This document shows, piece after piece, positions 1 to 64,000 of a stretch of 64,000 nucleotides of DNA. The position numbers and the translations under genes were made by a program. The notes beneath the pieces are model-generated. The model searched no databases, was not told where the DNA came from, and was given only the letters and a program-made list of their open reading frames with translations. The DNA lies in the IMG/VR virus record IMGVR_UViG_3300020578_000006, positions 62,001 through 126,000 of that record. One strand, written 5' to 3'. Each line of letters starts with the position of its first letter. The stretch's first letter is position 1.

Positions 1-313
1 AAGGCTTGGTATTACAAACGCTGCAGAGCAAATAAACGATCCAGATTATATTAATGCGTTTAAGAATATATGGTATAGCCTTATAGAAGAACAAAAAGAA
101 GAGCAACTCTTACAGTTGGATACGGCCAAACAAAATATTCTAAAAGCCGAGGGTGTTGATAAAGAGGATTTTTTACAGCAATGTGATATACTTGAATTAA
201 TGATCAAACAAATAGATAAAACTGTTCTATTAGGTTGTAATTCTATCAGTGAAATTATTAAAACCTGGCCCAGCTATCTTCAACCTGAACCATATTACAT
301 AGACAATGAGTGA
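1..313 (+). CDS. Hypothetical protein, 5' end truncated by window
   Basis: Frame is open from position 2 (RLGITNAAEQINDPDY...) into the listed 116..313 ORF; stop overlaps next ATG. Confidence 0.7.
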   Translation, partial: RLGITNAAEQINDPDYINAFKNIWYSLIEEQKEEQLLQLDTAKQNILKAEGVDKEDFLQQCDILELMIKQIDKTVLLGCNSISEIIKTWPSYLQPEPYYIDNE

Positions 314-1052
314 AACAATTAACTTCTTCTGGTTAGGAGACAAGCTTGGATTATTAGAGCAGCTATCATTGAAGTCATTTTTAGACCATGGACATAAAAC
401 AATTCTATGGGCTTACAATATCAAATGCCACGGGGTGCCTTCAGGTGTCATTGTTAATAATGCTAATGAAATACTTTCCGAAGATCGAATATTTAAATAT
501 ACCGGTAACGGCGATTGTCGTGTAAATAGTATCGGTGGGTTTTCTGACTTATTTAGATATTATCTTTTGAATAAAGTTGGCGGGTGGTATTGTGATATGG
601 ATGTTACCTGTCTAGCCCCTTTCAATAATATTAATCAGGAGTATGTTATAAGACCTCATAAAAATACTAAAATTGTTGGTAATATCCTTAAGACCCCTAA
701 CAATAATAGTTTTCTAGAAGATTGTATAGCTGAAACCGAAAGACTTGTCGATAAGGATAACGATAGATGGATTAAACCATTAGAGATATTAAGAGATTGC
801 GTATACAAGCACGGTATTGATAAGTTTATTGTTCAAAAAGATTGGTTTGGTAATGATGATATTGAGGAGATAAGAAAAATGTTAAACATAGGAGTATTCA
901 CCAAATATATTAATTTACCTAAGTATGCTATTCATTGGTGTAATGAGGCAATTTCTACTGGTCGCTGGGACTATTCTATAAAGCGAGATTTTAATAAACC
1001 ATTGCCTACTACTCTATTTTATAACCTATTAAAAAAACATGAACTCTTGTAA
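306..1052 (+). CDS. Glycosyltransferase, GT32/OCH1-like (DxD)
   Basis: N-terminal FFWLG...SLKSFLDHGH, SDLFRYYLL..VGGWYCDMD (DxD) and a late HWCN motif. Confidence 0.8.
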   Translation: MSETINFFWLGDKLGLLEQLSLKSFLDHGHKTILWAYNIKCHGVPSGVIVNNANEILSEDRIFKYTGNGDCRVNSIGGFSDLFRYYLLNKVGGWYCDMDVTCLAPFNNINQEYVIRPHKNTKIVGNILKTPNNNSFLEDCIAETERLVDKDNDRWIKPLEILRDCVYKHGIDKFIVQKDWFGNDDIEEIRKMLNIGVFTKYINLPKYAIHWCNEAISTGRWDYSIKRDFNKPLPTTLFYNLLKKHELL

Positions 1053-1839
1053 TATAGCGTTTGTAACTACGTTAAGCGATGATTTTTTGCCTGGAGCGGT
1101 TGCAGCAATTAAAAGCCTCATTAAAAATACCCCTACATTTAGCTACCCTATAATAATCTTAGAGTGGGGAGGCTTATCTGATTATAATAAAAGCTTACTT
1201 AAGAAAATATATAAAAATATTTCTTTTAAACATGTAGACTCTAATAACTACCCTGAGTATCAATCCGGTGAAAATAGAGTTTGGAATTATAATTTTAACT
1301 ATAGATATGATATATTTTTACTCGATAAATTTGATAGGATAATTTTCTTTGATTCTGATATAATTTTTAATATAGATATATCCAAATTGGCTAAGATAAA
1401 ATGTAATTTTGGTGCTGTTCCAAGGTCTAGAGGGACTAATGTTCAGATAGGAAAAAGACCGGGGTTTAATGCCGGCTTAATGATTATTGGGAAGAAGTTT
1501 TTAAATAAAGAAACCCGGGATAGTTTAATAAAGCTTTCTAAGCAGCCAGCTATTTTGGATATCCGTGTAAAAAAACAATTATGGATAGGAAATGAGCCCA
1601 TTCTAAACAATTTCTTTAAAACATTTACCAAATTACCAAAAAAATATAACTTGTGTATAGATGATATAAAGCCAAAAATTAATTTACTAGACTATAATAT
1701 ACATTATATTGGTAAACGTAAGCCGTGGAATAATTCTATAGATAGTTACGCCACTAACAAATTAGCATCAAAATACGGACAGTTCTTTGCAGTTCTTACG
1801 TCTAAAAAGCTTGTTAATTTATATAAAAAGTATACTTAA
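1039..1839 (+). CDS. Glycosyltransferase family 8-like
   Basis: FVTTLSDDFLPGA start, IIFFDSDII (DxD), FNAGLMII, NEPILN, HYIGKRKPW. Confidence 0.8.
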   Translation: MNSCNIAFVTTLSDDFLPGAVAAIKSLIKNTPTFSYPIIILEWGGLSDYNKSLLKKIYKNISFKHVDSNNYPEYQSGENRVWNYNFNYRYDIFLLDKFDRIIFFDSDIIFNIDISKLAKIKCNFGAVPRSRGTNVQIGKRPGFNAGLMIIGKKFLNKETRDSLIKLSKQPAILDIRVKKQLWIGNEPILNNFFKTFTKLPKKYNLCIDDIKPKINLLDYNIHYIGKRKPWNNSIDSYATNKLASKYGQFFAVLTSKKLVNLYKKYT

Positions 1840-1842
1840 TAT

Positions 1843-2031
1843 ATGGAACTAGATGATATATTAGCGTTTTTTAATGAAGATGCTTTATGCCCAGAAAACA
1901 TTAAAAATTGTAGATCTCTTAGAGATGCTTACTTTAAAGAGTACAATGGCCTTTTAAACAAAAAATGTGAACATTGTACTTTAGTATCCTTGAGAGACAA
2001 GTATATTAAAATTATTTCTCAAAATGAATAA
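1843..2031 (+). CDS. Small hypothetical protein with CxxC (CEHC)
   Basis: ORF packed between co-oriented genes with overlapping stop/start. Confidence 0.6.
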   Translation: MELDDILAFFNEDALCPENIKNCRSLRDAYFKEYNGLLNKKCEHCTLVSLRDKYIKIISQNE

Positions 2032-2797
2032 GATTCTAATTGTAGGCAAGGGATATGTGGGCTCTGCTGTTGTATCTATATTTAAAAAAGATGAATGTGT
2101 AATAGTAGACCCAAGATATAGTAGAATAAAACTAGAAGATTTAAAAGGTCAAAAATTTAAAACAATTTTTGTTTCGCTGGACACTCCTAAAGAAGACAAT
2201 TTTTACTTACTTCAATCTGTTGTTAAGAAAATAAACAAACTATTACCTGGTAATATTGTTTGCTGTAAATCAACCGCGCTTCCTTTAATTTATGAAAAAA
2301 TAGAACGGGTCAACAAGAACATTTCTGTAATACATTATCCAGAATTTCTCTCGCACCGCACTAATATAAAAGATTTTAAGACCCAGAAATTTATTATCTT
2401 AGGCGGTTCAAAATCTAGCTGTATAGTGGTAAGCAGCTTGCTTAAGAGCCGACTTAAAAAGGTTAAAAAAGTCATTTACACCGATATTAAAACAGCTTCA
2501 TTGGTCAAGTATGCTAGTAATTCGTTTTTGGCATCAAAGATAACTTTTTTTAATGAGCTTTATAAAATTTTTAAAAAGAGCAAAATCAAATCTACCTTTA
2601 GTACTTTTGTAGAGATTTTATTAAATGATAACAGAATAGGCAAATCACATACAGTTGTACCAGGTACAGACGGTAGATTTGGATGGGGTGGGCATTGTTT
2701 TAATAAAGATATTTTACATTTATATAGATTTTCTAATAGCAAGTTGTTAAAATATATTTTTAATCTAAACAAACAACACAGAAAACTTTATGTATAG
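2024..2797 (+). CDS. ugd: UDP-glucose/GDP-mannose 6-dehydrogenase family protein (short form)
   Basis: Rossmann IVGKGYVG, KST, PEFL, KYASNSFLASKITFFNEL, catalytic GGHCFNKD; C-terminal domain absent. Confidence 0.8.
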   Translation: MNKILIVGKGYVGSAVVSIFKKDECVIVDPRYSRIKLEDLKGQKFKTIFVSLDTPKEDNFYLLQSVVKKINKLLPGNIVCCKSTALPLIYEKIERVNKNISVIHYPEFLSHRTNIKDFKTQKFIILGGSKSSCIVVSSLLKSRLKKVKKVIYTDIKTASLVKYASNSFLASKITFFNELYKIFKKSKIKSTFSTFVEILLNDNRIGKSHTVVPGTDGRFGWGGHCFNKDILHLYRFSNSKLLKYIFNLNKQHRKLYV

Positions 2798-3116
2798 TTA
2801 TTATTTTATAGGGCTCGGAGTAACTCTTACTGGTCTTTTAATTTGGTTTTATAGTCCTATTAAAATTACTATTGGTCAACTTTTGTTTGGTAAGTGTATA
2901 AATAGTGCGGAAGATTTTGATGTTGCAATAATGTTTAAATTTCCTATTTTAGGCAAACTACAAAGCTGTTATATATGCTCTTCATTCTGGCTCTCTTTGT
3001 TAATCGGCAGTCTTTTCACTCTTCTTTTTGGAATAAACTACAAATTTATTTTTTTGGCATGGTTTACATACCCGTCTATAGCTTATCTGTATAAGAAGTT
3101 TATAGATAATAAATAA
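2790..3116 (+). CDS. Small membrane protein, DUF1360-like
   Basis: Hydrophobic segments flanking LQSCYICSSFW (CxxCxxxW). Confidence 0.5.
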   Translation: MYSYYFIGLGVTLTGLLIWFYSPIKITIGQLLFGKCINSAEDFDVAIMFKFPILGKLQSCYICSSFWLSLLIGSLFTLLFGINYKFIFLAWFTYPSIAYLYKKFIDNK

Positions 3117-3121
3117 TATGT

Positions 3122-3451
3122 ATGTCAAATTACTGGCAACCAAAGATAGATAAGTGGTTAGAGAATGTTAATATTAACAATACCCCATCTTTTCCTATAA
3201 GCTATCAGTATGCACCTAATGAAGGGGAAGAAAAAAATAAAGTATTTGTTTCAGGCCATGGACAAGTAAGCTTAAAGCAACTAAAACAGCAAATTGTTGA
3301 CATGCTTGATGATGCTTCAGCGTTAGCTAGATCGGACGATTTAGCAGATTTAGAAAAACTAGAGCAAACTGTTATTTCATCTCCAGATTTAAGTAATACA
3401 ATTAAACAATATATAGAGGCCCTTCGTAATTTTAGGGCCAATAAGGTATGA
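3122..3451 (+). CDS. Hypothetical protein (probably late)
   Basis: ORF preceded by TAAATA at 3110-3115. Confidence 0.65.
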   Translation: MSNYWQPKIDKWLENVNINNTPSFPISYQYAPNEGEEKNKVFVSGHGQVSLKQLKQQIVDMLDDASALARSDDLADLEKLEQTVISSPDLSNTIKQYIEALRNFRANKV

Positions 3452-3452
3452 T

Positions 3453-3629
3453 ATGGAAGAGGGTAAAGCAAAAACAAAGATTACAGCAGATTTTGTTTTA
3501 GATATATACGAAAAAAGTAAAAAGACAAAAGGCAAAGCTTCAGAAGAACTACTACAAACCGCTAAAACACTTTCCAAACATTTAAATGAATGGTTGGTCG
3601 TGTCTAATAGCCTTAAAAAGAAGGCTTGA
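3453..3629 (+). CDS. Small basic hypothetical protein (58 aa, MEEGKAKTKITADF...KKKA), not in ORF track
   Basis: Hand-translated ATG 3453 to TGA 3629; fills the gap directly after the previous stop. Confidence 0.6.
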   Translation: MEEGKAKTKITADFVLDIYEKSKKTKGKASEELLQTAKTLSKHLNEWLVVSNSLKKKA

Positions 3630-3657
3630 TTTTCTCTGCCCTCCTTTAAAATGAGTA

Positions 3658-4134
3658 ATGGATAAACTGTATTTAACTTGGAATGAAGTTACAGATCAAT
3701 TAAAAATTATTCACAATCAAACAAAGCATCTAGATAGTAATTCCGCAGTCATAGGCCTGTCTAGAGGCGGTTTAGTACCAGCGGTTATAATATCGCACCT
3801 CAAAAACATTAGCTGCTTTTATAGCTGTGGCATTAAGAGCTACTCTGAGCACAACAAGTCAACGGAAATAATGTTTCAATACCCAGATAAACAGGAATTA
3901 AGAAATAAGGAGATTGTGTATGTTGTTGATGATATTTGTGATACAGGGGGTACCTTAAAATTTATTGAAAATTATTTGTTGCCTATTAAGATGGTTTCAA
4001 TTACACTAATATATAGGCAGAATGAATTGTATAAGCCAAATTATTTTGGTAAAGAACTCTTTGACAAGAGATGGGTTGTTTTTCCTTGGGAAGAGACTAA
4101 ATATTACACTACTAAAGAACATAGTTTTTCTTAG
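3658..4134 (+). CDS. Type I purine phosphoribosyltransferase (Gpt/XGPRT-like)
   Basis: IGLSRGGLVPA, PRPP-binding VVDDICDTGGT, WVVFPWE. Confidence 0.85.
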   Translation: MDKLYLTWNEVTDQLKIIHNQTKHLDSNSAVIGLSRGGLVPAVIISHLKNISCFYSCGIKSYSEHNKSTEIMFQYPDKQELRNKEIVYVVDDICDTGGTLKFIENYLLPIKMVSITLIYRQNELYKPNYFGKELFDKRWVVFPWEETKYYTTKEHSFS

Positions 4135-4156
4135 GCAAATTTGCCATTAATTCTTT

Positions 4157-4720
4157 ATGAAAACAAACAAAAAAACATACAAGCTAGGCCTACTGACCCT
4201 CATATTCTTTATGACTACTGTGTCAGTATGCTTTACTGACTATAAAATAAAGAAGACCATTAAGGATGTTAAGGCTGAATTAAAGGCAGCCCCTTTGCAA
4301 GAAGAAAGGGCTATAGCAAAGCAAATTAAAGTTAAACCAGATGGCATATTTTACAAAGATGAATTTATACCTAGGACTAATAATAGCGGGTTCAAAGTAT
4401 TGACTGTCCGCTTAACAGTCTACTGGGCAAAAGGTGGACATACTGATTATTACAGTTCTAAGAAAAAAAGCTCTACAGGATATACTTTAAAGCAAGGGGA
4501 GTCAATTGCTGTTGATCCAAGGATAATTCCTTATAAAAAAGAAGTTATTATCCCTAATATTGGTTTGGTTAAAGCTGTAGATACTGGGTCTGCTGTTGTT
4601 GCTAAGAAGGCCTCCAATGGAAAGCTTCCAGTTATAGATGTGTTTTTTGAAAATAAGAAAGATGCAATACTCTTTGCTAATAGATACCCTAAAGTTGTTA
4701 AGGTTGCTATAATAAACTAA
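4157..4720 (+). CDS. 3D (three-Asp) domain protein with N-terminal signal/TM segment; putative peptidoglycan lytic enzyme
   Basis: AVDPRIIPY, AVDTGSAV, VIDVFF; hydrophobic LGLLTLIFFMTTVSVCF. Confidence 0.75.
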   Translation: MKTNKKTYKLGLLTLIFFMTTVSVCFTDYKIKKTIKDVKAELKAAPLQEERAIAKQIKVKPDGIFYKDEFIPRTNNSGFKVLTVRLTVYWAKGGHTDYYSSKKKSSTGYTLKQGESIAVDPRIIPYKKEVIIPNIGLVKAVDTGSAVVAKKASNGKLPVIDVFFENKKDAILFANRYPKVVKVAIIN

Positions 4721-4723
4721 ATA
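4718..4723 (+). promoter_or_regulatory. Late promoter core TAAATA
   Basis: 4 nt before GTG 4728. Confidence 0.65.
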
Positions 4724-4727
4724 ATAT

Positions 4728-5216
4728 GTGACTTTTAATAGGCTAGTCTATAGTATTCTAGAGCAGGTTAAACCTTTATCTCCTTTTGATATAGATGTAT
4801 TAGCCGCACTACTTGTTAAAGAGGCGGGAGGAGAAAAAGATTATGTTGCAGGTATGGCAGGGGTAATGAACACTATAGCTGCCAGAGCTAATAATAATCC
4901 TTCTAATTTTATAAAGGTTGCGTTACAACCAAAACAGTTTAGTGCTTTTAATAATATTAAAAGCCAGCAAGATTTGGTCAATGTTGTTACACAGACAAAG
5001 ACTCATCCTAGATTTAATGCCGCAAAAGAAATGGTTGTATCTGCTTCTAGAGGTACTTTACCTAATTTAATAGGTCAAGCCAAACACTATCACGTAACTA
5101 AAGGCCCCAGTACAGTAACTCCAAGTTGGACTAGCCCACAATACGGTGGTAAAAACCCATTAGCAAAACCAACAACAACAATCGGGAGTCACACCTTCTT
5201 TTCTGGAGTGCGTTGA
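4728..5216 (+). CDS. SleB-like cell wall hydrolase (Hydrolase_2)
   Basis: LAALLVKEAGGE (catalytic Glu), VMNTIAAR, PKQFSAFN, IGSHTFF. Confidence 0.8.
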   Translation: MTFNRLVYSILEQVKPLSPFDIDVLAALLVKEAGGEKDYVAGMAGVMNTIAARANNNPSNFIKVALQPKQFSAFNNIKSQQDLVNVVTQTKTHPRFNAAKEMVVSASRGTLPNLIGQAKHYHVTKGPSTVTPSWTSPQYGGKNPLAKPTTTIGSHTFFSGVR

Positions 5217-5413
5217 TTTACTTTCTTTTTATTTACTTTAATTAAAATACCTGTACCTGAGCTAGGGGCAATACCGGGGAGATTGGCGCCTTTAAACCCT
5301 TGAGGAAGCAAGCCACGATCATCTATATTTGGACCTGTGCCTTGACCCGGTCTATCAAAACTACCGTTGCCTAATCCTTCGTAAATTTTTTTAATAGAGT
5401 CGTCAAATTTCAT
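5189..5413 (-). CDS. Small Gly/Pro-rich hypothetical protein
   Basis: TAATG stop/start overlap with upstream fiber gene. Confidence 0.6.
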   Translation of the reverse strand: MKFDDSIKKIYEGLGNGSFDRPGQGTGPNIDDRGLLPQGFKGANLPGIAPSSGTGILIKVNKKKVNQRTPEKKV

Positions 5414-6801
5414 TATGTCTTAATAATCTTTGTAACAATAGCAGAAGGTTGAATATTAGTGTGTGCTTGTGCGGCATTAGACTCACCCACATTACTGGTT
5501 GTCGTTGTGTAATCAAGAGGGAACGTAATAGTAAAAGGTGTTGCACTATGGCCATCGGTAATAACTTCAGATGTTACATACATTCTTGCAAAAGATACAC
5601 CGGCGTTCCAGTTTCGATTAATATAGCCTCCACCACCATCTCCGTTGATGTTTTGCTGTCTTTCTGCATCTTTCCACAGTCCAGCAGGGACTGTTGTTAC
5701 CCTATTTACATTAGCCCCGGGTCCAGCTCTTACTGCAAACGCACCATCATCTCCGCCCCCGCCATAACCAAAGTAATGTTGGTGGTTAAGGGGAATATTA
5801 ACCGTATTCTGCAAGGTAGTGGTTACGGAGAAATTATGTGCGTGCGATCTTAAACCGCTTTGGTTTGCTGTAAGAAGAACTGATTCTAAACCACCTGTCT
5901 GTCCTACAGCACTTCCTAATGTCAGAGAACCAACACCACCAGATCCAACTGTTACTCGGCGCCTTAGATCAGGTACATTAAATGTTGAAGTACCATTCCC
6001 TGCACCCCATAGTGTACCAATTACATTAAATAGAGTTGAAAAAGCTGCACGGCTTACCGCTGTACCATCACACAGTAAATAACCTACCGGTGCGATTGTG
6101 CCTGCAAAATCTAAAATAGTGCCTGTTGGTACTGCTGCTACATTTGCGTTTACTATAGGGGCTAAAGATTGTGCCAATAGCGCCATTGGAACATCTGTGG
6201 GCATACCAACTGTATTAAATCTTGCCTTTACCGTGTTTGCTGGCATGTTGGCCAGCTTTGTATTATCTATCCCGGCAATCGCAACACTTAAACTATTACC
6301 AACAAAAGTCAATCCACCTGTTGGGTCTGGGATTTGAACTATTTGATCTGAAGAAATCCTCTCCAATCCACGCCCAATAGCAGTACCGGTGAAGTAAGTC
6401 CCGTCTAAACTATTTTGCTTTACACTAAATGTATTACCAACTTTGGTAATAGTCACGTTATCGGGCGCTAGCGTAACTCCAAACCTAGCATAATCTGCTA
6501 CTAAACCAGGATTTGAACCGGTTAATGCAAAAATACTAGAAGTAATTGTATCGTAAATTATATCCCCGATTTGACCTCTCATATTAATCTGATCAAATGA
6601 AAGGTTGGTTGTTGTTTCCCCAAAAGTAGCAACACCCAGGTTTTTCATCCCTACAGCAACACCACCCGCTGTGGTACCGTCACCTATAAACAATCTTTTA
6701 GCATCAATTGTGTATCCTGGCTCACCTTGAAGTAATACTAGGTTGGTCTTTTCACTAAAGTTGCCTTTTCTAAAGACTATTCGTGTAATTGGGTCAGGCA
6801 T
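5413..6801 (-). CDS. Short tail fiber-like protein with phage tail collar domain
   Basis: Mtd_N-like N-terminus (LLQGEPGYTIDAKRLFIGDG); collar VPTGTILDFAG...YLLCDG...FNVPDLR; HxH motifs (SHAH, NHQH) in tip. Confidence 0.8.
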   Translation of the reverse strand: MPDPITRIVFRKGNFSEKTNLVLLQGEPGYTIDAKRLFIGDGTTAGGVAVGMKNLGVATFGETTTNLSFDQINMRGQIGDIIYDTITSSIFALTGSNPGLVADYARFGVTLAPDNVTITKVGNTFSVKQNSLDGTYFTGTAIGRGLERISSDQIVQIPDPTGGLTFVGNSLSVAIAGIDNTKLANMPANTVKARFNTVGMPTDVPMALLAQSLAPIVNANVAAVPTGTILDFAGTIAPVGYLLCDGTAVSRAAFSTLFNVIGTLWGAGNGTSTFNVPDLRRRVTVGSGGVGSLTLGSAVGQTGGLESVLLTANQSGLRSHAHNFSVTTTLQNTVNIPLNHQHYFGYGGGGDDGAFAVRAGPGANVNRVTTVPAGLWKDAERQQNINGDGGGGYINRNWNAGVSFARMYVTSEVITDGHSATPFTITFPLDYTTTTSNVGESNAAQAHTNIQPSAIVTKIIKT

Positions 6802-6822
6802 AATATTATATATTTATTGTAA

Positions 6823-6850
6823 TTGATTTATTTAGAAGTGCTTTTATAAT
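6823..6850 (+). promoter_or_regulatory. Sigma70-like early/middle promoter
   Basis: TTGATT-N16-TATAAT, 7 nt before ATG 6858. Confidence 0.65.
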
Positions 6851-6857
6851 ATCAATA

Positions 6858-7388
6858 ATGAAGGGTATAAGAGTAAACTGTATTATTACTAACGAGGAGA
6901 AATATTTCAATAGCACCGTTTTAAGGAACAAACTTAATAAGTTTGGGTCAGAAGACAATTTAAGAAAGTATTATGTATCTAAACCTGCTGCAAAATTGTT
7001 AAAATCTGGGTTAACTATTGACCAGGTTAGAAATAAACTTAACAGCTCTTACCAAAAGCAAGTTGATATAGAGATTCTATATAAATTAAAGTTGTTAAAA
7101 ACCGGTAAAAAAAGAAAAAAGCAAGTATCACCGGAAGAGGCTAGGCAGTTAAGAGAACAGACAGAACATAACGAGAAGGTGTGGTATAATCATCAAGAAA
7201 AAATGAAAACTTGCTCAAAGACGTGGGTAGAGGAAATGACCGGTGGACCTAATAGAGTACAAATTCCGTACGGGGGTACATGTATTAGACCTGATATTTA
7301 CTATGATAATGAAGGAAGCAAGCAAGGGAGATGCAAACCTTGCCCTTATCATGAATATTGTCTTTGTACTAATAAGGAAGTAGTATGA
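6858..7388 (+). CDS. Hypothetical protein with Cys-rich C-terminus; paralog of next gene
   Basis: CIIT...GSEDNLRK.Y..K.A..LL..G shared with 7385..7747; C-terminal CKPCPYHEYCLC. Confidence 0.7.
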   Translation: MKGIRVNCIITNEEKYFNSTVLRNKLNKFGSEDNLRKYYVSKPAAKLLKSGLTIDQVRNKLNSSYQKQVDIEILYKLKLLKTGKKRKKQVSPEEARQLREQTEHNEKVWYNHQEKMKTCSKTWVEEMTGGPNRVQIPYGGTCIRPDIYYDNEGSKQGRCKPCPYHEYCLCTNKEVV

Positions 7389-7747
7389 GGACTAAGAAAT
7401 TAACTTGTATTATTACTGGTAGAGTTCTTGCTGCTACTGGAGATTACTATTCAAAAAAATTAGAAAAAGCTGGATCAGAGGAAAACCTGAAGAGAACATA
7501 TATTTGTAAAGAGGCGAGAGATTTGCTTGAAAAAGGATTTAGTGTAAAAGATATAAGAAAACAATTAAATGCTGAAGATGTTCAAACTGTTATACCAGAT
7601 GATGTTATTAAAGATATTACCACTAATGAATTTGGCTTAAAGAAGAGTACATTGTTTTCTAATATATCTACTTTTACCCATCAAGAAACGGATCCTGAGG
7701 TAAAAGATTTTATAAATAAGATATATGCTGAGTCCTCAGAAAGATAA
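7385..7747 (+). CDS. Hypothetical protein, paralog of 6858..7388
   Basis: CIITG...GSEENLKRTYICKEARDLLEKG; 4-nt overlap with upstream gene. Confidence 0.7.
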   Translation: MRTKKLTCIITGRVLAATGDYYSKKLEKAGSEENLKRTYICKEARDLLEKGFSVKDIRKQLNAEDVQTVIPDDVIKDITTNEFGLKKSTLFSNISTFTHQETDPEVKDFINKIYAESSER

Positions 7748-7961
7748 AAATTTTACAGTTGTTAGTGATGGTACTGTATTAAGGTGTATCGATGCTAATA
7801 CCGGTACACAATTTAACACTTATAGAATTAACGGCACGTTAATATCTGGCCCAGTTGTAACAGGGGATAGAGTTACTATAGTTGTAAGAAGATCTAATAC
7901 AAATTTTGGCGAAGTACTTAAGCTTCCTTCTTTCATGCTTACATCAACTTTTCGCGGATAA
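7725..7961 (+). CDS. Hypothetical protein
   Basis: ORF in co-oriented cluster. Confidence 0.55.
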   Translation: MLSPQKDKNFTVVSDGTVLRCIDANTGTQFNTYRINGTLISGPVVTGDRVTIVVRRSNTNFGEVLKLPSFMLTSTFRG

Positions 7962-7965
7962 TACG

Positions 7966-7993
7966 TTGATATCTAATTAACTAATGTTATTAT
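7966..7993 (+). promoter_or_regulatory. Sigma70-like early/middle promoter
   Basis: TTGATA-N16-TATTAT with TG extension, 6 nt before ATG 8000. Confidence 0.6.
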
Positions 7994-7999
7994 CTAAGC

Positions 8000-8488
8000 A
8001 TGGAGAATATGCTAGATGTAACGTTAGCGGAACAGCAGCCGCAACTAGATTATCCATTAATTAAATCTGATTTTCCAGATTCGTTTTTTGCAGGATATAT
8101 TATAAAAAATCGTTATGATGAGGAAAGACTTAACATAACAAAAACTTATAACACAGAAAGATTTTCATTTGCCACTAATAACGGGACTTATAAACTTTAC
8201 GGGTTATTAAAGCAAGCTTCTCCAAACCATAAACTAGTTTCTAGTTTAAACTCTAGAAAAACCATTACTATTGGGGAATATAGTGGCCTATTAAATGCTT
8301 GTGGATTATCTTGTCTTTCTTGCTTCTTACACTTTTCCCCTGGCCTGTATCCTGTTGATAATAACTTTTCATCTCATTTCTTTCCTGAGATAGACGACAC
8401 TTTTCAAGAAACAAAAAATAATATACCATCTTTTCAGCAGGTGGGAAATATTTATATTTTTGCTCTCATAAATCATCATAAAAATTAA
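8000..8488 (+). CDS. Hypothetical protein
   Basis: ORF with sigma70-like promoter directly upstream. Confidence 0.65.
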   Translation: MENMLDVTLAEQQPQLDYPLIKSDFPDSFFAGYIIKNRYDEERLNITKTYNTERFSFATNNGTYKLYGLLKQASPNHKLVSSLNSRKTITIGEYSGLLNACGLSCLSCFLHFSPGLYPVDNNFSSHFFPEIDDTFQETKNNIPSFQQVGNIYIFALINHHKN

Positions 8489-8551
8489 TTTTTTTTTTTC
8501 TTGAAAAAAGAAGGAACTTGCTTGTAATAAATATAAAATAATTTTTGTGAT

Positions 8552-10810
8552 ATGAATAATCAGATCTTTGTAAAAAAACGTAATGGAAATGCAGAAAAAT
8601 TTGATATTGAAAAAATTCACAGAGTAATCAGATGGTCAATTGAAGGGTTAGACGGGGTAAGCCTATCGGATATAGAAATAAACGCCAAGCTCAATATGGT
8701 GCAAAATGTTACCACTAAAGAAATTCATCAAAGTCTTATTGAAGCAGCTTCTAACCTTATTTCAGTAGAATCACCTAACTATCAGTATGTTGCTTCTAGA
8801 CTATTAAACTATCAGTTACGAAAAGACGTTTGGGGAGGCAAACACGCTCCAAGATTGTTAGATATGATTTATGGTGGAATTAGAAGAAAGATTTATGACC
8901 CTTCTATTATAGAAAAATATACAGAAGACGAAATTAATAAAATGGGTGAGTTTATTGATCATGATAGAGATTTTATTTTTACATATGCAGGTATTAAGCA
9001 GCTGTGTGACAAATATTTAATTAAAAATAGAATATCAGGTACTATTTTTGAAACTCCTCAATTTGCTTATATTCTAATTGCTGCATATGCTTTTGTTAAT
9101 TATAATCCTGAGGATAGGTTAATATACATTAAAAGATTTTACGATGCTATTTCTAAGCATAAAATTAATCTACCAACACCAATTATGGCCGGGGTTAGAA
9201 CAGTATCAAGAGGGTACGCGAGCTGCTGCTTAATTGGTGTAGATGATACAAAAGAATCTATTACTGCTTCCGGTACTGCAGTATCTTTAGCCACGGCTAG
9301 TAGGTGTGGTATTGGTATAGATATTTCTCGTGTCCGGGCAATGGGCACCCCGGTTAATGGTGGTTCAGTTGTGCATACAGGGGTTATCCCCTTTTTAAAG
9401 ATATTCGAAGCATCGGTTAAAGCGTGGCAGCAAAATTCTATAAGAGGAGGTTCCGCTACTGTTAATATACAGTGGTGGCATTACGAGATTGAGGATGTAG
9501 TTGTATTAAAGAATAATGCTGGTACTGATGATAACAGAGTCAGAAAATTAGACTATACTGTCGGAATGTCAAAACTATTTTATGACAGGGTTATAAAAAA
9601 TGAAAACGTAACATTATTTTCACCCAACGAAGTTCCTCACCTTTGGGGAGCATGGGGAACACCTGGTTTTGATAAAATATATGCAGAATGTGAGCAAGAT
9701 AAGAAAATTAAATTTAAAAAGAAGATTTCTGCAAGAAAGCTATTTTCACTTATAATTAAAGAAAGAGTAGAAACCGGTAGAATATATATTTTAAACGTCG
9801 ATACGGCAAACGAACACGTTGCATGGCTAGATCAAGTCACCATGTCAAATCTGTGCACAGAAATTATTCACCCTTATATTCCTTTAAAAGATTTTCATGA
9901 TCAGGAAGCGGAAATAGGAATGTGTATTTTATCAGCAGTGAATATGTTAGAAATTAAGAATTGGAATGAATTAGAAAAGGTGTGTGAGTTAATAGTTAGA
10001 TTTTTAGATGAAATTATAGATGTACAAGATTATTTTAATAAAGCTGCAGAAAATTTTGCTAAGCACCGACGTAGCCTAGGCATAGGTATTACAAACTTGG
10101 CTGCGTTTTTAGCTAAAAACGACGTAAAATACACTTCTAGTAAAGCTCTTCCAATAATTGATGAATGGATGGAGCATTTTCAATACTATCTTTTAAAAGC
10201 TAGTTTGACTCTTGCAAAAGAAAAAGGTAAATGTGAAAAATTTGATCGAACAAAGTATTCTAAGGGCATACTACCTATAGATACTTTTAAGAAAAACACT
10301 ACAGAGATTGTTAAGAGAAAACTATCACTAGATTGGGGTACATTAAGAGAGGAAATTAAAAAACACGGCTTAAGACACAGCACAGTTTCAGCCATAATGC
10401 CTTGTGAATCTAGTTCCGTTATTCAAAATTCTACTAATGGGGTAGAGCCTATTCGCTCACTCATTACCTACAAAATGTCTAAGATGGGTAAATTGCCTGT
10501 ACTGGTTCCAGGCATAGGGAAATATGATCAAAATTATGAGTTAGCTTTTAGTCTACCAGATAATACAGGTCTTATTAATCTTAACGCCGTAATGCAAAAA
10601 TATATAGACATGGCTATTTCTACTAACATATACTATAATTACAGTCATTATGATGGCCACACTTTACCAGATGCTAAAGTAATGAAAGAAATTATGTATG
10701 CATATAGCATGGGTTTGATTAGTTTGTATTATAACAATACAGATGATGGTGATAAGGAGCAGTTAATTACAAAAGAAGACTCTTGTTCTAGTGGGGCATG
10801 TAAACTATGA
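8552..10810 (+). CDS. nrdA: Ribonucleotide reductase class Ia alpha subunit with ATP cone
   Basis: ATP cone VKKRNGNAEKFD, PTPIMAG, ASCCL, NLCTE active site, C-terminal CSSGAC. Confidence 0.97.
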   Translation: MNNQIFVKKRNGNAEKFDIEKIHRVIRWSIEGLDGVSLSDIEINAKLNMVQNVTTKEIHQSLIEAASNLISVESPNYQYVASRLLNYQLRKDVWGGKHAPRLLDMIYGGIRRKIYDPSIIEKYTEDEINKMGEFIDHDRDFIFTYAGIKQLCDKYLIKNRISGTIFETPQFAYILIAAYAFVNYNPEDRLIYIKRFYDAISKHKINLPTPIMAGVRTVSRGYASCCLIGVDDTKESITASGTAVSLATASRCGIGIDISRVRAMGTPVNGGSVVHTGVIPFLKIFEASVKAWQQNSIRGGSATVNIQWWHYEIEDVVVLKNNAGTDDNRVRKLDYTVGMSKLFYDRVIKNENVTLFSPNEVPHLWGAWGTPGFDKIYAECEQDKKIKFKKKISARKLFSLIIKERVETGRIYILNVDTANEHVAWLDQVTMSNLCTEIIHPYIPLKDFHDQEAEIGMCILSAVNMLEIKNWNELEKVCELIVRFLDEIIDVQDYFNKAAENFAKHRRSLGIGITNLAAFLAKNDVKYTSSKALPIIDEWMEHFQYYLLKASLTLAKEKGKCEKFDRTKYSKGILPIDTFKKNTTEIVKRKLSLDWGTLREEIKKHGLRHSTVSAIMPCESSSVIQNSTNGVEPIRSLITYKMSKMGKLPVLVPGIGKYDQNYELAFSLPDNTGLINLNAVMQKYIDMAISTNIYYNYSHYDGHTLPDAKVMKEIMYAYSMGLISLYYNNTDDGDKEQLITKEDSCSSGACKL

Positions 10811-11871
10811 AATCTGTATTAAATTTAAAAAACATCGATCACACTAAGCAGCCTTTATTTTTTGGGGAAGACTTAAATTTACAACGTTATGATAGATTTA
10901 AGTATCCGGTATTTTTTGAGTTATTCAAAAGACAAGAAGAATTTTTTTGGTGGCCTCATGAAATTTCCCTGCAAAAAGATAGAGCTGATTATAAAGATCT
11001 AACACCGGAAGAAAGATTTGTGTTTGATACAAATTTAAAGTTTCAAACATTAGGTGATAGTATGCTATCTAGATCTATACACTCGTTAAAAGACTATGTT
11101 TCTAGCCCGGAACTAGAAATATGTATGAACACCTGGCAAAGGTTTGAAGGGATCCATAGCTACAGCTATAGCTATCTTCTCAACAACGTACATCCAGATG
11201 CATCTAAATTTTTTGATAGTATAATGGATGATAAAGAAATAGTAAGTAGAGCAGAACTAATTCGTAAAAATTACGATAAAATCTTAGGTGGGGAAGATAA
11301 AAAAGATGTTAAGGAAAAGATTTTTGACTGCATTCTAGCAGTCAATGTAATGGAAGGACTAGTGTTCTATGTTAGTTTTGCCTGTTCATTTTACTTTGGG
11401 TACAGAGGTAAAATGGAAGGAAATGCTAAAATTATTAAGTTTATTCAAAGAGATGAAGCTCAACACTTTGCTATAACTCAAAATCTTATTAAAATTCTTC
11501 GAGATGAAGACAAAGAAGGGTTTACATCAACCGTAAAAAAGAATGAAGATAAGATTTATGCTATATATGAACAAGCAACAAAAAATGAAATCGAATGGGC
11601 ACAATATCTTTTTAGTAAAAGTTCATTATTAGGTTTAAATGCTGAGGTCTTAGGGTCATATGCAAAATGGCTTTGTGATAATAGACTACGGTCTCTCGGT
11701 TACAAAAAAGTCTTTAATCAAAAAGAAAATCCAATTGCAGGTTGGTTGGACAGTTATCTAGACAGCAGTAAAGTCCAAGTAGCCCCACAGGAGGCAGAAA
11801 TAGGTGCATACAAAATTGCGGCGCGCGATACAACGATTACAGAAGACGTTTTCGACGACATTAAGTTGTAA
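10807..11871 (+). CDS. nrdB: Ribonucleotide reductase class Ia beta subunit
   Basis: FWWPHE, QTLGDS, EGIHSYSY (radical Tyr), MEGLVFYVSFA, RDEAQH, VAPQE..AY. Confidence 0.96.
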   Translation: MKSVLNLKNIDHTKQPLFFGEDLNLQRYDRFKYPVFFELFKRQEEFFWWPHEISLQKDRADYKDLTPEERFVFDTNLKFQTLGDSMLSRSIHSLKDYVSSPELEICMNTWQRFEGIHSYSYSYLLNNVHPDASKFFDSIMDDKEIVSRAELIRKNYDKILGGEDKKDVKEKIFDCILAVNVMEGLVFYVSFACSFYFGYRGKMEGNAKIIKFIQRDEAQHFAITQNLIKILRDEDKEGFTSTVKKNEDKIYAIYEQATKNEIEWAQYLFSKSSLLGLNAEVLGSYAKWLCDNRLRSLGYKKVFNQKENPIAGWLDSYLDSSKVQVAPQEAEIGAYKIAARDTTITEDVFDDIKL

Positions 11872-11874
11872 TCT

Positions 11875-11882
11875 TATAAATA
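11875..11882 (+). promoter_or_regulatory. Late promoter TATAAATA
   Basis: 8 nt before ATG 11891. Confidence 0.6.
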
Positions 11883-11890
11883 TTAAACAG

Positions 11891-13090
11891 ATGATTCCTG
11901 TTTTTAATACAAAGAGGTTGGAGGCCAACCATTTATATCCTACTTTATTTGGGTTTTCTACTAGAAATAAAGTAGCTGCTAATCTTTTAAACTATGTTTA
12001 CGGGGTTGTGATGGTGGTCGCAATGGCATTTGCATTCCATGCACTAAGTCTCATATTATCCGACTGGAATAAGATATTTGTTTTTCTTGCTAGTTTAGCT
12101 GTTGTAGGGTTGCCTTATTGTGTTAAGATTGTTTTGTTTGGTAACGAAAGATTTGAAGCAAAACACGCCTATCTGTGTTTGGCTATAAGCGTTTTGCCTG
12201 CTATTTTCGATTTTATAGGGTTTTATAGTGAAACAAGCATTAAGCAGACATTAACCCAGACAAAATTTGAAATTGTAGAGAAAATAAGTTACTTTAACAC
12301 TGAAGCTCGTGAAAAATTAGAACAGGAGAAGATTTCTCTACTACAAAAAAGAGATAAAGAACTCGCTGATATTAAATCCAAGTCAGCTCAAAAATTAACA
12401 CAACTTGAGGCTAGGTTGACCAACGCAAAGCAGACTTTTATAGATGAAACTGAAGGAGTTAAGGGGCAATATACAACTGGTAAAATCGGTAGCGGACCAA
12501 GAGCAAAGGAATATCAAGCAGAAATAAGAAAGACACAAGCTTCTAACGAACTAGAAGAAAGAAAAATTCTTCAGGAGCAAGAAATAGACGCAGAAACTAT
12601 TAATAATAAGTATCAGGCCCTAATAGATCAGTGTGATGCCGGTTTAAAAGAGATAGATACATTAGTTTCTAGTGATAATAAAGCAAAAGGACTTCTATAT
12701 CAAGTCAATAATGTAACTAACTTTTCAGATTTATCTAAAGTTACAATTACAGTTAATAATAGTATATCTAATATAAGCTCTAAGATGGGTCTTGAGCCTA
12801 AGTTTGTCTCTTATTCTACAGATGATGTAATACAGCTTTCATTTAGTGCTTTATTGCGTGGTGATATTACTGCATTAGTTTGCTTTTTGCTAGCAGTTCT
12901 CTTAGAAATGGTTGACATAGTTATTGTTTTTATGATAAGAGGTACTCGTAAATCTGAAATAGTTGAAATAAAAGAAGAAGAAAAGAACAAAATATTTTTT
13001 AAAAAATATGATTCTGAAATAAAATCAGAAAAAAATCCTCAAGCAATAGAGCAAATATTTCACCCCTACCAAAATTATACAAAACATTAA
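11891..13090 (+). CDS. Multi-TM coiled-coil membrane protein, DUF4407-like
   Basis: Start reassigned to ATG 11891 (after TATAAATA); N-terminal TMs, long coiled coil with GKIGSGPRA, C-terminal TM. Confidence 0.55.
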   Translation: MIPVFNTKRLEANHLYPTLFGFSTRNKVAANLLNYVYGVVMVVAMAFAFHALSLILSDWNKIFVFLASLAVVGLPYCVKIVLFGNERFEAKHAYLCLAISVLPAIFDFIGFYSETSIKQTLTQTKFEIVEKISYFNTEAREKLEQEKISLLQKRDKELADIKSKSAQKLTQLEARLTNAKQTFIDETEGVKGQYTTGKIGSGPRAKEYQAEIRKTQASNELEERKILQEQEIDAETINNKYQALIDQCDAGLKEIDTLVSSDNKAKGLLYQVNNVTNFSDLSKVTITVNNSISNISSKMGLEPKFVSYSTDDVIQLSFSALLRGDITALVCFLLAVLLEMVDIVIVFMIRGTRKSEIVEIKEEEKNKIFFKKYDSEIKSEKNPQAIEQIFHPYQNYTKH

Positions 13091-13114
13091 TTTTTGGGCC
13101 GTCTAGAACTAAGT

Positions 13115-13182
13115 ACTATTGAAGGCGTATTCAAATAGGGGTGGGAGGTGGGCTCGATAGCAATATCGGGACTATTTGAATA
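13115..13182 (+). other. GC-rich structured intergenic element
   Basis: 11-bp inverted repeat 13128-13138/13172-13182 enclosing GGG tracts and a CTCGATA-GCAA-TATCGGG hairpin. Confidence 0.55.
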
Positions 13183-13186
13183 AATA
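13181..13186 (+). promoter_or_regulatory. Late promoter core TAAATA
   Basis: 4 nt before GTG 13191. Confidence 0.65.
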
Positions 13187-13190
13187 ATAT

Positions 13191-13388
13191 GTGAGTAGCG
13201 GTACTGCTGTTCCGGAGTTATCAACTACCAGGCTGTATAGGCATTTTATGTTAATGCGTGATGAAATCTTAAAGCATAAATGGTATGAAAGTGAAAGATC
13301 TGGTTTTGATGTTGGGTTTGAATATGCTTTACTTGATTGGAATGTTAAATTTAAGCAAGCGTGGGATAAAACTAAGGACCCTTCTTAG
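13191..13388 (+). CDS. Small DUF4032-like protein
   Basis: EILKHKWYESERSGFDVGFEYALLDW matches the recalled DUF4032 motif. Confidence 0.7.
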   Translation: MSSGTAVPELSTTRLYRHFMLMRDEILKHKWYESERSGFDVGFEYALLDWNVKFKQAWDKTKDPS

Positions 13389-15645
13389 CGTTATCTTGTG
13401 GTGCTGCAACATTTCTCTCTACACCGTTACTGCTTTTAGCGGCGTCTCTCAAATCACTATTACTTTTAACCAGTTTTAATGGTAAATTGCGGAAATGATG
13501 ACTATGTGGCACCAGCCTTACACAATCGTCTTCTCCCCACGCACCGAGTGTATTATTATTCATCACTGGAACCCAACTAGGCGTACCTGGGCCTTGAGCT
13601 ATTAGAACCCATCCTATTCTTTTATTCACCCCCGTATTAGTAGTGCCAAATACAGTAGTATCTTCAGTTTCTTGTATCTCTACAGGGGCAGTTACATGAT
13701 TTAGCGTTAATTCTCCCTCAATATGTGCACCTCCACCTACTACTAAGTTACGACTAACACCAAGACTACTATCAATCAACACTTGCTTCATTTGTCTTTG
13801 CTTGAGAGCAATAATATCAGCAGTAATTGTAAGTCTCTTACCACCATCTATATTGACCTCGTTACCACTGGCAATATTAATTTGTTCTCCAGACATATTA
13901 ACAATAGTACCACCTATTTGAACTGGACCAAACGATTTCATGCTTATACCTCCTGCCCCTACCTGAAGGGTATACCTGTTACATACATTAAGGGTGTAAT
14001 TGCCCCCCGGTAAATCATCGACATGAACATATTCTATTAAAGGACTAGCTTCTTGATTCTCGAAAACACCATCAGTTCCTACTGAAACACCAGCATTGTA
14101 TATTTTACCCTGACTATCAACACGTATACTACCAAAATCATTCATCACCAGTCCGATTGTTTCGATTTTATGCTTAGTAACGTCTACTATTTCATGCCCG
14201 CCCAAGCCTAAGCTAGCCTCTGCTTTACTTAAATTGACAATTTTAGAGCTAATTAAAGATTTTAACTGTTGTTTTGCTGGGTCAGGTGTCCAGTTACCTC
14301 CCATCGAGCTCTTACTTTGACCAGTTCCACCGCAGCTGGGGCATTGATAGGTAGGCGGGAATGCAAGATTCTGAGGACTACCAGGGGGCTGCACCCCCTT
14401 ATTGTTAACATTAATGTAATCTGCTACTTCATCCTTAGTACTATCTACTGTAGAGGTAGCAACCGAAGTAAATGGACTATTTTTTAATGTATCATACTTT
14501 CTCCCACCATTACAAACAGGACATGGTCCATAGCTTCCAGCTTGAGACTGCTCAACACTATTAAAAAACTGCTTTTCCTTTACTCTTTGCGTTTCAAATC
14601 TTTGTTTTATATCAGCAATATCTTGCATCAAATCTTTCCATCTTTGTACAGCGCTTGCATCTAAACTACCTATTTTTCTATACAAATCCCCTCTAACAGT
14701 ACTATCATTATCACCATCTACATAATAATTGTCTGTACCACGAACAGTTTCAAACTTATCACCTAAAATTAAGTGTTGTTCATTGGATGTAGCAAGATAT
14801 ATACTCGATGGATTTGTTAAACTAATAAAACTTCCACTATAATGGGTAATATTTACAGCTTCCCTGTTATCTGTATTTACAAATTCTATTGTACCGCCTT
14901 TTTGATTGATCAAATATTTGTTTCTATATGTTTCCACATTATGATCTGTGTTTGATGTATTTGGTTTCTTGTTTTCATAAGAATCGGGGTAATCTGATAA
15001 CTCATAAACATTCTGCCATTCTTGTGCACCATGGCTTGCAGCAAAGTAAACAGGATACATAGGATTACCGTCAATAAAAAATACCCATAAATGAGAACCT
15101 ACCGAAGGAATAGCAAAAGAACCTTTTGCTTTATTTGAATAAGAGGAAGGCCGATAATTGTTACCATATATATTAGCTTTATTGGTACCAGAAGAACCTG
15201 GGCTTACAAACGCATCTTTAAGTGAGAAATTATACTTTTCATATATATTGGCCGGCTTTTCTCCTGTCCCGTCTTTATTTTGACTAAATTCTGTTGTTTT
15301 GAAATCTTTTACCGGTGTAGAGCTCTTATAATCACTGCTATCACTAATAGTTGCGCTTCTATTAAAACTGTTATAACGACCAGAAGAGTCCTCCCCCACT
15401 AAAGGCGAAGCACACTCCGCCCATGGTAAGATATCCTTTAACTCATCCACAATATCAGTAAGATTGCTCTCTATATTAGAACCAAGAAATTTAAATTTTT
15501 TATCTGTTAATGTTTTACCCCAATTGTTATATACCCCCGGAGAAATACTGGGTATGTAGACCTTAACCCTGCCGCTTTTTGCAGGATCATTGTTAGCAAC
15601 TACTATGCCGAGGTAATTACCGTAAAATTTACCTTCAGCCTTCAT
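13372..15645 (-). CDS. gp5: Baseplate hub/spike gp5 (VgrG OB-fold) without lysozyme domain
   Basis: YLGIVVANNDPAKSGRVKV, WAECASP, FAIPSVGSHLWVFFIDGNPMYPVYF; beta-helix repeats ETVRGTDNYYVDGDNDSTVRG; terminal PHSHHF. Confidence 0.8.
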   Translation of the reverse strand: MKAEGKFYGNYLGIVVANNDPAKSGRVKVYIPSISPGVYNNWGKTLTDKKFKFLGSNIESNLTDIVDELKDILPWAECASPLVGEDSSGRYNSFNRSATISDSSDYKSSTPVKDFKTTEFSQNKDGTGEKPANIYEKYNFSLKDAFVSPGSSGTNKANIYGNNYRPSSYSNKAKGSFAIPSVGSHLWVFFIDGNPMYPVYFAASHGAQEWQNVYELSDYPDSYENKKPNTSNTDHNVETYRNKYLINQKGGTIEFVNTDNREAVNITHYSGSFISLTNPSSIYLATSNEQHLILGDKFETVRGTDNYYVDGDNDSTVRGDLYRKIGSLDASAVQRWKDLMQDIADIKQRFETQRVKEKQFFNSVEQSQAGSYGPCPVCNGGRKYDTLKNSPFTSVATSTVDSTKDEVADYINVNNKGVQPPGSPQNLAFPPTYQCPSCGGTGQSKSSMGGNWTPDPAKQQLKSLISSKIVNLSKAEASLGLGGHEIVDVTKHKIETIGLVMNDFGSIRVDSQGKIYNAGVSVGTDGVFENQEASPLIEYVHVDDLPGGNYTLNVCNRYTLQVGAGGISMKSFGPVQIGGTIVNMSGEQINIASGNEVNIDGGKRLTITADIIALKQRQMKQVLIDSSLGVSRNLVVGGGAHIEGELTLNHVTAPVEIQETEDTTVFGTTNTGVNKRIGWVLIAQGPGTPSWVPVMNNNTLGAWGEDDCVRLVPHSHHFRNLPLKLVKSNSDLRDAAKSSNGVERNVAAPQDNAKKGP

Positions 15646-16685
15646 GCTATACCGTAGGTTGGGGGAGAATTTTTAGCATATCTATAATTACTTGTAGGAG
15701 GAAACACCTTTACACTTATATACTCAGGTGTAGAATTGGCAAATGCTATTGCATCTTCTTTTTTAAAAAAGAATACATCGACTACAGGTGTTTTACCTCC
15801 ACTTGCAGTTCTTGCTTTAACTGCACCTCCTGTGTCCGTGGCAAATCTAACACCAATATCGGGGAATTGTATTCTACTTAAGTAAGGAATAATAGCCGGG
15901 TCAACCGCAGCGCTTATACCTTGTTGAAGCTGTCGACCAGTAGAACTCCGTAGAGCTGCAGAATCTGAATCTGTACCGGACCCATACGCCCAATATACTG
16001 TTCTTCTAACATATAGATCAAATCCATTTTTATTATCACCGCTATACTGGGGTGAACTTATTTGTTGTAGATTTTGTTGTGCAGAGTTATTGAAATCATT
16101 ATTTTGAACTTCTGAAAGTGTCATTTCTTTAGAATTATTCTTAAGATTATCTAATGCAGTAGTTACAGTCTCTTGTTTTTTTGCGTTAAAAATATCTGGG
16201 TTACTTAAATCTCTAATACCTTTGGGTGTAAAACTAGGGTATGAGGATTGTACTGATTGGTTAAGATTTCCCAACTGAAAAGCTTGATCATTACCCTTGA
16301 GTGTACCGATAGTTTGCATTGAAATTCCTTTTGAGTAGCTTTCTAGAGTTTTAGTAAGTTGTGAATTTGCACTTTCTAGCTGACTTATAGCAATAGAGTT
16401 CTGTACATTAATTGAGTTTTGGCCTTGAACTGAATTCAAGTAAGAAGTGGCAGATGAATCTAAAGTAGGCCTGATTGCAGTAGCATTTTGTTGAAAAACA
16501 TTTTCCATATTAGTCTGATTAATAGATTGAGGTTGATCATCAGAGTAGGTGATAAAATTATCAGGCAAGTAAGAGGCTAGTGTGTTATCAAACCCATCAA
16601 AAGAAGGAATTGAGGTGGATACAGTATTTTTATCCTGTATCTTGGCTAAAAGATCTGATATTGTGTCTGGTGATGAATAAAACAC
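15642..16685 (-). CDS. Late protein with Q/N/S-rich N-terminus and C-terminal 3D domain
   Basis: TVYWA, AVDPAIIPY, ATDTGGAV, VVDVFF; paralogous to 4157..4720; overlaps gp5 start. Confidence 0.75.
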   Translation of the reverse strand: MFYSSPDTISDLLAKIQDKNTVSTSIPSFDGFDNTLASYLPDNFITYSDDQPQSINQTNMENVFQQNATAIRPTLDSSATSYLNSVQGQNSINVQNSIAISQLESANSQLTKTLESYSKGISMQTIGTLKGNDQAFQLGNLNQSVQSSYPSFTPKGIRDLSNPDIFNAKKQETVTTALDNLKNNSKEMTLSEVQNNDFNNSAQQNLQQISSPQYSGDNKNGFDLYVRRTVYWAYGSGTDSDSAALRSSTGRQLQQGISAAVDPAIIPYLSRIQFPDIGVRFATDTGGAVKARTASGGKTPVVDVFFFKKEDAIAFANSTPEYISVKVFPPTSNYRYAKNSPPTYGIA

Positions 16686-16690
16686 AAAAT

Positions 16691-16696
16691 TATTTA
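16691..16696 (-). promoter_or_regulatory. Late promoter core TAAATA (3D protein-gp5 operon)
   Basis: 5 nt before GTG 16685. Confidence 0.65.
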
Positions 16697-16697
16697 A

Positions 16698-16725
16698 TTG
16701 ATTATACTGTTTAACAAGTTATATT
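16698..16725 (+). promoter_or_regulatory. Sigma70-like promoter of the deazaguanine operon
   Basis: TTGATT-N16-TATATT, 7 nt before ATG 16733. Confidence 0.65.
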
Positions 16726-16732
16726 ATATAGA

Positions 16733-17539
16733 ATGAAAGTTTCTCATGAGACCCCTATTTCACTGTTAGATTATTCTAGAGATTACAATGATTTTGACTA
16801 TTGTTTAGTACATTTATTAGATAAACACCCTGATTACAAGGAGTTTTATAAGACAGCAAGACCTATTTACAATCGAGAAGTACTTCTAGACAATTCTATA
16901 TTTGAATTAGGCAAAGCATTTGACGCAGAGGCTTTCTATAAAGCAGCTTTAGAACTAGAACCTAATATGTTCATAGTTCCAGATGAACTGGAAGATATGA
17001 CCGGTACGATACAAAGCTTTAAAAGCTTTACAAACAAAATGCAAGATTTAAAAAACACCTTTCTAACCAAGGCCATTGGTGCTGTGCAGGGTAAAAACTG
17101 GCAAGAGTTAACCGAGTGTTATAAGTTTATATCTGATAACGCAGATATGGTTGCAATAAGTTTTGATTTTAGTTATTACCAGGTAACAGGTCGCGGTTGG
17201 CACCATTTAGAGCGTTGGTGTTCGGGTCGTCAGCGCTTTATTCAAGATTTAATAAATAATGGTCTATGGAGGTGGGATAAGCCTCATCATTTGTTGGGAT
17301 GCTCACTAGCAAAAGAATTTCGTTACTATGTCGATAGAGGTATTCACAATATTGTGTCTTGTGATACTAGCAATCCAATTGTTGCCGCTATTCATGAAAT
17401 AAAGTATGATGCGGATTATGGGCTAGACACTAAACCTTCTACTAAGCTTGCAGATCTGATTAGTCATGAATTTACACCTGAACAATTAGAGATGGTTAAG
17501 TACAATACTACAATGTTTAAGAAAATTATTCGTAGATGA
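16733..17539 (+). CDS. dpdA: TGT-fold deazaguanine transglycosylase-like protein (DpdA family, probably DpdA3-type)
   Basis: TGT-like motif order LLDNS, IVPD, AVQG, HHLLG, SCDTS with both candidate catalytic Asp; in operon with queF. Confidence 0.7.
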   Translation: MKVSHETPISLLDYSRDYNDFDYCLVHLLDKHPDYKEFYKTARPIYNREVLLDNSIFELGKAFDAEAFYKAALELEPNMFIVPDELEDMTGTIQSFKSFTNKMQDLKNTFLTKAIGAVQGKNWQELTECYKFISDNADMVAISFDFSYYQVTGRGWHHLERWCSGRQRFIQDLINNGLWRWDKPHHLLGCSLAKEFRYYVDRGIHNIVSCDTSNPIVAAIHEIKYDADYGLDTKPSTKLADLISHEFTPEQLEMVKYNTTMFKKIIRR

Positions 17540-18105
17540 GACCCTGGGTAGCATTTTTCTCTCAAACAGGAACAGAGATTCATAATTTAAGCAATGAAAT
17601 AGGGGTGTATCCTGATGCTATCATTACAAATAATCCTACTATATCTAAGATTAATTCTGCTTTAAGATATGTAACAGAGTTTAGAACCAATAAACTAAAT
17701 CGAGAAATATTGCACACACTTACTTCTAAGCCAACAGTAGAAGAATATGAAAATATTTTAAGTAAATTTAAGAACCCTATACTAACTTTACACGGTTATT
17801 TAAGAATTATACCAAAACAAATTTGTGAAAAGTATGAAACTTACAATCTACACCCGGGATTAATAGACAAATATCCAGAGTTGAAAGGGTTTAACCCTCA
17901 AGAGCGTGCCTACAGGGATAACTACAAGCTAGCCGGTTGTGTTATTCACAAAGTAACACCAGAAGTTGATGAAGGAGAGATTTTAATGAGCCAAGGCATT
18001 AGTATAGAGGGGTTAACTCTTAATGAGGTCTATGAAAAATTACACGATACGGCTTTTGATCTGTGGAAAAGTTTTTTTTCCGCTTATAATGTTTTAAAGG
18101 GCTAA
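17536..18105 (+). CDS. PurN-like 10-formyl-THF formyltransferase (DpdN-like)
   Basis: FFSQTGT, LHGYLRII, NLHP (catalytic N,H), GCVIHKVTPEVDEG (catalytic D). Confidence 0.85.
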   Translation: MRPWVAFFSQTGTEIHNLSNEIGVYPDAIITNNPTISKINSALRYVTEFRTNKLNREILHTLTSKPTVEEYENILSKFKNPILTLHGYLRIIPKQICEKYETYNLHPGLIDKYPELKGFNPQERAYRDNYKLAGCVIHKVTPEVDEGEILMSQGISIEGLTLNEVYEKLHDTAFDLWKSFFSAYNVLKG

Positions 18106-18106
18106 T

Positions 18107-19072
18107 ATGGACGTTTCTTTACATTATAAAAATGTTTTTTTAAAGCCTAATTTCAATTCTGTTAAGTCGAGAAAAGAAATTGACACACATGTACAGTTTT
18201 GTGATCGGGTTTTCAGGTTACCTGTTATACCCGCTAACATGAAATGTTGTGTAGACTATGAAACTTGTCAGATGTTAGATAAAAACAACTACTTTTATAT
18301 AATGCATAGATTTGATATAGACATTTTAAACTTTGTTAAGTATGCAAATTTGCAGAACTTTCATAATGTTTCAATTAGTATCGGTATACAGGATAAAGAT
18401 AGGCACATTATTAACGAATTATCACATATTTCTCAGCTTGGTAGGTTAGATTTCATAACTATTGACGTTGCCCACGGTCATCACTCTAAGGTTTGTGGTC
18501 AAATTAAGTTTATTAAAGATAGACTCCCAGCAGTTAGAGTAATTGCGGGTAATGTAGCATCGTATAAGGGGGTAGAATATTTAAGAGACTCTGGAGCAGA
18601 CGCCGTAAAGGTAGGTATTGGTGGTGGTTATGCGTGTACTACTAAGGATAAAACAGGATTTACCCATCCTATGTTTAGTTGTATAATGGAATGTGCCCAA
18701 GACAACAATTTACCTGTTATCGCCGATGGTGGTATACGCAATAACGGTGATATTTCTAAAGCTATTGTTGCAGGAGCTACAATGGTAATGTGTGGTTCTA
18801 TATTTGCTGCATGTTCAGATAGCCCAGCCCCAATAGTTAAGGATTCCTCCGGGCATAGATACAAACAATACTACGGCTCAGCAAGTATTCACAATAAAAT
18901 TGAAAAAAGAAATATTGAAGGTACAATGAAGCTTATGGAAGCTGATACAACAACCTATTTAGAGAAGCTAGAGGAAATTGAACAAGATTTACAGAGTGCA
19001 ATAAGCTACGCAGGTGGTTGCAATCTTAAAGCTCTTAACCTACATAATGTATCTTACGGGGTAAGAATGTAA
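18107..19072 (+). CDS. guaC: GMP reductase (short, Bacillus-type)
   Basis: LPVIPANM, YFYIMHRF, TIDVAHGH, KVGIGGGYACTTK (catalytic Cys), ADGGIR, YGSAS, EQDLQSAISYAGG. Confidence 0.92.
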   Translation: MDVSLHYKNVFLKPNFNSVKSRKEIDTHVQFCDRVFRLPVIPANMKCCVDYETCQMLDKNNYFYIMHRFDIDILNFVKYANLQNFHNVSISIGIQDKDRHIINELSHISQLGRLDFITIDVAHGHHSKVCGQIKFIKDRLPAVRVIAGNVASYKGVEYLRDSGADAVKVGIGGGYACTTKDKTGFTHPMFSCIMECAQDNNLPVIADGGIRNNGDISKAIVAGATMVMCGSIFAACSDSPAPIVKDSSGHRYKQYYGSASIHNKIEKRNIEGTMKLMEADTTTYLEKLEEIEQDLQSAISYAGGCNLKALNLHNVSYGVRM

Positions 19073-19416
19073 TGGGAGAAGATTATATTAAAATTGTAGA
19101 GTCCACGTATCCAGAGACGTGTGAAGAGTTTAAAAAAATACAGAAAGAGCAATATGAAGTTTTTTGTAAGAAGCAGTTTGATTATGGGCCCCACAATATT
19201 AGTCTTGGCTCAGATCTTCACAAAAAAGAAGACATAATAGCGTCTATATCAGCAATTGTAGTAAGGTTAAACGACAAAATTCAACGGCTTATTAATATGG
19301 TTTTAAGAAAAAAAACATTTGAAGCGGCAAATGAGCCAATTTTTGATGCTTTTAGCGATACCTCTGTATATTGTATTATTGCAGAAATAGTTAAAAGAAA
19401 AAAGTGGTGTAAGTAG
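19072..19416 (+). CDS. Nucleotide modification associated domain 1 (Nmad1/DUF1599; all-alpha MazG-like)
   Basis: KKQFDYG, RLNDKIQRL, E.I.DAFSD...Y. Confidence 0.75.
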   Translation: MGEDYIKIVESTYPETCEEFKKIQKEQYEVFCKKQFDYGPHNISLGSDLHKKEDIIASISAIVVRLNDKIQRLINMVLRKKTFEAANEPIFDAFSDTSVYCIIAEIVKRKKWCK

Positions 19417-19439
19417 TAGTTGTAGTTATAATAGAGTAA

Positions 19440-20024
19440 GTGAATATTACTTTTACTGGGCCGCAGTGTTCGGGTAAGACTACTTTGCTCAAGCAAATGA
19501 AGCAGACTAGAGGTATTATGGATCAGTTTTTTTATATTGAAGAAGTTACTAGATTAGTAAAGAGGGAGTTTAATGTTAGGATAAATGAAGAAGGTGCAAA
19601 CGATATAACTCAATTGTTAATTTTAAATAAGGAACTAGAGAATTTATTTAAATACGATTATGAACTTTGGCCGGGATGTAAAGGTAATGTACATGATAGA
19701 TGCCTACTAGATGGTTTGGTATTTACAGAATATTTTTATGATAAAAAACTTGTAAGTCAGCAAATCTGGTCACAAGCGTTAAACTATTGGAATCGTTTTT
19801 ATCATAAATACGATATTATATTTTATCCCGATCCCCATGAAATAAAATTAGTCGATGACGGTGAGAGAAGTGTTGACGTAGATTTTAGAAATAATATTAT
19901 AGACAAGTATGAGAATTACTATCTAGATCAATTTCAATGGAAAGATAAAGTTGTAAGACTGAAAGGAACAGTAGAAGAGAGAATAGGGATGATTAAAAGT
20001 ATTATAGATTTTTATACAAAGTAG
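19440..20024 (+). CDS. P-loop nucleotide kinase (AAA_28/NadR-like; putative dNMP kinase)
   Basis: ITFTGPQCSGKTT Walker A, HDRCLLD, DDGER. Confidence 0.75.
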   Translation: MNITFTGPQCSGKTTLLKQMKQTRGIMDQFFYIEEVTRLVKREFNVRINEEGANDITQLLILNKELENLFKYDYELWPGCKGNVHDRCLLDGLVFTEYFYDKKLVSQQIWSQALNYWNRFYHKYDIIFYPDPHEIKLVDDGERSVDVDFRNNIIDKYENYYLDQFQWKDKVVRLKGTVEERIGMIKSIIDFYTK

Positions 20025-20032
20025 TATAAAAT
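20005..20032 (+). promoter_or_regulatory. Internal sigma70-like promoter for queF
   Basis: TAGATT-N16-TAAAAT, 7 nt before ATG 20040. Confidence 0.5.
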
Positions 20033-20039
20033 ATATTCA

Positions 20040-20957
20040 ATGAGCAATACCATTTTAGATAATAGCAATATTTCAAAGCATCTCGGTAAAATAACCGGTT
20101 ATAAATCAACATATGACCCGACGTTGTTGGTAAGAGAGCCTAGAATTAACAATAGAAAGCATTTAGGAATTACAGATGAGGATGTTCCGTTTGGTGGTTA
20201 TGATATTTGGAATGCTTATGAAGTTTCCTGCTTAACAAAAGAGGGTATGCCTATTGCTGCTATAGCTAAGATTGTTTACCCGGCTAAAAACAAATACATC
20301 GTAGAGTCAAAGTCGATAAAGCTGTATATGAATTCGTTTAATATGCAAAAGTTTGAAGGAAATATTATTTCTATTTTAATGCAACTTCAAGATACGATTG
20401 CATCTGATCTTTCTAAGCTTTTAGAAACTGACGTCAAGGTATATGTAAGATCTACCAAATCAGTAGATGATGGTTTGTATTATCCACCGGTCTTTTCAAA
20501 TAAAGACTACCCGACGTTAGAGAATTTTATTGATGTAACTACTATTAAAGCGCCTTTTTACACAGAAAATCCCGATATTTTGAGTGCTGAAAAAATTAAT
20601 GAATCTAAAGTACAAAGATTCCACTCCGCATTATTAAAAAGTAATTGCAGAGTTACTTCTCAACCTGATTGGGGAGATGTTTACATTCACTACAAGGGTA
20701 AATATGAAATTAATCCAACTTCTCTTTTACAATATATTGTTTCTTTTAGAGATGAATGTCATTTTCACGAAGAGATTTGTGAAACTATTTATATGAGAAT
20801 TTTTCGAAAGTTTTTTCCCGAAGAGCTAGTTGTTAGCTGTTTATATGTAAGACGTGGTGGTATTGATATCAATCCAACAAGGTCGAGTAATCATAGTCTT
20901 TTAGACAAATCGTTAATTGACGAGTTTAAATATTTTACAAAAACGGTCAGACAGTAA
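20040..20957 (+). CDS. queF: NADPH-dependent preQ0 (7-cyano-7-deazaguanine) reductase, long bimodular type
   Basis: DIWNAYE, ESKSIKLYMNSF (QueF motif), catalytic CRVTSQPDWG, FHEEICE, RRGGIDINP. Confidence 0.93.
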   Translation: MSNTILDNSNISKHLGKITGYKSTYDPTLLVREPRINNRKHLGITDEDVPFGGYDIWNAYEVSCLTKEGMPIAAIAKIVYPAKNKYIVESKSIKLYMNSFNMQKFEGNIISILMQLQDTIASDLSKLLETDVKVYVRSTKSVDDGLYYPPVFSNKDYPTLENFIDVTTIKAPFYTENPDILSAEKINESKVQRFHSALLKSNCRVTSQPDWGDVYIHYKGKYEINPTSLLQYIVSFRDECHFHEEICETIYMRIFRKFFPEELVVSCLYVRRGGIDINPTRSSNHSLLDKSLIDEFKYFTKTVRQ

Positions 20958-20958
20958 C

Positions 20959-21324
20959 TTAAGACAGCTTTAACAAATAACTAGTCTGATTCAATACCCC
21001 AAGCATTTCATCTCGTATGTTTAATAAGTCCGTGTCCTTTTCAGGGTTTAATCTTTGAGATATTTCCGATAAAAAGAGCTTGTACGTATCTAGCGCATCA
21101 CAAACACTAACACTTTTTATGTCAAAGAGTTCTATATTCATTTCCCCATTGGCTAACTCTACACTATCCCTACCCAGTGCCGTTTCAACAAAAGTATCAA
21201 TTAATTCATCTAAAGATTCATAAGCTTTGCCTAAAGCTTTATGTGCACTGTAACTTTTTGTCTGCCAATGAAAAACCCTTAGTTGATTTTGCATTTGAAG
21301 CAAATCTTTAACAACTGACTGCAT
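20959..21324 (-). CDS. Ferritin/Dps-like small protein (DUF5856-like)
   Basis: QLRVFHWQT.SYSAHKAL...YESLDELIDTFVE. Confidence 0.7.
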   Translation of the reverse strand: MQSVVKDLLQMQNQLRVFHWQTKSYSAHKALGKAYESLDELIDTFVETALGRDSVELANGEMNIELFDIKSVSVCDALDTYKLFLSEISQRLNPEKDTDLLNIRDEMLGVLNQTSYLLKLS

Positions 21325-21329
21325 ATTGT

Positions 21330-21335
21330 TATTTA
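21330..21335 (-). promoter_or_regulatory. Late promoter core TAAATA
   Basis: 5 nt before ATG 21324. Confidence 0.6.
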
Positions 21336-21357
21336 TTTAGTTTATATTAAATAATCT

Positions 21358-21489
21358 ATGTCTCAACAAGATCTATTAGCAAATTTTCTAGGTGATTTAG
21401 CAGATAAAATTAAGACCGCTAAAGAACATAAAAGCATTATGGAAGCAGTATATGCATCTGCTTCTGCTACCGGTCCAGTTTTTCTGTAA
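21358..21489 (+). CDS. Small hypothetical protein (43 aa, MSQQDLLANFLG...), not in ORF track
   Basis: Hand-translated; TAAATA 4 nt before ATG. Confidence 0.55.
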   Translation: MSQQDLLANFLGDLADKIKTAKEHKSIMEAVYASASATGPVFL

Positions 21490-21557
21490 ACTCTGATACC
21501 AAGTGGACTTTAAATAGCTTCTCAGAGAGTTAATATTGATACTTTTTAAAAATTCAC

Positions 21558-21563
21558 TAAATA
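21558..21563 (+). promoter_or_regulatory. Late promoter core TAAATA
   Basis: 4 nt before GTG 21568. Confidence 0.65.
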
Positions 21564-21567
21564 ACGT

Positions 21568-24249
21568 GTGAGTTTACAATCTGTTACACTAAACAACAAA
21601 ATACCGTTTACATTAGTCATTTCTAATGATTCGGAAAATATTTTGTATTGTACTAATATAAATGAACATCTTTTCAATGTTGCTATATTTGATACCAAAC
21701 ACAAACCGTTAATATTAGAATATAATGAAGAAAATAGCGAAAAATATGTCAATATTGATGTAAAAATTGGCAATAAACTCTATAAAAAGTCTATCTTTCG
21801 TGTTGTATTGACTGATAATTCTAAATTAGAATCAATCTTTAATCCCTCTTATGTAAAACCGGTAATTGTTAAGGAAAAACCAAAAATACAGATTGTAGAG
21901 GAAGTAGAAGAACCTATTAAAGAGGTAATTGTTCCTTCTACCCCAGTAATTGAACAAGAACCAATGAAATTATATCAACCTTTACAGAAGGGTAGTATAT
22001 ATGAGGTTGCTGTCAATACGACAGTCCCGATGACCTTAATTGAAAGCGGGGAAGCTGAGAATATTTTCTTTTGTAGTTCGTTTACCGATCAACTGTTTAA
22101 TATTGGCATATTTAAAACCCAGGATGCCGAACTTATTTGTGAATATTTTGAAAAAAATAGGGAAAAATTTGTATTTGTAGATCTTTTATTTGAAAATGGA
22201 GATTTATATACCAAGGTAAAATTTAAAATTATTGTAGTAGAAGATCAGGAGACTCCTATTTCCATGTTTAATTTAAAAACATTGGATCCAAATTCAAAAT
22301 CGTACGTGGAATTTACAGGTCCCAAGGAAAGACCGCCCCAGCTGGTAGAAGATATTAAAGTACCTGAACTGGTTATTACCGAAGATAAAGAACTTGTACA
22401 ACAAAAACAGGAGTATACCAAGGCTATTGAGAAGGCTCGTAATCTAGAATTACAACTAGAAGAACAAAATAAGATATTACTGGAAAAACAAAAAGAAATT
22501 CAGAAAAAAGCAGTTGTTGTAGAGGCCGCAGATGAGGTAGAAAAATTAATCTGGGAAAATATACAAACAAAACTTAATTCATTTAAGAAAGAGTTTGCTG
22601 ATGAATTTAAAAAAGACTCCAGAAAAAATTTAGATGAGTATGTTATTGAAAAACTAAAGAAAGATCTGGAGACCACCCATGAAATAGATACCAAACTTAG
22701 AGAAATAGTGGAACAAAATGAAAGCACGGCAAAAGTTAAAGACGGTATTAAGAAATATGTAGACAGGGCAGTGGAAGCTGCATTAAGAGAGGCGAAAAAA
22801 TATGCAGTTAACATGGGTGGGGGCGGTGGAGGCTCTGTAGCAGTACAATACGCCGAAGGCGGTGTAATGGATGGTCATCTCACAGTAAATGGGTTAACAG
22901 TAAAAGGCGAAGTAGAGTTTTGTGGGGATGTTTTACCGTGTGAAACTGATGTTCATAGCTTAGGATCACCAACCAAGAGATGGAAAGACTTATATGTAAG
23001 CGATAGTTCAATCTATCTAGGCAGTGTCACACTTTCTGCAGTAGGAAATACATTTGTAGTACCAGAAAATACACTTATTATTGGAGATACTATAAATGAT
23101 GGTGATTTAAATGTTTCCACTAGTATACTTTCAGCCGGGGTAGATCTTCTAGATATATTTGCACAGACTTCAGCAGGTGTTCAGTCATTAATTTGGGACC
23201 CAGTGCCCTACAATTTATCGATAACAAGTGGTAACACGGTATCGTTATTGTCCATTAAAAATGACATTCAACAATATACAGGGGATAATTTTCTTTCATT
23301 ATCTGGTGGTAGTATTACTGGAAGTTTAAATATATTTCAAGATTTAACGGTAAATGGTAATTTAACCGCCCTGGGTAATTCTTATTTTGTAGATACTATT
23401 TTTACTACAACGAGTGCGTTGTCTGTTATTAATGTCGGTAAGGGTCCAGCCTTATATGTTTATCAGGCAAAGGGCCCTTATGATATTGCAAGCTTTTTTG
23501 ACGGTGATGGTGTAGAAGTATTGCATGTTGGGAATGCAGAGCCTGATGGACGCGGTAGTATTGGTATTAATACCAGTTACCCCACAGCCGAGCTTACTGT
23601 AAATGGTGCAATAAGTTCTAATCAACTTATTACCGCTCCCGGTGGTAATAGTAATTTATGGAATAGTGTTTATAATTCAGTTACTCCAAACTCTGCGAAT
23701 TGGGATTCAGTTTACTCCAGTGTTAATACAACAAGCGCAGAGTGGGATTCGGTTTATAATTCATGGAATACGTTAAGTGGGATTTATGTCACTACTCATT
23801 ATCTTTCTACCAACAATGTATTGTTAAGCGCAGCTACAGTTATCGACGATATTAATGTTGGAGGTACCGGTTACTTTAATCATGTGGCAGCTGCCTCCAA
23901 GTCATTCTATATTCCACATCCTTCCAAGCAAGGTTTACACTTACAATATGGATCATTGGAGTCACCTTACCATGGGGTAAGATTAACCGGTAAAGCCACT
24001 ATTAAAACACAATGTGCAATTAAATTACCGGATTATATCAAAGATTTAGTACATAAATCCGATACAAATGTACAGTTGACCAATATAAACCATACAAAAC
24101 CTTTGTATGTGTCCGAAATTAATACAGAGGAAAACTACTTTATAGTGAAGAGAAACCATGGGTTATTCGATAAGAATAAAGAATTTAGCTTTTATTGGTC
24201 TTTTACCGCTATTAGAAAAGATATACCCGCTTTGCAAATAGAAATATAG
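21568..24249 (+). CDS. Chimeric fiber-like virion protein with C-terminal chaperone-like domain
   Basis: Duplicated ~85-aa N-terminal domain, coiled coil, Gly hinge, SLGSPTKRWKDLY fiber motif, C-terminal KSFYIPHP...LESP domain. Confidence 0.6.
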   Translation: MSLQSVTLNNKIPFTLVISNDSENILYCTNINEHLFNVAIFDTKHKPLILEYNEENSEKYVNIDVKIGNKLYKKSIFRVVLTDNSKLESIFNPSYVKPVIVKEKPKIQIVEEVEEPIKEVIVPSTPVIEQEPMKLYQPLQKGSIYEVAVNTTVPMTLIESGEAENIFFCSSFTDQLFNIGIFKTQDAELICEYFEKNREKFVFVDLLFENGDLYTKVKFKIIVVEDQETPISMFNLKTLDPNSKSYVEFTGPKERPPQLVEDIKVPELVITEDKELVQQKQEYTKAIEKARNLELQLEEQNKILLEKQKEIQKKAVVVEAADEVEKLIWENIQTKLNSFKKEFADEFKKDSRKNLDEYVIEKLKKDLETTHEIDTKLREIVEQNESTAKVKDGIKKYVDRAVEAALREAKKYAVNMGGGGGGSVAVQYAEGGVMDGHLTVNGLTVKGEVEFCGDVLPCETDVHSLGSPTKRWKDLYVSDSSIYLGSVTLSAVGNTFVVPENTLIIGDTINDGDLNVSTSILSAGVDLLDIFAQTSAGVQSLIWDPVPYNLSITSGNTVSLLSIKNDIQQYTGDNFLSLSGGSITGSLNIFQDLTVNGNLTALGNSYFVDTIFTTTSALSVINVGKGPALYVYQAKGPYDIASFFDGDGVEVLHVGNAEPDGRGSIGINTSYPTAELTVNGAISSNQLITAPGGNSNLWNSVYNSVTPNSANWDSVYSSVNTTSAEWDSVYNSWNTLSGIYVTTHYLSTNNVLLSAATVIDDINVGGTGYFNHVAAASKSFYIPHPSKQGLHLQYGSLESPYHGVRLTGKATIKTQCAIKLPDYIKDLVHKSDTNVQLTNINHTKPLYVSEINTEENYFIVKRNHGLFDKNKEFSFYWSFTAIRKDIPALQIEI

Positions 24250-24280
24250 AATAAATAGCATCAAATTGCCGTAAAAATAA

Positions 24281-24286
24281 TAAATA
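24281..24286 (+). promoter_or_regulatory. Late promoter core TAAATA
   Basis: 4 nt before GTG 24291. Confidence 0.65.
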
Positions 24287-24290
24287 TTAC

Positions 24291-27200
24291 GTGGCTGACC
24301 GTAATGTATTAATATCTCCGGGTGAAGGTTATATATTTTTCGATAGGAGCAATACTGGCTCTTCGACAAAATATGCAGGGGTTTCTGCCGATCTTAGCGT
24401 ACAAATCCAATATAATGATCTTGGTGGGTTAGAGTTTAGTACACCTGCTACTAACAATTCAACAGTTTCTATAAGTGGTGGAAATATCGTAGCTAATAGA
24501 AATATTACCGGGTTTACCATTTTTGAGAATCACTTAAATACAAATAGTGATGACTGGGCATCAGTTTATTCTTCAGTTCAAACAAATTCATCTGATTGGA
24601 ATGGAGGCGGAAGCCTTTATACAGTAGTTACAGAAAATAGTGCAAACTGGAACAGCGTTTATACTTCTGTAAGTGAAACTAGTGCTGACTGGGATTCAAC
24701 TTACACATCGGTCTCCGAAACATCGGCTGACTGGGATAGTACATATACATCGGTTTCAGAGACAAGCGCTGATTGGGATTCAACGTATACATCGGTCTCC
24801 GAAACATCAGCTGACTGGGATAGTACATATACATCGGTATCTGAAACATCGGCTGATTGGGATAGTACTTACACTTCAGTTTCAGAGACGAGTGCTGACT
24901 GGGATTCAACTTATACCTCCGTTAGTGAAACATCAGCTGACTGGGACAGTACATATACTTCTGTTTCAGAAACATCGGCTGACTGGGATTCAACTTATAC
25001 CTCCGTTAGTGAAACCAGTGCTGATTGGGATATTACATATACTTCTGTAAGCGAAACATCAGCTGACTGGGATAGTACGTATACTTCTGTTTCAGAAACA
25101 TCGGCTGACTGGGATAGTACGTATACTTCTGTTTCAGAAACATCTGCTGATTGGGATAGTACCTATACATCGGTATCTGAAACATCAGCTGATTGGGATT
25201 CGACTTATACTTCCGTAAGCTTAAATAGCGCCGATTGGGATAGTACATATACTTCTGTTTCAGAAACATCAGCTGATTGGGATTCGACTTATACTTCCGT
25301 AAGCTTAAATAGCGCCGATTGGGATAGTACATATACTTCTGTTTCAGAAACATCTGCTGATTGGGATAGTACATATAGTTCAGTTAGCCTAGTAAGTGCC
25401 GATTGGGACAGTTCAATTTACGACATTTATGGTACAACACACCAAATAACCGTTGTAACAGCAGGTACAAATAACAGAGATAATAGCGTTACTTTAAGTT
25501 TCCCGACAAGTGTATTTTTCCCAGGTAGTGTTAGTATAGCAGGTAACCTAACAATCTCTGGATCTGCCGCACAAATAGATGTAGATCACTTAGTAGTTAA
25601 AGATAATATAATTTATTTTGCAGAAGATAACCCAGCAAATGTTTTAGATATCGGATGGGTTGGCGCATTTACAGAAATTGGCGATGATGCTGGGTACCAA
25701 CATACAGGTTTGATTAGAAGAGCAGGCCAAGGCCGCCCTGGTACATGGACATTATTCTCTGGGCTTACAACAGAACCTGCATCTGCTGCAAATATTAATT
25801 GGGATGATTATTATTTTACAATAGACACTCTAAGAGCTAACCTATCTGGTACAGTGTTAGTACCTGGTGGCGGGTCTTCATTTGACTGGGATAGTGTATA
25901 TGCTAATGTTCAAGCAAATTCAGCTGGTTGGAGCGGAGGAGGAAGCCTTTATACAGTAGTTACAGAAAATAGTGCAAACTGGAACAGCGTTTATACATCA
26001 GTAAGTGAGACTAGCGCTGACTGGGATTCAACTTACACATCGGTCTCCGAAACATCGGCTGACTGGGATAGTACCTATACATCGGTTTCACAAACATCTG
26101 CTGATTGGGATAGTACCTATACTTCTGTAAGTGAGACTTCAGCTGATTGGGATAGTACCTATACATCAGTAAGTGAAACATCAGCTGACTGGGATTCAAC
26201 TTATACTTCCGTTAGCGAGACCAGCGCCGATTGGGATAGCACATACACATCTGTAAGCGAAACATCGGCTGATTGGGATTCAACCTACACTTCTGTTAGT
26301 GAAACCAGTGCTGATTGGGATAGCACTTACACCTCAGTAAGTGAGACCAGTGCTGACTGGGATTCAACCTATACATCAGTAAGTGAGACCAGCGCCGATT
26401 GGGATTCGACTTATACTTCTGTAAGCTTAAATAGCGCCGATTGGGACAGTACATACACATCAGTAAGTGAGACCAGCGCCGATTGGGATTCGACTTATAC
26501 TTCTGTAAGCTTAAATAGCGCCGATTGGGACAGTACATACACATCAGTAAGTGAGACCAGCGCCGATTGGGATTCGACTTATACTTCTGTAAGCTTAAAT
26601 AGCGCCGATTGGGACAGTACATACACATCAGTAAGCGAAACATCAGCTGACTGGGATTCAACCTATACATCAGTTTCACAAACATCTGCCGATTGGGATA
26701 GTGTCTATACATCGATGTCACTTAATAGTAGTTATTGGCTCGATATATCTGAAGCTAGTACAGAATTCTTAAAGGTATCTGGTGGTACTATTATAGAGGT
26801 TGGTGGTGAAGGTGGCTCGTTAGTCATAACAAATGATTTGACTGTCGATCCAACTAATCATGTATTGTTTGTTGATAAGTCACTTCAAAGAGTAGGTATA
26901 CTAAATTCAACACCTGATCGCGCTCTACACGTTAATGGAGATATCGAAGGATCTATTGGTTACTTTACACATATTGCAGCCGGCACAAAGTCATTCTATA
27001 TCAAACACCCTATTGATAGCAACAAACATCTACAATACGGATCATTGGAGTCTCCTTATCACGGTATAAGACTGACTGGTGAAGCAGAAATTACTGGCTC
27101 TACTGCAAAAATCGTTCTACCTTCTTATGTCTATGCTTTAGTACATGATAGTAATCTCAATGTTCAATTGACGAACTTCAAACACAAAAAACAACTCTGG

Positions 27201-27350
27201 GTGGACGATATCGTAATAGATACTAATACAAAAGAAAGTTACTTTGTAGTTAAGACCTCTAAAGATCTGTTTAGCAATAAAGCTTATAAGTTCTTCTGGT
27301 CCTTCACTGCCATTCGAAAGGATATTCCACCCCTAGTAGTAGAGGTGTAA
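24291..27350 (+). CDS. Long fiber protein with two 14-aa repeat stalks and C-terminal chaperone-like domain
   Basis: WDSTYTSVSETSAD arrays; C-terminal KSFYIKHP...YGSLESPYHG shared with 21568..24249. Confidence 0.7.
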   Translation: MADRNVLISPGEGYIFFDRSNTGSSTKYAGVSADLSVQIQYNDLGGLEFSTPATNNSTVSISGGNIVANRNITGFTIFENHLNTNSDDWASVYSSVQTNSSDWNGGGSLYTVVTENSANWNSVYTSVSETSADWDSTYTSVSETSADWDSTYTSVSETSADWDSTYTSVSETSADWDSTYTSVSETSADWDSTYTSVSETSADWDSTYTSVSETSADWDSTYTSVSETSADWDSTYTSVSETSADWDITYTSVSETSADWDSTYTSVSETSADWDSTYTSVSETSADWDSTYTSVSETSADWDSTYTSVSLNSADWDSTYTSVSETSADWDSTYTSVSLNSADWDSTYTSVSETSADWDSTYSSVSLVSADWDSSIYDIYGTTHQITVVTAGTNNRDNSVTLSFPTSVFFPGSVSIAGNLTISGSAAQIDVDHLVVKDNIIYFAEDNPANVLDIGWVGAFTEIGDDAGYQHTGLIRRAGQGRPGTWTLFSGLTTEPASAANINWDDYYFTIDTLRANLSGTVLVPGGGSSFDWDSVYANVQANSAGWSGGGSLYTVVTENSANWNSVYTSVSETSADWDSTYTSVSETSADWDSTYTSVSQTSADWDSTYTSVSETSADWDSTYTSVSETSADWDSTYTSVSETSADWDSTYTSVSETSADWDSTYTSVSETSADWDSTYTSVSETSADWDSTYTSVSETSADWDSTYTSVSLNSADWDSTYTSVSETSADWDSTYTSVSLNSADWDSTYTSVSETSADWDSTYTSVSLNSADWDSTYTSVSETSADWDSTYTSVSQTSADWDSVYTSMSLNSSYWLDISEASTEFLKVSGGTIIEVGGEGGSLVITNDLTVDPTNHVLFVDKSLQRVGILNSTPDRALHVNGDIEGSIGYFTHIAAGTKSFYIKHPIDSNKHLQYGSLESPYHGIRLTGEAEITGSTAKIVLPSYVYALVHDSNLNVQLTNFKHKKQLWVDDIVIDTNTKESYFVVKTSKDLFSNKAYKFFWSFTAIRKDIPPLVVEV
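24648..25406 (+). repeat. Coding tandem repeat, 42-bp unit, 18 periods (block 1)
   Basis: Trp codons at 24648 and 25404 are 756 nt = 18 x 42 apart. Confidence 0.95.
25980..26738 (+). repeat. Coding tandem repeat, 42-bp unit, 18 periods (block 2)
   Basis: Trp codons at 25980 and 26736 are 756 nt = 18 x 42 apart. Confidence 0.95.
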
Positions 27351-27979
27351 TGAGTGCGGGCTTTAATCCAAGGCTTATTACTAGTGGGTTAGAATTTTGT
27401 ATAGACCCTACAAACCCAAAGTCATATATTTCTGGAAATATAGTAAAAGATTTATCTAGAAATAAAAAAAATTGTGAGTTAATAGGCGATTATCATCTAG
27501 ATACAGTAGACGGTGTTAGATGTGTTATAACAAAGTCTAATCAAAGCAGAGGTTCGGGCATAATACAACCAAACAGTATAAAACTACATACCATCTCAAT
27601 ATGGTGCAAAGCCTTGGATGGTCAAAACGGTATTAATCCAACATTTATTGATACTAGACCTTCTGTGGTTAACGGTTTTATATTTTCTGGTAATTTCGGC
27701 AGAGGGTGGGATAATACTTCTTCTTATTATAACGGTATTTTTGTAGGAGATACTAGAATTCTATCTTCAACTATATTGTTTGGAGTCAACGAATGGAAGA
27801 ATATTACGCTAATAAGAAAAAACCCTTGTGTTTGTACTACTTTAAGATTTTATTTTGATTCAAACAATAAAAATAGTAGATCTTTTGCTTCTTCTTTAAT
27901 TACCTGCTACAATCGCCCTCTTTCAGAAGATGAAGTGATTGATAATTTCTTAGCTTTTAAGGGAAGGTTTAATTTATAA
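27350..27979 (+). CDS. LamG/concanavalin A-like virion protein
   Basis: LITSGLEFCIDPTNPKSY...KDLSRN N-terminus and YNRPLSEDEVIDNF C-terminus, typical of T4-like phage LamG proteins. Confidence 0.65.
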   Translation: MSAGFNPRLITSGLEFCIDPTNPKSYISGNIVKDLSRNKKNCELIGDYHLDTVDGVRCVITKSNQSRGSGIIQPNSIKLHTISIWCKALDGQNGINPTFIDTRPSVVNGFIFSGNFGRGWDNTSSYYNGIFVGDTRILSSTILFGVNEWKNITLIRKNPCVCTTLRFYFDSNNKNSRSFASSLITCYNRPLSEDEVIDNFLAFKGRFNL

Positions 27980-27980
27980 T

Positions 27981-30900
27981 ATGGCAAACCCTACATTTAA
28001 CACATTAATAGCGCCTAATTCTGGTTTAATTTCTTTTAGTAATGATCCAACTGGTAGTTCTAATTTGCCTTCGCTTTCTAGTTCTGCACGTATTGTTTAT
28101 ACAGCAGGCGGTGGACTAACAATTACCAGTAAAGTCTCTTCAATGGAGAAATTTGCCGTTGAAGGTAGACTGGGTACTCTTTTTACTGTAACAGATGCTG
28201 TTTCCGGTGCTTTATTTCAACTTAGAGATGTTACTGGTTTTCCTATAGTAGAGTTTTTAGATAATGGTGACCTTGTAACCATAGGCAGTATAACCGCGGT
28301 TGAGGGTAATAGCCAGGAATGGAGCAGCGCATATACTACCGTAAAAGCAAATAGTGCTTCTTGGGAGGAATCTGCAGAGATAATACCCACTGTAACAAAT
28401 TATCTTTCCACTAACAATGTATTAATGTTATCTGCTACCATAATGGATTCATTAAGCGCAAGAGACTTGTTTTACATTAATCGCACTTTAATAAGAACCA
28501 ATAATCAAACTAACGTCTTCATTGGCAATAGTACTACAGGAAATGATAATGCCGAAGGCAATCATAATTTTGCATTTGGGTTAAGTGCAGGCAATGCATT
28601 GACCATCGGCGGTAGCAACAATTTCTTGGGGTACCAAGCTGGCCGTTGCAACTGCACAGGCAATGACAACAATTTCTTTGGGAGAGAAGCTGGCCGTTGC
28701 AACACCGCAGGCAATTTCAACAATTTCTTTGGGAGAGAAGCTGGCCTTTGCAACACCACAGGCAGTTACAACAATTTCTTGGGATTCCAAGCTGGCCGTT
28801 GCAACACCACAGGCACTCGCAACAATTTCTTGGGATACCAAGCTGGCCTTTGCAACACCACAGGCAATCGCAACAATTTCTTGGGATTTAATGCTGGCCG
28901 TAGCAACACCACAGGCACTTTCAACAATTTCATTGGATATGGAGCTGGTTTTTGCAACATCACAGGCCGTTACAACAATTTCTTGGGATACCAAGCTGGC
29001 CGTTGCAACACCACAGGCCGTTTCAACAATTTCTTTGGTAGACTTGCAGGATTCACTAACACCATTGGCTCCAACAATACCATCATTGGCAATAATGCTA
29101 ATGTGGCCACAAACAGCTTAAGTGGTGTTATAGTTTTGGGTACTGGGGCTATTGCCACTCAAACCAATCAAATCATACTTTCCAGTGCTGATATTTCCAT
29201 AAGAACCTTAAGAGGTACTGCTGCGGGACCCAACGTCTTCATTGGCAATAATACCACCGGAAATGATAATGCCACAGGCAATCATAATTTTGCATTTGGA
29301 TTGAGTGCAGGCAATGCATTAACGTCGGGGACCAGTAATGTATTTATTGGCAGTTGTGCAGGTAGAGTTAACACCACAGGCAATTTTAACAATTTCTTGG
29401 GAAATAATGCTGGCCGTTGCAACTGCACAGGCAGTTTCAACAATTTCTTGGGACCAAATGCTGGCTTTTGCAACACCACAGGCAGTGGCAACAATTTCTT
29501 GGGATTCCAGGCTGGCTATTGCAACTGCACAGGCAGTAGCAACAATTTCTTGGGATACAGAGCTGGATTTTTCAACACCACAGGCAGTTACAACAATTTC
29601 TTTGGACCAAATGCTGGCTTTTGCAACACCACAGGCAGTTGCAACAATTTCTTGGGAAATACTGCTGGCCGTAGCAACTGCACAGGCAGTAGCAACAATT
29701 TCTTGGGATATGGAGCTGGATTTTTCAACACCACAGGCAGTTACAACAATTTCTTTGGACCAAATGCTGGCCGTTGCAACTGCACAGGCAGTTTCAACAA
29801 TTTCTTGGGACCAAATGCTGGCTTTTGCAACACCACAGGCAGTGGCAACAATTTCTTGGGATTCCAGGCTGGCTATTGCAACTGCACAGGCAATGACAAC
29901 AATTTCTTAGGATTTAATGCTGGCCGTAACAACACCACAGGCAGTTACAACAATTTCTTGGGACGTAATGCTGGTCGTCGCAACACCACTGGGTGCGCTA
30001 ACCAAGTTTTAGGGAGCTTTGGACTTTATAACAACACCACTGGTTGTGGCAACATTGCTTTAGGACCGGTTGCTGGTTTCAATAATGAAACTGGTTGCTT
30101 CAATTTATTCTTAGGAGGAGCTACTGGTTTCTGTCATTTAAGTGGTAATAATAATATTTTTGTTGGTAATGCTGCAGGATTTAATGATAAAGTAGGTTTC
30201 AATAACACTATAATTGGGTTAAGTGCTGGCGTGGCCAGCGTGTCTGGTACAAACAACATTATAGTTGGCTCATTTGCCAATGTTAGCACTGGTACACTGT
30301 CTGGTGTTATAGTTTTGGGTACTGGTGCTGTTGCCACTCAATCTAATCAAATCATACTTTCCAGTGCTGATATTTCCATAAGAACTTTGAGAGGTACCAA
30401 TGCCGGTCCCAACGTCTTCATTGGCAATAGTACTACAGGAAATGATAATGCCACAGGCAATCATAATTTTGCATTTGGATTGAGTGCAGGCAATGCATTG
30501 ACCACCGGCGGTTATAACAATTTCTTAGGAAATAATGCTGGTCGTAACAACACCTCAGGCAGTTTCAACAATTTCATTGGGAGAGAAGCTGGCCGTTGCA
30601 ACTGCACAGGCAGTAACAACAATTTCTTGGGATTAAATGCTGGCCGTTGCAACACCACAGGCAGTCGCAACAATTTCTTGGGATACAATGCTGGCCGTTG
30701 CAACACCACAGGCTGTAGCAACAATTTCTTAGGATTTAATGCTGGCCGTAACAACACCATAGGCAGTTGCAACAATTTCTTGGGACAAGAGGCTGGCTAT
30801 GGCAACTGCACAGGCAGTAACAACAATTTCTTGGGATTAAATGCTGGCCTTTGCAACTGCACAGGCAATAGCAACAATTTCATTGGACCAAATGCTGGCC

Positions 30901-32177
30901 GTTTCAACTGCACAGGCAGTTTCAACAATTTCTTTGGATATAGTGCTGGCCGTTGCAACACCACAGGCGGTAACAACAATTTCTTGGGATATGGAGCTGG
31001 CCGTTTCAACTGCACAGGCGGTAACAACAATTTCTTTGGATTAGCTGCTGGTTATAACATAGGCAGGTATGGTGCAGCCAGCCGCAATGTATTCATAGGC
31101 CAAGAAGCTGGCAGAGGTGAATATGATTCTAGCTATACACCAACTAATGTTTTTGTTAACAATAACGTGGCCATTGGTTACCGGGCTGGATTCAAATTAA
31201 AAGCCCATACCTACAATACCAATTATCACTATGCCACCCAACACAACATATTCATTGGTGAAAAAGCCGGTTACAATAGCACCACCGATAATTCATATGG
31301 CGCCGCTATACACAATATATTTTTAGGAAAATTTTCTGGGTTTTACAACACCACAGGCAATAACAACAATTTCTTTGGGAGAGAAGCTGGCTTTTGCAAC
31401 ACCATAGGCAATCACAACAATTTCTTGGGATACCAAGCTGGCCGTTTTAACTGCACAGGCAGTCGCAACAATTTCTTTGGATTAAATGCTGGTCTTAGCA
31501 ACACCACAGGCAGTTACAACAATTTCTTGGGACAAGAGGCTGGCTTTAGCAACTGCACAGGCAATCACAACAATTTCTTGGGATTCCAGGCTGGCTTTAG
31601 CAACTGCACAGGTTGTAACAACAATTTCTTGGGTAGACTTGCAGGATGCACTAACACCATTGGCTCCAACAATACCATCATTGGCAATAATGCTAATGTG
31701 GCCACAAACAGCTTAAGTGGGGTAGTAGTATTCGGTACTGGTGCTGTTGCCACTCAATCTAATCAATTAGTAATCGGTTCTTTGTCTACCCCGTTAACCG
31801 GTAACAGTATATTATATGGTAACTTAACTGTAACAGATTACTTAAGTGCATCTAGGTATGCCGATAGTACTAATTGGTCTGGTAATAGAGAGCTAAAAAC
31901 AGTTAACTTTGATGCTGAACCATACCATCATTACCTTGTAGACACCACTTCTAGTGCAGTTATAGCAACATTACCTCTAAATCCGCAGATAGGCACAGTT
32001 ATACACTTCTCAGATAGGCTTTTAACGTTAAATTCTGGGTGGAACACCAATAATCTAATATTAAATAGAAATAGCATGATGATTCAAGGTTTGGCCGAAG
32101 ATTTAGTATGTGATAGGGCTGGAGTTACCTTCGCTCTCACGTATGTAGGCCATCCAATAGAGTGGAGAGTTGACTAA
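27981..32177 (+). CDS. Tail fiber/adhesin with Cys-rich 17-aa beta-roll repeats
   Basis: GxxNNFLGxxAGxCNTT repeats in three segments; C-terminal YLVDTT...TLPLNP...NNLILNRN module. Confidence 0.7.
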   Translation: MANPTFNTLIAPNSGLISFSNDPTGSSNLPSLSSSARIVYTAGGGLTITSKVSSMEKFAVEGRLGTLFTVTDAVSGALFQLRDVTGFPIVEFLDNGDLVTIGSITAVEGNSQEWSSAYTTVKANSASWEESAEIIPTVTNYLSTNNVLMLSATIMDSLSARDLFYINRTLIRTNNQTNVFIGNSTTGNDNAEGNHNFAFGLSAGNALTIGGSNNFLGYQAGRCNCTGNDNNFFGREAGRCNTAGNFNNFFGREAGLCNTTGSYNNFLGFQAGRCNTTGTRNNFLGYQAGLCNTTGNRNNFLGFNAGRSNTTGTFNNFIGYGAGFCNITGRYNNFLGYQAGRCNTTGRFNNFFGRLAGFTNTIGSNNTIIGNNANVATNSLSGVIVLGTGAIATQTNQIILSSADISIRTLRGTAAGPNVFIGNNTTGNDNATGNHNFAFGLSAGNALTSGTSNVFIGSCAGRVNTTGNFNNFLGNNAGRCNCTGSFNNFLGPNAGFCNTTGSGNNFLGFQAGYCNCTGSSNNFLGYRAGFFNTTGSYNNFFGPNAGFCNTTGSCNNFLGNTAGRSNCTGSSNNFLGYGAGFFNTTGSYNNFFGPNAGRCNCTGSFNNFLGPNAGFCNTTGSGNNFLGFQAGYCNCTGNDNNFLGFNAGRNNTTGSYNNFLGRNAGRRNTTGCANQVLGSFGLYNNTTGCGNIALGPVAGFNNETGCFNLFLGGATGFCHLSGNNNIFVGNAAGFNDKVGFNNTIIGLSAGVASVSGTNNIIVGSFANVSTGTLSGVIVLGTGAVATQSNQIILSSADISIRTLRGTNAGPNVFIGNSTTGNDNATGNHNFAFGLSAGNALTTGGYNNFLGNNAGRNNTSGSFNNFIGREAGRCNCTGSNNNFLGLNAGRCNTTGSRNNFLGYNAGRCNTTGCSNNFLGFNAGRNNTIGSCNNFLGQEAGYGNCTGSNNNFLGLNAGLCNCTGNSNNFIGPNAGRFNCTGSFNNFFGYSAGRCNTTGGNNNFLGYGAGRFNCTGGNNNFFGLAAGYNIGRYGAASRNVFIGQEAGRGEYDSSYTPTNVFVNNNVAIGYRAGFKLKAHTYNTNYHYATQHNIFIGEKAGYNSTTDNSYGAAIHNIFLGKFSGFYNTTGNNNNFFGREAGFCNTIGNHNNFLGYQAGRFNCTGSRNNFFGLNAGLSNTTGSYNNFLGQEAGFSNCTGNHNNFLGFQAGFSNCTGCNNNFLGRLAGCTNTIGSNNTIIGNNANVATNSLSGVVVFGTGAVATQSNQLVIGSLSTPLTGNSILYGNLTVTDYLSASRYADSTNWSGNRELKTVNFDAEPYHHYLVDTTSSAVIATLPLNPQIGTVIHFSDRLLTLNSGWNTNNLILNRNSMMIQGLAEDLVCDRAGVTFALTYVGHPIEWRVD
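28560..31670 (+). repeat. Coding 51-bp repeat arrays with higher-order segmental duplication
   Basis: 17-aa unit; exact 130-bp duplication 29406-29535 / 29763-29892; linker module repeated near 29060-29330 and 30300-30500. Confidence 0.9.
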
Positions 32178-33286
32178 TGAGTAATTTCTCTACATTGTTC
32201 TTTCCTGTATCAGTTACATTGACCAATTTTGAGTTTGATCAAAACTGGAATGATACATACAATTTAGTAAGATCGAGTAGCAGTAGTTGGAATAATGCAT
32301 ATACAAGTGTTAGTGCATTTAGTGGTACATCAATTACGGAAGGTATTACTGCTACCAATTTTACACAAACTACTAACTTTATACAGGTCTCTTCTAGAAA
32401 CCTTAATACCCCTGGTACCTATAATATTCCATTACCATCTAATTTTAGATTTTTAAAGATTCAAGCATTCGGCGGAGGCGGAGGCGGCGGGTCAGGTAGA
32501 AGATCATTAGGTAGTACTGCATCTATTGGAGGAGGTGGAGGAGGCGGAGGAGGTTATATTGATATCACTTACCCTATATCTATTCTTGGTAGTCTTAACG
32601 CAACAGTTGTAGTAGGGACTGGCGGTTCTGGTGCAACCGGAGTCTCTTCTAGTGCAAATGGTAGTGATGGTTCATCCGGAGGTTCCTCTTCTGTAACAGT
32701 TAATGCTGTTACCATTGCATTTGCTGCAGGTGGTAATGCAGGTAGAGGCGGAGGTACAAGTTCAGATTCACAAGCTGGAGGTGCCGGTGGTGGCAATACT
32801 ACAAATACTGCTGGTTTTCCTGGTACTGTAGGAGCTAGCTCAAATGGTATTGCAGGTTCTACTGGTTCATCCGGTGCCGATGATGCTTTTAATTCTGCTA
32901 TTGGAGCTGCAGGAGGGGCAGGAGGAGGTGGAGTCACTACAGGTCCTGGGTTTGCAACTAGAAGTTCAGGCGGAGCAGGTGGTATAGGAGGTTTTGCTAT
33001 AGCCGGAACTCATGTTTCTCGTGCCACAGGCGGTACAGGGTCAGGGGGAAATGCTAATAATGCTTCTGCAGTCTCGCAACCTTCCATGATGTTGTTAGGA
33101 GGTGGAGGTGGTGGTGGAGGAAGTGCATCTAATACTGCTATTAACGGGGGTAATGGGGGTACAGGTGCACAGCCTGGTGGAGGAGGTGGCGGTGGGGGAG
33201 CCTGTGGTACAGCATCAACTACTTTTTCAAGTGGTAACGGTGGTAACGGTGGTGATGGTTATGTTCGTTTATATTTCTTAAATTAA
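32177..33286 (+). CDS. Glycine-rich domain virion protein
   Basis: KIQAFGGGGGGGSG...GGGGGY, VVVGTGG, terminal GGDGYVRLYF. Confidence 0.7.
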   Translation: MSNFSTLFFPVSVTLTNFEFDQNWNDTYNLVRSSSSSWNNAYTSVSAFSGTSITEGITATNFTQTTNFIQVSSRNLNTPGTYNIPLPSNFRFLKIQAFGGGGGGGSGRRSLGSTASIGGGGGGGGGYIDITYPISILGSLNATVVVGTGGSGATGVSSSANGSDGSSGGSSSVTVNAVTIAFAAGGNAGRGGGTSSDSQAGGAGGGNTTNTAGFPGTVGASSNGIAGSTGSSGADDAFNSAIGAAGGAGGGGVTTGPGFATRSSGGAGGIGGFAIAGTHVSRATGGTGSGGNANNASAVSQPSMMLLGGGGGGGGSASNTAINGGNGGTGAQPGGGGGGGGACGTASTTFSSGNGGNGGDGYVRLYFLN

Positions 33287-33289
33287 TAT

Positions 33290-33324
33290 AAAAAATACAA
33301 GCCCTGAGGCTTGCGCCTCAGAGC
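33290..33324 (-). terminator. Rho-independent terminator
   Basis: Minus strand GCTCTGAGGC-GCAA-GCCTCAGGGC followed by TTGTATTTTTT. Confidence 0.8.
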
Positions 33325-33521
33325 CTGCATGACTTTAAAGCTTTCGCTTAAAAATCTGCTACACTGGGGAGAATTTAACACCCGAGAGCAAGCATGACCC
33401 CGGGTCTGACCCGAAGGCACTAGACAATATCAACTATTTACTCTAGTACTAATAGTGATATTTCTACATACTTCTCTATGTAGCCACCTAGAAATAGGCC
33501 TATAGGCTTCTCCCTAGATGC
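33290..33521 (-). ncRNA. Putative structured late non-coding RNA (~230 nt), family not recognised
   Basis: ORF-free; closing helix 33363-33373/33508-33517; internal hairpins; cUUCGg, GAAA and GCAA tetraloops only on minus strand; TATAAATA upstream, terminator downstream. Confidence 0.6.
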
Positions 33522-33526
33522 AATTA

Positions 33527-33534
33527 TATTTATA
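33527..33534 (-). promoter_or_regulatory. T4-type late promoter driving the putative ncRNA
   Basis: Perfect TATAAATA on minus strand, 5 nt before the first base of the predicted closing helix (33521). Confidence 0.65.
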
Positions 33535-33594
33535 TGAATATATTAAATATAAAGAGGTAAGGATGTACGGGCAATAGATGATACCGGTGAATTA

Positions 33595-34500
33595 TTATAT
33601 ATTTAATATATTTAATTGTTCAAACTGAGTAATTATTTCAGAATTATTAAATAGATTTACCATCTTATAGTCTGCCGGACACTGATGACCTTGGGTAAGC
33701 AAAGGGTAAGGATCCAGATAACTTTCAATGTTATCTGAACAGGGTACATTTGCTTTGAGGTTGGAATGCAATTCATAACCATATACAACTGAACTATTAC
33801 CAATCCAGAATACCAGGCTTTTCTTACCATAAGCTGCCATAGCATGTTGGACAAAGGAATCAATGCCAACAGCTCCTTTGCACTGAGACAACAACAACAA
33901 TATCTCTCTTAAAGACAAATCAACTTGTTGTACATTTTCCAAGGCAATTTGACCAGGGTTCTTAATCTGTACAAAATTAAATTTTTCAGAATATTTGTTC
34001 ACCAGTTCTTGAGCATACATAGGGGGCAAATCTCTAAACCAATTAAAATTAATATGGTTCTTCTTGTCTCCTATTCCACCATTAATTTGAATGGCAATTA
34101 CCGGTTTGTTATTATTTACAGTATTAAAAATAACTTGACTGTTTTGCTTTTCAATATTATTAAAATAAAGTTCAGGACTATTCTTATCAAATTCTAAATC
34201 CAAACTGTTGCACCATGCTTGAGCCAGACTACATTTTCTGTTAATAACATCATTACTGTTGTATGGTTCATGTTTGAATACTAAACTATCTTTGTCATGA
34301 ATAAAATCTTCATAAAAATATGGACACATCCCGGTTTTATACACCCGGTAAATATGGGGATTATGAAGAAAAACTTCTGGGTAAGGAGATACTACAATTA
34401 ATTTTCTATCTGGAAATGTTTTCTTGATATTGCGGACCACATTTGTGGCCACAATATTCTTACCTATTCCGCCTTCAATATGAAATATACTATACATCAT
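33595..34500 (-). CDS. Glycosyltransferase, GT9 (heptosyltransferase)-like
   Basis: Start reassigned to MMYS at 34500; FHIEGGIGKNIVAT, GIDSFVQHAMAAYGKKSLVFW. Confidence 0.7.
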   Translation of the reverse strand: MMYSIFHIEGGIGKNIVATNVVRNIKKTFPDRKLIVVSPYPEVFLHNPHIYRVYKTGMCPYFYEDFIHDKDSLVFKHEPYNSNDVINRKCSLAQAWCNSLDLEFDKNSPELYFNNIEKQNSQVIFNTVNNNKPVIAIQINGGIGDKKNHINFNWFRDLPPMYAQELVNKYSEKFNFVQIKNPGQIALENVQQVDLSLREILLLLSQCKGAVGIDSFVQHAMAAYGKKSLVFWIGNSSVVYGYELHSNLKANVPCSDNIESYLDPYPLLTQGHQCPADYKMVNLFNNSEIITQFEQLNILNI

Positions 34501-34738
34501 CTTTTTCTGGTGCAGGGAGGGAGTTAATCCTGTCTTTGGCACTAGAAACTGCAGTATTAAGAGTGGTTGTTTGCTCTTCAGTCAACACACTGGTATACTC
34601 TTCTTTCTCTAAGCACTGTTTAATATGATCTACGTTTGCTTGAAGAACCCTTCTACCAAGATTATCCTCTTTTTGCAAAGCTTGATTTATAGCATAAACA
34701 CTGTCAAATAATACTTCTACTTTAGTTCTTTTACTCAT
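34490..34738 (-). CDS. Small helical hypothetical protein
   Basis: ORF between sulfotransferase and GT9 genes, overlapping the GT9 start. Confidence 0.65.
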   Translation of the reverse strand: MSKRTKVEVLFDSVYAINQALQKEDNLGRRVLQANVDHIKQCLEKEEYTSVLTEEQTTTLNTAVSSAKDRINSLPAPEKDDV

Positions 34739-34759
34739 AATAATATATACTATCTTTAA

Positions 34760-35542
34760 TCAAAAATTAAAGTGGAAATTTGCAAACTGATCGTGTAAGT
34801 GACCTAATATTTCTTTACTATCATCTTTTACAGGCTTTATTTCTGGACGGATAGTATGAAGATCAGTAAACCCGTGTTCGGCATCATTTTCTTTTGTGTA
34901 TTGTTGTATATTGTTAAAATTATGTTCATAATAATTTTTATCTAAAAATTTGTATATTCCTTGTATGATACGTTTGGGAGTTTGAGTCAATTCATCAAAA
35001 TCTACAAAATAAAATTTATCCCGGTGCCCTCTCATGACCGCATCTCGGATGGTATTAAATGTACCGCCCACCAATCCCTCTTGACTGGTCCAGGTGTTAA
35101 TACGACCTTCTAACGTGCCTAAATTTGGCCCCGTTTCCATAGGACTGTTGATGAGTTTAATTTCTTTACGGTATAGTTTTTCCAAAGAAGAAAGAATACA
35201 GGTAATTTTGCGGGTGGTGGTTAAAATTTTAATAGGATAACCAAAGGCATTCTCTATTAATTCAATCAAAGTACTCCACCCTCTGCTTTTATTAAATACT
35301 ATAGGCCTGTCTGTATCAGAATGGTAACTCTGAAATAGATCTTTAATAATCTGTAACTGCTTTTCGGAAGTTTCCGATGCTTTAATAACCGGGTTTTGTT
35401 TCCAGAATTGATGAACACCCCGTACTAATTCACTTAACCCACTAGTGGGGGTAACATGAAAATCAGGGTTTTGTGCTAAAATATTGCAAAGCAACGTACT
35501 TCCTGAACGAGGCATGCCATTGATAAAATATATTTCTTTCAC
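34760..35542 (-). CDS. PAPS-dependent sulfotransferase family protein
   Basis: 5'-PSB loop FINGMPRSGSTLL, FNKSR, TTR...CILSS (3'-PB-like). Confidence 0.8.
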   Translation of the reverse strand: MKEIYFINGMPRSGSTLLCNILAQNPDFHVTPTSGLSELVRGVHQFWKQNPVIKASETSEKQLQIIKDLFQSYHSDTDRPIVFNKSRGWSTLIELIENAFGYPIKILTTTRKITCILSSLEKLYRKEIKLINSPMETGPNLGTLEGRINTWTSQEGLVGGTFNTIRDAVMRGHRDKFYFVDFDELTQTPKRIIQGIYKFLDKNYYEHNFNNIQQYTKENDAEHGFTDLHTIRPEIKPVKDDSKEILGHLHDQFANFHFNF

Positions 35543-35552
35543 TATGATATAT

Positions 35553-35580
35553 ATACTAATTTGTAAAAACGCATAATCAA
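35553..35580 (-). promoter_or_regulatory. Sigma70-like promoter of the sulfotransferase-GT9 operon
   Basis: TTGATT-N16-TAGTAT, 10 nt before GTG 35542. Confidence 0.6.
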
Positions 35581-35611
35581 CATTTATTTTTATGTTTAAT
35601 ATAATTATTGG

Positions 35612-35645
35612 AAATAAAAAAAAGAGGCCCTTTCGGGCCTCTTTT
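35612..35645 (-). terminator. Rho-independent terminator after gp23
   Basis: Minus strand AAAAGAGGCCC-GAAA-GGGCCTCTTTTTTTT. Confidence 0.9.
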
Positions 35646-35691
35646 AAACCAGGACATACTGGAAATTTTTTTTCGTCTACCGAGATTCGGA

Positions 35692-37167
35692 TTAGAAGTA
35701 CACAGACTGTGTGCCAGGCGTGAACGCTGTTCCGAGACCGCTCAACAGAATGGTGTGGTAGTACAGGTTAGCGCCAAAGATGTTGTCAACAACACCGTAG
35801 CGGGTCAAGAGACCAACACGGGGGCTGAAGTCATTGGGGCCAATTGTACGTTGTACCATAACCGGGATGTATGGGCAGTAGATGATACCAGTGTCATAAA
35901 ACTCTGGTCCCTTGTAGCCCAATAGGGCATACTCTACACGCGCATTACGTATTCCGCCCTCAAATTGGGCTTCTGTACGTGTATCACGGTATACGTTGAA
36001 ACGACCACCTAGGTTACCAACCTTAGCTACGCCAACAGGTTGAGTGTTGACATTGCCTTGGACTGGTACCCATTGAAACTCGGGAAGCATCTCGAGGATT
36101 GCGCAAACGCGAGGTGTTGCAACGATAAAGTTGGCAGCACCACGACGATTACGAACAGCAATTCTGTTGGCCTCGATGATCAGCCTCTGATAGAAGTCGC
36201 GATTGCGCTCTACCAGCCAGCGACCATCCGCGGAAGCGGGGGACCAGACAGAGTAGCCTGTGCCATGACCGGCGTTCAGCGAAACCTGGATCATACGAAC
36301 AATCATTTCACGGTCGATTTCGGCCTGTAGCTCATACGACATAGCGTTTGTGAGCTCAGTATCGATATCGATACCGTTCATGTTCTTAAGATCCTGTTCG
36401 AGTTCTACCGACCAGCGAGCAGCAAGTCTACGGGTACCGGCTTCTACGGCTGTTTTCTCAAAGGAAACTTCGATCTGAGGGATTTTGCCCGTCAGCTCAA
36501 AGTTCTTGAGAACTTGTGCAACACCCTGATCGACTCCTTTGAAGTCAAAGAGGGAAGCAGCAAGTCCATCGCCGCCAGAAAGCTTAGCACTCGATGTACC
36601 CGTATAACGGGTATCGAGGTACTGGTAACCAAGTTCCTTGCCAGCAGCTTGAGCTTGAGGATTGGTGAGATCGGAATCAGCACCGTTACCGGTGAGAGTA
36701 CCGTCAACACCGTCATTACCCAGTTGCTTGGCGAGATACTTGTAGCGTAGAGCAAAGGCTAGTCCTACTGGACCACCCATTGGCTGTACGCCTACAATTT
36801 CATTGGTGATTAGCTCGGGGAACGTTCTACGAATCATAGGGATGAGGATCTTAGGCAAGCGGGCATCGCCAGTTGCATACCAATCGCCTTGGGGGGAAGC
36901 GTTGCCAAAGGCACCACCTTGACCACCCAAACCAGCGGGGGAATATGCACCACCGAAAACCGAGCCTACACCACCGGCGACGTTACCCTCGTTGATGCAC
37001 CAAGCTTCTTGGTTTTCCAAGAGCATGGCTGTGTTCAAACGAGTGTGATCATCACCAATGGGCTTGACGTTATCGGATGTGTAATCCAGAACTGGCTTCC
37101 ACTTTTCCAATAGCGCCTTAGCGCGAGACTCATCAATATAAGCCGTTGTAGGTCTTATTGATTTCAT
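35692..37167 (-). CDS. gp23: Major capsid protein (T4 gp23-like)
   Basis: LLEKWKPVL, LLENQE, IRRTFPELITNEIVGVQPMGGPVGLAFALR, WSVELEQDLK..NGID, EIDRE, YCPYIP, TRYG. Confidence 0.97.
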   Translation of the reverse strand: MKSIRPTTAYIDESRAKALLEKWKPVLDYTSDNVKPIGDDHTRLNTAMLLENQEAWCINEGNVAGGVGSVFGGAYSPAGLGGQGGAFGNASPQGDWYATGDARLPKILIPMIRRTFPELITNEIVGVQPMGGPVGLAFALRYKYLAKQLGNDGVDGTLTGNGADSDLTNPQAQAAGKELGYQYLDTRYTGTSSAKLSGGDGLAASLFDFKGVDQGVAQVLKNFELTGKIPQIEVSFEKTAVEAGTRRLAARWSVELEQDLKNMNGIDIDTELTNAMSYELQAEIDREMIVRMIQVSLNAGHGTGYSVWSPASADGRWLVERNRDFYQRLIIEANRIAVRNRRGAANFIVATPRVCAILEMLPEFQWVPVQGNVNTQPVGVAKVGNLGGRFNVYRDTRTEAQFEGGIRNARVEYALLGYKGPEFYDTGIIYCPYIPVMVQRTIGPNDFSPRVGLLTRYGVVDNIFGANLYYHTILLSGLGTAFTPGTQSVYF

Positions 37168-37177
37168 AGTAATTTGT

Positions 37178-37185
37178 TCTCCTTT
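37178..37185 (-). promoter_or_regulatory. Shine-Dalgarno sequence of gp23
   Basis: AAAGGAGA 10 nt before ATG on minus strand. Confidence 0.75.
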
Positions 37186-37241
37186 ATATTCGACCTGTAG
37201 ATAAATCTACAATATTAATCAGGCCTAAGCCTCAACCAAAA

Positions 37242-38114
37242 TTAGTATTTGGAAAGTTCAGCAAGGTAAGGGTTCATCTGAGGTACTTCCCCAGCAGGTT
37301 GAACGCTCTCTTCTACAACAGGGCGATCAACTTGAGTTGCGGCGACCTCGCCAGCAGCCTCTTCCTTGATATTTTGAAGCCGTTCTTTTTCTGTTTTATC
37401 AAACAGACTAAGAGCATAGTCAATATTTTCGGTAATAAATTGAGAGGTTTTACCACTCATTACCTTATTGACGTAATCACGCTTACGAGAAGGCAGACCA
37501 GCTGTTTTCTTCTCTAGAGTCAACTCAGCTTCGCGGGCGGCTAATTGTGCCTTTGCAGCGGCTAGCTCTTTAATAACGGCTTCAAGCTTCTTAGAAGCTT
37601 CATTAATTTGATTCTTTCCGTCAACGACGGCTTCACGAATTGATTCTTTCGCAAGGGCAGCATCAACGCCCAAAATATTTCTAATTTGACCTAGAATCTC
37701 AAGTGCACGGGTATTTTTGACTGCATCCTTGATATCATTTGTAGGTACGGTTTCATCAAGATAAGCTTCTAGGTATGTGCTAATGTTGTTTACTGTTTCT
37801 TCCTTAAACTTAGCAGCTTCTTCTTTAATTACCTTAGCATACTTCTCAACAACGGACTTTAATTTTTCAGCATGATTGGAGTCAATAGCATCAACTACTT
37901 TTTGTAGCTTTAATGTATGATCGGCGTCAATAGCTTCTAAAAGATGCTCTAATTTCTTAGCATATTCTTCATCTTGCTCTGTAAGAGCTTTTGTAACATG
38001 AAGTTGAACTTTTTCGTCTACACTCTTGTGAAATGCTTGTTCAATTTCGTTTAAAACTTCCTCGGAGAGGAGGCTATTTGTTGCATCTTTAAGGGCTGTT
38101 TTGATGTTGCTCAT
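37242..38114 (-). CDS. gp22: Prohead core scaffold protein (gp22-like)
   Basis: Acidic coiled coil directly upstream of gp23; YLEAYLDE; ends MNPYLAEL. Confidence 0.85.
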   Translation of the reverse strand: MSNIKTALKDATNSLLSEEVLNEIEQAFHKSVDEKVQLHVTKALTEQDEEYAKKLEHLLEAIDADHTLKLQKVVDAIDSNHAEKLKSVVEKYAKVIKEEAAKFKEETVNNISTYLEAYLDETVPTNDIKDAVKNTRALEILGQIRNILGVDAALAKESIREAVVDGKNQINEASKKLEAVIKELAAAKAQLAAREAELTLEKKTAGLPSRKRDYVNKVMSGKTSQFITENIDYALSLFDKTEKERLQNIKEEAAGEVAATQVDRPVVEESVQPAGEVPQMNPYLAELSKY

Positions 38115-38115
38115 A

Positions 38116-38259
38116 TTAAAAAACCTTTATGCTCTTGTTAGCAGCAATTTTATGCTTAATTTTAGCTTCCATAATCTTCTTTAAATATTTATGGGCCTCA
38201 GCATAATTTTTTTCATTTAAACGCTTTAGAAACTTGACTATTTCAACACGCTCTTTCAT
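38116..38259 (-). CDS. Small basic protein (47 aa, MKERVEIVKFLKRLNEKNYAEAHKYL...), not in ORF track; possible prohead core component
   Basis: Hand-translated ATG 38259 to TAA 38116; TAAATA at 38270-38275. Confidence 0.65.
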   Translation of the reverse strand: MKERVEIVKFLKRLNEKNYAEAHKYLKKIMEAKIKHKIAANKSIKVF

Positions 38260-38314
38260 GTCTATTAAGTATTTATTCTCTAGGAGTGTAAAATCCTTGT
38301 TTTTTTTGTCGACT

Positions 38315-38989
38315 TTACAGAATTTTACTAATTTTTGAAATAAAGTCTAGTACTTGCTCCTTCAAGTAGTTCTCTATCTCACGGCGAGGTAAATTTCTCA
38401 GGCTATCACTAAAGGAATCATAATATTCTTCAAACCTTCCATCTTGTGTGACAACAAACTGCTTAGACTCCAAAATACCATTTACAAACGCTTTAGGAAA
38501 CGATGGATCAGCTACACAATCAACAGCTACAAGTCGAAAATCCTTTACCTTGTTAACCCCATTGCTCATTTCCTGCAATGTGCCTAAGGCTCTGGAACTC
38601 ATTCCTACTTTTACACCATCATTAACAAGACTTCTTAAAATTTGCCCCATAGGAGTTGTTAAAACTTTTGATTTACCAAAATAGACATTACCGTTACGGT
38701 TTAATTCTGTTACTAAGTGACAGGCTCTTTCTAGATTTACCTCAGCAGCAGTAGGGTGATTTAATTCCCCCATACTTCTATTGGTGGTAACCATTTCACT
38801 GATGTATCTTCTTACCTCTGTATCCATTTCATGTGAATCATACACTCGCTTATTTTTGTTTACCTCTTCACATTGCATGTATGGTCCTTTTATATACATC
38901 GTGCTAGGTTGATTACCGTTTTTCTCCTCAACTACGTATTCATACTGATCGTATGGTGCAGGAGTCTCTACCAATAGTCTTAAAGGCAT
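38315..38989 (-). CDS. gp21: Prohead core protease (gp21-like)
   Basis: IKGPYMQ...NKNKRVY, GELNHP (His), GKSKVLTTPMG, GMSSRALG (Ser), DCVADPS. Confidence 0.95.
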   Translation of the reverse strand: MPLRLLVETPAPYDQYEYVVEEKNGNQPSTMYIKGPYMQCEEVNKNKRVYDSHEMDTEVRRYISEMVTTNRSMGELNHPTAAEVNLERACHLVTELNRNGNVYFGKSKVLTTPMGQILRSLVNDGVKVGMSSRALGTLQEMSNGVNKVKDFRLVAVDCVADPSFPKAFVNGILESKQFVVTQDGRFEEYYDSFSDSLRNLPRREIENYLKEQVLDFISKISKIL

Positions 38990-38994
38990 ATTAA

Positions 38995-39000
38995 TATTTA
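38995..39000 (-). promoter_or_regulatory. Late promoter core TAAATA (gp21)
   Basis: 5 nt before ATG 38989. Confidence 0.65.
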
Positions 39001-39013
39001 TTGGTTTTTCTGC

Positions 39014-39469
39014 CTATTTTCTTAATTCTTTTTCAGTTAATATTGTAAATTCATAACCTCTATCTTTACACCATTTTTTGGCCGCTTCCCACTTGGCTTT
39101 GTTTTGAATAAAGGTTAATTGTTCATACAAAAGGGTTTTTTGATGCTTACCTGGTGTGTTTTCTGGTTGAACTGTCTGTTTAAAAGGTTTGACTTCAACC
39201 AAAAACTTTTTTATACCATCAGCTGTCTTTAACTTTACAATAGCATCTACAACATACCTGTGAATTTTATGATCAATAGGGTTTTCATACGGTATAATAA
39301 TACTCTCACTCCCCCATTCTAGTACATTTGGATTGGTATCACACCATCTGAACAGCTTTAATTCCCAGCTACTGAGGTATCTTGGTAGGTCATGCCCTTT
39401 ATATTTTTCAGTATGTGTGGGTTTAAAGATACCTTGAACGTACTTATTGTTTTTTGATGTAAACTTCAT
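39014..39469 (-). CDS. gp4: Head completion nuclease (T4 gp4-like, TnsA fold)
   Basis: YLSSWE...WCDTNPNVLEWGSE..IIPY..PIDHKIHRY..D, LVEVKP, KWEAA...C. Confidence 0.88.
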   Translation of the reverse strand: MKFTSKNNKYVQGIFKPTHTEKYKGHDLPRYLSSWELKLFRWCDTNPNVLEWGSESIIIPYENPIDHKIHRYVVDAIVKLKTADGIKKFLVEVKPFKQTVQPENTPGKHQKTLLYEQLTFIQNKAKWEAAKKWCKDRGYEFTILTEKELRK

Positions 39470-40458
39470 CCAACAAAGAACTCTGGAGGTGCAGCATCCC
39501 CAAAGCCAGCTGCGCGCTCGTATAGTTTTTTCTCAAGTTCTGCTTTTTCCTCACGACCACTGCTTAACATATCGTTGTAATTGATAGATCCGCCTCCAAA
39601 CATTTGTGTGTTTGTGTATTTTCCACGTACAGACCCGATGGCTACCTTAGTAAGTGCAAGTGCATACTGATATACCCAAGGTTCTTTTATAATATCAATA
39701 AGAGGCCTCTCCACATATGTGGTCACTACCCCGTAAAATTCAGAGTCTTTTGGTTCCGGAAACAATTGCATATACTGTGTTCTGCTGTCAAACCTAAAAT
39801 CTCTTTTTAACGCTAGTACCTTTTCACGGGTATCAAGCCAATTCTTTAAAATATTCCAACTAACTAAATCGAATCCATAGTTTCCAAGAGAATAACTAAA
39901 ATATGTTTGCTGGGCCAAAGTTTGTTCGATGGTAAACAGTGTGTTTATACCGTTACTGCTACCTTCCTCAAAGTCAGTTACTTCCATTACATGTCGATAG
40001 TCACCTATTAAATAATCATAACTGTTTAAAAGCTGAAATTCTTCTGGATTATTTTCATTAAATACCTGAAATATGTAAGGATTTGCAGGGTCACCAATCA
40101 CCATTTTTCCTAAATTGTATAATGCTTGGATGTCTGTGGATACGTTTTTAATTTTAGCGCGAAAATTAAAATCTTTTGTCAAGCTAAACAGTACATCTAA
40201 GCGTAACCCTGCACCCTTCTCATATAATTTACTATCAAAAATAAGATATTCTTGAGTATACCCGGCAAACTTAGTAAACATTTCACACGCAATACCGATA
40301 AATTCATTTAATTGATCTGCATGCACTTCTAAATTGATCAGAGGTGCACCTAGAGCTCGGCAAATTCTTTGACCTAAGCGCTCATAACTCTCAATCTTAG
40401 ATTGAAGATTAGTACTATAAAAAGAGCTTACTGGCTCTACATTACTACACACCATCAT
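39466..40458 (-). CDS. gp13: Neck protein (T4 gp13-like)
   Basis: RALGAPLINLEV..DQ, WVYQYALAL.K, GGGSINY. Confidence 0.85.
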   Translation of the reverse strand: MMVCSNVEPVSSFYSTNLQSKIESYERLGQRICRALGAPLINLEVHADQLNEFIGIACEMFTKFAGYTQEYLIFDSKLYEKGAGLRLDVLFSLTKDFNFRAKIKNVSTDIQALYNLGKMVIGDPANPYIFQVFNENNPEEFQLLNSYDYLIGDYRHVMEVTDFEEGSSNGINTLFTIEQTLAQQTYFSYSLGNYGFDLVSWNILKNWLDTREKVLALKRDFRFDSRTQYMQLFPEPKDSEFYGVVTTYVERPLIDIIKEPWVYQYALALTKVAIGSVRGKYTNTQMFGGGSINYNDMLSSGREEKAELEKKLYERAAGFGDAAPPEFFVG

Positions 40459-42640
40459 ATATAATAATTATGCCCGTGCCGGTAAAATAGGGCACATTTC
40501 CAAATGTTATTAGACCGGCACTTGCATCTGGGGCTATTACTTCTCCTTCAAACATACCTCTAGGGTTAGGAAATAAGTTAATACCTGCTCCTCCATAGTA
40601 TGTAAATGGTTCTTCTAACGAATAATAAAATTTGCTTGGCTTACCAAACAATTTATTGCCGTTTGTTGTAAATCTAATAGAGGTAATACTATAAGCTGAC
40701 AGTGAAATGATATCTGAAGGCTCGAAGTCACCTGGTAAAATATAATCAGTATCAAACAAAAGCCTTTTTTGTCCTAAATAGTCTTGGCTAGTAATTAATG
40801 TGTATTCCCCCCCTCTTTTCATATTAGATTTTGATGCAATATTAACCAATAAGCTGGTAGTAGAAAGAGGTATAAATGCGACTTGATCGGAAGATAGAGC
40901 CCAATCATAAGTTTCAATTCTATCGTATTGATTGTAGTTAAAAGCGGATAAGGTTAGTAGCTTGAGCTGGTTCTGTGAAAGAAGTTGTGGGAAAAACCCT
41001 ATTTGCCTTATATAACCGTTGTAAGCGTTTCCACCGCTTTCTGAAGATACTCCAATGTAAATAGTGCTTAATCCCTGTACTACAAGCGAGGAAGCGTCCG
41101 TGCCTACAATACGCCCGGAATCTGCAAACAATACATTGTTTCTGGCATAGCTAACACCAAATGTTCTGTTGTAAGTTTTTGTATTAAGGGGAGACTCTAG
41201 CAAAAAACCTAGTAGAGGGCTATCGTTTATCAAACCGTATGTGGTTGCAGTAAAATTGTTTGGGTTATAACGTAAAGCAATTTCCCTGGTACGTATGGAA
41301 TCAAAGCACCTAAATACTGTCATACTATTGGCAGCAGAATATCCTAATGTTTTTGTTTCAACTAAAAAAGTACCTTCAGCATTATTCAATATATCTCCTG
41401 ATAGCATAAAATACTCAGTTTCACGGGTATAGGGAGACCCGTCAGTAGGCATAAAAGAAGTAGGAAATTCTCCTTTTTCTAATTGCACACCCCACAAGTA
41501 AAAATCTAAATTAGTTGCACCTGATTGATAAAACGAAAGGGTAATATCTCCTGTAGGCGCCACTGCAAACTCATTTACAATTGTAACAGCGGGGTGATCT
41601 CTTGTTACTCTCTCCCAATTATATTGAGAAAGATTTGTAAAATTTACAACCCATTGACCATATGTACTACCTTCAAGGTTTTCTAACATTAATAAGCCGT
41701 CACCAGTAAAAGTATTCTTTTTAATGTAAAAACTAGGTTCATATCTATCACCAGCAATACCGTTACCAGCGGTATATAGTGAATCAACCCCGGTACCAAG
41801 GGCACTAACCCTGTCTGCAAAAGAAACATAATCAGGGGCAATGTATTCTACAGGACCATCTGGCCACCAGTAATAGCTAAGCCCGGTTCCATTACGCTTT
41901 TCCCAAGCAACATCTATTATATCATTAGACTGTTCTACTATATTAGTACGACTTTCTTCTATAAGTAGACCCTGAGGTATCCAGCTACCTGTTTCTGCAT
42001 CTAATTTATGATCAAGTCTCATCTCGTGAGGGCCACTATACCACAAAGTCCCCGCAGCATCTGTAAATGTGCCGGAAGAGTTTCTAACAAAAGTCGCGCG
42101 GTTTAAATCAGTAACAGGAAATTTACCGTCCGGGGCAAAGATTGAAATAAAATCTAGATTAAATGTAGAAGACAATATTGAAGGAGCAAGACAGCTTTTT
42201 GAAGCAAAATTTTTCTGGCCAGTATTTTCTTGAGGGGTTTTAAGCCTTAATGTTAAATCTAAATACGGCCAGTTTGCACTATTAGTATTTACAATACTAT
42301 ACATTTCGTTTAAGTTAGCAGATATAGGCTTGTAAGTTGTGTAAAAAGAATATCCCCTACTCCACCCGGCACTTAAACTAACAACCGTATTATTTACATA
42401 TGGAAAATTATTGTATTCATTTACAGCACTATTAGCACAAAGCGCAGTATAAGTAGATTTCCAATCAAAGCTGTGTGTATCAATTGTGGTGTTATTAAAA
42501 GTAAATCTATTGTAAAATGTTCCTAAAAACGGAGATGATTCCCCTGCAATAGGATCAATACCGCTATCAGGATATCCAGGTGTAGATAGAGTATGATGGT
42601 TTGTAGAATGAAGTTTGTTGTGAAATAAAGTATTGCTCAT
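40445..42640 (-). CDS. Virion protein with head-spike/LamG-like domain
   Basis: ATFVRNSSGT, GLLIEESRTN, WGVQLEKGEFPTSF; N-terminus paralogous to 42637..43392. Confidence 0.65.
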   Translation of the reverse strand: MSNTLFHNKLHSTNHHTLSTPGYPDSGIDPIAGESSPFLGTFYNRFTFNNTTIDTHSFDWKSTYTALCANSAVNEYNNFPYVNNTVVSLSAGWSRGYSFYTTYKPISANLNEMYSIVNTNSANWPYLDLTLRLKTPQENTGQKNFASKSCLAPSILSSTFNLDFISIFAPDGKFPVTDLNRATFVRNSSGTFTDAAGTLWYSGPHEMRLDHKLDAETGSWIPQGLLIEESRTNIVEQSNDIIDVAWEKRNGTGLSYYWWPDGPVEYIAPDYVSFADRVSALGTGVDSLYTAGNGIAGDRYEPSFYIKKNTFTGDGLLMLENLEGSTYGQWVVNFTNLSQYNWERVTRDHPAVTIVNEFAVAPTGDITLSFYQSGATNLDFYLWGVQLEKGEFPTSFMPTDGSPYTRETEYFMLSGDILNNAEGTFLVETKTLGYSAANSMTVFRCFDSIRTREIALRYNPNNFTATTYGLINDSPLLGFLLESPLNTKTYNRTFGVSYARNNVLFADSGRIVGTDASSLVVQGLSTIYIGVSSESGGNAYNGYIRQIGFFPQLLSQNQLKLLTLSAFNYNQYDRIETYDWALSSDQVAFIPLSTTSLLVNIASKSNMKRGGEYTLITSQDYLGQKRLLFDTDYILPGDFEPSDIISLSAYSITSIRFTTNGNKLFGKPSKFYYSLEEPFTYYGGAGINLFPNPRGMFEGEVIAPDASAGLITFGNVPYFTGTGIIIIYDGV

Positions 42641-43392
42641 TCATTAAATTTTGTTATGTCACCGTACATTAGCGTACCATCACTTACAAATGTAATAACT
42701 GAGCGGCGACGGGGGCCTGTGTCTATTAAAAATTGTCGTTCTGGCGTACCATTAAATCTGTAAGATGTTCCAAATTTCAAATCCCACCCACCTACATTGT
42801 TTTGTATTACGGTCACACAATATGTACCGCCTCGTTTCATATTAATTGGATTTTCTAATTGTAGGTCTTGAATTAATGTCAAGAAAGTTGATTGATTATA
42901 ATCCAAATCCCATGGGACGGTACTTAAGCCCGGGGTATTAGTAATTACAGTACCGCTAAACGTCTTTGAAGCGGTATATTCTTGAACTAAATTTCTAAAC
43001 ATAATAAAAGGCGCATTCCATTCAGCACTGTAAGTAGCTACAGTAGTGTATACTGAGGCATACCCTGCGCTATTAGGTCTAAATGATGTAGCTCCTCTTG
43101 CTCCATCGTTCCAATCATTAGATAGGGAGTTTACTGTTGAATAAAGAGAGGCAGTATTATTCCAATTTGAAGATAAGGACCGCACCGTAATGTAGGTCGA
43201 CCACCATTCAAGGCTATTTGTCTTTATACTAAAAGATCTTGTATTATCTGTTAACTCATTATAAAATATACCAGCAAAAGGTAAATTTTGCGATGCAATA
43301 GGATCTAATGCGGCATCAGGCGAACCGCCCGCATTTGAAGTATGGTGACTATCTCTATGTAGTTTACTATGAAATTTAAAGGTTCCTGCCAT
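42637..43392 (-). CDS. Virion protein, paralog of the scaffold of 40445..42640
   Basis: FHSKLHRDSHHT, DPIA...PFAGIFYN, MKRGG.Y, G..MYG. Confidence 0.6.
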   Translation of the reverse strand: MAGTFKFHSKLHRDSHHTSNAGGSPDAALDPIASQNLPFAGIFYNELTDNTRSFSIKTNSLEWWSTYITVRSLSSNWNNTASLYSTVNSLSNDWNDGARGATSFRPNSAGYASVYTTVATYSAEWNAPFIMFRNLVQEYTASKTFSGTVITNTPGLSTVPWDLDYNQSTFLTLIQDLQLENPINMKRGGTYCVTVIQNNVGGWDLKFGTSYRFNGTPERQFLIDTGPRRRSVITFVSDGTLMYGDITKFNE

Positions 43393-43398
43393 ATATCC

Positions 43399-45243
43399 TT
43401 ATATAATAATTATGCCTGCTCCACTGAGATAAGGTGATAAGTTGTCTATATTAACAGAATTGTCTGGTGATATAAATCCGTCCGTATTACTATACATCTT
43501 AATATTATCAGGTACAACAGACACCCCAAATCCCTGATTATAGATAATAAAGTCAAATATAGCATTATTCCCGGGTCTTGTTCTTGGCAACAAATTAGTT
43601 CTAATGTTATCTTGATTAACAACAGAAGTTAATAGATAGTATTCTAGGTCGTAGAGTTTTCTTAAGTTTCTATTAATAGTAGACGATTGAAAGTTTTCGT
43701 TTATACAGACATTAGCAAAAGTGTTCGTATCGAGATCTGGATCATCAATAAAGGCATTATTGTACTGCCTTTCAACATATGATAATAGTTGTTCTACAGT
43801 TCTACCTTCGTAAAATCTGTAACCAATATTGGTTTTTAACAGCGATAAATTATAAAAAAGCTTTTTAAATGATTTATTATAAATCCATGCTTGATTATAT
43901 TCATTTTTATTTAAGACAATATCATTAAAGTCGTAAATTTGAAAATCAGTATTTCTAAGTAAAGAGACTAAATCTAAATTATCTTCAAAAAAAGCAATGT
44001 TGCTACCAGATAAAACTGATGGTCTATTTAACGAGGTATTATACACTAATAGGTTATCAGCTGAAAGACTTTTATTAGCAATATTTGCAATCCATTTAAA
44101 TTCTGTTGTATTGCTTAACTTAGAAGACGGATATACACCAATTGTTTCATTGAGTTTAGTCGCCCATTTCTTTATAAGAAGGTTTTTTGTTAAAATATAA
44201 ACGATATCTTTGTTGTAATCTGCAAATTTTATATCTACAATTTCATCTGGATTAATAATAAGACCGGATAGGCTGTAGGCGTTAGTAAGTTTGGGCTGAT
44301 TATCTACCAAATCAAGTACATATACTTTTCTCTTACCACACGCGAAAAGTTGATTTGTCCGCTCATTATAGTTAAGAGCATTAAAGCTGGTAACTTCGTT
44401 AAATAAAGTTGCTAGGGATGTTGTACTGATCCAGTTAAAATCTTTATCAAAGCATTTAATACACTTATTGTTAGTGTCTTCAGCAAACAATACGTTATCA
44501 CCGAATGCGATTTTATTAAGACCATCAAATTTACTATTATCTGTTATATTGCCTTTGCCGCCCACAAAGTCTAATAAAAACATTTTTCCAGTTCTAAGAA
44601 GTAAAGTATCGCTTAAATCGTAACTATATATATTGTTAAGAGTGCCATCAGCAACGTATAAAACGTCATTTTGTTTATTTAACTCTATATCTGTAATGTT
44701 AAGAAACGGTAATGAGCCAGATAGAGGGTCAATGATAGACTGTGTGAGAGTAGCCTCTCTTACGTTGACACTTATATTATAGCTGCCTTTATCAAAACCA
44801 AATATAGTTATTATGTTTTTGTTTGCTGTTGCTAGAATAGGGTAACCAAATCTGGGTGATATATACCCTATACCTAAATAGCTATTTGCCATACCTTTAA
44901 ATCCGTCTCCACCGCTTACAAATGTTTGACCTGTAGATACAGGGGTTGTATTAGAAAATAATTTAAATTCTAACCATTCTGCAGACAAAGAATAATTTCC
45001 AGAAATACCAAACCAGCCAGAGTAAGTAGTAGGTATATCAAAATTTGCGACGTTACACAAACCGTAAAGATAAAGAAAGTTTTCATACAAATATCTAAGC
45101 TTTATATTAAGTGTATTTGCTACAGCGAGTTCATTTGGCTGTATTTCTATTTGTTCATAAGAGTATGGCAACTGATATACATCTGTTACAGCTCTATCGT
45201 ATATTAAATTAAACTTAGAAAACTCTGTACTTATAGTATTCAT
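43399..45243 (-). CDS. Virion protein with beta-propeller (NHL/YVTN-like) region
   Basis: LYVADG, LFAEDTNN repeats; in late structural operon. Confidence 0.5.
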   Translation of the reverse strand: MNTISTEFSKFNLIYDRAVTDVYQLPYSYEQIEIQPNELAVANTLNIKLRYLYENFLYLYGLCNVANFDIPTTYSGWFGISGNYSLSAEWLEFKLFSNTTPVSTGQTFVSGGDGFKGMANSYLGIGYISPRFGYPILATANKNIITIFGFDKGSYNISVNVREATLTQSIIDPLSGSLPFLNITDIELNKQNDVLYVADGTLNNIYSYDLSDTLLLRTGKMFLLDFVGGKGNITDNSKFDGLNKIAFGDNVLFAEDTNNKCIKCFDKDFNWISTTSLATLFNEVTSFNALNYNERTNQLFACGKRKVYVLDLVDNQPKLTNAYSLSGLIINPDEIVDIKFADYNKDIVYILTKNLLIKKWATKLNETIGVYPSSKLSNTTEFKWIANIANKSLSADNLLVYNTSLNRPSVLSGSNIAFFEDNLDLVSLLRNTDFQIYDFNDIVLNKNEYNQAWIYNKSFKKLFYNLSLLKTNIGYRFYEGRTVEQLLSYVERQYNNAFIDDPDLDTNTFANVCINENFQSSTINRNLRKLYDLEYYLLTSVVNQDNIRTNLLPRTRPGNNAIFDFIIYNQGFGVSVVPDNIKMYSNTDGFISPDNSVNIDNLSPYLSGAGIIII

Positions 45244-48200
45244 GATTTTTGGGTTGTATTGGTTAAAGTATTACCTGGGAAATACGGTTGAATGTACTCT
45301 GCACTCTGGCTCGGTAGGGTTGTAACCCAGTTTAAAGAATTAAGTTTTGAGTATGCGGGTGTAATGTTTTTGATTGTATTAATTATTGCCACACCTAACT
45401 TAGATCTACTTTCAGGACTTAAAACATTATCATTGATATATATGTTGTATAATGGGCTCTTAGCCCCCGGTACGCTCTGTTTGAAATATCTCGAAACAAC
45501 GTCAAAATAATTTCGGCGACCACTGGGTATATCAAAAGTTAATGAATTAGGAATAAACTTTTCTTTATACAACATACCTATATCAAAATATCTTAAATCC
45601 GTAGAATGTAAATAAAGGTTCTGAATTTTAAAATCTTTAACAAAGTAACTAGTCTTTCTAGTTTTATTTTTATCTAAAAGATCACTTAAGAGAAGGCCGT
45701 TATAAAATGGTGTTGCACCTGCAAATATATTATTTGTTATTAAAGGGGTGAGATTAAATTTATTAGCAGGAAAAGTAGAGGTTGAATAAAGCTCTCCATC
45801 AAGATAACATTTCATATATCCTTCCGGAGCATTCATCACCAAGGAAAAATGATGTGGGCCATTATCTAAGTCAGATGCGTCCACAGTGGTTGAAGGTATA
45901 ACTATATCCTCATTATTGAATGGATTATACAATCTGGTTTTAAATGTGTAATTACCATTACCATGCCTATTAACTAGATAATTGTAATTAAATCTATGAT
46001 TAGTAGCATCTGCAAATTGATAATTGCCTTGTACATTAACTCTAGTAGTATTATTTAAAACTCCTTCAGGTGTTAATGTCATTAATAGTGCATTAGTTGT
46101 GTCTGAACCGCTAGCTGTAAGAAGAACTGATTTTATTAGATCACCATTTTCAAACGTTTCAATAAACGATACATCTTGTATTGCAAGTCTCGATGTAGTA
46201 AACTGTCTATCTGCAGTTAAAGAGACAGTAAAGAGAGCTTCTTGTGATGGAGCAAATTTTGCAATAGCATTTGCATCTCCTGCCCACAGGTAATTATCAC
46301 CGTCAATATTAAAGAAACTAAAAGCTCCGCGCGAACCGATCACTGTGGACAATCTGTTAGTCACTGTATCGTATGTCATAACTATTCCCGCACTAAGAAA
46401 ATACAGCCTATTAGATCTAACTATTCCCCTTGTACCATCTACTACGGCTACTCTACCGTCACTCAGTCGATGTACTTCTCTTGCTGTGTTTTTGTTACCT
46501 ATAACAACTTCTGCAGATACTGGTGATAATAAATTTGACGTTAAATCAATAGCACTTAAACTTCTGTCAGAATACAGAATGTACCCCCTTGCCTCATCAT
46601 TAGATGCGTGAATGATAGAGTTTACTGGGCTAAATAGGGCTGAAGTAGCATCAATTATAGTTTCCCGTAAATCAAACTCTACCACCCATTGAGAATTGGT
46701 AATCGCGTGAAACGAATTTAAGGGGTCACGTCTTAACACATATTGAATATTTCCGAACGCTCTTTGTGATGCATCGAAAATATCTATCAACTGACTATCC
46801 GTGTTGTACATGTTAAGGACTCCGCGATTATTAACAAAAATAAATGGCGTCACAGTGTTGTAATTGAAAAACCCAAACCCGTAATCGTTATAATTACCTA
46901 ACAGTTGATAACCTTTAGGTGATGTCCAATCTTCACTATAGCCCCAAAAAGACAAGGTAAATTTATTACCACCAAAATTAATATTTTTAACATCAAAAGA
47001 TGCTACATTTTCCCCATTAAATGAATAGATATTTTTACCGTCCAAATCTTTTTCTGGATCTAAATTAGCACCGTTCCAGGTAGAAAACGTATTAAAATTT
47101 TTAATTTGAAGAAATTTATTTAATGAATTAATGTTGTGTTCGATATCAACCTTTCCTATGTGAGAATAAGCATACAAGCACCCTGGTTCGAACGTCATAT
47201 TAGTCGGTACATCTACAATTTCGTAAGGTAAATTTAAGCACTCAAACGTAGTAATATATGTTACATTACCATCCGTTGCAGAAAGCGCTTGAAAAGGTGT
47301 AACGAGCTTTGGATTATAAAATCTATCAACCCAAACAGGTTTTATAAGTATGTTTTCTCCACCGGACAACCAGCTGCATAGCCATTGCCCGGTTTGCTCC
47401 CCACTTGAATCACCTTGGTTTGAAGACGACTTATAATTTGCTAATTTCTTAAAAATTTTATCACTTCTTAACGGGTGATCACCAGCAATAGCTCCAGCTT
47501 GAATCAATTTAGACGATTTTAAATTTAATCTTTTAAAAGGATACATGCTTTGTGGGGTATGAAACCATGTAGTTTTACCGGGTTTAAACTCATAGGGGGT
47601 AGAATAACTATCATATTGAAGATGAAGCTTTTGATAACCTTCTTCTTGCCTACGACCAGAAAAAATTGCATTGTAATTTCGGTATAAAGTGTCATTTTCG
47701 CTCAAAAAGACATTACCCCTTCCCTGGGCATGTTTTGTGTTGAGTTGATTCTTTAAAGTCAAAACATTAGTTTTTAGCGCGGTCCCAGCTAGATTATCAT
47801 ATTCACTGTGAATTAAGAAATTATTTTCAATATTGAAATAACTTTTTTCTTGATTTAATCTTAAATTATTTTGATTAAAAGATTGTTCATAACTGCCCCA
47901 TTCATTAGTAATTTCAACCGGTAAAGGCAATTCAACTGATTTTACTGAAAAAAATCTTTTTTCATTATCAAATTGCATTTCTGTAGCTCCAGATACTATT
48001 AATGTTAGTGAAGAAGTATCATACAAAGTGTAATAAGGTAGATTATTAATTCTTGTTTGAAGTGTCAAAAGATTAGTCTTGTCATCATAAGAGAAAAAAA
48101 AGTATTTTGTATTCTCTAGACCTCCAGAAAAATTATCTTCATTTAAAAACCTTAAAGAATAATTAAATGTATTATAGCAGAGATAATATAGTTTGTTTTT

Positions 48201-48638
48201 GTACAAATGGCCTACTGTTGTTTTGTATGGGTTTGTTAAGTCTATTTCAAAAAAACATTCATTGTCTAATTTAGTAATGTCTTGCTCAAAAAAACCTTGT
48301 GTCATTTGAATGGGTATAGTGGTTGATGGAATGGATGGATCAATTACTGCTTTTAAAAACTTACCCTCGTTATTTCTTATAGCACAAAATAAAGTTTTTT
48401 CTCTATTATCGGGTGTTGTAAAATCTGTTATTTCTGAAAGTTTTAAAGACTTTGTAAGATGTAGATAACTGTAATTATTGTTTTGAAAATCTAATGTTTC
48501 TTTTAAAATAGGTGAAAAGAACGTTGTCAGATTACCGTCTATACCAATTCGATTATTAAGAAAATCTACTTGATTATCATATAGATATGAAGCGCTTAGC
48601 GGTCTAAAATTATCATTGGTTATAAAACTTGTTAGCAT
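45240..48638 (-). CDS. Large virion protein with LamG-like and propeller-like regions
   Basis: FTLSFWG, HHFSLV...KCYLDGEL; TAAATA 4 nt before ATG. Confidence 0.55.
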   Translation of the reverse strand: MLTSFITNDNFRPLSASYLYDNQVDFLNNRIGIDGNLTTFFSPILKETLDFQNNNYSYLHLTKSLKLSEITDFTTPDNREKTLFCAIRNNEGKFLKAVIDPSIPSTTIPIQMTQGFFEQDITKLDNECFFEIDLTNPYKTTVGHLYKNKLYYLCYNTFNYSLRFLNEDNFSGGLENTKYFFFSYDDKTNLLTLQTRINNLPYYTLYDTSSLTLIVSGATEMQFDNEKRFFSVKSVELPLPVEITNEWGSYEQSFNQNNLRLNQEKSYFNIENNFLIHSEYDNLAGTALKTNVLTLKNQLNTKHAQGRGNVFLSENDTLYRNYNAIFSGRRQEEGYQKLHLQYDSYSTPYEFKPGKTTWFHTPQSMYPFKRLNLKSSKLIQAGAIAGDHPLRSDKIFKKLANYKSSSNQGDSSGEQTGQWLCSWLSGGENILIKPVWVDRFYNPKLVTPFQALSATDGNVTYITTFECLNLPYEIVDVPTNMTFEPGCLYAYSHIGKVDIEHNINSLNKFLQIKNFNTFSTWNGANLDPEKDLDGKNIYSFNGENVASFDVKNINFGGNKFTLSFWGYSEDWTSPKGYQLLGNYNDYGFGFFNYNTVTPFIFVNNRGVLNMYNTDSQLIDIFDASQRAFGNIQYVLRRDPLNSFHAITNSQWVVEFDLRETIIDATSALFSPVNSIIHASNDEARGYILYSDRSLSAIDLTSNLLSPVSAEVVIGNKNTAREVHRLSDGRVAVVDGTRGIVRSNRLYFLSAGIVMTYDTVTNRLSTVIGSRGAFSFFNIDGDNYLWAGDANAIAKFAPSQEALFTVSLTADRQFTTSRLAIQDVSFIETFENGDLIKSVLLTASGSDTTNALLMTLTPEGVLNNTTRVNVQGNYQFADATNHRFNYNYLVNRHGNGNYTFKTRLYNPFNNEDIVIPSTTVDASDLDNGPHHFSLVMNAPEGYMKCYLDGELYSTSTFPANKFNLTPLITNNIFAGATPFYNGLLLSDLLDKNKTRKTSYFVKDFKIQNLYLHSTDLRYFDIGMLYKEKFIPNSLTFDIPSGRRNYFDVVSRYFKQSVPGAKSPLYNIYINDNVLSPESRSKLGVAIINTIKNITPAYSKLNSLNWVTTLPSQSAEYIQPYFPGNTLTNTTQKS

Positions 48639-48642
48639 AAAA

Positions 48643-48648
48643 TATTTA
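48643..48648 (-). promoter_or_regulatory. Late promoter core TAAATA
   Basis: 4 nt before ATG 48638. Confidence 0.65.
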
Positions 48649-48654
48649 TCCGTA

Positions 48655-50202
48655 TTACGTTATTTGAATGTCTACGCCTTCTGAAGGCAAGTAAGGTGGG
48701 CCATCACCACTTAAAGTTAATCCACTTGTTTCTGCTGATATTATATCCTCAGAAGGAACAATTCTTAAGAAATCGGGGGCCAAATCAACCCCTTTACCTT
48801 CTTTGTAGTAGTATGCCCTTTCCGGGGGGACAACTGGATTGTTATTGACTGGCGGGACTATATCCGGTGGTGGTAAAGGTTCGGGTTGTGGTTTATTAAG
48901 CGCTGGTGGTACTGGCTCAACTAAATTAGGCAGTGATGAGAGTAAGGGAACCGCAAACACGATATTAGAAAGATCCAATGCATTTTTAAAGAGTTGACGT
49001 GTATTTGTCTTTTCTAAAGTCAATACAACATTAAAATCAGCAGATTGCTGAGCATTATGTAAAATTACATCTTCATATATGTCTAAGATACTACATTTAA
49101 AGGTGCATAATGTAAGGTAGTAGCTGTTTATACAGCAATCACTTCTTATTACGCTGATAGAAGGTGTGTATGTTTTTGCTGTTGTATTATCTGGATAGTA
49201 TGTATGGCTCACAGGGGTTAATATAGGCGATACATTGGTTCCGTTTTCCCGTTTATAGGAGTATTCTGCAAAAGGAGTATTATCCCCGAAGTCATAAACA
49301 ACCTCTATAACATTAGCATCATTTTCATCAATTCCAGAAAGTATATAATTAACCGTGGTTACACAATACAGCTTAATCGGGTCAAAGGTGATACTTTTAT
49401 AGCAATAATCTTGAAAGCAGACGTCGTTAAATGGCCCACCAGATATAGATGTAGAGTATGAAGATCTTTGAATTACAGGATACGTATTATTTGAAGCAGA
49501 AAAATTACCTTTTCTAATTTGTGCTCCCCAGAGTAGTGAATAATAGGCACTAGTACCAACATTGGAAGAATAAGATTCTTTTAAATCTGTAGTACCACCA
49601 GCCCAAGCAGACTGTCTATGTACAAGATGGGCAACGTGAGGGGTGTTTGCACCGACTCTAAATGCCATGTTATACAAGCTCCACCCTTGACCAATAGCGC
49701 TTACCGTTGATCCTAATACGGTATAGTTACTGCCGCTTGAACCGGTTGTTTGTGTAGAGCCAGAAAACAAGTCATAGGTGGCTCCTACCCTACCAGTGCC
49801 CCCACCTGTTACGTACAGACCTAAATATTGCCTACTATTACCGCTTGCAAAACAAGAGAAAGTATAGTCTTGATTAGTACTTAAGATAAACGCATCAGTA
49901 AGCTGGCATAAACTATGAGTGCCGGTACCAGAGTCCTGCACCCTATCTGCTACAGGAAGCTGAACTACCGAATAAGGTGTTAAAGAAGTATCACTAAAAA
50001 CTTCTATATTATCTTTGAACCAGTAAGAACTAGAAAAATCCTCTGAAGCCGCTAGCAAATTGCCCACATTAAACTCTCCTCCAAATGCAGTAAGAGGGTA
50101 GAATATATTTACCCCACTTACAGGATCACTAAAAATATAGTGGTCTAAATAAAAGCAATACGCAATTGAGGATAAGGGTTGTGATGTTAAATAAATGTTC
50201 AT
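48655..50202 (-). CDS. Virion protein with carbohydrate-binding-like and PKD-like domains
   Basis: NLLAASEDFSSSYW...YTFSCFA...WGAQ; VYDFGD...VSHTY; Pro-rich linker. Confidence 0.55.
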   Translation of the reverse strand: MNIYLTSQPLSSIAYCFYLDHYIFSDPVSGVNIFYPLTAFGGEFNVGNLLAASEDFSSSYWFKDNIEVFSDTSLTPYSVVQLPVADRVQDSGTGTHSLCQLTDAFILSTNQDYTFSCFASGNSRQYLGLYVTGGGTGRVGATYDLFSGSTQTTGSSGSNYTVLGSTVSAIGQGWSLYNMAFRVGANTPHVAHLVHRQSAWAGGTTDLKESYSSNVGTSAYYSLLWGAQIRKGNFSASNNTYPVIQRSSYSTSISGGPFNDVCFQDYCYKSITFDPIKLYCVTTVNYILSGIDENDANVIEVVYDFGDNTPFAEYSYKRENGTNVSPILTPVSHTYYPDNTTAKTYTPSISVIRSDCCINSYYLTLCTFKCSILDIYEDVILHNAQQSADFNVVLTLEKTNTRQLFKNALDLSNIVFAVPLLSSLPNLVEPVPPALNKPQPEPLPPPDIVPPVNNNPVVPPERAYYYKEGKGVDLAPDFLRIVPSEDIISAETSGLTLSGDGPPYLPSEGVDIQIT

Positions 50203-52160
50203 GGATTTAGTACGCAGCTAAGATTCTGCATGTAGGTATTGTTTAATAGGTCTATTACATAGCCGCCTCTGTCGATCAAGCCAATAGAGCAATCCGGTAC
50301 AGCTTGATGGGTAGGAGGCACAGTAAATAGACATCTTGTATCATATATACTTAGATAGCCAAATCCTTTCCTAGGTGTAAAAGGCGATATAACAGAGACA
50401 AAATTTTCATAAACGTTAACTGAACTACCAAAAAACGTATATTTCTCTCTAAAGGTTGATAACGGTGCTAAAACAGTTCCTTGGGTAAATAATCCGTTTG
50501 TTGTTTTGTTGAAAATATATACCCGCCCTACATTAGGAGATTCATATGGTTGCCCCTGCTCTATGTAAGCTTCTCCAGGCGAACCTACAACGCAAAGATT
50601 TTTGTAAAGCTTTACGTCGCTACCGAAATTACCTGCTACTGTGTTTAATGCGTAAAAATCTCCAAGCGCCATTATATAGTTCCAGCTATTACTAGTTTGA
50701 GAAAGATAAAAATGAAAAACTTCTCCTTGCCCTAAGGTAGAATAAGTTTGTCTATTTGCATAAGGTGCCCCAACTACTAAATCCCTTTCATACAAGCTCA
50801 TAGAAGTACCGAATCTACTAATGCCTGATGCAGGTGAGTATATCGTTTGACTTAACTCCCAAGCATTGCTGGGGTTTCTTTGAAAGGCGTGTATCCATTC
50901 ATTACTATTTCCTACCAATAAATTTTCTCCATAAAGCTGGGCTGAGGTTCCTAATCCAGCTCCAGATAAAACAGCAGTTGATAATATTGTTTGATATAAC
51001 ACCCAGGCACCTATTAAAGTTGGGTCAGTACTTTCAGAGATATACTTATAAATGAATACACCACCAGGTGTACCCAAGAATTCGTTTGACTTAGTACAAA
51101 TTACTAACGTGTCTCCATCAACATCTGCTGCCGAGGCCTCAGTATTATCTGGTGTTTTAATAACATTTGCTCGAGCAAGTTTTTGGCCCAAAAATTCATA
51201 CACCACAACATCTGATGTGTTGTTGATTCTACCAACTACAGTATCTCCATCTTGACCTAAAAGCTTAACTCCAGCTCCTGTATAAACTATGTTTTCTAGA
51301 TTGTACTTATTTAAATCTGTGGTGTATGTAATTAATTTTTTGTTCACTGGTAGTGAGATAAATTCTTTACCCATAGCCATATTACTTTCAGAAGGTGTAT
51401 CATCAATTATAATATGTTGCTGACACCCGGTAATTAAATCTGTATATTCCACTGTTCCGGGAAACCCTGCTACATTAAAGTTTTTTATTAAAAACTTTGT
51501 ATCCGGATCATTAGTCGTATGAGTTAAACCTACCTTAAAAGCTGTTCTTCGAATATCTGGTAAAGTGAGTTTGAAAGCTGTAGTAAAATTAGGGTCTTTG
51601 ATATTGTCTTTTAATTGTACTGTAATTTCGCTAAACTGTTTTGCAACAATTATTCTAACTGCTCGATAATTTTCTTCAGAATCAGTAGGTGTTTGTCTAT
51701 CTATAGTAAAATTTTCTAGACCCGGAATACTATTAATATTTTTATCGTCTGATAAATTGTAAAGCAATTCATAATTTTTATTAATCCCCCCTCTAACAGC
51801 TATGGTAGGCTCCGCTCTGTAAGCCGATAGTGAAACCCCTGTAATGCCGTTTTGCTCTAGAGCAAATTGTCCAGACGAATCAAAACCTATTCCTAAAATA
51901 GCACCAGCAAGACCTCTATAGCCACCCAGCATACATCTGTCGGTAATAATTGGAGATGACAGATAACCTAAGCAACTCCCCGGGCCGCCTCCCCGAGGCA
52001 TATCTATAATACTATCAAAGAAAATTACAGCAATACCACCTGTTGGGGTTGTTACAGGGTTATATCTAGAGTATTCAAACGAAATAATTGTATCTGAAAA
52101 ACTATCAAGAGATTGATTGTTGTATACTGCAATATTTTTATTTGTATTTGGAGTATTCAT
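50199..52160 (-). CDS. L-type lectin-like domain plus FG-GAP propeller protein
   Basis: GGIAVIF...GSCLGY...GIGFD; RFGTSMSL..RDLVVGAP, NFGSDV...VVGSPG, FFGSSV. Confidence 0.7.
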   Translation of the reverse strand: MNTPNTNKNIAVYNNQSLDSFSDTIISFEYSRYNPVTTPTGGIAVIFFDSIIDMPRGGGPGSCLGYLSSPIITDRCMLGGYRGLAGAILGIGFDSSGQFALEQNGITGVSLSAYRAEPTIAVRGGINKNYELLYNLSDDKNINSIPGLENFTIDRQTPTDSEENYRAVRIIVAKQFSEITVQLKDNIKDPNFTTAFKLTLPDIRRTAFKVGLTHTTNDPDTKFLIKNFNVAGFPGTVEYTDLITGCQQHIIIDDTPSESNMAMGKEFISLPVNKKLITYTTDLNKYNLENIVYTGAGVKLLGQDGDTVVGRINNTSDVVVYEFLGQKLARANVIKTPDNTEASAADVDGDTLVICTKSNEFLGTPGGVFIYKYISESTDPTLIGAWVLYQTILSTAVLSGAGLGTSAQLYGENLLVGNSNEWIHAFQRNPSNAWELSQTIYSPASGISRFGTSMSLYERDLVVGAPYANRQTYSTLGQGEVFHFYLSQTSNSWNYIMALGDFYALNTVAGNFGSDVKLYKNLCVVGSPGEAYIEQGQPYESPNVGRVYIFNKTTNGLFTQGTVLAPLSTFREKYTFFGSSVNVYENFVSVISPFTPRKGFGYLSIYDTRCLFTVPPTHQAVPDCSIGLIDRGGYVIDLLNNTYMQNLSCVLNP

Positions 52161-52164
52161 ATAT

Positions 52165-52170
52165 TATTTA
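52165..52170 (-). promoter_or_regulatory. Late promoter core TAAATA
   Basis: 4 nt before ATG 52160. Confidence 0.65.
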
Positions 52171-55100
52171 GCCTGAATAAAAGTATGCGGATACTGTTCG
52201 ATTACCCGCCATAGGTACTAATATTTCACCATTACTTACCTTTACAGTTGGTCCGTTAGTATAGGGTGCACCGGTTGGATCAAGTATTAAGCTTGCATCA
52301 GAAATAGAGAACGTCTGGCCTAATGAATGCTCGGATAAATTAGTACCTGTAAATCTAATACCAGGTCCAGCACGGTAGAAGAACGTTACATCAACCCCTG
52401 ATCCAACCTCAAATGTGCTTAATAGACACGTTGACGGTGAAGTAGGCGGGACAATATAAACATTAGTACCTGCGACAAACAGATCACTACAATTTGGACC
52501 GGTGTTGGCACAATTAATTCGTGAAGGTCTACTAGTAATACTTCCACACATAGTACCAAATCTTTCTATTGTCAATGTATAAATCTCAAACGCACTTAAG
52601 TTTACTATTACCGTAATATGATCATCCATTCTTATAGGCATGGCGCTTACTTTAAACCCGCTAGACGAGTCTCTACTAGACAGTGCCATAACAGTATTGC
52701 CAGGAGATGCTGAAACATAAAGAATAAAACTAGTTCCACTTAAAATATCAAACTTTGTTGGAAAATTTACATCTTGAGCTATAGACGCTACACCCACATC
52801 ATTGTTGAATACTTTGCCTATACCGTCACCACTATAAACAATGGTAAGTGTATAGAAACCTGTATCAAAAATAGCTGATACCGCAACGTTAGTAGCAATA
52901 TTATTAATAAACAAATAGTCTTTATCTGTAGTTATATAGTTGTATTCGTATTCTGGTTCATAAATCCACTTCTTAAACTGATATCCCCGACTAGTTTTTG
53001 CGCTTAATGCAATAGGTGTTCCATAATTTGCAGAATAGCCGTTTGTAAGGCTAAGACCCGAAAAAGTATCAATACAAGTACCTGGATTTCCACTAGAAGT
53101 GTTACCAGAGCATTCAATAGATCTAGTACCAAAAGGTGTAGTAGAGTAAACATACCCGTAATCTACTAATTGACTAGCAGTCGCTACAGAGTTAACTGTT
53201 AGAATATGATCATAATATCTAGTATAGGTTGCAGAGACTGTTGCGTCCCTTTCAATTAAGAACGAACAAGTATTATTATCAAATATACCTTCACACTGAC
53301 CACCTTTCCAACCTGTAAAAAACCAGCCTGATATTGGATTTAAGCACGACAGGGTAATTACAGTATTCTTTTTGTAGCTTGCAGCACATGCTGATAACGG
53401 ACAATCTATATTGCCATCTGTTGAGTATAATCTACCCATAGGTGTCCAGTTATTAGGATACTCTAGATAACCCACACTATCCACCGTAACCGAGTAAAAG
53501 GGAATCTTACTGAACACCGCTGTAAGAGATTGGTTATCTAAAATAGTAAATAAGCAATCCGGAAAAGGAGATTGATCACATTCTCCTCCAATCCAATTAA
53601 CAAACTCGCTATCTACATTAGATGATGCTATTACAGCGAGTGTAGTATTGTAAGGAAATTGCTGAAAACATATTGTACCGCAATCCAAACAATAAGGATC
53701 AGTAAATACAACCCCGCTACCAGAGCCGGTCTGAGTAATGTAAAGGTCTTTATAAATTCTGTCTGGTGTTTCACAGAATTTAATCGAATCGTTGTTTGAA
53801 AGAGAAGTTGAAAGGGTAAACTTCAGGATACTAGCATCAGGGTAGGTTGGTCTGGCTATTGTACAGTAAACGGGTGTTTTAAGCTTAGAATAAGGTGCAA
53901 ACAGTACTATATTTGCAGATATGGCTCTATCTACTGTATCTGAGTCAAACACGTTAGTCGAAGGATATATGCTTAAAGTGTTTAGCCCGCTGTTTACCGG
54001 TGTTATACTATTAATCTTAAAATATAATGAGCCTAGCCCAGACGCCACATCATTAACTGTTAATCTATCTACAATAGTTAAAACTAACGAATCGTAGTCA
54101 CTAGCATCAATAGTAAATTCCGTTGTATCTATATTGCTAGCACTTATAAGTGTAAATATGTTAGTCGATGTCAAGCTACATATGTCAATAGCTACATTAG
54201 AAGGCTCTAGAGATACAGAAGACACACTAGTAAGTGTGTTATATACTGATGAAAACCCTACAATGGTATTATTTTCTTCTCCATAAAAGTCAAAAAATAC
54301 AGCATCAGGGTGGCCGTACTTAAAGATTAAATTATTGCCTGTTTTACGCACCACATAACCAGAGCATCCAATAAAGATTGTTGTCTCTAGATATGATTCC
54401 CAGTCAAACTGTACTAGATATGTACCTGGTTTATTTAGCTGCACTGGAAGAATGCCATCAGCGTATAAAAATGTTAATTCGTCCGGGTCACTCTCAAACC
54501 CCATGTCAATAACACCTTCTTTAAGGAACTGGCCTCCAATAGTACCTCCTACAGAACCTGCATATTTGACTAAAAATGGCATTGTAGGGTTAGAGTAATT
54601 ATTATCGTAGATAAAATAATAAGGCCTAAACATTCTTGGATTAAATGTTTGAAGATATATGTCCCAATCACCTTCCTTAAGCTGCTCATTAACGAATAAT
54701 GGCATTCCATTTAAGTTCTTCCCTAGATATGAAATATTAAATAATGCTTTTTTTTCTGATTTATTAAAACTAACACCTTCTATTTTAGTTAAATTAATTT
54801 GTGGTGGTTCAGCAAATCCAGCACTTAAAGAATATGAATTTACAGAAAACACACCACCTTTTAAGCTTACAGGGTAAATTGGTTCTAACTTTATATTGGT
54901 GAGAGAAGTCTTAAAAATGGAAGGGTAAACTACTTTATAGTTTGAGCCTGACAGGTAAGGTAGTAAATTTATAAATGCTAAGTAAAGTGCATTTTCTCTT
55001 TCTGAATACCATTCACCAGCAAATTTTTCTATATTTTCATTAGTAAATATTTTTGTAAAATAGAAACTTGAAGTATTATTAATTGTAATTTTACCAGAAT

Positions 55101-57006
55101 CTCTATCGTAATTAAGAGAATCAATTATAACATAATTTTTTGTTTCTAAGACAAATGTATCATAATACATGTTAAAGTATAAAGCTTGAGAAGACATTTC
55201 CTCTCTTACATTCTGAGGATATCTTAAGAATATTGCGCTTAACGCTGCACTTGCAGGTAGTATTGTGGTGTCAACACCTCTAAAATAAAATAATCCTGGT
55301 GTTGTATATTTTCTATCATACAAGCTTTTTATTGGGTAGTTATCAGAAGAAAGATAGACAGTGTTAGATTGAGGGAATATACCCCCATCATCTAAATTAA
55401 TAGCAGAAACAGATTTTAAAGGTATGATTTTTTTAAGAATTCCGTATTCATTACCAAAAACATCGCTTCCCCAATAAACAGGTGTTAAATCATTTACTAG
55501 AAGAGATTGCTGTCTATCTGTATAGGAAAGTTCATCTACACTATCTAAACCTAACCACAAGTCATTGTTTTGCCAGATATCTTGTTTTTCCCCGCCCCAA
55601 AATTGTATGTTATCGGTTTCACGAGAAAAACCAGCATTCTGTCTCTGTAAGTCCTGGTCTTGACTTTGATAGCCATAATAAAGTTGATTATAATTGTTAG
55701 ACAAAACATCGCCAAAACTAAATTGATTAGATCTTGATTTTTTATTCCACTCTACATCTAACTTATACACTAAAGGTACTAGTTCCCCGTTAGTATTGCT
55801 GTTGTATGACACATTACCTACAATATTAGGATCAGGAAATGCATATACAGTGTTTGGCTTTAGCTTAGATGTATCTATTTCATATTTCTTAACAGGGGTA
55901 TTGTGTACTAATAACCCTATATTGTGTGGTAAGAAGAATCTACCTAGTTGATATTCTGTATATAATTCTTCTAAATTAGGCACAGTAACAGTAGTGGGGT
56001 ATTGTTTGTTTAAAAAGTTTAGTGTGGGAGAACTGTAGGTATTATTGACACTAAACAACAACCCGCTAACAATTTGTGTAGAAGATGTGCCTGTACTTAA
56101 ATAGTAAAAATCAGTACCAGTAAATTTAGGTGCTAATATTTTTAGTAAATTTAATTTTAACTCAGATTCTCCACCACTTAAGTAAGAGATAAAATCTCGA
56201 GTTTTTAAATATTCTAATTCTGTACCTGACAAATTTTTATTGATAGTAAAATTATTAGTACCTAAAGATTCAATAAACAAAGGGTATTGACGTATTGCAT
56301 CAATAATAGCTTGCTTAAAGTCTATAAAAGCATTTAAATTAATATCGTTTAAATTAGATGAACTTAGCTCTTTTCTTATTGTGCTAAAATCGTTGTAATT
56401 AGCACTTAAAGGGTTATTGTTAAAATAAGTGTCTGTTTGATCATAAAGTTCCTCAACGTAAACACTAAGCCCTTGTGCAATAGCTGAAAGAGGTGGAAAC
56501 CTGACAGAAAATTCTGTAAAATCTATTTGATTTGTCCTAGCAGCATCAAATATTAGCTTTTTAACTAAATTATCAACTCCAAGGTTACTACCTCTTAAAT
56601 TGTGCTGTAAGGCGGCTGTTTTTACTTCTTCTCTAGCGCTGGCATAAAATAAGCAAATTCCTTTGAGTTTATTAATAAAAAACGGTAAAATAATATCTAA
56701 ATCATTTGGGTCCGTAAAATCTGCATTAGATATAAATCTTCTTTCTTCTTCTGTACTGTAATTTACAACTATTTCCCTTAATACCTGAATATAGGAGTCT
56801 CTAAGAATATTACTAGTATCATCTTTAGATTTCTTTTTATATTGTCCCCAAGCAAGTACATAATTTTTATAATCAGAAAATGTATCGCTTATATTAGAAG
56901 AAACTAGATTCTGTTGCTTGTACCATTCTAAAAAAGTTATAGGGGCATAAAAATCTATCGGGTCAGAATAATTTTCTAAAATACTGTAGGGGAAACTATA
57001 ATTCAT
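52168..57006 (-). CDS. Very large baseplate-region protein with C-terminal InlB-B-like (Flg_new_2-type) repeats
   Basis: Repeats G.G.V......C...C...(F/Y)..NT.(L/I)......F..W.GG.C....C...I....V.A.F. Confidence 0.6.
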   Translation of the reverse strand: MNYSFPYSILENYSDPIDFYAPITFLEWYKQQNLVSSNISDTFSDYKNYVLAWGQYKKKSKDDTSNILRDSYIQVLREIVVNYSTEEERRFISNADFTDPNDLDIILPFFINKLKGICLFYASAREEVKTAALQHNLRGSNLGVDNLVKKLIFDAARTNQIDFTEFSVRFPPLSAIAQGLSVYVEELYDQTDTYFNNNPLSANYNDFSTIRKELSSSNLNDINLNAFIDFKQAIIDAIRQYPLFIESLGTNNFTINKNLSGTELEYLKTRDFISYLSGGESELKLNLLKILAPKFTGTDFYYLSTGTSSTQIVSGLLFSVNNTYSSPTLNFLNKQYPTTVTVPNLEELYTEYQLGRFFLPHNIGLLVHNTPVKKYEIDTSKLKPNTVYAFPDPNIVGNVSYNSNTNGELVPLVYKLDVEWNKKSRSNQFSFGDVLSNNYNQLYYGYQSQDQDLQRQNAGFSRETDNIQFWGGEKQDIWQNNDLWLGLDSVDELSYTDRQQSLLVNDLTPVYWGSDVFGNEYGILKKIIPLKSVSAINLDDGGIFPQSNTVYLSSDNYPIKSLYDRKYTTPGLFYFRGVDTTILPASAALSAIFLRYPQNVREEMSSQALYFNMYYDTFVLETKNYVIIDSLNYDRDSGKITINNTSSFYFTKIFTNENIEKFAGEWYSERENALYLAFINLLPYLSGSNYKVVYPSIFKTSLTNIKLEPIYPVSLKGGVFSVNSYSLSAGFAEPPQINLTKIEGVSFNKSEKKALFNISYLGKNLNGMPLFVNEQLKEGDWDIYLQTFNPRMFRPYYFIYDNNYSNPTMPFLVKYAGSVGGTIGGQFLKEGVIDMGFESDPDELTFLYADGILPVQLNKPGTYLVQFDWESYLETTIFIGCSGYVVRKTGNNLIFKYGHPDAVFFDFYGEENNTIVGFSSVYNTLTSVSSVSLEPSNVAIDICSLTSTNIFTLISASNIDTTEFTIDASDYDSLVLTIVDRLTVNDVASGLGSLYFKINSITPVNSGLNTLSIYPSTNVFDSDTVDRAISANIVLFAPYSKLKTPVYCTIARPTYPDASILKFTLSTSLSNNDSIKFCETPDRIYKDLYITQTGSGSGVVFTDPYCLDCGTICFQQFPYNTTLAVIASSNVDSEFVNWIGGECDQSPFPDCLFTILDNQSLTAVFSKIPFYSVTVDSVGYLEYPNNWTPMGRLYSTDGNIDCPLSACAASYKKNTVITLSCLNPISGWFFTGWKGGQCEGIFDNNTCSFLIERDATVSATYTRYYDHILTVNSVATASQLVDYGYVYSTTPFGTRSIECSGNTSSGNPGTCIDTFSGLSLTNGYSANYGTPIALSAKTSRGYQFKKWIYEPEYEYNYITTDKDYLFINNIATNVAVSAIFDTGFYTLTIVYSGDGIGKVFNNDVGVASIAQDVNFPTKFDILSGTSFILYVSASPGNTVMALSSRDSSSGFKVSAMPIRMDDHITVIVNLSAFEIYTLTIERFGTMCGSITSRPSRINCANTGPNCSDLFVAGTNVYIVPPTSPSTCLLSTFEVGSGVDVTFFYRAGPGIRFTGTNLSEHSLGQTFSISDASLILDPTGAPYTNGPTVKVSNGEILVPMAGNRTVSAYFYSG

Positions 57007-60000
57007 TTTATTAGATCTAACCCTTCATAGAGTGAACGACTTATAACCCTTTCCATTATACCGCCGAACTTGGTCCACTCGTTGTAACTACTAACCTTAG
57101 GGGCTATAGTTGTTTGTGGGTTATTAAAGTCTATAATACCGTCAACCATTTCGACTTTCTTGTTAGGAATAAACGAGTAAAACGCATAATATGGTTTAAT
57201 ATCTATACCAGACTCAGCGATATTGCCAGTAACCAAATTCCATCCCCAATTATAATTTACACCACTAAGCGGATAAGGGCTACCAAACTTAGGTACTATA
57301 TTATCTGTGGTAGGGACTACTGTATTCTCAATCACTCTAAAACTGTTATTAAAAATATCATACGCTATAATGGGTTCACCTACAATAAAACTACCTGTAC
57401 TAATGTCTATATTGCTACCTAAATTAGTATCTGTTGAAAAATCGCATGCACTTAATACGAATGTTTCCTGCTTGTGTGCTCTAGTTCCATAAAGTTTAGA
57501 ATGATTAATACTTAATATATCGACTGCTCTCATTAATTTTGAAGGGTAGCCCGTAGTAAAATCATAAAAGGGCAATCCTTTTGAAACAGTCAAACTCTTC
57601 AGCGAAGGTATATTGCAAGTATCTGGATCAGAAACATTTGAGGAGAAATTAGCTATTTTTTCGTAAATTGTTTTGCCTAACGATTCGGGAGGGCTGTCTA
57701 TACCCCCAACAATTTGACCTACAAAATCATCCCATAACAAGGACTTATCAAATAAAGATTCTTGTAAAACATAACTTTTTAATGTTGATTTTAAATCAAA
57801 ATTTTCATTTTGCTTATTAATAATTGGGGTTAAATTGTAAATGTCAAACAGGTTACTTTTACCTCTTATTATTCTTGGTAGAGGATTGATTGTTGTTGCA
57901 TACTTATTGAGCCACCTTATTCCTGTCCAGTCACCAAAGACGCTGTAAAAGGCCTGCTGCCCATCTGGGGCCGATAATTGAATATCAGGTAAGCTGGTAT
58001 AAAAAAGACTTGATAGAGGTATTTGTGCTGTATTTGTAGTAGGATAAAAATAAATCCTACCATCAAAATTATGTAAAACCCACATGTAACCTTCGGTGTC
58101 TAACCCAATACCATCTATTCCTTGGTAGTATCGAGAATCGTAATTGCTATTGCCCACAAACAATTCACTAACTATTCCTTGTGGTGTTATTTTTGATACT
58201 TTACAAAAATCATGATGTGCCCATAAATTTTGCTCTAGATCTATTGAAATGTTACCTAAAAAGTTGAAGTACCGAGGATACCCAGATAGTAGTTCACCAC
58301 TACTATTCCATTTGTACAGGACATCATTTATTCTAAAAGGGTCAGAATAATTCTCTGTTAAATTTTTAGCAAATGCTATAATATTATTATTTCTATCAAC
58401 AAATAGCTCTTGTAAGGAATAAAGTTGTGGAATTTCTATAAAAAGATCTATTGCTCCTAAATCGTTGTATCTAGCTATAAAACCACTAACAGGGTGACTG
58501 TAACCAACCACTATTTTACTATCTAAATCAGTATCTATACAAGAAGGTAGCAAGAGACTCTCACCCATATATCCGCTTAGAAAATCCTTGTTAGAGATAT
58601 ATTGTGCGGGGTCGGTAAAAGCTACATTTAAATCCCTAAACTTAGGTGCAGCAACTCTATCAACTAAGTTTAATCTAGGATTGTATCTAATAACCGAAAC
58701 AGCATCATAGAGTGATATCCATGCATTGCCTTGTCTGTCTATTGCTATATTGGACGGGCTCGCGCTGTCCAACTCTCCCAGGTAATCCGCAACAGTAGGG
58801 GCTGTAAATTCACCTGTATAGGTTGGTACAGCTGAAAGTTTAATTGTAGTCATTAGTGTGCCTGAAAGAGTATATACAAAAACTCTATCTTCATCTGCAT
58901 CAGCTACCCACACTCTGTCAATTTCACCCATGCTGTATGTTTTTAATGGTGCAATACTAATGGCTATTGTAGAGCTTGTAGGTGTGCTGTAGGTTTCATA
59001 GTTACCTGTTAAGGAAAAATCTGTTATACCAGAACAATTATTATAAATTGGTTCTTTTTGAAATCTTCTGACTTTTTTGAACCCACGTTGTCCAGCAAAC
59101 CCATAAGGTGTTCCTTGGCTTATAAGAGGATTATCTTTAATAAGTACAGACGCACACAATACCACTGTAGTTGTTTCTGATTCGTGTTTTAAAATCCCTG
59201 AGTAGTAAGATCCACTATTTTCAAAGCTTGGTACTTTGTTATTGATAGTAAATTGGACGCTTGTAACCCTAAAAGTGCTAGTTTCTGTAAAAACGGACAC
59301 CGGGTCTTGACCCGCATACTTAAATAGTCCAATACTCATTGTATTAATTTCTGTGGGATCAGAGCCATCAAATTTTACCGCAGTTATTGGGGGGTAGCAT
59401 TTAGTTGTAAAATTATCTTTATCTTTAAAGGTAACTACAAACGGTATTTGGGTATTACACCATTTAACAGGGTATATGCTAAAGGAATGAAGAAGTTCAC
59501 CAGAGACTGGTCCTACTGTTTGCGGCCTACCTTCAACTGTAATACCATTACTTGTAATAGCAAGAGTCTCAGCTGGATTAAATACGGTTTTTAAATAGGA
59601 TGCTTGTGTAGGAAAATTAATATAACCGTAAGGAATTTTTTCTATATCAAAATTTCTTTCTATATTTTGTTTATCTAGTTCTAAAAATCCTCTTGTATCG
59701 AAATTAGCGTATAGAAATACTAGTTTGTCGCTTCCTGTATTAAATTTTTGATCTGTAAAAACTACATTTAACCCTTCAGTAGAGCCAGTAGTACCTGCAA
59801 ACGCAGTTCCAGTTTTAGGAAAATTATAAAATAATAGCTTATCGCCAGCTGGTGCTCTTTCTGCATAAACACTTACACTAGTAGTTGCCGTACTATCTAT
59901 AATTTTAAAAGTTTCTACTTTATCTGGTGTTGTATACTTTTGTAAAAATCCAAAATAGCTTTTAAGATGGCTCCATTTGCTGGTATAATAAGAAGAGAGG

Positions 60001-60530
60001 GACATAAAGCTACTCCTACTACCACTAGCATATAACATTATACTGTAGTTGTTTTTTAGGAGATAGGGGTCATTTTGCCATGAATTGTATCTGTAGATTT
60101 TTAAAGGCTCTGTACACTTTCCTGCTGGTAGAGTATATATACCTAGACTACCAGCAGGTATAAACGGCTCAAAAACTATTTTATCGGGAAGAGCGTTTAT
60201 TACAGTTACTGTTGCAGGCGTTGTAGCTGTTGTCGGAGTTGTTGCTGTTGATACAGTGTTAGGCTCCCCATCTAAATCATAAAAGGTAGCTTTAATATTG
60301 TAAGACCCGGGGGTCTTGTAAAAGTGACTCGCTGTTAACCCTATTTTAAAAGTACCATCACCAAAATCCCAGTAAGTCATATTGTCTATTAACTGCGCCC
60401 TTGTATCTGTCGACATAACAGGCGTAATGTAGAAAGGGGTATTTTCTAAAGTATAGCTAAATAGGTTGGGTAGAGCTGTAGGTAGCTCGCTTGTGGTTAT
60501 TTTTAACTGTATAGCCGACAGCGGCAACAT
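57003..60530 (-). CDS. Baseplate wedge-associated protein (gp7-like position) with PKD and propeller domains
   Basis: WDFGDG...SHFYKTPGSY; VWVAD, IAIDRQGNAW; directly downstream of gp6. Confidence 0.55.
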   Translation of the reverse strand: MLPLSAIQLKITTSELPTALPNLFSYTLENTPFYITPVMSTDTRAQLIDNMTYWDFGDGTFKIGLTASHFYKTPGSYNIKATFYDLDGEPNTVSTATTPTTATTPATVTVINALPDKIVFEPFIPAGSLGIYTLPAGKCTEPLKIYRYNSWQNDPYLLKNNYSIMLYASGSRSSFMSLSSYYTSKWSHLKSYFGFLQKYTTPDKVETFKIIDSTATTSVSVYAERAPAGDKLLFYNFPKTGTAFAGTTGSTEGLNVVFTDQKFNTGSDKLVFLYANFDTRGFLELDKQNIERNFDIEKIPYGYINFPTQASYLKTVFNPAETLAITSNGITVEGRPQTVGPVSGELLHSFSIYPVKWCNTQIPFVVTFKDKDNFTTKCYPPITAVKFDGSDPTEINTMSIGLFKYAGQDPVSVFTETSTFRVTSVQFTINNKVPSFENSGSYYSGILKHESETTTVVLCASVLIKDNPLISQGTPYGFAGQRGFKKVRRFQKEPIYNNCSGITDFSLTGNYETYSTPTSSTIAISIAPLKTYSMGEIDRVWVADADEDRVFVYTLSGTLMTTIKLSAVPTYTGEFTAPTVADYLGELDSASPSNIAIDRQGNAWISLYDAVSVIRYNPRLNLVDRVAAPKFRDLNVAFTDPAQYISNKDFLSGYMGESLLLPSCIDTDLDSKIVVGYSHPVSGFIARYNDLGAIDLFIEIPQLYSLQELFVDRNNNIIAFAKNLTENYSDPFRINDVLYKWNSSGELLSGYPRYFNFLGNISIDLEQNLWAHHDFCKVSKITPQGIVSELFVGNSNYDSRYYQGIDGIGLDTEGYMWVLHNFDGRIYFYPTTNTAQIPLSSLFYTSLPDIQLSAPDGQQAFYSVFGDWTGIRWLNKYATTINPLPRIIRGKSNLFDIYNLTPIINKQNENFDLKSTLKSYVLQESLFDKSLLWDDFVGQIVGGIDSPPESLGKTIYEKIANFSSNVSDPDTCNIPSLKSLTVSKGLPFYDFTTGYPSKLMRAVDILSINHSKLYGTRAHKQETFVLSACDFSTDTNLGSNIDISTGSFIVGEPIIAYDIFNNSFRVIENTVVPTTDNIVPKFGSPYPLSGVNYNWGWNLVTGNIAESGIDIKPYYAFYSFIPNKKVEMVDGIIDFNNPQTTIAPKVSSYNEWTKFGGIMERVISRSLYEGLDLIK

Positions 60531-60531
60531 T

Positions 60532-62403
60532 TTAATACTCCCTTAGAGTGCTGCTCTGGGTTTCTGGTGTTACTAGTTCTATTTGTGATATAAAATTATC
60601 CACATTGTATAGGTAGGGTAGTTTAAAATATGGTAAGGGTAAACTTTGTGTAATAATTTGAATATCTTCTTTACCACCGCTATAAACGGGATTAAAGACC
60701 AAAAAGCTCAAGCCATTTCTCACTGTTTCTACGCCATCAATAATACGTTTGCATGCTATAGATACTACACCATCGATTTCTAAAATTTTTGTTGTAAGAG
60801 AATCTAAATTTACAAGCTGTCCTAATACGGTGTTACCTGGGGCAAAATATTCTGATATTAAATTATTAACTTGTCTCTTTATTTCGGCCTCACTAAATCT
60901 AGAAGATGGAGATCTTGAGACTACTAAGACAGAATCCTTGATGATGTCAGGTGTAAGTAGGGAGTTGTTTATTTCCGCGTTAGATGCAACCCCTATACCA
61001 AATGCTGTATAAACAGGGTCCATCATAACAATTTCAGATGTTGCCATTTTGGTTTCCTGTAAACCGCGGGCAATATAATCTTTTAAACCTATAGATAGAA
61101 AATTGTTAAACGTTTGAGCGCTATTTATTTTTTTAATTTTAGGGACAACATACACGTAGATATTATTAAAATCACAGCTGTCCGAGAATGTCACTTGATT
61201 TAACAGTACTCTACTATCGTTAGAAGGTGCTTTAAGACCTATATTGTAGTAATATCTCATGTGCTCTGCAATATAATCCCAATTGTTAACAACCTTAACG
61301 TTATCAATTAAATTGCTGAAGTTGCTCTTTATAAACGTTTCGAAATCGGATGTTGTTATTAATCTGTATTGCGTTTTAAAGGTATTAGGTGCGTTTTGCC
61401 TGATATCTTCAGCTGTTTCTATAGGTGAATAATCTGTAGAGGCATCGGTATTAGAAAATATTAATGAGGCTGCTTGATCATTAGATGTGTATGTCTGATT
61501 AATACTCTTAACGTTGTTAAATATAGACTGAAATAGAGGAGTATTATAAAGAAATAAGGTGTTACCGTCTAGCATACCTGGGCCTACTTCCCCACCATTA
61601 CCAGCTGGCCTTAAATAATAAACCGCAACAACATTGCTTGGCATTAGCTGTTTACCGCTTACATTGTTACCGAATTTTAATTCATAACGCTGCTTTTCAT
61701 TTAATCTGCATTCAAATGCTTTGCTTGATGGTCCTTCTAGATATAAACTATCCACTCTTTTCCACTCTACCCATCTTCCTGTTTCATCAAAAACATAAAC
61801 AAATATGTTTCGATGGTCAATTAAAATGTTTTCATCATTTTCACCTATAAGCGCTAGAGAAAACGATTCAAAGGGCGAACCGGTTGCAGTATAGAGAGGG
61901 TATTCTAGAAACTGACCTTGATATAATAATGTAGATTGGGCAAGCTGGGTTAACTCTTCAACACCTTCAAAAGATTTGATAAAGGTAGTATCATTTGCAA
62001 AGCTGTAATATACTCCGTTTACCGTAAAATAAGAATATCTTGGTATAGTATAAATTCCTACTGGAAGCGAAGACGGGGCCGATGCTTTAAAGCTTAATAT
62101 ACTAGACTGTGCACCTACCGGGTTATAGTTTAATGCCTTAACAATCTTGTTCATATTTTCATATAACTGAGATTGAGAGAACTGACTCTCACTACCTGTC
62201 TTGTTCAAGTAAAATAATAAAACGTGATAACTGTAGGCTATAATATCTAGCAAACTATTAAAATTACTTCCTTCAAAAATTTGATCAGTAAACACCCCGC
62301 CTTGAGAAAGACGGGATTGCATTAATGTTTTTAAAGATGTAGCATCGAATGCTGCATACGCATTAAACGGCAAGTTAAACTGATTGCTAGTCGTATTGTT
62401 CAT
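60532..62403 (-). CDS. gp6: Baseplate wedge subunit (T4 gp6-like)
   Basis: FDATSLK, FTDQIFEGSN..LLDIIAY, YELKFGNNVSGK, ETAEDIRQNAP, RLITTSDF. Confidence 0.9.
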   Translation of the reverse strand: MNNTTSNQFNLPFNAYAAFDATSLKTLMQSRLSQGGVFTDQIFEGSNFNSLLDIIAYSYHVLLFYLNKTGSESQFSQSQLYENMNKIVKALNYNPVGAQSSILSFKASAPSSLPVGIYTIPRYSYFTVNGVYYSFANDTTFIKSFEGVEELTQLAQSTLLYQGQFLEYPLYTATGSPFESFSLALIGENDENILIDHRNIFVYVFDETGRWVEWKRVDSLYLEGPSSKAFECRLNEKQRYELKFGNNVSGKQLMPSNVVAVYYLRPAGNGGEVGPGMLDGNTLFLYNTPLFQSIFNNVKSINQTYTSNDQAASLIFSNTDASTDYSPIETAEDIRQNAPNTFKTQYRLITTSDFETFIKSNFSNLIDNVKVVNNWDYIAEHMRYYYNIGLKAPSNDSRVLLNQVTFSDSCDFNNIYVYVVPKIKKINSAQTFNNFLSIGLKDYIARGLQETKMATSEIVMMDPVYTAFGIGVASNAEINNSLLTPDIIKDSVLVVSRSPSSRFSEAEIKRQVNNLISEYFAPGNTVLGQLVNLDSLTTKILEIDGVVSIACKRIIDGVETVRNGLSFLVFNPVYSGGKEDIQIITQSLPLPYFKLPYLYNVDNFISQIELVTPETQSSTLREY

Positions 62404-62870
62404 TAGTTAAAGTAGTATCCTGACTCAGATAAAACACCCTTTAAGGATACTCCTGTAATATTTAACGTCGGAACATTAATTATCATTATAATATTGTATT
62501 GATTATTATCATTATCTAGCTGTATGTTAAGCTTTTGTAGTTGTATTCTAGGTTCAAATTTTTGTATTCCTTTAAGAATAGCCTCTCCTATAATTTGGCC
62601 TTGTGTCTCTGAAACAGGTGTGAATAGATATTGTGTTAAATTTAAGCCATATAAAGGTGTAAGAATTTTTTGGCCAGGCATTGTTGTAAATAGATTAAAG
62701 AGACTATTCTTTACCGCGCCTATATCTTCTGAAATTTGAATATCTTTTATCTCTCTGCGCTTTAAGAGTTGAGTATTCTTTGTGTAAGCGACTTTAAGAT
62801 CTAATAGTAAATCCTTGTAAATAGGTGAAGATAATGGTGCGGAAATAGTATTTAAAACTATGGCTGCCAT
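62403..62870 (-). CDS. gp25: Baseplate wedge subunit (T4 gp25-like)
   Basis: Start reassigned to ATG 62870; AVKNSLFNLFTT.PGQKIL.P.YG, IQKFEPRI. Confidence 0.88.
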   Translation of the reverse strand: MAAIVLNTISAPLSSPIYKDLLLDLKVAYTKNTQLLKRREIKDIQISEDIGAVKNSLFNLFTTMPGQKILTPLYGLNLTQYLFTPVSETQGQIIGEAILKGIQKFEPRIQLQKLNIQLDNDNNQYNIIMIINVPTLNITGVSLKGVLSESGYYFN

Positions 62871-62875
62871 AGTAT

Positions 62876-62883
62876 TATTTATA
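62876..62883 (-). promoter_or_regulatory. Late promoter TATAAATA (gp25-gp6 operon)
   Basis: 5 nt before ATG 62870. Confidence 0.7.
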
Positions 62884-62907
62884 CGGGGATATTTGTTCCT
62901 TGAAACA

Positions 62908-62913
62908 TAAATA
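62908..62913 (+). promoter_or_regulatory. Late promoter core TAAATA
   Basis: 5 nt before ATG 62919; divergent from the gp25 promoter. Confidence 0.65.
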
Positions 62914-62918
62914 TAGAT

Positions 62919-63521
62919 ATGAATAAATTTACCGCTATCTACGAGTCTGCCATTCAACGCTACACTCGAGGTGGTTTTTTGACAGGAGATTTGGTAAAAT
63001 TTACAGAAAATGCATTTCGTGATGATTTCTTTAAAAAACAAGCGCCTAACTACATTCAAAAGGCTAAATCATTTAGCGAAAGCGGTTTAAACATAAGAGT
63101 TAGTGCTATAAAAGCAATAAGACCTACTATGCATTCTGGAAACATACAGAATGAAGCGGAATCATTTTTGGTGGATATAGTACAAGAGGTTGCACCTGGT
63201 TTATACAGAGAATTCATAACAGTACCTGCCCACGTTCTACAGCCTATCGATACCGGTATTAATCTAGCCCCAGTTCCAGATAGTCTAAAAAGACCCAATG
63301 ATACTTCTATCACACCTCACCCTGTTAGCTTGAAAGATGAAAACGAACTAATGCTTTCCCCTCACCGTCAAACACAAACAAGTGATATGGGCAACCACAA
63401 GGACTCAGAAGGTGATCGTAAGCTTAATAATGTAAATGTAAAAATACCTAGTTCACCGGCTAAAGGTGAGAACAGCCCAAGTGTAGAGAGCGGCACCCAC
63501 AGGTATCTTCCTAAGCGTTAA
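62919..63521 (+). CDS. Hypothetical late protein
   Basis: TAAATA 5 nt before ATG; N-terminus MNKFTAIYE. Confidence 0.7.
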   Translation: MNKFTAIYESAIQRYTRGGFLTGDLVKFTENAFRDDFFKKQAPNYIQKAKSFSESGLNIRVSAIKAIRPTMHSGNIQNEAESFLVDIVQEVAPGLYREFITVPAHVLQPIDTGINLAPVPDSLKRPNDTSITPHPVSLKDENELMLSPHRQTQTSDMGNHKDSEGDRKLNNVNVKIPSSPAKGENSPSVESGTHRYLPKR

Positions 63522-64000
63522 TTTCAGTTAACGCCAATACAAGACAATAAAAATTAATTTCTTGATCAACAACAAACGCGGATCTATACATATATTCCCC
63601 AATAGTTATCAACCATAGTTTCTTTTGTTGTTCGGATAATGAATAGTTACCCTCACAAACATTATCAAATAACGACTTCATAAGTAGACTGTAATCCCCG
63701 TGAAACGTCTCCTCATTTTCTATAACATGTTTTCTTGCATTAAATACTTTTTTACTAACAATAAACGTTATTAGTTTTATAATAAAGTCGTCCTTTACAT
63801 CAAGGGACGGTATAGTTAATATCCCTATAGTACTAAATTTTTGCAATTCATTAATACACTTTCGTATATCTGGAAAATATTTTCTAATTAACCCAATTAA
63901 CTTAACTTTATTTTCTTCATCAACTTTAATATTCTCAGCCTTTAGAATAGTATAACAACGCTTTACAACCTCTTGTAAGTTAGGCTCTAAATCTATAAAC
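63511..64000 (-). CDS. gp44: Sliding clamp loader subunit (T4 gp44-like), 5' end outside window
   Basis: Frame open to window edge: ...KYFPDIRKCINELQ (sensor 2) ... YMYRSAFVVDQEIN. Confidence 0.88.
   Translation of the reverse strand, partial: FIDLEPNLQEVVKRCYTILKAENIKVDEENKVKLIGLIRKYFPDIRKCINELQKFSTIGILTIPSLDVKDDFIIKLITFIVSKKVFNARKHVIENEETFHGDYSLLMKSLFDNVCEGNYSLSEQQKKLWLITIGEYMYRSAFVVDQEINFYCLVLALTEINA

What the first reader, a model, noticed from the sequence alone, without database searches (positions are those of the whole stretch)
4718..62921. Late genes appear leaderless: TAAATA lies a fixed 4-5 nt before the start codon
Seen: TAAATA-N4/5-start at 4728, 13191, 16685, 21324, 21358, 21568, 24291, 38989, 48638, 52160, 62870 and 62919, none with a Shine-Dalgarno; five of these starts are GTG. 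gp23, which is internal to an operon, has a strong AAAGGAGA SD. Known: T4 late transcription starts a few nt downstream of TATAAATA. Inference: late mRNAs begin at or within a few nt of the start codon, which would constrain host translation machinery. TAAATA is common in AT-rich DNA, so the fixed spacing is the evidence, not the motif.
Basis: partly seen in the sequence, partly recalled or inferred. Interest (0 to 1): 0.6.

Follow-up and report, generated by a model that had tools for sequence, protein, structure and literature searches.

The report
Promoters fused to start codons, phage-wide
In this uncultured 230-kb T4-like lake phage and its relatives, both the early (host sigma-70 type) and the late (T4 gp55 type) promoters end 4-7 bases before the start codon of the first gene of most transcription units, so these mRNAs most likely have no leader and no ribosome-binding site; no RNA 5' ends could be measured.

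Summary
All 12 sites check out.

- **Late-type motif:** genome-wide (229,717 bp), 71 of 385 TAAATA copies lie 4, 5 or 6 nt before an ATG or GTG that opens a long ORF. Any other spacing has about 1.3.
about 46 early genes carry a complete sigma-70 promoter (TTGAC-like, 16-bp spacer, TATAAT-like) ending about 6 nt before the ATG. These include DNA polymerase, primase, gp32, the clamp and NrdA.
- **Gene classes:** TAAATA genes are late-type: prohead protease, baseplate, tail fibres and lysis enzymes. A gp55 late sigma homolog lies next to gp46/gp47.
- **Shine-Dalgarno (SD) sites:** they are at background level at operon heads and enriched only at operon-internal genes.
- **Conservation:** the arrangement holds in diverged relatives while the surrounding spacers diverge. 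It is absent from T4, Syn9, S-ShM2 and RM378. It is partly present in the cultured Pelagibacter phage HTVC008M.
- **Geometry:** T4 late-promoter geometry (box at -13 to -6) puts +1 on the A of ATG at spacing 5.

Leaderless expression is therefore the best explanation (about 0.75). It is inferred from promoter geometry only, because the one RNA run gave no 5' ends. I rate it a new variant of known kinds.

The parts
3110..3124 (+). Late-type box TAAATA, N6, ATG 3122 (ORF 3122-3451)
4718..4730 (+). TAAATA, N4, GTG 4728 (ORF 4728-5216, endolysin-like)
7713..7727 (+). TAAATA, N6, ATG 7725 (ORF 7725-7961)
13181..13193 (+). TAAATA, N4, GTG 13191 (65-aa ORF)
16683..16696 (-). TAAATA, N5, GTG 16685 (ORF 15642-16685, peptidase-like, followed by a gp5-like hub protein 13372-15645)
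21322..21335 (-). TAAATA, N5, ATG 21324 (ORF 20959-21324). Back to back with the next site in a 33-bp gap.
21348..21360 (+). TAAATA, N4, ATG 21358 (43-codon ORF 21358-21489)
21558..21570 (+). TAAATA, N4, GTG 21568 (893-aa structural-type protein)
24281..24293 (+). TAAATA, N4, GTG 24291 (1019-aa tail-fibre-like protein)
38987..39000 (-). TAAATA, N5, ATG 38989 (prohead protease gp21-like, 38315-38989). Box and spacing are conserved in about 45 relatives while the spacer diverges.
48636..48648 (-). TAAATA, N4, ATG 48638 (1132-aa protein)
52158..52170 (-). TAAATA, N4, ATG 52160 (653-aa protein)
62868..62881 (-). TATAAATA, N5, ATG 62870 (gp25-like baseplate wedge subunit, 62403-62870)
62908..62921 (+). 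TAAATA, N5, ATG 62919 (ORF 62919-63521). Divergent partner of 62870, with 48 bp between the two starts.
3626..3660 (+). Early-type promoter TTGATT-N15-TAAAAT, N5, ATG 3658 (phosphoribosyl transferase)
6823..6860 (+). Early-type promoter TTGATT-N16-TATAAT, N7, ATG 6858
7966..8002 (+). Early-type promoter TTGATA-N16-TATTAT, N6, ATG 8000
8518..8554 (+). Early-type promoter TTGCTT-N15-TAATTT, N7, ATG 8552 (NrdA ribonucleotide reductase)
16698..16735 (+). Early-type promoter (TTGATT -35 box; TATATT or TATTAT -10 box), 5-7 nt, ATG 16733. Divergent from the late-type start at 16685, 47 bp away.
37168..37241 (-). The exception: the conserved 74-nt gp23 leader, with two hairpins, an invariant GGTCGA box and an AAAGGAGA SD (37178-37185) before ATG 37167

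Best explanation
The phage uses two promoter classes, and both are built directly onto the start codon of the first gene of a transcription unit. Early and replication genes use host sigma-70-type promoters: a TTGAC-like -35 box, a 16-bp spacer, a TATAAT-like -10 box, then about 6 nt and ATG. Late genes use a T4-type late promoter: the (A/C)TAAATA(A/T) box read by the phage gp55 homolog, with no -35 box, then 4-6 nt and ATG or GTG. With normal promoter geometry, RNA polymerase then starts at, or within 1-2 nt of, the A or G of the start codon. The first cistron would be translated as a leaderless mRNAs without an SD site. Downstream cistrons use SD sites or translational coupling. A few very highly expressed genes, gp23 among them, keep a structured leader with a strong SD. 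Shown here: the motifs, their spacing, their statistics, their conservation, the gene classes and the gp55 homolog. Inferred: the position of the 5' end and the mode of translation.
For: Spacing peak independent of gene calling: 71 TAAATA copies at N4-6 against about 1.3 per other spacing. TTG-N19-TAnnnT at N6: 31 against about 1.5. The motif-aligned profile shows no -35 element, A/C just upstream and an AT-rich segment downstream, as described for T4 late promoters (PMC2988020). The T4 box spans -13 to -6, so N5 puts +1 on the A of ATG. N5 is the dominant spacing in relative G001 (41 sites) and in HTVC008M (12 sites). The gp55 homolog lies at genome 164060-164677(-), next to gp47 and gp46 (phrog_234, E 1.8e-24). 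A gp45-like clamp is present. Class matches function. Early-type: DNA polymerase, primase, gp32, clamp, dUTPase, NrdA. Late-type: protease, baseplate, tail fibre, tail-tube-like, endolysin and peptidase. Promoter-fused starts sit at operon heads 92 times against 17 coupled (odds ratio 7.9, P 1e-13). SD-like sites occur at 6 heads against 28 coupled genes, with a background of 5.5%. A relaxed -10-like hexamer 4-7 nt upstream is found at 124 of 162 heads, 39% of coupled genes and 24% of internal ATGs. Divergent pairs with only 33-48 bp between starts hold two back-to-back boxes. One terminator is followed within 15 nt by the box and the start, in this genome and in G001. In orthologs the spacer diverges while box and spacing are kept, and ATG and GTG interchange at the same position.
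Against: No 5' ends were measured. The one metatranscriptome run held only contigs of relatives' capsid gene. At N4 sites (25 in this genome) strict T4 geometry would start at the second base of the start codon, so the polymerase must start one base closer than in T4. About 22% of late-type starts are GTG. In E. coli, to my knowledge, 5'-terminal GUG is translated poorly; mycobacteria use it. The host is unknown. No gp33 homolog was found. Sixteen late-type sites lie at tightly coupled genes. Exact TATAAATA is not enriched.
Confidence: 0.75

Rival explanations
1. TAAATA acts on the RNA as an SD-independent, AU-rich translation-initiation signal (an S1-type or Bacteroidota-style element). Transcription would start further upstream.
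For: SD sites are rare overall: 33 of 282 genes, with G depleted at -12 to -5. Sixteen boxes lie at coupled, operon-internal genes. The phage encodes a bS21 homolog. From memory, SD-poor hosts such as Bacteroidota use A-rich upstream regions.
Against: The box is class-specific: late genes carry it, while early genes carry a bipartite -35/-10 promoter at the same place, and that cannot be a ribosome signal. The box matches the gp55-type promoter, and gp55 is present. It is strongly biased to operon heads. Divergent pairs leave no room for other promoters. An exact hexamer is conserved, not mere AT-richness.
Confidence: 0.12
2. The boxes are real promoters but the annotated starts are wrong. The true start codons would lie downstream, so ordinary leaders exist.
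For: My gene caller takes the first ATG/GTG/TTG after a stop, and TAA inside the box can itself be that stop.
Against: A fixed spacing to the first in-frame start at 71 sites cannot arise that way, because the first start after a stop would be broadly scattered. Ortholog alignments begin at residue 1. ATG and GTG interchange at the same position. GenBank CDS starts in HTVC008M coincide with the N5 ATG at 9 sites.
Confidence: 0.04
3. The box marks an RNA processing site. A nuclease would cut polycistronic RNA just before each start codon and produce leaderless ends after transcription.
For: Some boxes lie inside upstream genes of the same operon. From memory, T4 has a sequence-specific endoribonuclease (RegB).
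Against: This does not explain the parallel -35/-10 class, the divergent back-to-back pairs, or the identity of the box with gp55-type promoters.
Confidence: 0.04
4. Compositional chance: TAAATA is simply frequent in 36% GC DNA.
For: The raw pattern count in the window is only 19 against 11.7 expected. Generic promoter scans are noise here: 98 found against 84 expected.
Against: The spacing peak has P about 6e-63. The reverse-complement and other AT-rich hexamers give flat profiles. The arrangement is conserved in relatives.
Confidence: 0.01

Closest known systems
T4 late promoters (TATAAATA at -13 to -6; gp55, gp33, gp45)
   Same: Same core box, no -35 element, an AT-rich segment downstream, late structural genes behind it, and a gp55 homolog in gp46-gp47-gp55 synteny.
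   Different: T4 shows no excess of the box 4-6 nt before ATG: 12 matches against 15 in the control. To my knowledge, T4 late mRNAs carry SD leaders. Here the first T of the octamer is not conserved (A/C/T), and exact TATAAATA is not enriched.
Genome-wide leaderless genes of Actinobacteria, Deinococcus-Thermus and archaea (a -10-like box a fixed 6-8 nt before the start codon; GeneMarkS-2 'leaderless' genome classes)
   Same: A -10 hexamer at a fixed short distance from ATG/GTG, no SD at those genes, and SD only at internal cistrons.
   Different: This is a phage genome. Two promoter classes read by two sigma factors show the same fusion. The host and its translation habits are unknown.
Single leaderless phage mRNAs (lambda cI from PRM, P2 gene V), from memory
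   Same: A phage promoter whose +1 is the A of AUG.
   Different: Those are isolated genes. Here more than 100 of about 282 genes, and about three quarters of operon heads, show the arrangement.
Cyanophage late promoter NATAAATA (S-PM2, Syn9; PMC2984593)
   Same: A relaxed first base of the box, and gp55-dependent late genes.
   Different: Syn9 and S-ShM2 show no start-adjacent excess: 7 against 10 and 1 against 6 in the controls.
Pelagibacter phage HTVC008M (cultured T4-like pelagimyophage)
   Same: TAAATA-N5-ATG at 12-14 genes, coinciding with annotated CDS starts of gp2-, gp4-, gp48-, gp25/53- and tape-measure-like genes. It also encodes bS21.
   Different: It shows no start-fused sigma-70 class, and SD-like sites precede 77 of 173 genes. 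Its capsid protein is not among the closest to this phage.
Bacteroidota-type SD-less initiation and freshwater bS21-encoding phages (PMC9723584)
   Same: SD-poor genome, lake habitat, phage bS21.
   Different: The early promoters here are TTGAC/TATAAT type, not the Bacteroidota -33/-7 type as I recall it. SD sites are used at internal genes and at gp23. That paper does not mention promoters or leaderless mRNAs.

Membership tests
T4-type late promoter (gp55-dependent) | TATAAATA-like box at the -10 position | tested here: met
   Core TAAATA with A/C (less often T) before it and A/T after it at 63 start-linked sites. The full octamer is not enriched.
T4-type late promoter (gp55-dependent) | No conserved -35 element; AT-rich segment downstream of the box | tested here: met
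   The profile is flat from -45 to -3 and A/T-rich at +6 to +9. This matches the description in PMC2988020.
T4-type late promoter (gp55-dependent) | Phage encodes gp55 (late sigma) | tested here: met
   phmmer against T4 gp55, E 7.9e-9. phrog_234, E 1.8e-24. The gene is adjacent to gp47 and gp46.
T4-type late promoter (gp55-dependent) | Co-activator gp33 and sliding clamp gp45 | tested here: inconclusive
   A gp45-like clamp was found (phrog_223). No hit to Syn9 gp33 in the six-frame translation. gp33 is small and fast-evolving.
T4-type late promoter (gp55-dependent) | Precedes late (virion, lysis) genes | tested here: met
   Protease, baseplate, tail fibre, tail-tube-like, endolysin and peptidase genes.
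T4-type late promoter (gp55-dependent) | Transcription starts about 6 nt after the box, dependent on gp55 | not testable with these tools
   Only RNA contigs of relatives' gp23 were available.
Leaderless mRNA | Primary 5' end at the start codon (0 to about 5 nt leader) | not testable with these tools
   No raw RNA reads were available. The 5' end is inferred from promoter geometry only.
Leaderless mRNA | -10 box a fixed 5-8 nt before the start codon | tested here: met
Leaderless mRNA | No SD at these genes | tested here: met
   1 of 63 late-type and 0 of 46 early-type genes have an SD-like tetramer. Heads overall have 3.7%, against a 5.5% background.
Leaderless mRNA | Purine-initial start codon (ATG or GTG), TTG avoided | tested here: met
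   TTG occurs at 1 of 63 late-type and 2 of 46 early-type starts, against 15 of 122 in unclassified genes.
Sigma-70 (housekeeping) promoter | TTGACA-like -35, 16-18 bp spacer, TATAAT-like -10 | tested here: met
   46 genes, mostly with a 16-bp spacer.

The most novel reading that the evidence does not exclude
A widespread clade of aquatic T4-like phages, with more than 599 capsid relatives in IMG/VR and partly including cultured pelagimyophages, has dispensed with 5' leaders for most transcription units in both temporal classes. Its late-expressed bS21 homolog would remodel host ribosomes to favour these SD-less, leaderless (including 5'-GUG) phage mRNAs.
Probability: 0.15. Interest if true: 0.85.

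Novelty: new variant of a known kind. Interest (0 to 1): 0.66.

Why it matters
If transcription start mapping confirms it, this would be, as far as my literature searches show, the first T4-like lineage in which leaderless expression is the rule rather than an oddity. It would apply to promoters read by two different sigma factors.

- **Annotation:** in these abundant freshwater and marine phages the box predicts the start codon, including GTG starts.
- **Late transcription:** gp55-type promoters would tolerate, or select, +1 at a start codon.
- **Host:** the host's ribosomes must translate 5'-AUG and 5'-GUG mRNAs efficiently. That narrows host candidates and gives the phage-encoded bS21 a testable role.
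- **A system to test it:** Pelagibacter phage HTVC008M shows the late-type arrangement at 12-14 genes, so the hypothesis can be tested in culture now.

Tried and rejected
- **Close isolates:** megablast of 8 kb against isolated phages found no match. The closest isolates by capsid protein are cyanophages at about 34% identity.
- **Host assignment:** capsid relatives in GTDB genomes gave four loci in unrelated MAGs (Bacteriovoracaceae, Terrimicrobiaceae, a 'Proteobacteria' bin and an archaeon). These look like mis-binned phage contigs, so no host follows from them.
- **RNA evidence:** the one RNA run (X24) covered only 35.7-37.1 kb, with contigs about 10% diverged. It gave no starts, no strand and no joints of use.
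- **gp33:** not found with Syn9 gp33 as query. T4 gp45, gp62 and rpbA were not found by phmmer; gp45 was found later through PHROGs.
- **Initiator tRNA:** the two phage tRNA-Met(CAT) genes do not have initiator features.
- **Intrinsic terminators upstream of promoter-fused starts:** only a handful exist. One clear case lies at genome 141.3 kb.
- **Generic promoter and terminator scan:** not above shuffles.
- **Rfam on the window:** nothing.
- **Literature:** searches combining leaderless with T4-like, cyanophage, Pelagibacter or late genes found no description of this arrangement. phiKZ and AR9 are reported to have long leaders.


Full report
**Context.** The window is bases 62,001-126,000 of a 229,717-bp IMG/VR virus record rated complete. 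Its GC content is 36%. It encodes a gp23-type major head protein, a gp21-type prohead protease, a head-closure protein and large tail and baseplate proteins. The capsid protein is only about 34% identical to those of cultured T4-like cyanophages. More than 599 capsid relatives at 72-96% identity exist in IMG/VR. The DNA recurs in more than 20 lake-water metagenomes. This is an uncultured freshwater T4-like phage, and its host is unknown.

**Observation.**
- All 12 sites are as described and five starts are GTG.
- Two more sites with a 6-nt spacing lie in the window, at starts 3122 and 7725.
- Site 21358 opens only a 43-codon ORF.
- Site 62870(-) is the likely true start of a gp25-like baseplate gene.
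- By raw pattern count the window is barely above shuffles: 19 against 11.7.

The spacing to real starts is what is decisive. With a crude gene caller (282 genes), TAAATA ends 4, 5 or 6 nt before the first start codon of 22, 23 and 16 genes. Other spacings have 0-4. Without any gene calls, 25, 31 and 15 of the 385 TAAATA copies precede an ATG or GTG that opens an ORF of at least 60 codons at N4, N5 and N6. The background is about 1.3 per spacing, P about 6e-63. The reverse complement and other AT-rich hexamers are flat.

Listing all upstream regions showed that many genes carry a complete sigma-70-type promoter: a TTGAC-like box, mostly a 16-bp spacer, then a TATAAT-like box ending about 6 nt before ATG.
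- 44-46 genes show this. The spacing peak is 31 at N6, against about 1.5 elsewhere.
- In the window the starts are 3658, 6858, 8000, 8552 and 16733.
- A bipartite -35/-10 element cannot be a ribosome signal. With the usual 7-nt distance from the -10 box to +1, transcription starts on the A of ATG.

**What the TAAATA box is.**
- Aligned on the box, the 63 start-linked sites show A/C just upstream, A/T-rich bases downstream and nothing at -35. This is the anatomy described for T4 late promoters (PMC2988020).
- The genome encodes a gp55 late-sigma homolog (T4 gp55 phmmer E 7.9e-9; phrog_234 E 1.8e-24). It lies next to gp47 and gp46, as in T4. A gp45-like clamp is also present. gp33 was not found.
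- Gene functions fit temporal classes.
  - Early-type promoters precede DNA polymerase, primase, gp32, the clamp, dUTPase, QueE, NrdA and a phosphoribosyl transferase.
  - TAAATA precedes the prohead protease, baseplate wedge and hub operons, tail fibres, a tail-tube-like protein, endolysin- and peptidase-like proteins and the large virion proteins.

**Why leaderless is the best reading.**
1. **Geometry.** The T4 octamer spans -13 to -6, so N5 puts +1 on the A of ATG. N5 is the main spacing in relative G001 (41 sites) and the only one in HTVC008M (12 sites).
2. **Operon position.** Promoter-fused starts sit at operon heads 92 times and at tightly coupled genes 17 times (odds ratio 7.9, P 1e-13).
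3. **SD sites.** SD-like tetramers occur at 6 heads (3.7%) against 28 coupled genes (23.5%). The background is 5.5% before internal ATGs.
4. **Coverage.** With a relaxed -10-like hexamer, 124 of 162 heads are covered, against 39% of coupled genes and 24% of internal ATGs.
5. **No room for leaders.** Divergent pairs with only 33-48 bp between starts (21324/21358, 62870/62919, 16685/16733) hold two back-to-back boxes and nothing else. At genome 141.3 kb a terminator is followed within 15 nt by the box and the start, in this phage and in G001.
6. **Start codons.** TTG starts are avoided and pyrimidine at -1 is favoured.

**Conservation.**
- Upstream of the protease ortholog in about 45 relatives (50-99% protein identity), the spacer is unalignable but TAAATA stays 4-7 nt before ATG.
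- In the 217-kb relative G001 both classes recur.
- Of 141 reciprocal orthologs, 16 of 28 late-type and 11 of 27 early-type genes keep their class, and only 2 switch. ATG and GTG interchange at the same position.
- Pattern counts against a reversed control are 56/19, 42/20, 39/10 and 45/8 in four relatives. They are 12/15 in T4, 7/10 in Syn9, 1/6 in S-ShM2 and 6/2 in RM378.
- Pelagibacter phage HTVC008M is intermediate at 21/10. Its N5 ATGs coincide with GenBank CDS starts of nine genes in 31 kb. These include a divergent pair whose starts are 26 bp apart.

**Exceptions.** gp23 has a 74-nt leader with two hairpins, an invariant GGTCGA box and a strong SD. The leader is conserved across relatives. 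A few other large genes also have SD leaders. The host ribosome is therefore SD-competent. Where a leader exists it is recognisable, which makes its absence elsewhere meaningful.

**Limits.**
- No RNA 5' ends were obtained. The single metatranscriptome run held only contigs of relatives' gp23.
- At N4 sites the polymerase must start one base closer to the box than in T4. N4 sites are unusually often GTG: 12 of 25 against 8 of 49 at N5-7.
- The host is unknown.
- No paper in the searched library describes this arrangement.

**Verdict.** The leaderless interpretation is the best-supported mechanism (about 0.75), but it rests on inference from sequence. The finding is a new variant of two known things: gp55-type late promoters and leaderless gene organisation.

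Noticed in passing
G000:C1:39317-39520 (-), outside the window (locus L127): The phage encodes a ribosomal protein bS21 homolog (67 aa, Pfam PF01165, 28.2 bits). Its own start is TAAATA-N4-ATG, so it is predicted to be a late gene. Homologs are present in relatives G001-G004 and in HTVC008M.
   Followed up: partly
window 37168-37241 (-): The gp23 leader is conserved across more than 25 relatives. It has a hairpin right after the scaffold gene's stop, a second hairpin whose stem sequence differs between relatives while staying self-complementary, an invariant GGTCGA box and an AAGGAGA SD. It has no TAAATA box, no Rfam match, and its function is unknown.
   Followed up: partly
genome-wide; in the window 4728, 13191, 21568, 24291: GTG starts concentrate at the 4-nt spacing: 12 of 25, against 8 of 49 at N5-7 (P 0.006). 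This phage uses N4 often, whereas relative G001 almost never does (2 sites).
   Followed up: partly
genome-wide; in the window 6823-6850, 7966-7993: The early-type promoters use a 16-bp spacer between the -35 and -10 boxes far more often than 17 bp (31 against 9 start-linked sites).
   Followed up: no
G000:C1:7195-7426, 14333-14406, 21300-23732 (outside the window): There are eight tRNA genes (Glu, Met x2, Leu, Arg, Thr, Gln, Ile-TAT). The two Met(CAT) tRNAs lack initiator features. The Ile(TAT) prediction is 93 nt long with a long extra arm.
   Followed up: partly
NC_020484 (HTVC008M) 18916(-)/18943(+): In the cultured pelagimyophage, the divergent gp2-like and gp4-like genes have starts 26 bp apart, and each start is preceded by TAAATA-N5. 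I found no mention of this in the papers searched.
   Followed up: partly
window 20040-20957 (+) and G000:C1:177775-178521 (+): GTP cyclohydrolase and QueE-like radical-SAM genes are present, which suggests 7-deazaguanine-type DNA or nucleotide modification.
   Followed up: no
window 62524-62739 (+) and 62403-63059 (-): The longest-ORF calls here are probably wrong. The minus-strand gene most likely starts at 62870 (ATG behind a late box), not at the TTG at 63059. The 71-aa plus-strand ORF inside it is probably spurious.
   Followed up: partly

What the first reader, a model, noticed from the sequence alone, without database searches (positions are those of the whole stretch)
16733..20957. Six-gene operon for 7-deazaguanine (formyl-preQ1-type) DNA hypermodification
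Seen: tightly coupled genes for a TGT-fold protein (LLDNS / AVQG / HHLLG / SCDTS), a PurN-like formyltransferase with intact N-H-D triad, GuaC, Nmad1, a P-loop kinase and bimodular QueF, behind one early-type promoter. Known: QueF reduces preQ0 to preQ1; DpdA proteins exchange deazaguanines for guanine; as I recall, a PurN paralog (DpdN) with DpdA3 yields formyl-preQ1 (fdPreQ1) in a Flavobacterium phage (verify this recollection). Inference: this phage replaces G with an N-formyl-aminomethyl-7-deazaguanine to evade restriction and CRISPR nucleases, in a T4-like lineage with a probably different host.
Basis: partly seen in the sequence, partly recalled or inferred. Interest (0 to 1): 0.9.

Follow-up and report, generated by a model that had tools for sequence, protein, structure and literature searches.

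The report
Phage genes replacing guanine with formyl-deazaguanine
A freshwater T4-like phage carries a tight six-gene cluster that very probably swaps every guanine in its DNA for a formylated 7-deazaguanine, a known anti-restriction trick, and its conserved partner genes suggest the swap may be made on free nucleotides rather than on finished DNA.

Summary
Six tightly coupled + strand genes at 16733-20957 encode a DpdA3-type TGT-fold protein, a DpdN-type PurN paralog, a GMP reductase, a divergent Nmad1/DUF1599 protein, an AAA_28 P-loop kinase and a bimodular QueF.

[quoted passage not shown] In that phage's DNA, fdPreQ1 was measured as a complete replacement for dG (PMC10516641).

FolE, QueD-like, QueE-like and QueC lie 29-52 kb further along a contig that shares identical proteins with the window. 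This is a new member of a known kind.

What the literature held here does not explain:
- Every DpdA3 lineage examined keeps a P-loop kinase-fold gene beside DpdA3.
- Most also keep an NTP pyrophosphohydrolase, an HD-domain protein or a purine phosphoribosyltransferase nearby.
- Nmad1 occurs only together with DpdN and is fused to it in some phages.
- DpdA3 lacks the Zn site of TGT and DpdA.

These features fit a T4-hmC-like, nucleotide-level route as well as, or better than, the published post-replicative model. No chemistry was tested, and the "early promoter" has no statistical support.

The parts
16686..16732 (+). 47-base divergent intergenic region with a sigma-70-like match (TTGATT, 16/18 nt, TATATT/TATTAT at 16698-16727)
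   Evidence: This is only a consensus match. The number of such sites in the region equals the shuffled expectation, so a promoter is plausible from position but not shown.
16733..17539 (+). DpdA3-type 7-deazaguanine transglycosylase (minimal TGT-fold TIM barrel, 268 aa, no Zn site)
   Evidence: 46.6/45.8/41.5% identity to the IBB_35, CP220 and immuto DpdA3 proteins. AlphaFold pLDDT 92.2; Foldseek top hits are all Z. mobilis TGT. Invariant residues include D53, D84, G116, G120, D138, D145, H185-H186-L-L-G-C190 and S209-x-D211-T-S-N-P215; Q119 is conserved in at least 90% of relatives. There is no Cys after C210.
17536..18105 (+). DpdN-type formyltransferase (PurN paralog, 189 aa)
   Evidence: Formyl_trans_N 4.6e-15. 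PurN TIGR00639 scores only 50 bits against a cut-off of 150. 47.8% identity over the full length to immuto DpdN YP_010114479; the next best phage hits are 26-35%. N104, H106 and D145 are invariant in 98 relatives.
18107..19072 (+). GMP reductase (GuaC, type 2; 321 aa); an optional insertion in this clade
   Evidence: NF003966 331 bits (cut-off 344). PDB 1ypf matches at 9e-71 over residues 6-311, including the GIGxGxxCxTKxKTGF catalytic loop. It sits in the operon in 16 of 61 complete related loci. In four of the 80 loci a copy lies about 4 kb upstream of DpdA3.
19072..19416 (+). Divergent Nmad1/DUF1599-family four-helix protein (114 aa), partner of DpdN
   Evidence: No direct Pfam hit. Relatives found with its profile hit PF07659. 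AlphaFold gives four helices at pLDDT 87, with no significant PDB fold match. Present in 40 of 45 DpdN-containing loci and 0 of 16 loci without DpdN. Fused to the C-terminus of DpdN in L054, L056, L060, P0244 and P0247.
19440..20024 (+). AAA_28 P-loop kinase-fold protein (194 aa), the constant companion of DpdA3
   Evidence: AAA_28 6e-15; phrog_2107 'thymidylate kinase' 2e-29. 34% identity to the genes next to DpdA3/DpdN in CP220 and immuto. Present in 61 of 61 complete loci. Walker A G7/G12/K13/T15 plus R38, R87, D91, R143 and R181 are invariant in 120 relatives. Among cultured phages it is found almost only in DpdA3 carriers.
20040..20957 (+). Bimodular (type II) QueF, the preQ0-to-preQ1 nitrile reductase (305 aa)
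   Evidence: QueF_N 4.7e-34 and QueF 4.7e-21; TIGR03138 266 bits (cut-off 293). 45% identity to immuto QueF. The QueF motif E89-S-K-S-I-K-L-Y96, C203, D210, H243 and E244 are invariant in 115 relatives.
3658..4134 (+). 6-oxopurine phosphoribosyltransferase (158 aa), a probable accessory of the pathway located outside the operon
   Evidence: Pribosyltran 2.9e-11. PDB purine PRTase 1vdm 1.5e-15 and E. coli XGPRT 4e-6. 31.5% identity to the PRTase embedded in immuto's Que cluster. It recurs 7-9 kb upstream of DpdA3 in 13 related loci and inside the cluster in L277.
8552..11871 (+). Class I ribonucleotide reductase NrdA/NrdB (context: the phage's own deoxynucleotide supply)
   Evidence: Ribonuc_red_lgC 2.4e-125 and Ribonuc_red_sm 2.9e-55.

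Best explanation
The six genes are the late part of a pathway that replaces guanine in the phage's DNA with a 7-deazaguanine, most probably 7-(formylamino)methyl-7-deazaguanine (fdPreQ1).

Proposed steps:
1. preQ0 is made from GTP by FolE, a QueD-like protein, a QueE-like protein and QueC (next to a separate glutamine amidotransferase). These genes lie 29-52 kb to the right of the window on a contig that shares identical proteins with it.
2. QueF (ORF6) reduces preQ0 to preQ1.
3. DpdA3 (ORF1), a stripped-down TGT-fold enzyme, exchanges guanine for the deazaguanine by the TGT double-displacement chemistry. D53 would be the acid/base and D211 the nucleophile, by position.
4. DpdN (ORF2), working with the Nmad1 protein (ORF4), transfers a formyl group from a formyl-folate to the aminomethyl nitrogen.
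5. The P-loop kinase (ORF5) handles a nucleotide form of the product.
6. GuaC (ORF3) and the upstream purine phosphoribosyltransferase drain or recycle guanine nucleotides.

What is shown: the gene identities, intact catalytic residues, orthology and synteny with a phage whose DNA was measured, and the conserved partnerships.

What is inferred: every activity, the final base, and the level at which the exchange happens.

On that last point I lean slightly (about 45-50% against about 40%) to a nucleotide-level route that works as in T4 hmC synthesis: DpdA3 exchanges the base on dGMP, the kinase makes the diphosphate, and the polymerase incorporates the triphosphate. The alternative is the published post-replicative exchange in DNA. 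The confidence given here is for the function of the module, not for that lean.
For: Identity and synteny: the window has DpdA3-DpdN-(GuaC-Nmad1)-kinase-QueF and immuto has DpdA3-small ORF-DpdN-kinase-QueF, at 41.5, 47.8, 34 and 45% identity. Immuto DNA has dG fully replaced by fdPreQ1 (PMC10516641).

Fold and residues: the ORF1 fold matches TGT. Catalytic residues are intact and invariant in DpdA3, DpdN, QueF and the kinase.

precursor genes: QueC (1e-48), FolE (4.5e-48), PTPS/QueD-like (2.6e-16) and a Fer4_12 radical-SAM-like candidate QueE are on ENA contig k141_1448690, which carries proteins identical to the window's.

Conserved module: of 61 related viral loci with enough flank, 61 have both kinase and QueF, and 45 have DpdN. 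The same A-(N)-K-F order occurs on MAG-binned contigs from other habitats.

For the nucleotide-level lean:
- A P-loop kinase-fold gene sits beside or close to DpdA3 in all lineages looked at: this lineage, immuto, CP220, phiST, MA9V-3 and the Bacillus/Weizmannia phages. In immuto DpdN lies between DpdA3 and the kinase.
- An NTP pyrophosphohydrolase-like, HD-domain or dCTP-deaminase-like gene is adjacent or close by in four of them: PRA-PH in immuto, HD in CP220, MazG in phiST, DCD-like in MA9V-3.
- The DpdA1 phage 9g has neither next to its DpdA.
- Relatives of the kinase in 50,697 phage records are almost confined to DpdA3 carriers.
- DpdA3 lacks the Zn site and is acidic (mean pI 5.5).
- DpdN's parent enzyme PurN acts on a ribonucleotide.
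- A NUDIX-Nmad1 fusion exists.
- DpdA3 expressed in E. coli gave no modification, and ADG nucleoside was seen in CP220-infected cells (PMC10516641).
Against: - No chemistry was measured for this phage, and its host is unknown.
- DpdN and DpdA3 activities are predictions even in the reference phage.
- Every characterised TGT-superfamily enzyme acts on a polynucleotide, not on a mononucleotide.
- The T4-like lineage shows no recognisable dGTP-clearing enzyme in the cluster. Nmad1 is not detectably related to MazG or PRA-PH, and its model has no significant PDB match.
- The loci counted are phylogenetically related, so the co-occurrence counts overstate independence.
- QueF (266 against 293 bits) and GuaC (331 against 344 bits) fall just under NCBIfam equivalog cut-offs.
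- The QueE assignment rests on a weak Fer4_12 hit (9e-5).
Confidence: 0.82

Rival explanations
1. The end product is the same, but the exchange happens strictly after replication, as published. DpdA3 flips out each G in phage DNA and inserts preQ1, and DpdN then formylates dPreQ1 in DNA, with Nmad1 as its DNA-binding partner. The P-loop protein is an ATP-using helper of DpdA3, playing the role of DpdB for bacterial DpdA. The phosphoribosyltransferase and GuaC recycle the large amount of expelled guanine, back to GTP for preQ0 synthesis or on to IMP and AMP.
For: All characterised relatives (TGT, bacterial DpdA, phage DpdA1/2) act on polynucleotides. Bacterial DpdA needs DpdB and ATP (PMC10164549). 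[quoted passage not shown] Guanine salvage would give the 6-oxopurine PRTase and GuaC an obvious job. The T4-like cluster has no recognisable dGTPase.
Against: - The partner has the size, Walker A, D-R motif and multiple invariant arginines of small nucleoside/nucleotide kinases. It does not look like a ParB-like DpdB.
- MazG, PRA-PH and HD genes next to DpdA3 in other lineages have no role in this model.
- Complete replacement is otherwise typical of pre-replicative pathways (established knowledge for T4 hmC, SPO1 hmU and S-2L aminoadenine).
- DpdA3 lacks the Zn site, which PMC10164549 reports as conserved in the DpdA family, and is acidic.
- DpdA3 expressed in E. coli was inactive.
Confidence: 0.4
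2. The module modifies DNA, but the final base is not fdPreQ1. It could be plain dPreQ1, or a derivative made with another one-carbon or acyl donor. In that case ORF2 would serve purine or folate metabolism, or would formylate something else.
For: DpdN activity has never been demonstrated. 16 of 61 related loci lack DpdN altogether and are DpdA3-kinase-QueF only, so a preQ1-type end product exists in the family. Cyanophages carry PurN-like genes unrelated to DNA modification.
Against: ORF2 is 47.8% identical to immuto DpdN and only 26-35% identical to other phage formyltransferases. It scores far below the PurN cut-off. It is translationally coupled between DpdA3 and the rest of the operon. 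The N-H-D triad is invariant. In immuto, which has this gene, fdPreQ1 was found and dPreQ1 was not.
Confidence: 0.1
3. The genes do not modify phage DNA. They would be auxiliary metabolic genes that boost the host's queuosine tRNA modification or purine salvage during infection.
For: QueF, GuaC and a purine PRTase are ordinary cellular enzymes, and phage GuaC genes occur without any deazaguanine genes.
Against: ORF1 is not a tRNA TGT. It gives no PF01702 hit, has no Zn site and is 268 aa long, and its only cultured relatives are in phages with fully substituted DNA. Homologues are essentially absent from cellular genomes: 12 hits among 185,579 species' genomes, all on MAG contigs, most of them carrying other genes of the same phage-type module.
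Confidence: 0.03

Closest known systems
[quoted passage not shown] 2023, PMC10516641)
   Same: DpdA3, DpdN, an AAA_28 kinase and bimodular QueF lie in the same order at 34-48% identity, and a purine-type PRTase is in the genome. The paper also lists three uncultured Caudovirales DpdN proteins with the full pathway. They may belong to the present lineage, but this could not be checked because the supplements are not held.
   Different: - Here GuaC and an Nmad1 protein are inserted between DpdN and the kinase.
- Immuto has a PRA-PH/MazG-like hydrolase directly upstream of DpdA3, and its Que genes are contiguous. Here FolE, QueD, QueE and QueC are 29-52 kb away.
- The host phage is T4-like (family B polymerase, gp23) rather than an Immutovirus with a family A polymerase.
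Campylobacter Firehammervirus CP220 group (dADG replaces all dG; DpdA3)
   Same: The closest cultured DpdA3 (46% identity), followed directly by a homologous AAA_28 kinase (34% identity).
   Different: There is no QueF or DpdN; the pathway stops at CDG/ADG. An HD-domain/AAA_33 fusion precedes DpdA3. The end product is different.
Bacterial Dpd system (DpdA/DpdB) and tRNA-guanine transglycosylase
   Same: A TIM-barrel fold, with acidic residues at the C-terminal ends of barrel strands in TGT-like motifs (LDNS, DTSNP).
   Different: DpdA3 has no CXCX2CX22H zinc site, is about 120-130 residues shorter, gives no Pfam TGT hit, and has a kinase-fold rather than a ParB-like partner.
T4 hydroxymethylcytosine pathway (gp56 dCTPase, gp42 dCMP hydroxymethylase, gp1 dNMP kinase) and the S-2L aminoadenine pathway (MazZ, PurZ, DatZ). 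An analogy in how it may work, not a family relation.
   Same: The same logic of gene sets: an NTP (pyro)phosphohydrolase, a base-altering enzyme and a dedicated nucleotide kinase, with complete replacement of one base. This rests on established knowledge of those pathways, and the gene sets are seen beside DpdA3.
   Different: There is no sequence relationship. The base would be swapped rather than derivatised. No hydrolase was recognised in the T4-like cluster itself. None of this is tested.

Membership tests
DpdA3 (Hutinet et al. 2023) | Direct sequence homology to the DpdA3 proteins of CP220 and immuto | tested here: met
   41.5-46.6% identity over 92-98% of the length, E 1e-50 to 6e-54. 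The phiST/MA9V-3 branch is linked through immuto at 26%.
DpdA3 (Hutinet et al. 2023) | Distant TGT/DpdA fold | tested here: met
   AlphaFold pLDDT 92.2, pTM 0.89. The Foldseek top 50 are all TGT, E 1e-8, probability 1.00.
DpdA3 (Hutinet et al. 2023) | Encoded together with 7-deazaguanine synthesis genes | tested here: met
   QueF is in the operon. QueC, FolE, QueD-like and QueE-like genes are on a contig sharing identical proteins with the window.
DpdA3 (Hutinet et al. 2023) | Complete replacement of dG in virion DNA / base-exchange activity | not testable with these tools
   This needs LC-MS/MS of DNA or an enzyme assay. The activity is unproven even for the reference proteins.
TGT / bacterial DpdA | Structural Zn site CXCX2CX22H, reported as conserved in both families | tested here: not met
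   There is no cysteine after C210 and no such motif anywhere in the 268 residues. The feature is defined in PMC10164549.
TGT / bacterial DpdA | Three invariant active-site aspartates (acid/base, base recognition, nucleophile) | tested here: inconclusive
   D53, D84 and D211 are invariant in 39 relatives and sit after barrel strands. Their equivalence to TGT D102/D156/D280 rests on motif resemblance, not on a residue-level superposition.
TGT / bacterial DpdA | Match to Pfam PF01702 (TGT) | tested here: not met
   No hit even at E<=10.
DpdN (preQ1/dPreQ1 formyltransferase) | PF00551 formyltransferase that groups with immuto YP_010114479 rather than with PurN | tested here: met
   47.8% identity over the full length. 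Other phage formyltransferases are 26-35%. PurN TIGR00639 scores 50 bits against a cut-off of 150.
DpdN (preQ1/dPreQ1 formyltransferase) | Catalytic Asn-His-Asp triad of the PurN superfamily | tested here: met
   N104, H106 and D145 align with the PurN triad and are invariant in 98 relatives.
DpdN (preQ1/dPreQ1 formyltransferase) | Encoded next to DpdA3 and QueF | tested here: met
   It overlaps the DpdA3 stop codon by 4 bases. 45 of 61 related loci have it in that position.
DpdN (preQ1/dPreQ1 formyltransferase) | Formylation of the 7-aminomethyl group | not testable with these tools
   Not demonstrated for any member.
QueF type II (bimodular) | Two-domain architecture, QueF motif E(S/L)K(S/A)hK(L/Y)(Y/F/W), catalytic Cys | tested here: met
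   QueF_N plus QueF are both above their Pfam cut-offs. E89-SKSIKLY-96, C203, D210, H243 and E244 are invariant in 115 relatives. NCBIfam TIGR03138 is slightly below its cut-off (266 against 293). The motif definition is from my own knowledge of the family.
GMP reductase (GuaC, type 2) | Full-length similarity to solved GMP reductase, including the Cys-containing catalytic loop | tested here: met
   1ypf at 9e-71 over residues 6-311, with GIGGGYACTTKDKTGF aligned to GIGPGKVCITKIKTGF. NF003966 scores 331 bits against a cut-off of 344.
Nmad1 / DUF1599 (PF07659) | Match to the Pfam model | tested here: inconclusive
   ORF4 itself gives no hit at E<=10. Four relatives found with its profile hit PF07659 at 1e-5 to 5e-4, one of them above the gathering score. 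Membership is therefore transitive.
Thymidylate kinase (as annotated in relatives) | Match to PF02223 | tested here: not met
   ORF5 hits AAA_28, plus weaker AAA_18 and DUF6549 matches, and not PF02223. The immuto homologue hits PF02223 at 0.004, below the cut-off. There is no PDB sequence relative. It is a kinase-fold protein of unknown substrate.

The most novel reading that the evidence does not exclude
DpdA3 is not a DNA transglycosylase. It would be the first TGT-fold enzyme that swaps the base on a free deoxynucleotide (dGMP plus a 7-deazaguanine base gives 7-deaza-dGMP plus guanine). Its constant P-loop partner would be the dedicated kinase that sends the product to the polymerase. MazG, PRA-PH, HD or GuaC genes would remove the competing G nucleotides, and DpdN-Nmad1 would formylate at the nucleotide level. 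[quoted passage not shown]
Probability: 0.45. Interest if true: 0.85.

Novelty: new member of a known kind. Interest (0 to 1): 0.62.

Why it matters
Complete replacement of a canonical base blocks most restriction enzymes and many CRISPR nucleases. The window shows that the fdPreQ1-type system is not a curiosity of one Flavobacterium phage. It sits in a very abundant aquatic T4-like lineage: more than 4,500 protein clusters are homologous to its DpdA3, and the contigs carrying them reach 230 kb.

The comparative picture assembled here gives a concrete, cheap test of how total G replacement is achieved. That picture has four parts:
- DpdA3 is always accompanied by a kinase-fold protein.
- It is often accompanied by an NTP hydrolase and a purine phosphoribosyltransferase.
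- Nmad1 is tied to, and sometimes fused with, DpdN.
- DpdA3 has no Zn site.

It may also explain why DpdA3 failed when expressed in E. coli. If the exchange is made on nucleotides, the enzymes would be a route to 7-substituted 7-deaza-dGTPs for biotechnology.

Tried and rejected
1. Nmad1 as a MazG-like dGTP pyrophosphohydrolase. hhalign of the ORF4 family against the immuto PRA-PH family and against a phage MazG gave probabilities of 0.1-0.2%. Foldseek of the ORF4 model found nothing below E=2. The idea is not supported.

2. The 'methyltransferase' next to the kinase homologue of Streptomyces phage LukeCage as a hidden DpdA3. hhalign probability was 0.1%. Rejected.

3. Nucleotide-level similarity to any cultured phage. 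Megablast found none.

4. Direct sequence search of ORF1 and ORF5 against the PDB gave only chance hits.

5. Looking for FolE, QueD, QueE and QueC in the window and within 10 kb of DpdA3 in 80 related loci found none. A scan with immuto QueC returned only immuto-like contigs. The genes were found only by walking along contigs with all 12 look-ups.

6. Riboswitches and tRNAs: no Rfam family and no tRNA in the window.

7. Promoter and terminator scans gave counts equal to the shuffled expectation.

8. The supplementary tables of PMC10516641, wanted to check whether the three uncultured DpdN phages are this lineage, are not held.

9. A literature search found no paper in the library that proposes a kinase-dependent or pre-replicative route for DpdA3.

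Full report
**Observation**

The region 16733-20957 holds six + strand ORFs. The junctions are a 4-base overlap, a 1-base gap, a 1-base overlap, and gaps of 23 and 15 bases. Upstream lies a 47-base divergent gap next to a baseplate-hub/peptidase pair on the other strand. Downstream lies a convergent DUF5856 gene.

Family searches confirm five of the six labels directly:
- ORF2 is a Formyl_trans_N protein. It scores far below the PurN equivalog cut-off (50 bits against 150).
- ORF3 is a type 2 GMP reductase. It aligns end to end with PDB 1ypf (9e-71), catalytic loop included.
- ORF5 is an AAA_28 P-loop protein.
- ORF6 is a bimodular QueF. The QueF motif (E89-SKSIKLY-96) and C203, D210, H243 and E244 are intact.
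- ORF1 has no Pfam, NCBIfam or PDB sequence match.
- ORF4 has no Pfam match at all.

The single "early-type promoter" is a 9-of-12 consensus match at 16698-16727. Such matches are no more frequent in this region than in shuffled sequence.

**What ORF1 is**

tblastn against 50,697 phage records finds ORF1 in only 20 of them:
- 14 Campylobacter phages of the CP220 group, at about 46% identity;
- four records of Flavobacterium phage immuto, at 41.5%, annotated "DNA guanine transglycosylase";
- two distant hits.

Hutinet et al. 2023 (PMC10516641) defined these proteins as DpdA3, the DpdA subfamily associated with complete replacement of G.

An AlphaFold model built on 39 relatives is confident (pLDDT 92.2, pTM 0.89). 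Its 50 best PDB matches are all Zymomonas tRNA-guanine transglycosylase (E 1e-8, TM 0.65-0.72).

ORF1 lacks one feature reported as conserved in TGT and bacterial DpdA, the CXCX2CX22H zinc site (PMC10164549). It has no cysteine after position 210. It is also about 120 residues shorter than those enzymes. So it is a DpdA3 member and a TGT-fold protein, but not a canonical TGT or DpdA.

**Comparison with the reference phage**

In immuto the gene order is QueD, QueE, PRTase, FolE, a "hydrolase", DpdA3, a small ORF, DpdN, "thymidylate kinase", QueF. Identities of the window's proteins to their immuto counterparts are:

| Window protein | Immuto counterpart | Identity |
|---|---|---|
| ORF1 | DpdA3 | 41.5% |
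| ORF2 | DpdN | 47.8% |
| ORF5 | "thymidylate kinase" | 34% |
| ORF6 | QueF | 45% |
| PRTase (3658-4134) | PRTase | 31.5% |

No other cultured phage has a formyltransferase closer than 35% to ORF2.

Immuto DNA contains no detectable dG, and fdPreQ1 was verified against a synthetic standard. DpdN was named by inference, not by assay.

**Where preQ0 comes from**

The window and the 10-kb flanks of 80 related loci hold no FolE, QueD, QueE or QueC. I walked outward using exact-sequence look-ups. This places the window at about 62,001-126,000 of a 229,717-base freshwater metagenome contig, JGI 3300020578 Ga0194129_10000045.

ENA contig k141_1448690 carries proteins identical to the window's right end. 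On it:
- QueC (PF06508, 1e-48) and an adjacent class II glutamine amidotransferase lie about 29 kb beyond the window.
- FolE (4.5e-48), a QueD-like PTPS (2.6e-16), a 248-residue Fer4_12 protein that is the likely QueE, and a second AAA_28 protein lie about 48-54 kb beyond it.

The phage is T4-like. It has Gp23, a prohead protease, gp25, a T4 portal, gp32, UvsX/UvsY and a family B polymerase.

**The family picture**

80 IMG/VR loci carry ORF1 relatives at 54-100% identity. Of these, 61 have at least 4.5 kb downstream of DpdA3. All 61 have the kinase and QueF. The architectures are:

| Architecture | Loci |
|---|---|
| DpdA3-DpdN-Nmad1-kinase-QueF | 24 |
| the same with GuaC (the window's form) | 16 |
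| DpdA3-kinase-QueF | 16 |
| DpdA3-DpdN-kinase-QueF | 5 |

GuaC is thus an optional insertion. In four of the 80 loci it lies about 4 kb upstream instead.

ORF4 occurs in 40 of 45 loci with DpdN and in none of the 16 without it. In three independent contigs (L054, L056, L060) it is fused to the C-terminus of DpdN.

A profile search of 1.8 billion representatives finds 4,198 relatives of ORF4. Among ten longer ones scanned:
- two are formyltransferase fusions;
- one is a NUDIX fusion;
- four hit PF07659, DUF1599 "Nucleotide modification associated domain 1".

ORF4's model is a four-helix protein with no significant PDB neighbour. I found no link to MazG or PRA-PH. Nmad1-like genes also sit near GuaC, thymidylate synthase and thioredoxin genes in a Microcystis phage and a crAss-like phage. 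No Que or DpdA genes are annotated in the stretches I fetched from those two genomes.

**The unexplained companions of DpdA3**

The ORF5-type kinase is found in only 25 of the 50,697 phage records. Of these, 21 are DpdA3 carriers. The remaining four are Streptomyces phages, in which the neighbouring gene is unrelated to DpdA3.

Its Walker A motif, a D86-R87 pair (R87 invariant, D86 in at least 90% of relatives) and four invariant arginines are what small nucleotide kinases look like.

A P-loop kinase-fold gene lies next to or close to DpdA3 in every lineage I inspected:

| Lineage | Gene order near DpdA3 |
|---|---|
| CP220 | HD/AAA_33 fusion, DpdA3, AAA_28 |
| immuto lineage (80 loci) | PRA-PH-like hydrolase, DpdA3, DpdN, kinase |
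| phiST | MazG, hypothetical, AAA_18, DpdA3 |
| Chryseobacterium phage MA9V-3 | DCD-like, two genes, AAA_18/33, DpdA3 |
| Weizmannia phage Youna2 and Bacillus phage BSTP12 | Walker-A protein of 183-187 residues with a DRF motif, DpdA3-like, DNA polymerase |
| MAG-binned contigs from gut and marine samples | A-(N)-K-F modules |

A 6-oxopurine phosphoribosyltransferase recurs in or near the cluster. In phage 9g, a DpdA1 phage with partial modification, no such kinase or hydrolase flanks DpdA. That is a single control.

**Mechanism**

The chemistry up to preQ1 is standard. For the exchange step there are two models.

*Published model.* DpdA3 exchanges bases in finished DNA. This fits the family's known substrates. 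It lets the phosphoribosyltransferase and GuaC recycle the expelled guanine. The P-loop protein could then be a DpdB-like ATP-using helper.

*Nucleotide-level model.* This copies the logic of T4 hmC and S-2L aminoadenine:
1. A hydrolase funnels dGTP to dGMP.
2. DpdA3 swaps the base on the mononucleotide.
3. The dedicated kinase re-phosphorylates the product.
4. The polymerase incorporates it.

The second model explains several things the first does not:
- the invariant kinase and the adjacent MazG, PRA-PH and HD genes;
- the loss of the Zn subdomain;
- the acidic character of DpdA3 (mean pI 5.5);
- total rather than partial replacement;
- the failure of DpdA3 to work when expressed in E. coli;
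- the ADG nucleoside seen in infected Campylobacter;
- the use of a PurN paralog, whose parent enzyme acts on a ribonucleotide.

Against the second model:
- No TGT-fold enzyme is known to act on a mononucleotide.
- The T4-like cluster shows no recognisable dGTPase.
- My locus counts are not phylogenetically independent.

I put the nucleotide route at about 45-50% and the DNA route at about 40%. Mixed or other schemes take the rest. No paper in the searchable library proposes the nucleotide route.

**Verdict**

The finding is real and its interpretation is essentially right. It is a new member of a known kind, the DpdA3/DpdN/QueF fdPreQ1 system. It sits in a very abundant aquatic T4-like lineage (more than 4,500 homologous protein clusters). 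It differs from the reference by two inserted genes and a dispersed precursor pathway.

Its value beyond cataloguing lies in the conserved companions of DpdA3. They make the open question of how complete G replacement is achieved directly testable with a few enzyme assays.

Noticed in passing
L054:2200-3129, L056:2331-3242, L060:8919-9827; proteins P0244, P0247, P0294: Natural fusions of the DpdN formyltransferase with the Nmad1 domain occur in three separate viral contigs and two database clusters. A NUDIX-Nmad1 fusion also exists. This is Rosetta-stone evidence that Nmad1 works with nucleotide-handling enzymes.
   Followed up: partly
L263:7692-9086 (about 29 kb right of the window end): QueC (234 aa) is followed immediately by a separate class II glutamine amidotransferase (229 aa). 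This is a split version of the Gat-QueC fusion known from other phages. Here it sits next to UvsX and the replicative helicase.
   Followed up: partly
L265:18390-19085: A second AAA_28 P-loop protein (231 aa) lies near the FolE, QueD-like and QueE-like genes, so the genome has two kinase-fold proteins of this family.
   Followed up: no
window 5413-6801 (- strand): A 462-aa tail-fibre-like protein carries an N-terminal Mtd_N (major tropism determinant) domain and a phage tail collar domain. Mtd-type proteins are targets of diversity-generating retroelements. I did not look for a reverse transcriptase or template repeat.
   Followed up: no
window 306-2797 and 34760-35542; L092/L176 upstream of the window: A large island of glycosyltransferases, a UDP-glucose dehydrogenase-like gene, three radical SAM/SPASM enzymes, a GATase, a PIG-L deacetylase and a sulfotransferase sits among the structural genes. 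This suggests elaborate glycan or peptide decoration of the virion, or of DNA.
   Followed up: no
window 39014-39469 (- strand): A 151-aa ORF with a TnsA-like endonuclease N-terminal domain (6e-20) lies inside the head-gene block next to the prohead protease. It is probably a free-standing homing-type endonuclease.
   Followed up: no
window 20959-21324 (- strand): A DUF5856 protein (phrog_858, 'starvation-inducible transcriptional regulator') is convergent with QueF, and the two stop codons are only 1 base apart.
   Followed up: no
L258:6666-6869 and L258:8934-9524: A weak ribosomal protein S21 homologue and a DUF366 protein next to a Methyltransf_21 gene lie in the same phage genome, about 25 kb left of the window.
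   Followed up: no
L009 (Microcystis phage Mel-JY01) 8231-8785 and 12272-13369; L010 (crAss-like cr108_1) 8626-11662: Nmad1-like and GuaC-like genes lie within a few kb of each other in two unrelated phages. They are surrounded by SAM synthase, thymidylate synthase, thioredoxin and polymerase genes, and no Que or DpdA genes are annotated in the stretches fetched.
   Followed up: partly
window 11804-13090: The mechanical ORF (428 aa, GTG start) overlaps the end of nrdB by 68 bases. Gene calls on identical contigs use a later start that gives 399 aa.
   Followed up: no
L271-L282 (genome contigs): DpdA3 relatives occur in only 12 records among the genomes of 185,579 prokaryotic species. All are MAG contigs (binned as Pseudoalteromonas, 'archaeon', Bacilli, Lachnospiraceae, Rhodobacteraceae, Spirochaetia and others), and most carry other genes of the same phage-type module (DpdN, kinase, QueF). 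They are probably phage contigs binned with cells, so these labels are poor host evidence.
   Followed up: partly

Follow-up and report, generated by a model that had tools for sequence, protein, structure and literature searches.

A T4-like phage from lake-water metagenomes carries a GMP reductase homologue (GuaC), a small Nmad1-like helical protein and a nucleoside-kinase-like gene inside a putative operon for the replacement of guanine in DNA by a 7-deazaguanine. The kinase is found in every related operon with enough flanking sequence to be informative (69 of 69), and the Nmad1-type slot is filled in 52 of 53 of those that also carry the formyltransferase, which hints that the replacement is prepared at the level of free nucleotides, whereas GuaC is an optional addition. 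The window analysed is a 64,000-nt stretch (positions 62,001 to 126,000) of the 229.7-kb IMG/VR record IMGVR_UViG_3300020578_000006. Megablast of the operon against 50,697 phage records gave no match, so that no cultured close relative exists.

Six tightly packed genes on the + strand read DpdA3 (16733–17539), DpdN (17536–18105), GuaC (18107–19072), an Nmad1-like protein (19072–19416), a P-loop kinase (19440–20024) and QueF (20040–20957). An earlier note had placed the middle three genes between the formyltransferase and queF with overlapping or near-abutting junctions, and this observation is confirmed by the sequence. The DpdN stop TAA is followed by one base and then the GuaC ATG, the GuaC stop and the next ATG overlap as TAATG, a 23-nt spacer precedes the GTG start of the kinase, and a 15-nt spacer precedes the QueF ATG. 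The tight junctions are conserved in 56 related loci, with a median gap of 1 nt between DpdN and GuaC and of -1 nt between GuaC and Nmad1, and the arrangement is therefore not a chance juxtaposition. Promoter and terminator scans gave nothing above shuffled expectation, and no RNA run was listed for the GuaC–Nmad1 stretch, so operon status rests on spacing and conservation alone.

The first gene encodes a DpdA3-type guanine transglycosylase homologue (268 aa), which by tblastn is 41.5% identical to the ‘DNA guanine transglycosylase’ of Flavobacterium phage immuto_2-6A and 46% to gp056 of Campylobacter phage CP220. It matches phrog_19058 at 1.5e-55, its neighbours in a protein atlas are DpdA/TGT clusters, and the motifs LDNSxFEL, VPD, HLLGC and DTSNP are invariant in an alignment of the family. 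DpdN, a PurN-like formyltransferase (189 aa; Pfam Formyl_trans_N, 4.6e-15), is 47.8% identical to immuto YP_010114479, named DpdN in PMC10516641. The last gene encodes a bimodular QueF (305 aa), the preQ0 to preQ1 nitrile reductase, with Pfam matches to QueF_N (4.7e-34) and QueF (4.7e-21), and a TIGR03138 score of 266 bits against a cut-off of 293. The combination of DpdA3, QueF and DpdN thus identifies a DpdA3-type module of the fdPreQ1 kind, although none of FolE, QueD, QueE and QueC was found among the ORFs scanned in this 64-kb portion of the contig. As 100% of G is fdPreQ1 in immuto_2-6A (PMC10516641), near-complete replacement is a reasonable expectation for the uncultured phage.

GuaC (321 aa) is an intact type-2 GMP reductase homologue, with the IMPDH/GMPR domain (PF00478, 5e-53) covering residues 5–303 and no CBS subdomain. 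The best solved structure is that of Bacillus anthracis GMP reductase (1YPF), aligned over residues 6–311 at 9e-71. GMP reductases carry a catalytic Cys in a GxGxGxxCxT loop, a Thr two residues later and a conserved Glu (Cys186, Thr188 and Glu289 in human GMPR2). In the phage protein the loop GIGGGYACTTKDKTGF holds Cys177 and Thr179, and the NIEG motif holds Glu271; these align with the B. anthracis enzyme and are invariant in seven phage homologues. The protein falls below the curated equivalog cut-offs, scoring 330.9 bits against 344 for the NCBIfam GMP reductase model PRK05458 (NF003966) and 283.8 against 465.65 for TIGR01306, so the substrate is assigned by similarity only.

The 114-aa protein gave no Pfam hit even at an E-value of 10, but 17 of 22 family members hit PF07659 (DUF1599/Nmad1) below threshold, with a best E-value of 1.6e-4. 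Of 100 atlas hits, 78 were to DUF1599 clusters, with a score of 0.96 and 221–226 of 256 features shared, and one bacterial atlas cluster carries both MazG and DUF1599 annotations. None of its 139 relatives is annotated. The AF2 model is all-helical (pLDDT 90.8), but a Foldseek search against the PDB returned nothing with E below 1.7, the MazG-like entries 2OIE and 4QGP appearing only at about 6.5; a profile search against PDB sequences gave only a chance-level hit, and hhalign of the family against DUF5664 or an immuto PRA-PH protein gave probabilities below 1%. Residues D37, D68, E88, D92 and D96 and K/R positions are conserved, without a recognisable MazG EExxE motif. Nmad1 is not known to have any demonstrated enzymology, and the protein, a divergent Nmad1/DUF1599 member, is best regarded as a candidate nucleotide pyrophosphatase or partner of DpdN. 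Searches of PDB sequences with DUF5664-type proteins, the immuto hydrolase, the kinase as a single sequence and DpdA3 likewise found nothing useful.

The kinase (194 aa) matches Pfam AAA_28 (5.9e-15) and phrog_2107. The AF2 model, from a run restricted to IMG/VR sequences (pLDDT 89.2), has a predicted deoxynucleoside-kinase/NadR-RNK-like fold, with dCK, dAK, dNK, NadR and TMPK as the top Foldseek hits (E 4e-7, TM 0.6–0.7; probability 1.00 for dCK, dAK, dNK and NadR). A profile search aligned residues 3–172 to the NadR RNK domain 6GYE at 1.3e-3, with the P-loop and the E..R, DRx..D and DDGxR (LID) motifs matched. The thymidylate kinase label given by PHROGs and GenBank records was set aside, as the protein has no PF02223 or NCBIfam hit, the immuto homologue hits PF02223 only at E 0.004, and TMPK structures rank below the nucleoside kinases.

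Conservation of the module was examined in about 84 distinct related loci from viral metagenomes. The kinase and QueF follow DpdA3 in 69 of 69 loci with enough flank, and a kinase homologue also follows DpdA3 in CP220 and follows DpdN in immuto, two distant cultured lineages. A small pyrophosphatase-type gene lies beside DpdN in 52 of 53 loci, and in 0 of 16 loci without DpdN. This gene is Nmad1 or, in a sister clade, PF18909/DUF5664 in the same position, a family shown in vitro to hydrolyse dATP and dGTP to dNMP (PMC12884076). The link between this slot and DpdN rests on few independent events, however, with one change on the DpdA3 tree for DpdN and three for the slot. Fusion proteins of DpdA3 with DpdN, and of DpdN with Nmad1 (in three loci, L138, L140 and L144), were also found. 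An atlas cluster of 455-aa proteins with AAA_28 that resembles DpdA3 in structure prompted a search for a DpdA3–kinase fusion, but none was present among the 150 best DpdA3 representatives, and this stays a lead only.

GuaC behaves differently. Its co-occurrence with DpdA-like genes, which had been set beforehand as a test, holds in one sub-lineage only: it is present in 19 of 45 informative loci, absent within 10 kb of DpdA3 in the other 26, and absent from the immuto and Campylobacter DpdA3 phages, which still replace all G. Its state changes at least seven times on the DpdA3 tree, and it also changes position, sitting in sister phages directly after the small subunit of the class I ribonucleotide reductase (RNR), 3.7–4 kb upstream of DpdA3; in the window the large and small RNR subunits lie at 8552–11871 (+). 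Operon-type GuaCs form one clade, that is, one insertion event, and GuaC at 69% identity or more is always beside the module (38 of 38). In locus L156, a second, unrelated GMPR-family gene follows DpdA3–Nmad1. A Gpt-like 6-oxopurine phosphoribosyltransferase (3658–4134, +; 158 aa; Pfam Pribosyltran, 2.9e-11), which scores 67 bits against a cut-off of 138 for the xanthine PRTase model PRK09177, may salvage guanine or phosphoribosylate the deazaguanine base; a homologue lies beside FolE in immuto, and 7–9 kb upstream of DpdA3 in many loci.

What the analysis establishes is the gene identities, the conserved order DpdA3–DpdN–[Nmad1 or DUF5664]–kinase–QueF, the presence of the kinase next to DpdA3 in every sampled locus and in two distant cultured lineages, and the fusions; the catalytic activities, the extent of G replacement and the mechanism are inferred. 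In the explanation tentatively preferred, a module for replacing guanine by 7-(formylamino)methyl-7-deazaguanine would work on free nucleosides or nucleotides before replication. A pyrophosphatase-type protein (here Nmad1) would return dGTP and/or unformylated dPreQ1TP to the monophosphate, DpdA3 would swap guanine for preQ1 made by QueF, DpdN, a relative of an enzyme whose natural substrate carries a ribose-5-phosphate, would formylate the aminomethyl group, and the nucleoside-kinase-like enzyme would phosphorylate the product towards the triphosphate. GuaC would be a lineage-specific valve that reduces GMP to IMP, bleeding off guanine nucleotides no longer needed for DNA, including guanine displaced by the base swap and re-salvaged by the Gpt-like transferase, and passing the purine to the adenine branch. 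Besides the gene content, this view draws on the MazG-type PRA-PH gene two genes upstream of DpdA3 in immuto, the HD-plus-kinase fusion directly upstream in CP220, the precedent of a natural dNMP-level base swap (DmtZ), and the report that DpdA3 phages replace 100% of G whereas DpdA3 alone could not be made to work in E. coli (PMC10516641). Against it stand the published argument for post-replicative insertion, the weak assignment of Nmad1, the few independent events behind the link between its slot and DpdN, the absence of GuaC near DpdA3 in 26 of 45 loci and from the cultured DpdA3 phages, the single insertion event behind the operon-type GuaCs, the frequency of GuaC in large phages that have no DpdA3, and the fact that GMP reduction competes with the supply of GTP, the precursor of preQ1. 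Taken to its full extent, DpdA3 systems in general would be nucleotide-pool pathways rather than post-replicative DNA transglycosylase systems, with DpdA3 swapping guanine for preQ1 on a free deoxynucleoside or deoxynucleotide, the kinase as obligate neighbour phosphorylating the product, DpdN acting on a 5'-phosphorylated substrate as PurN does, Nmad1 or DUF5664 recycling triphosphates, and the Gpt-like transferase, with GuaC in some lineages, clearing displaced guanine; this is possible, but rather less likely than not.

The authors who defined DpdA3 proposed the opposite for all DpdA families (PMC10516641), namely that DNA is made with G, that DpdA3 then exchanges every G in DNA for preQ1, and that DpdN formylates it in DNA. 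In this view the P-loop protein would be an ATP-using helper, as DpdB is for bacterial DpdA, which needs this ATPase (PMC10164549), Nmad1 would be a helper domain of DpdN, and the Gpt-like transferase and GuaC would only dispose of the large amount of released guanine, which would explain their presence. DpdA3 has a TGT/DpdA fold whose known relatives act on polynucleotides, and the fusions fit two enzymes acting in succession on DNA equally well. However, the P-loop protein matches small-molecule nucleoside kinases in fold and motifs rather than a ParB-like ATPase, a dATP/dGTP diphosphohydrolase family member, MazG-type gene or HD phosphohydrolase beside DpdA3 would be pointless or harmful if dGTP were needed for replication, and DpdA3 alone failed in E. 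coli; this route is considered somewhat less likely than the preferred one. Less likely again, GuaC may be an ordinary auxiliary metabolic gene with which AT-rich large phages turn surplus guanine nucleotides from host RNA and DNA into IMP and then AMP, and which in one sub-lineage happened to move from behind the RNR genes into the neighbouring operon. GuaC homologues occur in many large phages without DpdA3 (phage G, Thermus phiYS40/TMA, Caulobacter Cr30, Xanthomonas and Stenotrophomonas jumbo phages, Lak and crAss-like phages), 361 IMG/VR stretches encode relatives, most of the 48–54% identical ones having no DpdA3 within 10 kb, and the window is AT-rich (31–38% GC around the operon). Yet once inserted, the position DpdN–GuaC–Nmad1 with its tight junctions is kept in all 56 loci that hold it, despite 70–76% protein identity, and the L156 insertion also speaks against this reading. 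Very unlikely is that the enzyme acts on a 7-deazaguanine nucleotide, removing the 2-amino group to give a 7-substituted 7-deazahypoxanthine in DNA. Support is only circumstantial: the position of the gene between the formyltransferase and Nmad1, its score just under the equivalog cut-off, a Tyr175 in the catalytic loop that is invariant in the phage clade where the B. anthracis enzyme has Lys, and the hypoxanthine-type base that can replace G in Campylobacter Fletcherviruses (PMC13091555). All residues that could be checked align with ordinary GMP reductases, and close relatives of the gene sit outside the operon or in phages without DpdA3.

The interpretation in the earlier note is thus partly supported. 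Its three gene calls hold, and its analogy with aminoadenine phages, which deplete the canonical nucleotide with hydrolases, is strengthened by the DUF5664 substitution. Its suggestion that the kinase phosphorylates a deazaguanine dNMP is not the best-fitting substrate call, as the protein resembles nucleoside kinases (dCK, dAK, NadR-RNK) rather than dNMP kinases, and pre-replicative replacement, which it took to be implied, is favoured by gene content without being proven. No paper was found linking GMP reductase, or this kinase, to deazaguanine DNA, but GuaC is a real, optional purine-pool gene and most likely an accessory valve, rather than the key novel component the note had suspected. 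DpdA3 phages are abundant, the family holding 1573 protein clusters at 50% identity and at least 574 stretches in IMG/VR, and are the only deazaguanine phages that replace every G, yet DpdA3 has never been made to work in the laboratory. The comparative data identify parts probably missing from those attempts, namely the kinase and the pyrophosphatase-type slot tied, and sometimes fused, to the formyltransferase, and bring the timing of G replacement within reach of simple enzyme assays; a nucleotide-level route would supply enzymes for making fully deazaguanine-substituted DNA in vitro.

The closest known system is that of immuto_2-6A, in which DpdA3, DpdN, an AAA_28 kinase homologue and bimodular QueF lie in the same order, with a Gpt-like PRTase and a MazG-superfamily gene nearby. 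It differs in having no GuaC and no Nmad1 in the operon but a PRA-PH-type gene upstream, its proteins are only 34–48% identical, and the paper describing it (PMC10516641) never discusses the kinase, the PRTase or any pyrophosphatase. In Campylobacter Firehammervirus CP220, where dADG replaces 100% of G, the DpdA3 homologue is followed directly by a homologue of the same kinase and preceded by a phosphohydrolase, but the latter is an HD domain fused to a second P-loop kinase, no DpdN, QueF or GuaC lies in the neighbourhood, and the final base is different. The 2-aminoadenine (Z) phages, with DatZ, MazZ, DUF5664/DutZ, DmtZ and PurZ (PMC8342488, PMC12884076), encode a small all-helical dNTP pyrophosphatase next to the base-changing enzyme, the DUF5664 family being shared with a sister clade of the present module, and DmtZ shows that phages can swap a base on a dNMP; the base (A to Z) and the folds of the base-changing enzymes are different, and no GMP reductase is reported there. 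The inferred pathway follows the logic of T4 hydroxymethylcytosine synthesis, in which the canonical dNTP is hydrolysed to dNMP (dCTPase gp56), modified as the monophosphate (dCMP hydroxymethylase gp42) and re-phosphorylated by a phage kinase (dNMP kinase gp1), and while the present phage is T4-like in its head genes, none of the proteins are homologous as far as tested. GuaC itself aligns over its full length with cellular type-2 GMP reductase from B. anthracis, with the catalytic Cys/Thr loop and Glu motif conserved, and differs in being phage-encoded, in scoring just below the equivalog cut-off, and in being embedded in a DNA-modification operon.

The + strand between 16733 and 20957 carries six closely packed ORFs, the first of which (16733–17539, 268 aa) encodes a DpdA3-type guanine transglycosylase homologue, 41.5% identical to that of immuto_2-6A and 46% identical to CP220 gp056; phages immuto (Flavobacterium) and CP220 (Campylobacter) represent the two lineages in which Cui, Hutinet et al. 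defined the DpdA3 subfamily (PMC10516641). This is followed by DpdN (17536–18105, 189 aa), a PurN-like formyltransferase 47.8% identical to immuto DpdN, and by GuaC (18107–19072, 321 aa). GuaC matches the Pfam IMPDH family at 5e-53, scores 330.9 bits against the NCBIfam model PRK05458, for which the cut-off is 344, and has the Bacillus anthracis GMP reductase 1YPF as its best solved relative (9e-71), with the catalytic Cys/Thr loop and the Glu motif in place. An Nmad1-like protein (19072–19416, 114 aa), an AAA_28 P-loop protein (19440–20024, 194 aa) and a bimodular QueF (20040–20957, 305 aa) complete the set. The close or overlapping junctions described in the earlier note were confirmed: TAAtATG between DpdN and GuaC, an overlapping TAATG after GuaC, then spacers of 23 nt and 15 nt. 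The observation underlying the note is confirmed.

The remainder of the window is that of a T4-like phage, with a Gp23 capsid protein, an S77 prohead protease and gp25, as well as a class I ribonucleotide reductase (RNR) and a Gpt-like purine phosphoribosyltransferase upstream of the operon. The same DNA is present in at least 20 lake-water metagenomes, and the window appears to be part of a 229.7-kb IMG/VR contig. Among the head genes, next to the prohead protease, lies a gene with a TnsA-like endonuclease domain (39014–39469, − strand), which is probably a mobile endonuclease. A tail-fibre-like protein (5413–6801, − strand) combines a phage tail collar domain with the N-terminal domain of the Bordetella-phage major tropism determinant Mtd, and two very large ORFs (24291–27350 and 27981–32177) contain long in-frame tandem arrays (24659–26713 and 28616–31633) with periods of 42 nt (14 aa) and 51 nt (17 aa), and about 16 and 8–12 copies per array, also visible as periodic tblastn hits; these look like repetitive fibre-like proteins. 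Sugar-modifying genes are found at 306–2797 and 34760–35542, comprising two glycosyltransferases, a UDP-glucose/GDP-mannose dehydrogenase-like gene and a sulfotransferase.

The 114-aa protein has 139 relatives in a large protein collection, none of which is annotated. When 22 diverse members were scanned individually, 17 matched PF07659 (DUF1599, ‘nucleotide modification associated domain 1’) below threshold, with a best E-value of 1.6e-4, and its neighbours in a protein atlas are DUF1599 clusters at a score of 0.96. The AlphaFold model is confident and all-helical (pLDDT 90.8). The designation Nmad1 in the earlier note is therefore right at the level of a distant family member, whereas a MazG-like hydrolase is not shown: a fold search and two profile-profile comparisons gave nothing significant, and the canonical acidic motif is missing, although several acidic and basic residues are invariant.

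The predicted structure of the P-loop protein (pLDDT 89.2) matches human deoxycytidine kinase, Mycoplasma and Giardia deoxyadenosine kinases, Drosophila dNK and NadR, and only then thymidylate kinases (E 4e-7, TM 0.6–0.7). A profile of 13 homologues aligns over nearly its whole length with the ribosylnicotinamide kinase domain of NadR (E 1.3e-3), with matching P-loop, E..R, D..D and DDGxR motifs. On this basis it is a predicted small-molecule kinase, whose nearest characterised relatives phosphorylate nucleoside 5′-hydroxyls; the database label ‘thymidylate kinase’ is not supported by Pfam or NCBIfam searches.

To place the operon in context, loci were collected from IMG/VR in three scans, anchored on DpdA3 as a single sequence, on a DpdA3 alignment and on a GuaC alignment, and were scored by tblastn with the proteins of the window. 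This yielded 84 distinct DpdA3 loci, in which DpdA3 is 54–100% identical to that of the window. Among the 69 loci with at least 3.5 kb downstream, the kinase and QueF follow DpdA3 in 69 of 69, and in a clade without DpdN the order is simply DpdA3-kinase-QueF, with overlapping stop and start codons (median gap −7.5 nt). A homologue of the same kinase follows DpdA3 in CP220 and follows DpdN in immuto. Where DpdN is present, a small helical gene sits between it and the kinase in 52 of 53 loci, being Nmad1 in 43 and PF18909 in nine (E 1e-20 to 1e-24), while it is present in none of the 16 loci without DpdN. PF18909 is DUF5664, and the stand-alone protein of this family from Arthrobacter phage Wayne hydrolyses dATP and dGTP to the monophosphates (PMC12884076). 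The cultured DpdA3 phages also have a nucleotide phosphohydrolase beside DpdA3: in immuto a PRA-PH gene of the MazG superfamily, annotated as a ‘hydrolase’ (8279–8803 of its locus), lies two genes upstream, and in CP220 an HD phosphohydrolase fused to a second P-loop kinase of the AAA_33 type (7868–8899 of its locus) lies directly upstream.

Natural fusion proteins were also identified, including DpdA3-DpdN (447 aa, in the DpdA3 representatives P0245 and P0311) and DpdN-Nmad1 (about 302–309 aa, in three IMG/VR loci: L138, at 2200–3129 and 309 aa; L144, at 8919–9827; and L140). Other DpdA3 architectures (representatives P0264 and P0294) include a 586-aa protein with an unidentified 317-aa N-terminal extension, and a 475-aa protein whose C-terminal part looks by eye like a GIY-YIG-type homing endonuclease. 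On a DpdA3 tree the loss or gain of DpdN is a single event and the slot beside it changes type three times, so the co-occurrence counts do not represent many independent events, and the in-place replacement and the fusions are the stronger evidence. In two relatives that lack GuaC in the operon (L009, 10807–12390, and L011, 2662–5585), a tryptophan-halogenase-like flavin enzyme (PF04820, 2.3e-75) is inserted between DpdA3 and DpdN, accompanied in L011 by an asparagine-synthase-like amidotransferase, which may represent a further, undescribed derivatisation of the deazaguanine. DpdA3 is far more common than the few cultured examples suggest, with 1573 clusters at 50% identity (E up to 1e-3) and at least 574 IMG/VR stretches, together with a weak hit in the 53-kb Weizmannia phage Youna2.

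The distribution of GuaC is different. Every locus whose GuaC is at least 69% identical to that of the window lies beside the module (38 of 38), occupying the same position, DpdN-GuaC-Nmad1, in 34, and sitting directly after the RNR small subunit, 3.8 kb upstream, in four. Of the more distant GuaCs (48–54% identity), only seven lie within 10 kb of a DpdA3, always in the layout RNR-GuaC ... DpdA3, and the rest have no module gene nearby. Among the 45 DpdA3 loci with good flanks, 15 have GuaC in the operon, four have it upstream and 26 have none, all 19 positives falling in the DpdA3 identity band of 65% or more. On the GuaC tree the operon type is one well-supported clade whose sister holds the upstream type, whereas on the DpdA3 tree the GuaC state changes at least seven times. 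No Flavobacterium or Campylobacter phage record matched GuaC, in a tally covering the first word of every organism name with three or more records; immuto has four records and the Firehammerviruses 14 in that collection, and neither word appears. GuaC homologues do, however, occur in many large phages without DpdA3. One further locus, L156 (9977–12583), from a distant DpdA3 lineage, has the order DpdA3, Nmad1-like, then a very divergent IMPDH/GMPR-family gene (355 aa, with a short DUF5522 match at its N-terminus), the contig ending just after it. This gene is 28% identical, and its best model is type-1 GMP reductase at 129 bits against a cut-off of 397; it constitutes a second, independent insertion of this enzyme family at the same place.

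The most likely role of GuaC is the ordinary reaction, GMP to IMP, as inferred from sequence. In a phage that puts no guanine into its DNA, guanine nucleotides beyond those needed for RNA synthesis and preQ1 synthesis would be surplus, and each base swap, at whatever level it happens, would also release one guanine, which the Gpt-like transferase could return to GMP. GuaC would make the removal irreversible and pass the purine to the adenine branch, which suits a genome of 31–38% GC. The same logic explains GuaC in other AT-rich large phages, so that a generic role cannot be separated from a modification-specific one with these data. The drain of guanine nucleotides envisaged in the earlier note, if wholesale, has a cost, as GTP is the precursor of preQ1 (PMC10516641), and a change of substrate towards deazaguanine nucleotides is possible but has no support beyond gene position.

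Taken together, the interpretation offered in the note is partly supported. The kinase and the pyrophosphatase-type slot are conserved parts of DpdA3 modules, whereas GuaC, which the note suspected to be the novel component, is an accessory; what is new is the conserved DpdA3-kinase-pyrophosphatase architecture, into which GuaC was inserted in one lineage. No paper describing this architecture, or linking GMP reductase to deazaguanine phages, was found. The gene identities, the conserved order and the fusions are established by the sequence comparisons, while the activities of the encoded proteins and the stage at which guanine is replaced are inferred. Our reading agrees with the pre-replicative route inferred in the note, and disagrees with the proposal that all deazaguanine DNA modifications are post-replicative (PMC10516641), a study that does not mention the kinase or the phosphoribosyltransferase, and which reports that DpdA3 could not be made to work in E. 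coli. None of this is proof: the fusions fit a DNA-level assembly line equally well, bacterial DpdA needs an ATPase partner, and Nmad1 has no known activity.

The pre-replicative reading is favoured, but not proven, by gene content and by analogy with other systems. A dedicated, predicted small-molecule kinase is obligatory in these modules, and a putative nucleotide hydrolase of changing type recurs (Nmad1, DUF5664, PRA-PH, HD). DpdN's relative PurN acts on a ribose-5-phosphate-bearing amine, and fusion of DpdN to Nmad1 would fit a triphosphate-to-monophosphate step feeding the formyltransferase. DmtZ of the Z-genome phages shows that a phage enzyme can transfer deoxyribose-5-phosphate from a canonical dNMP to a new base. 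A dedicated kinase and a recurring nucleotide hydrolase are the hallmarks of pathways that prepare a modified dNTP before replication, namely the T4 hydroxymethylcytosine pathway and that of the Z-genome phages (PMC8342488, PMC12884076).
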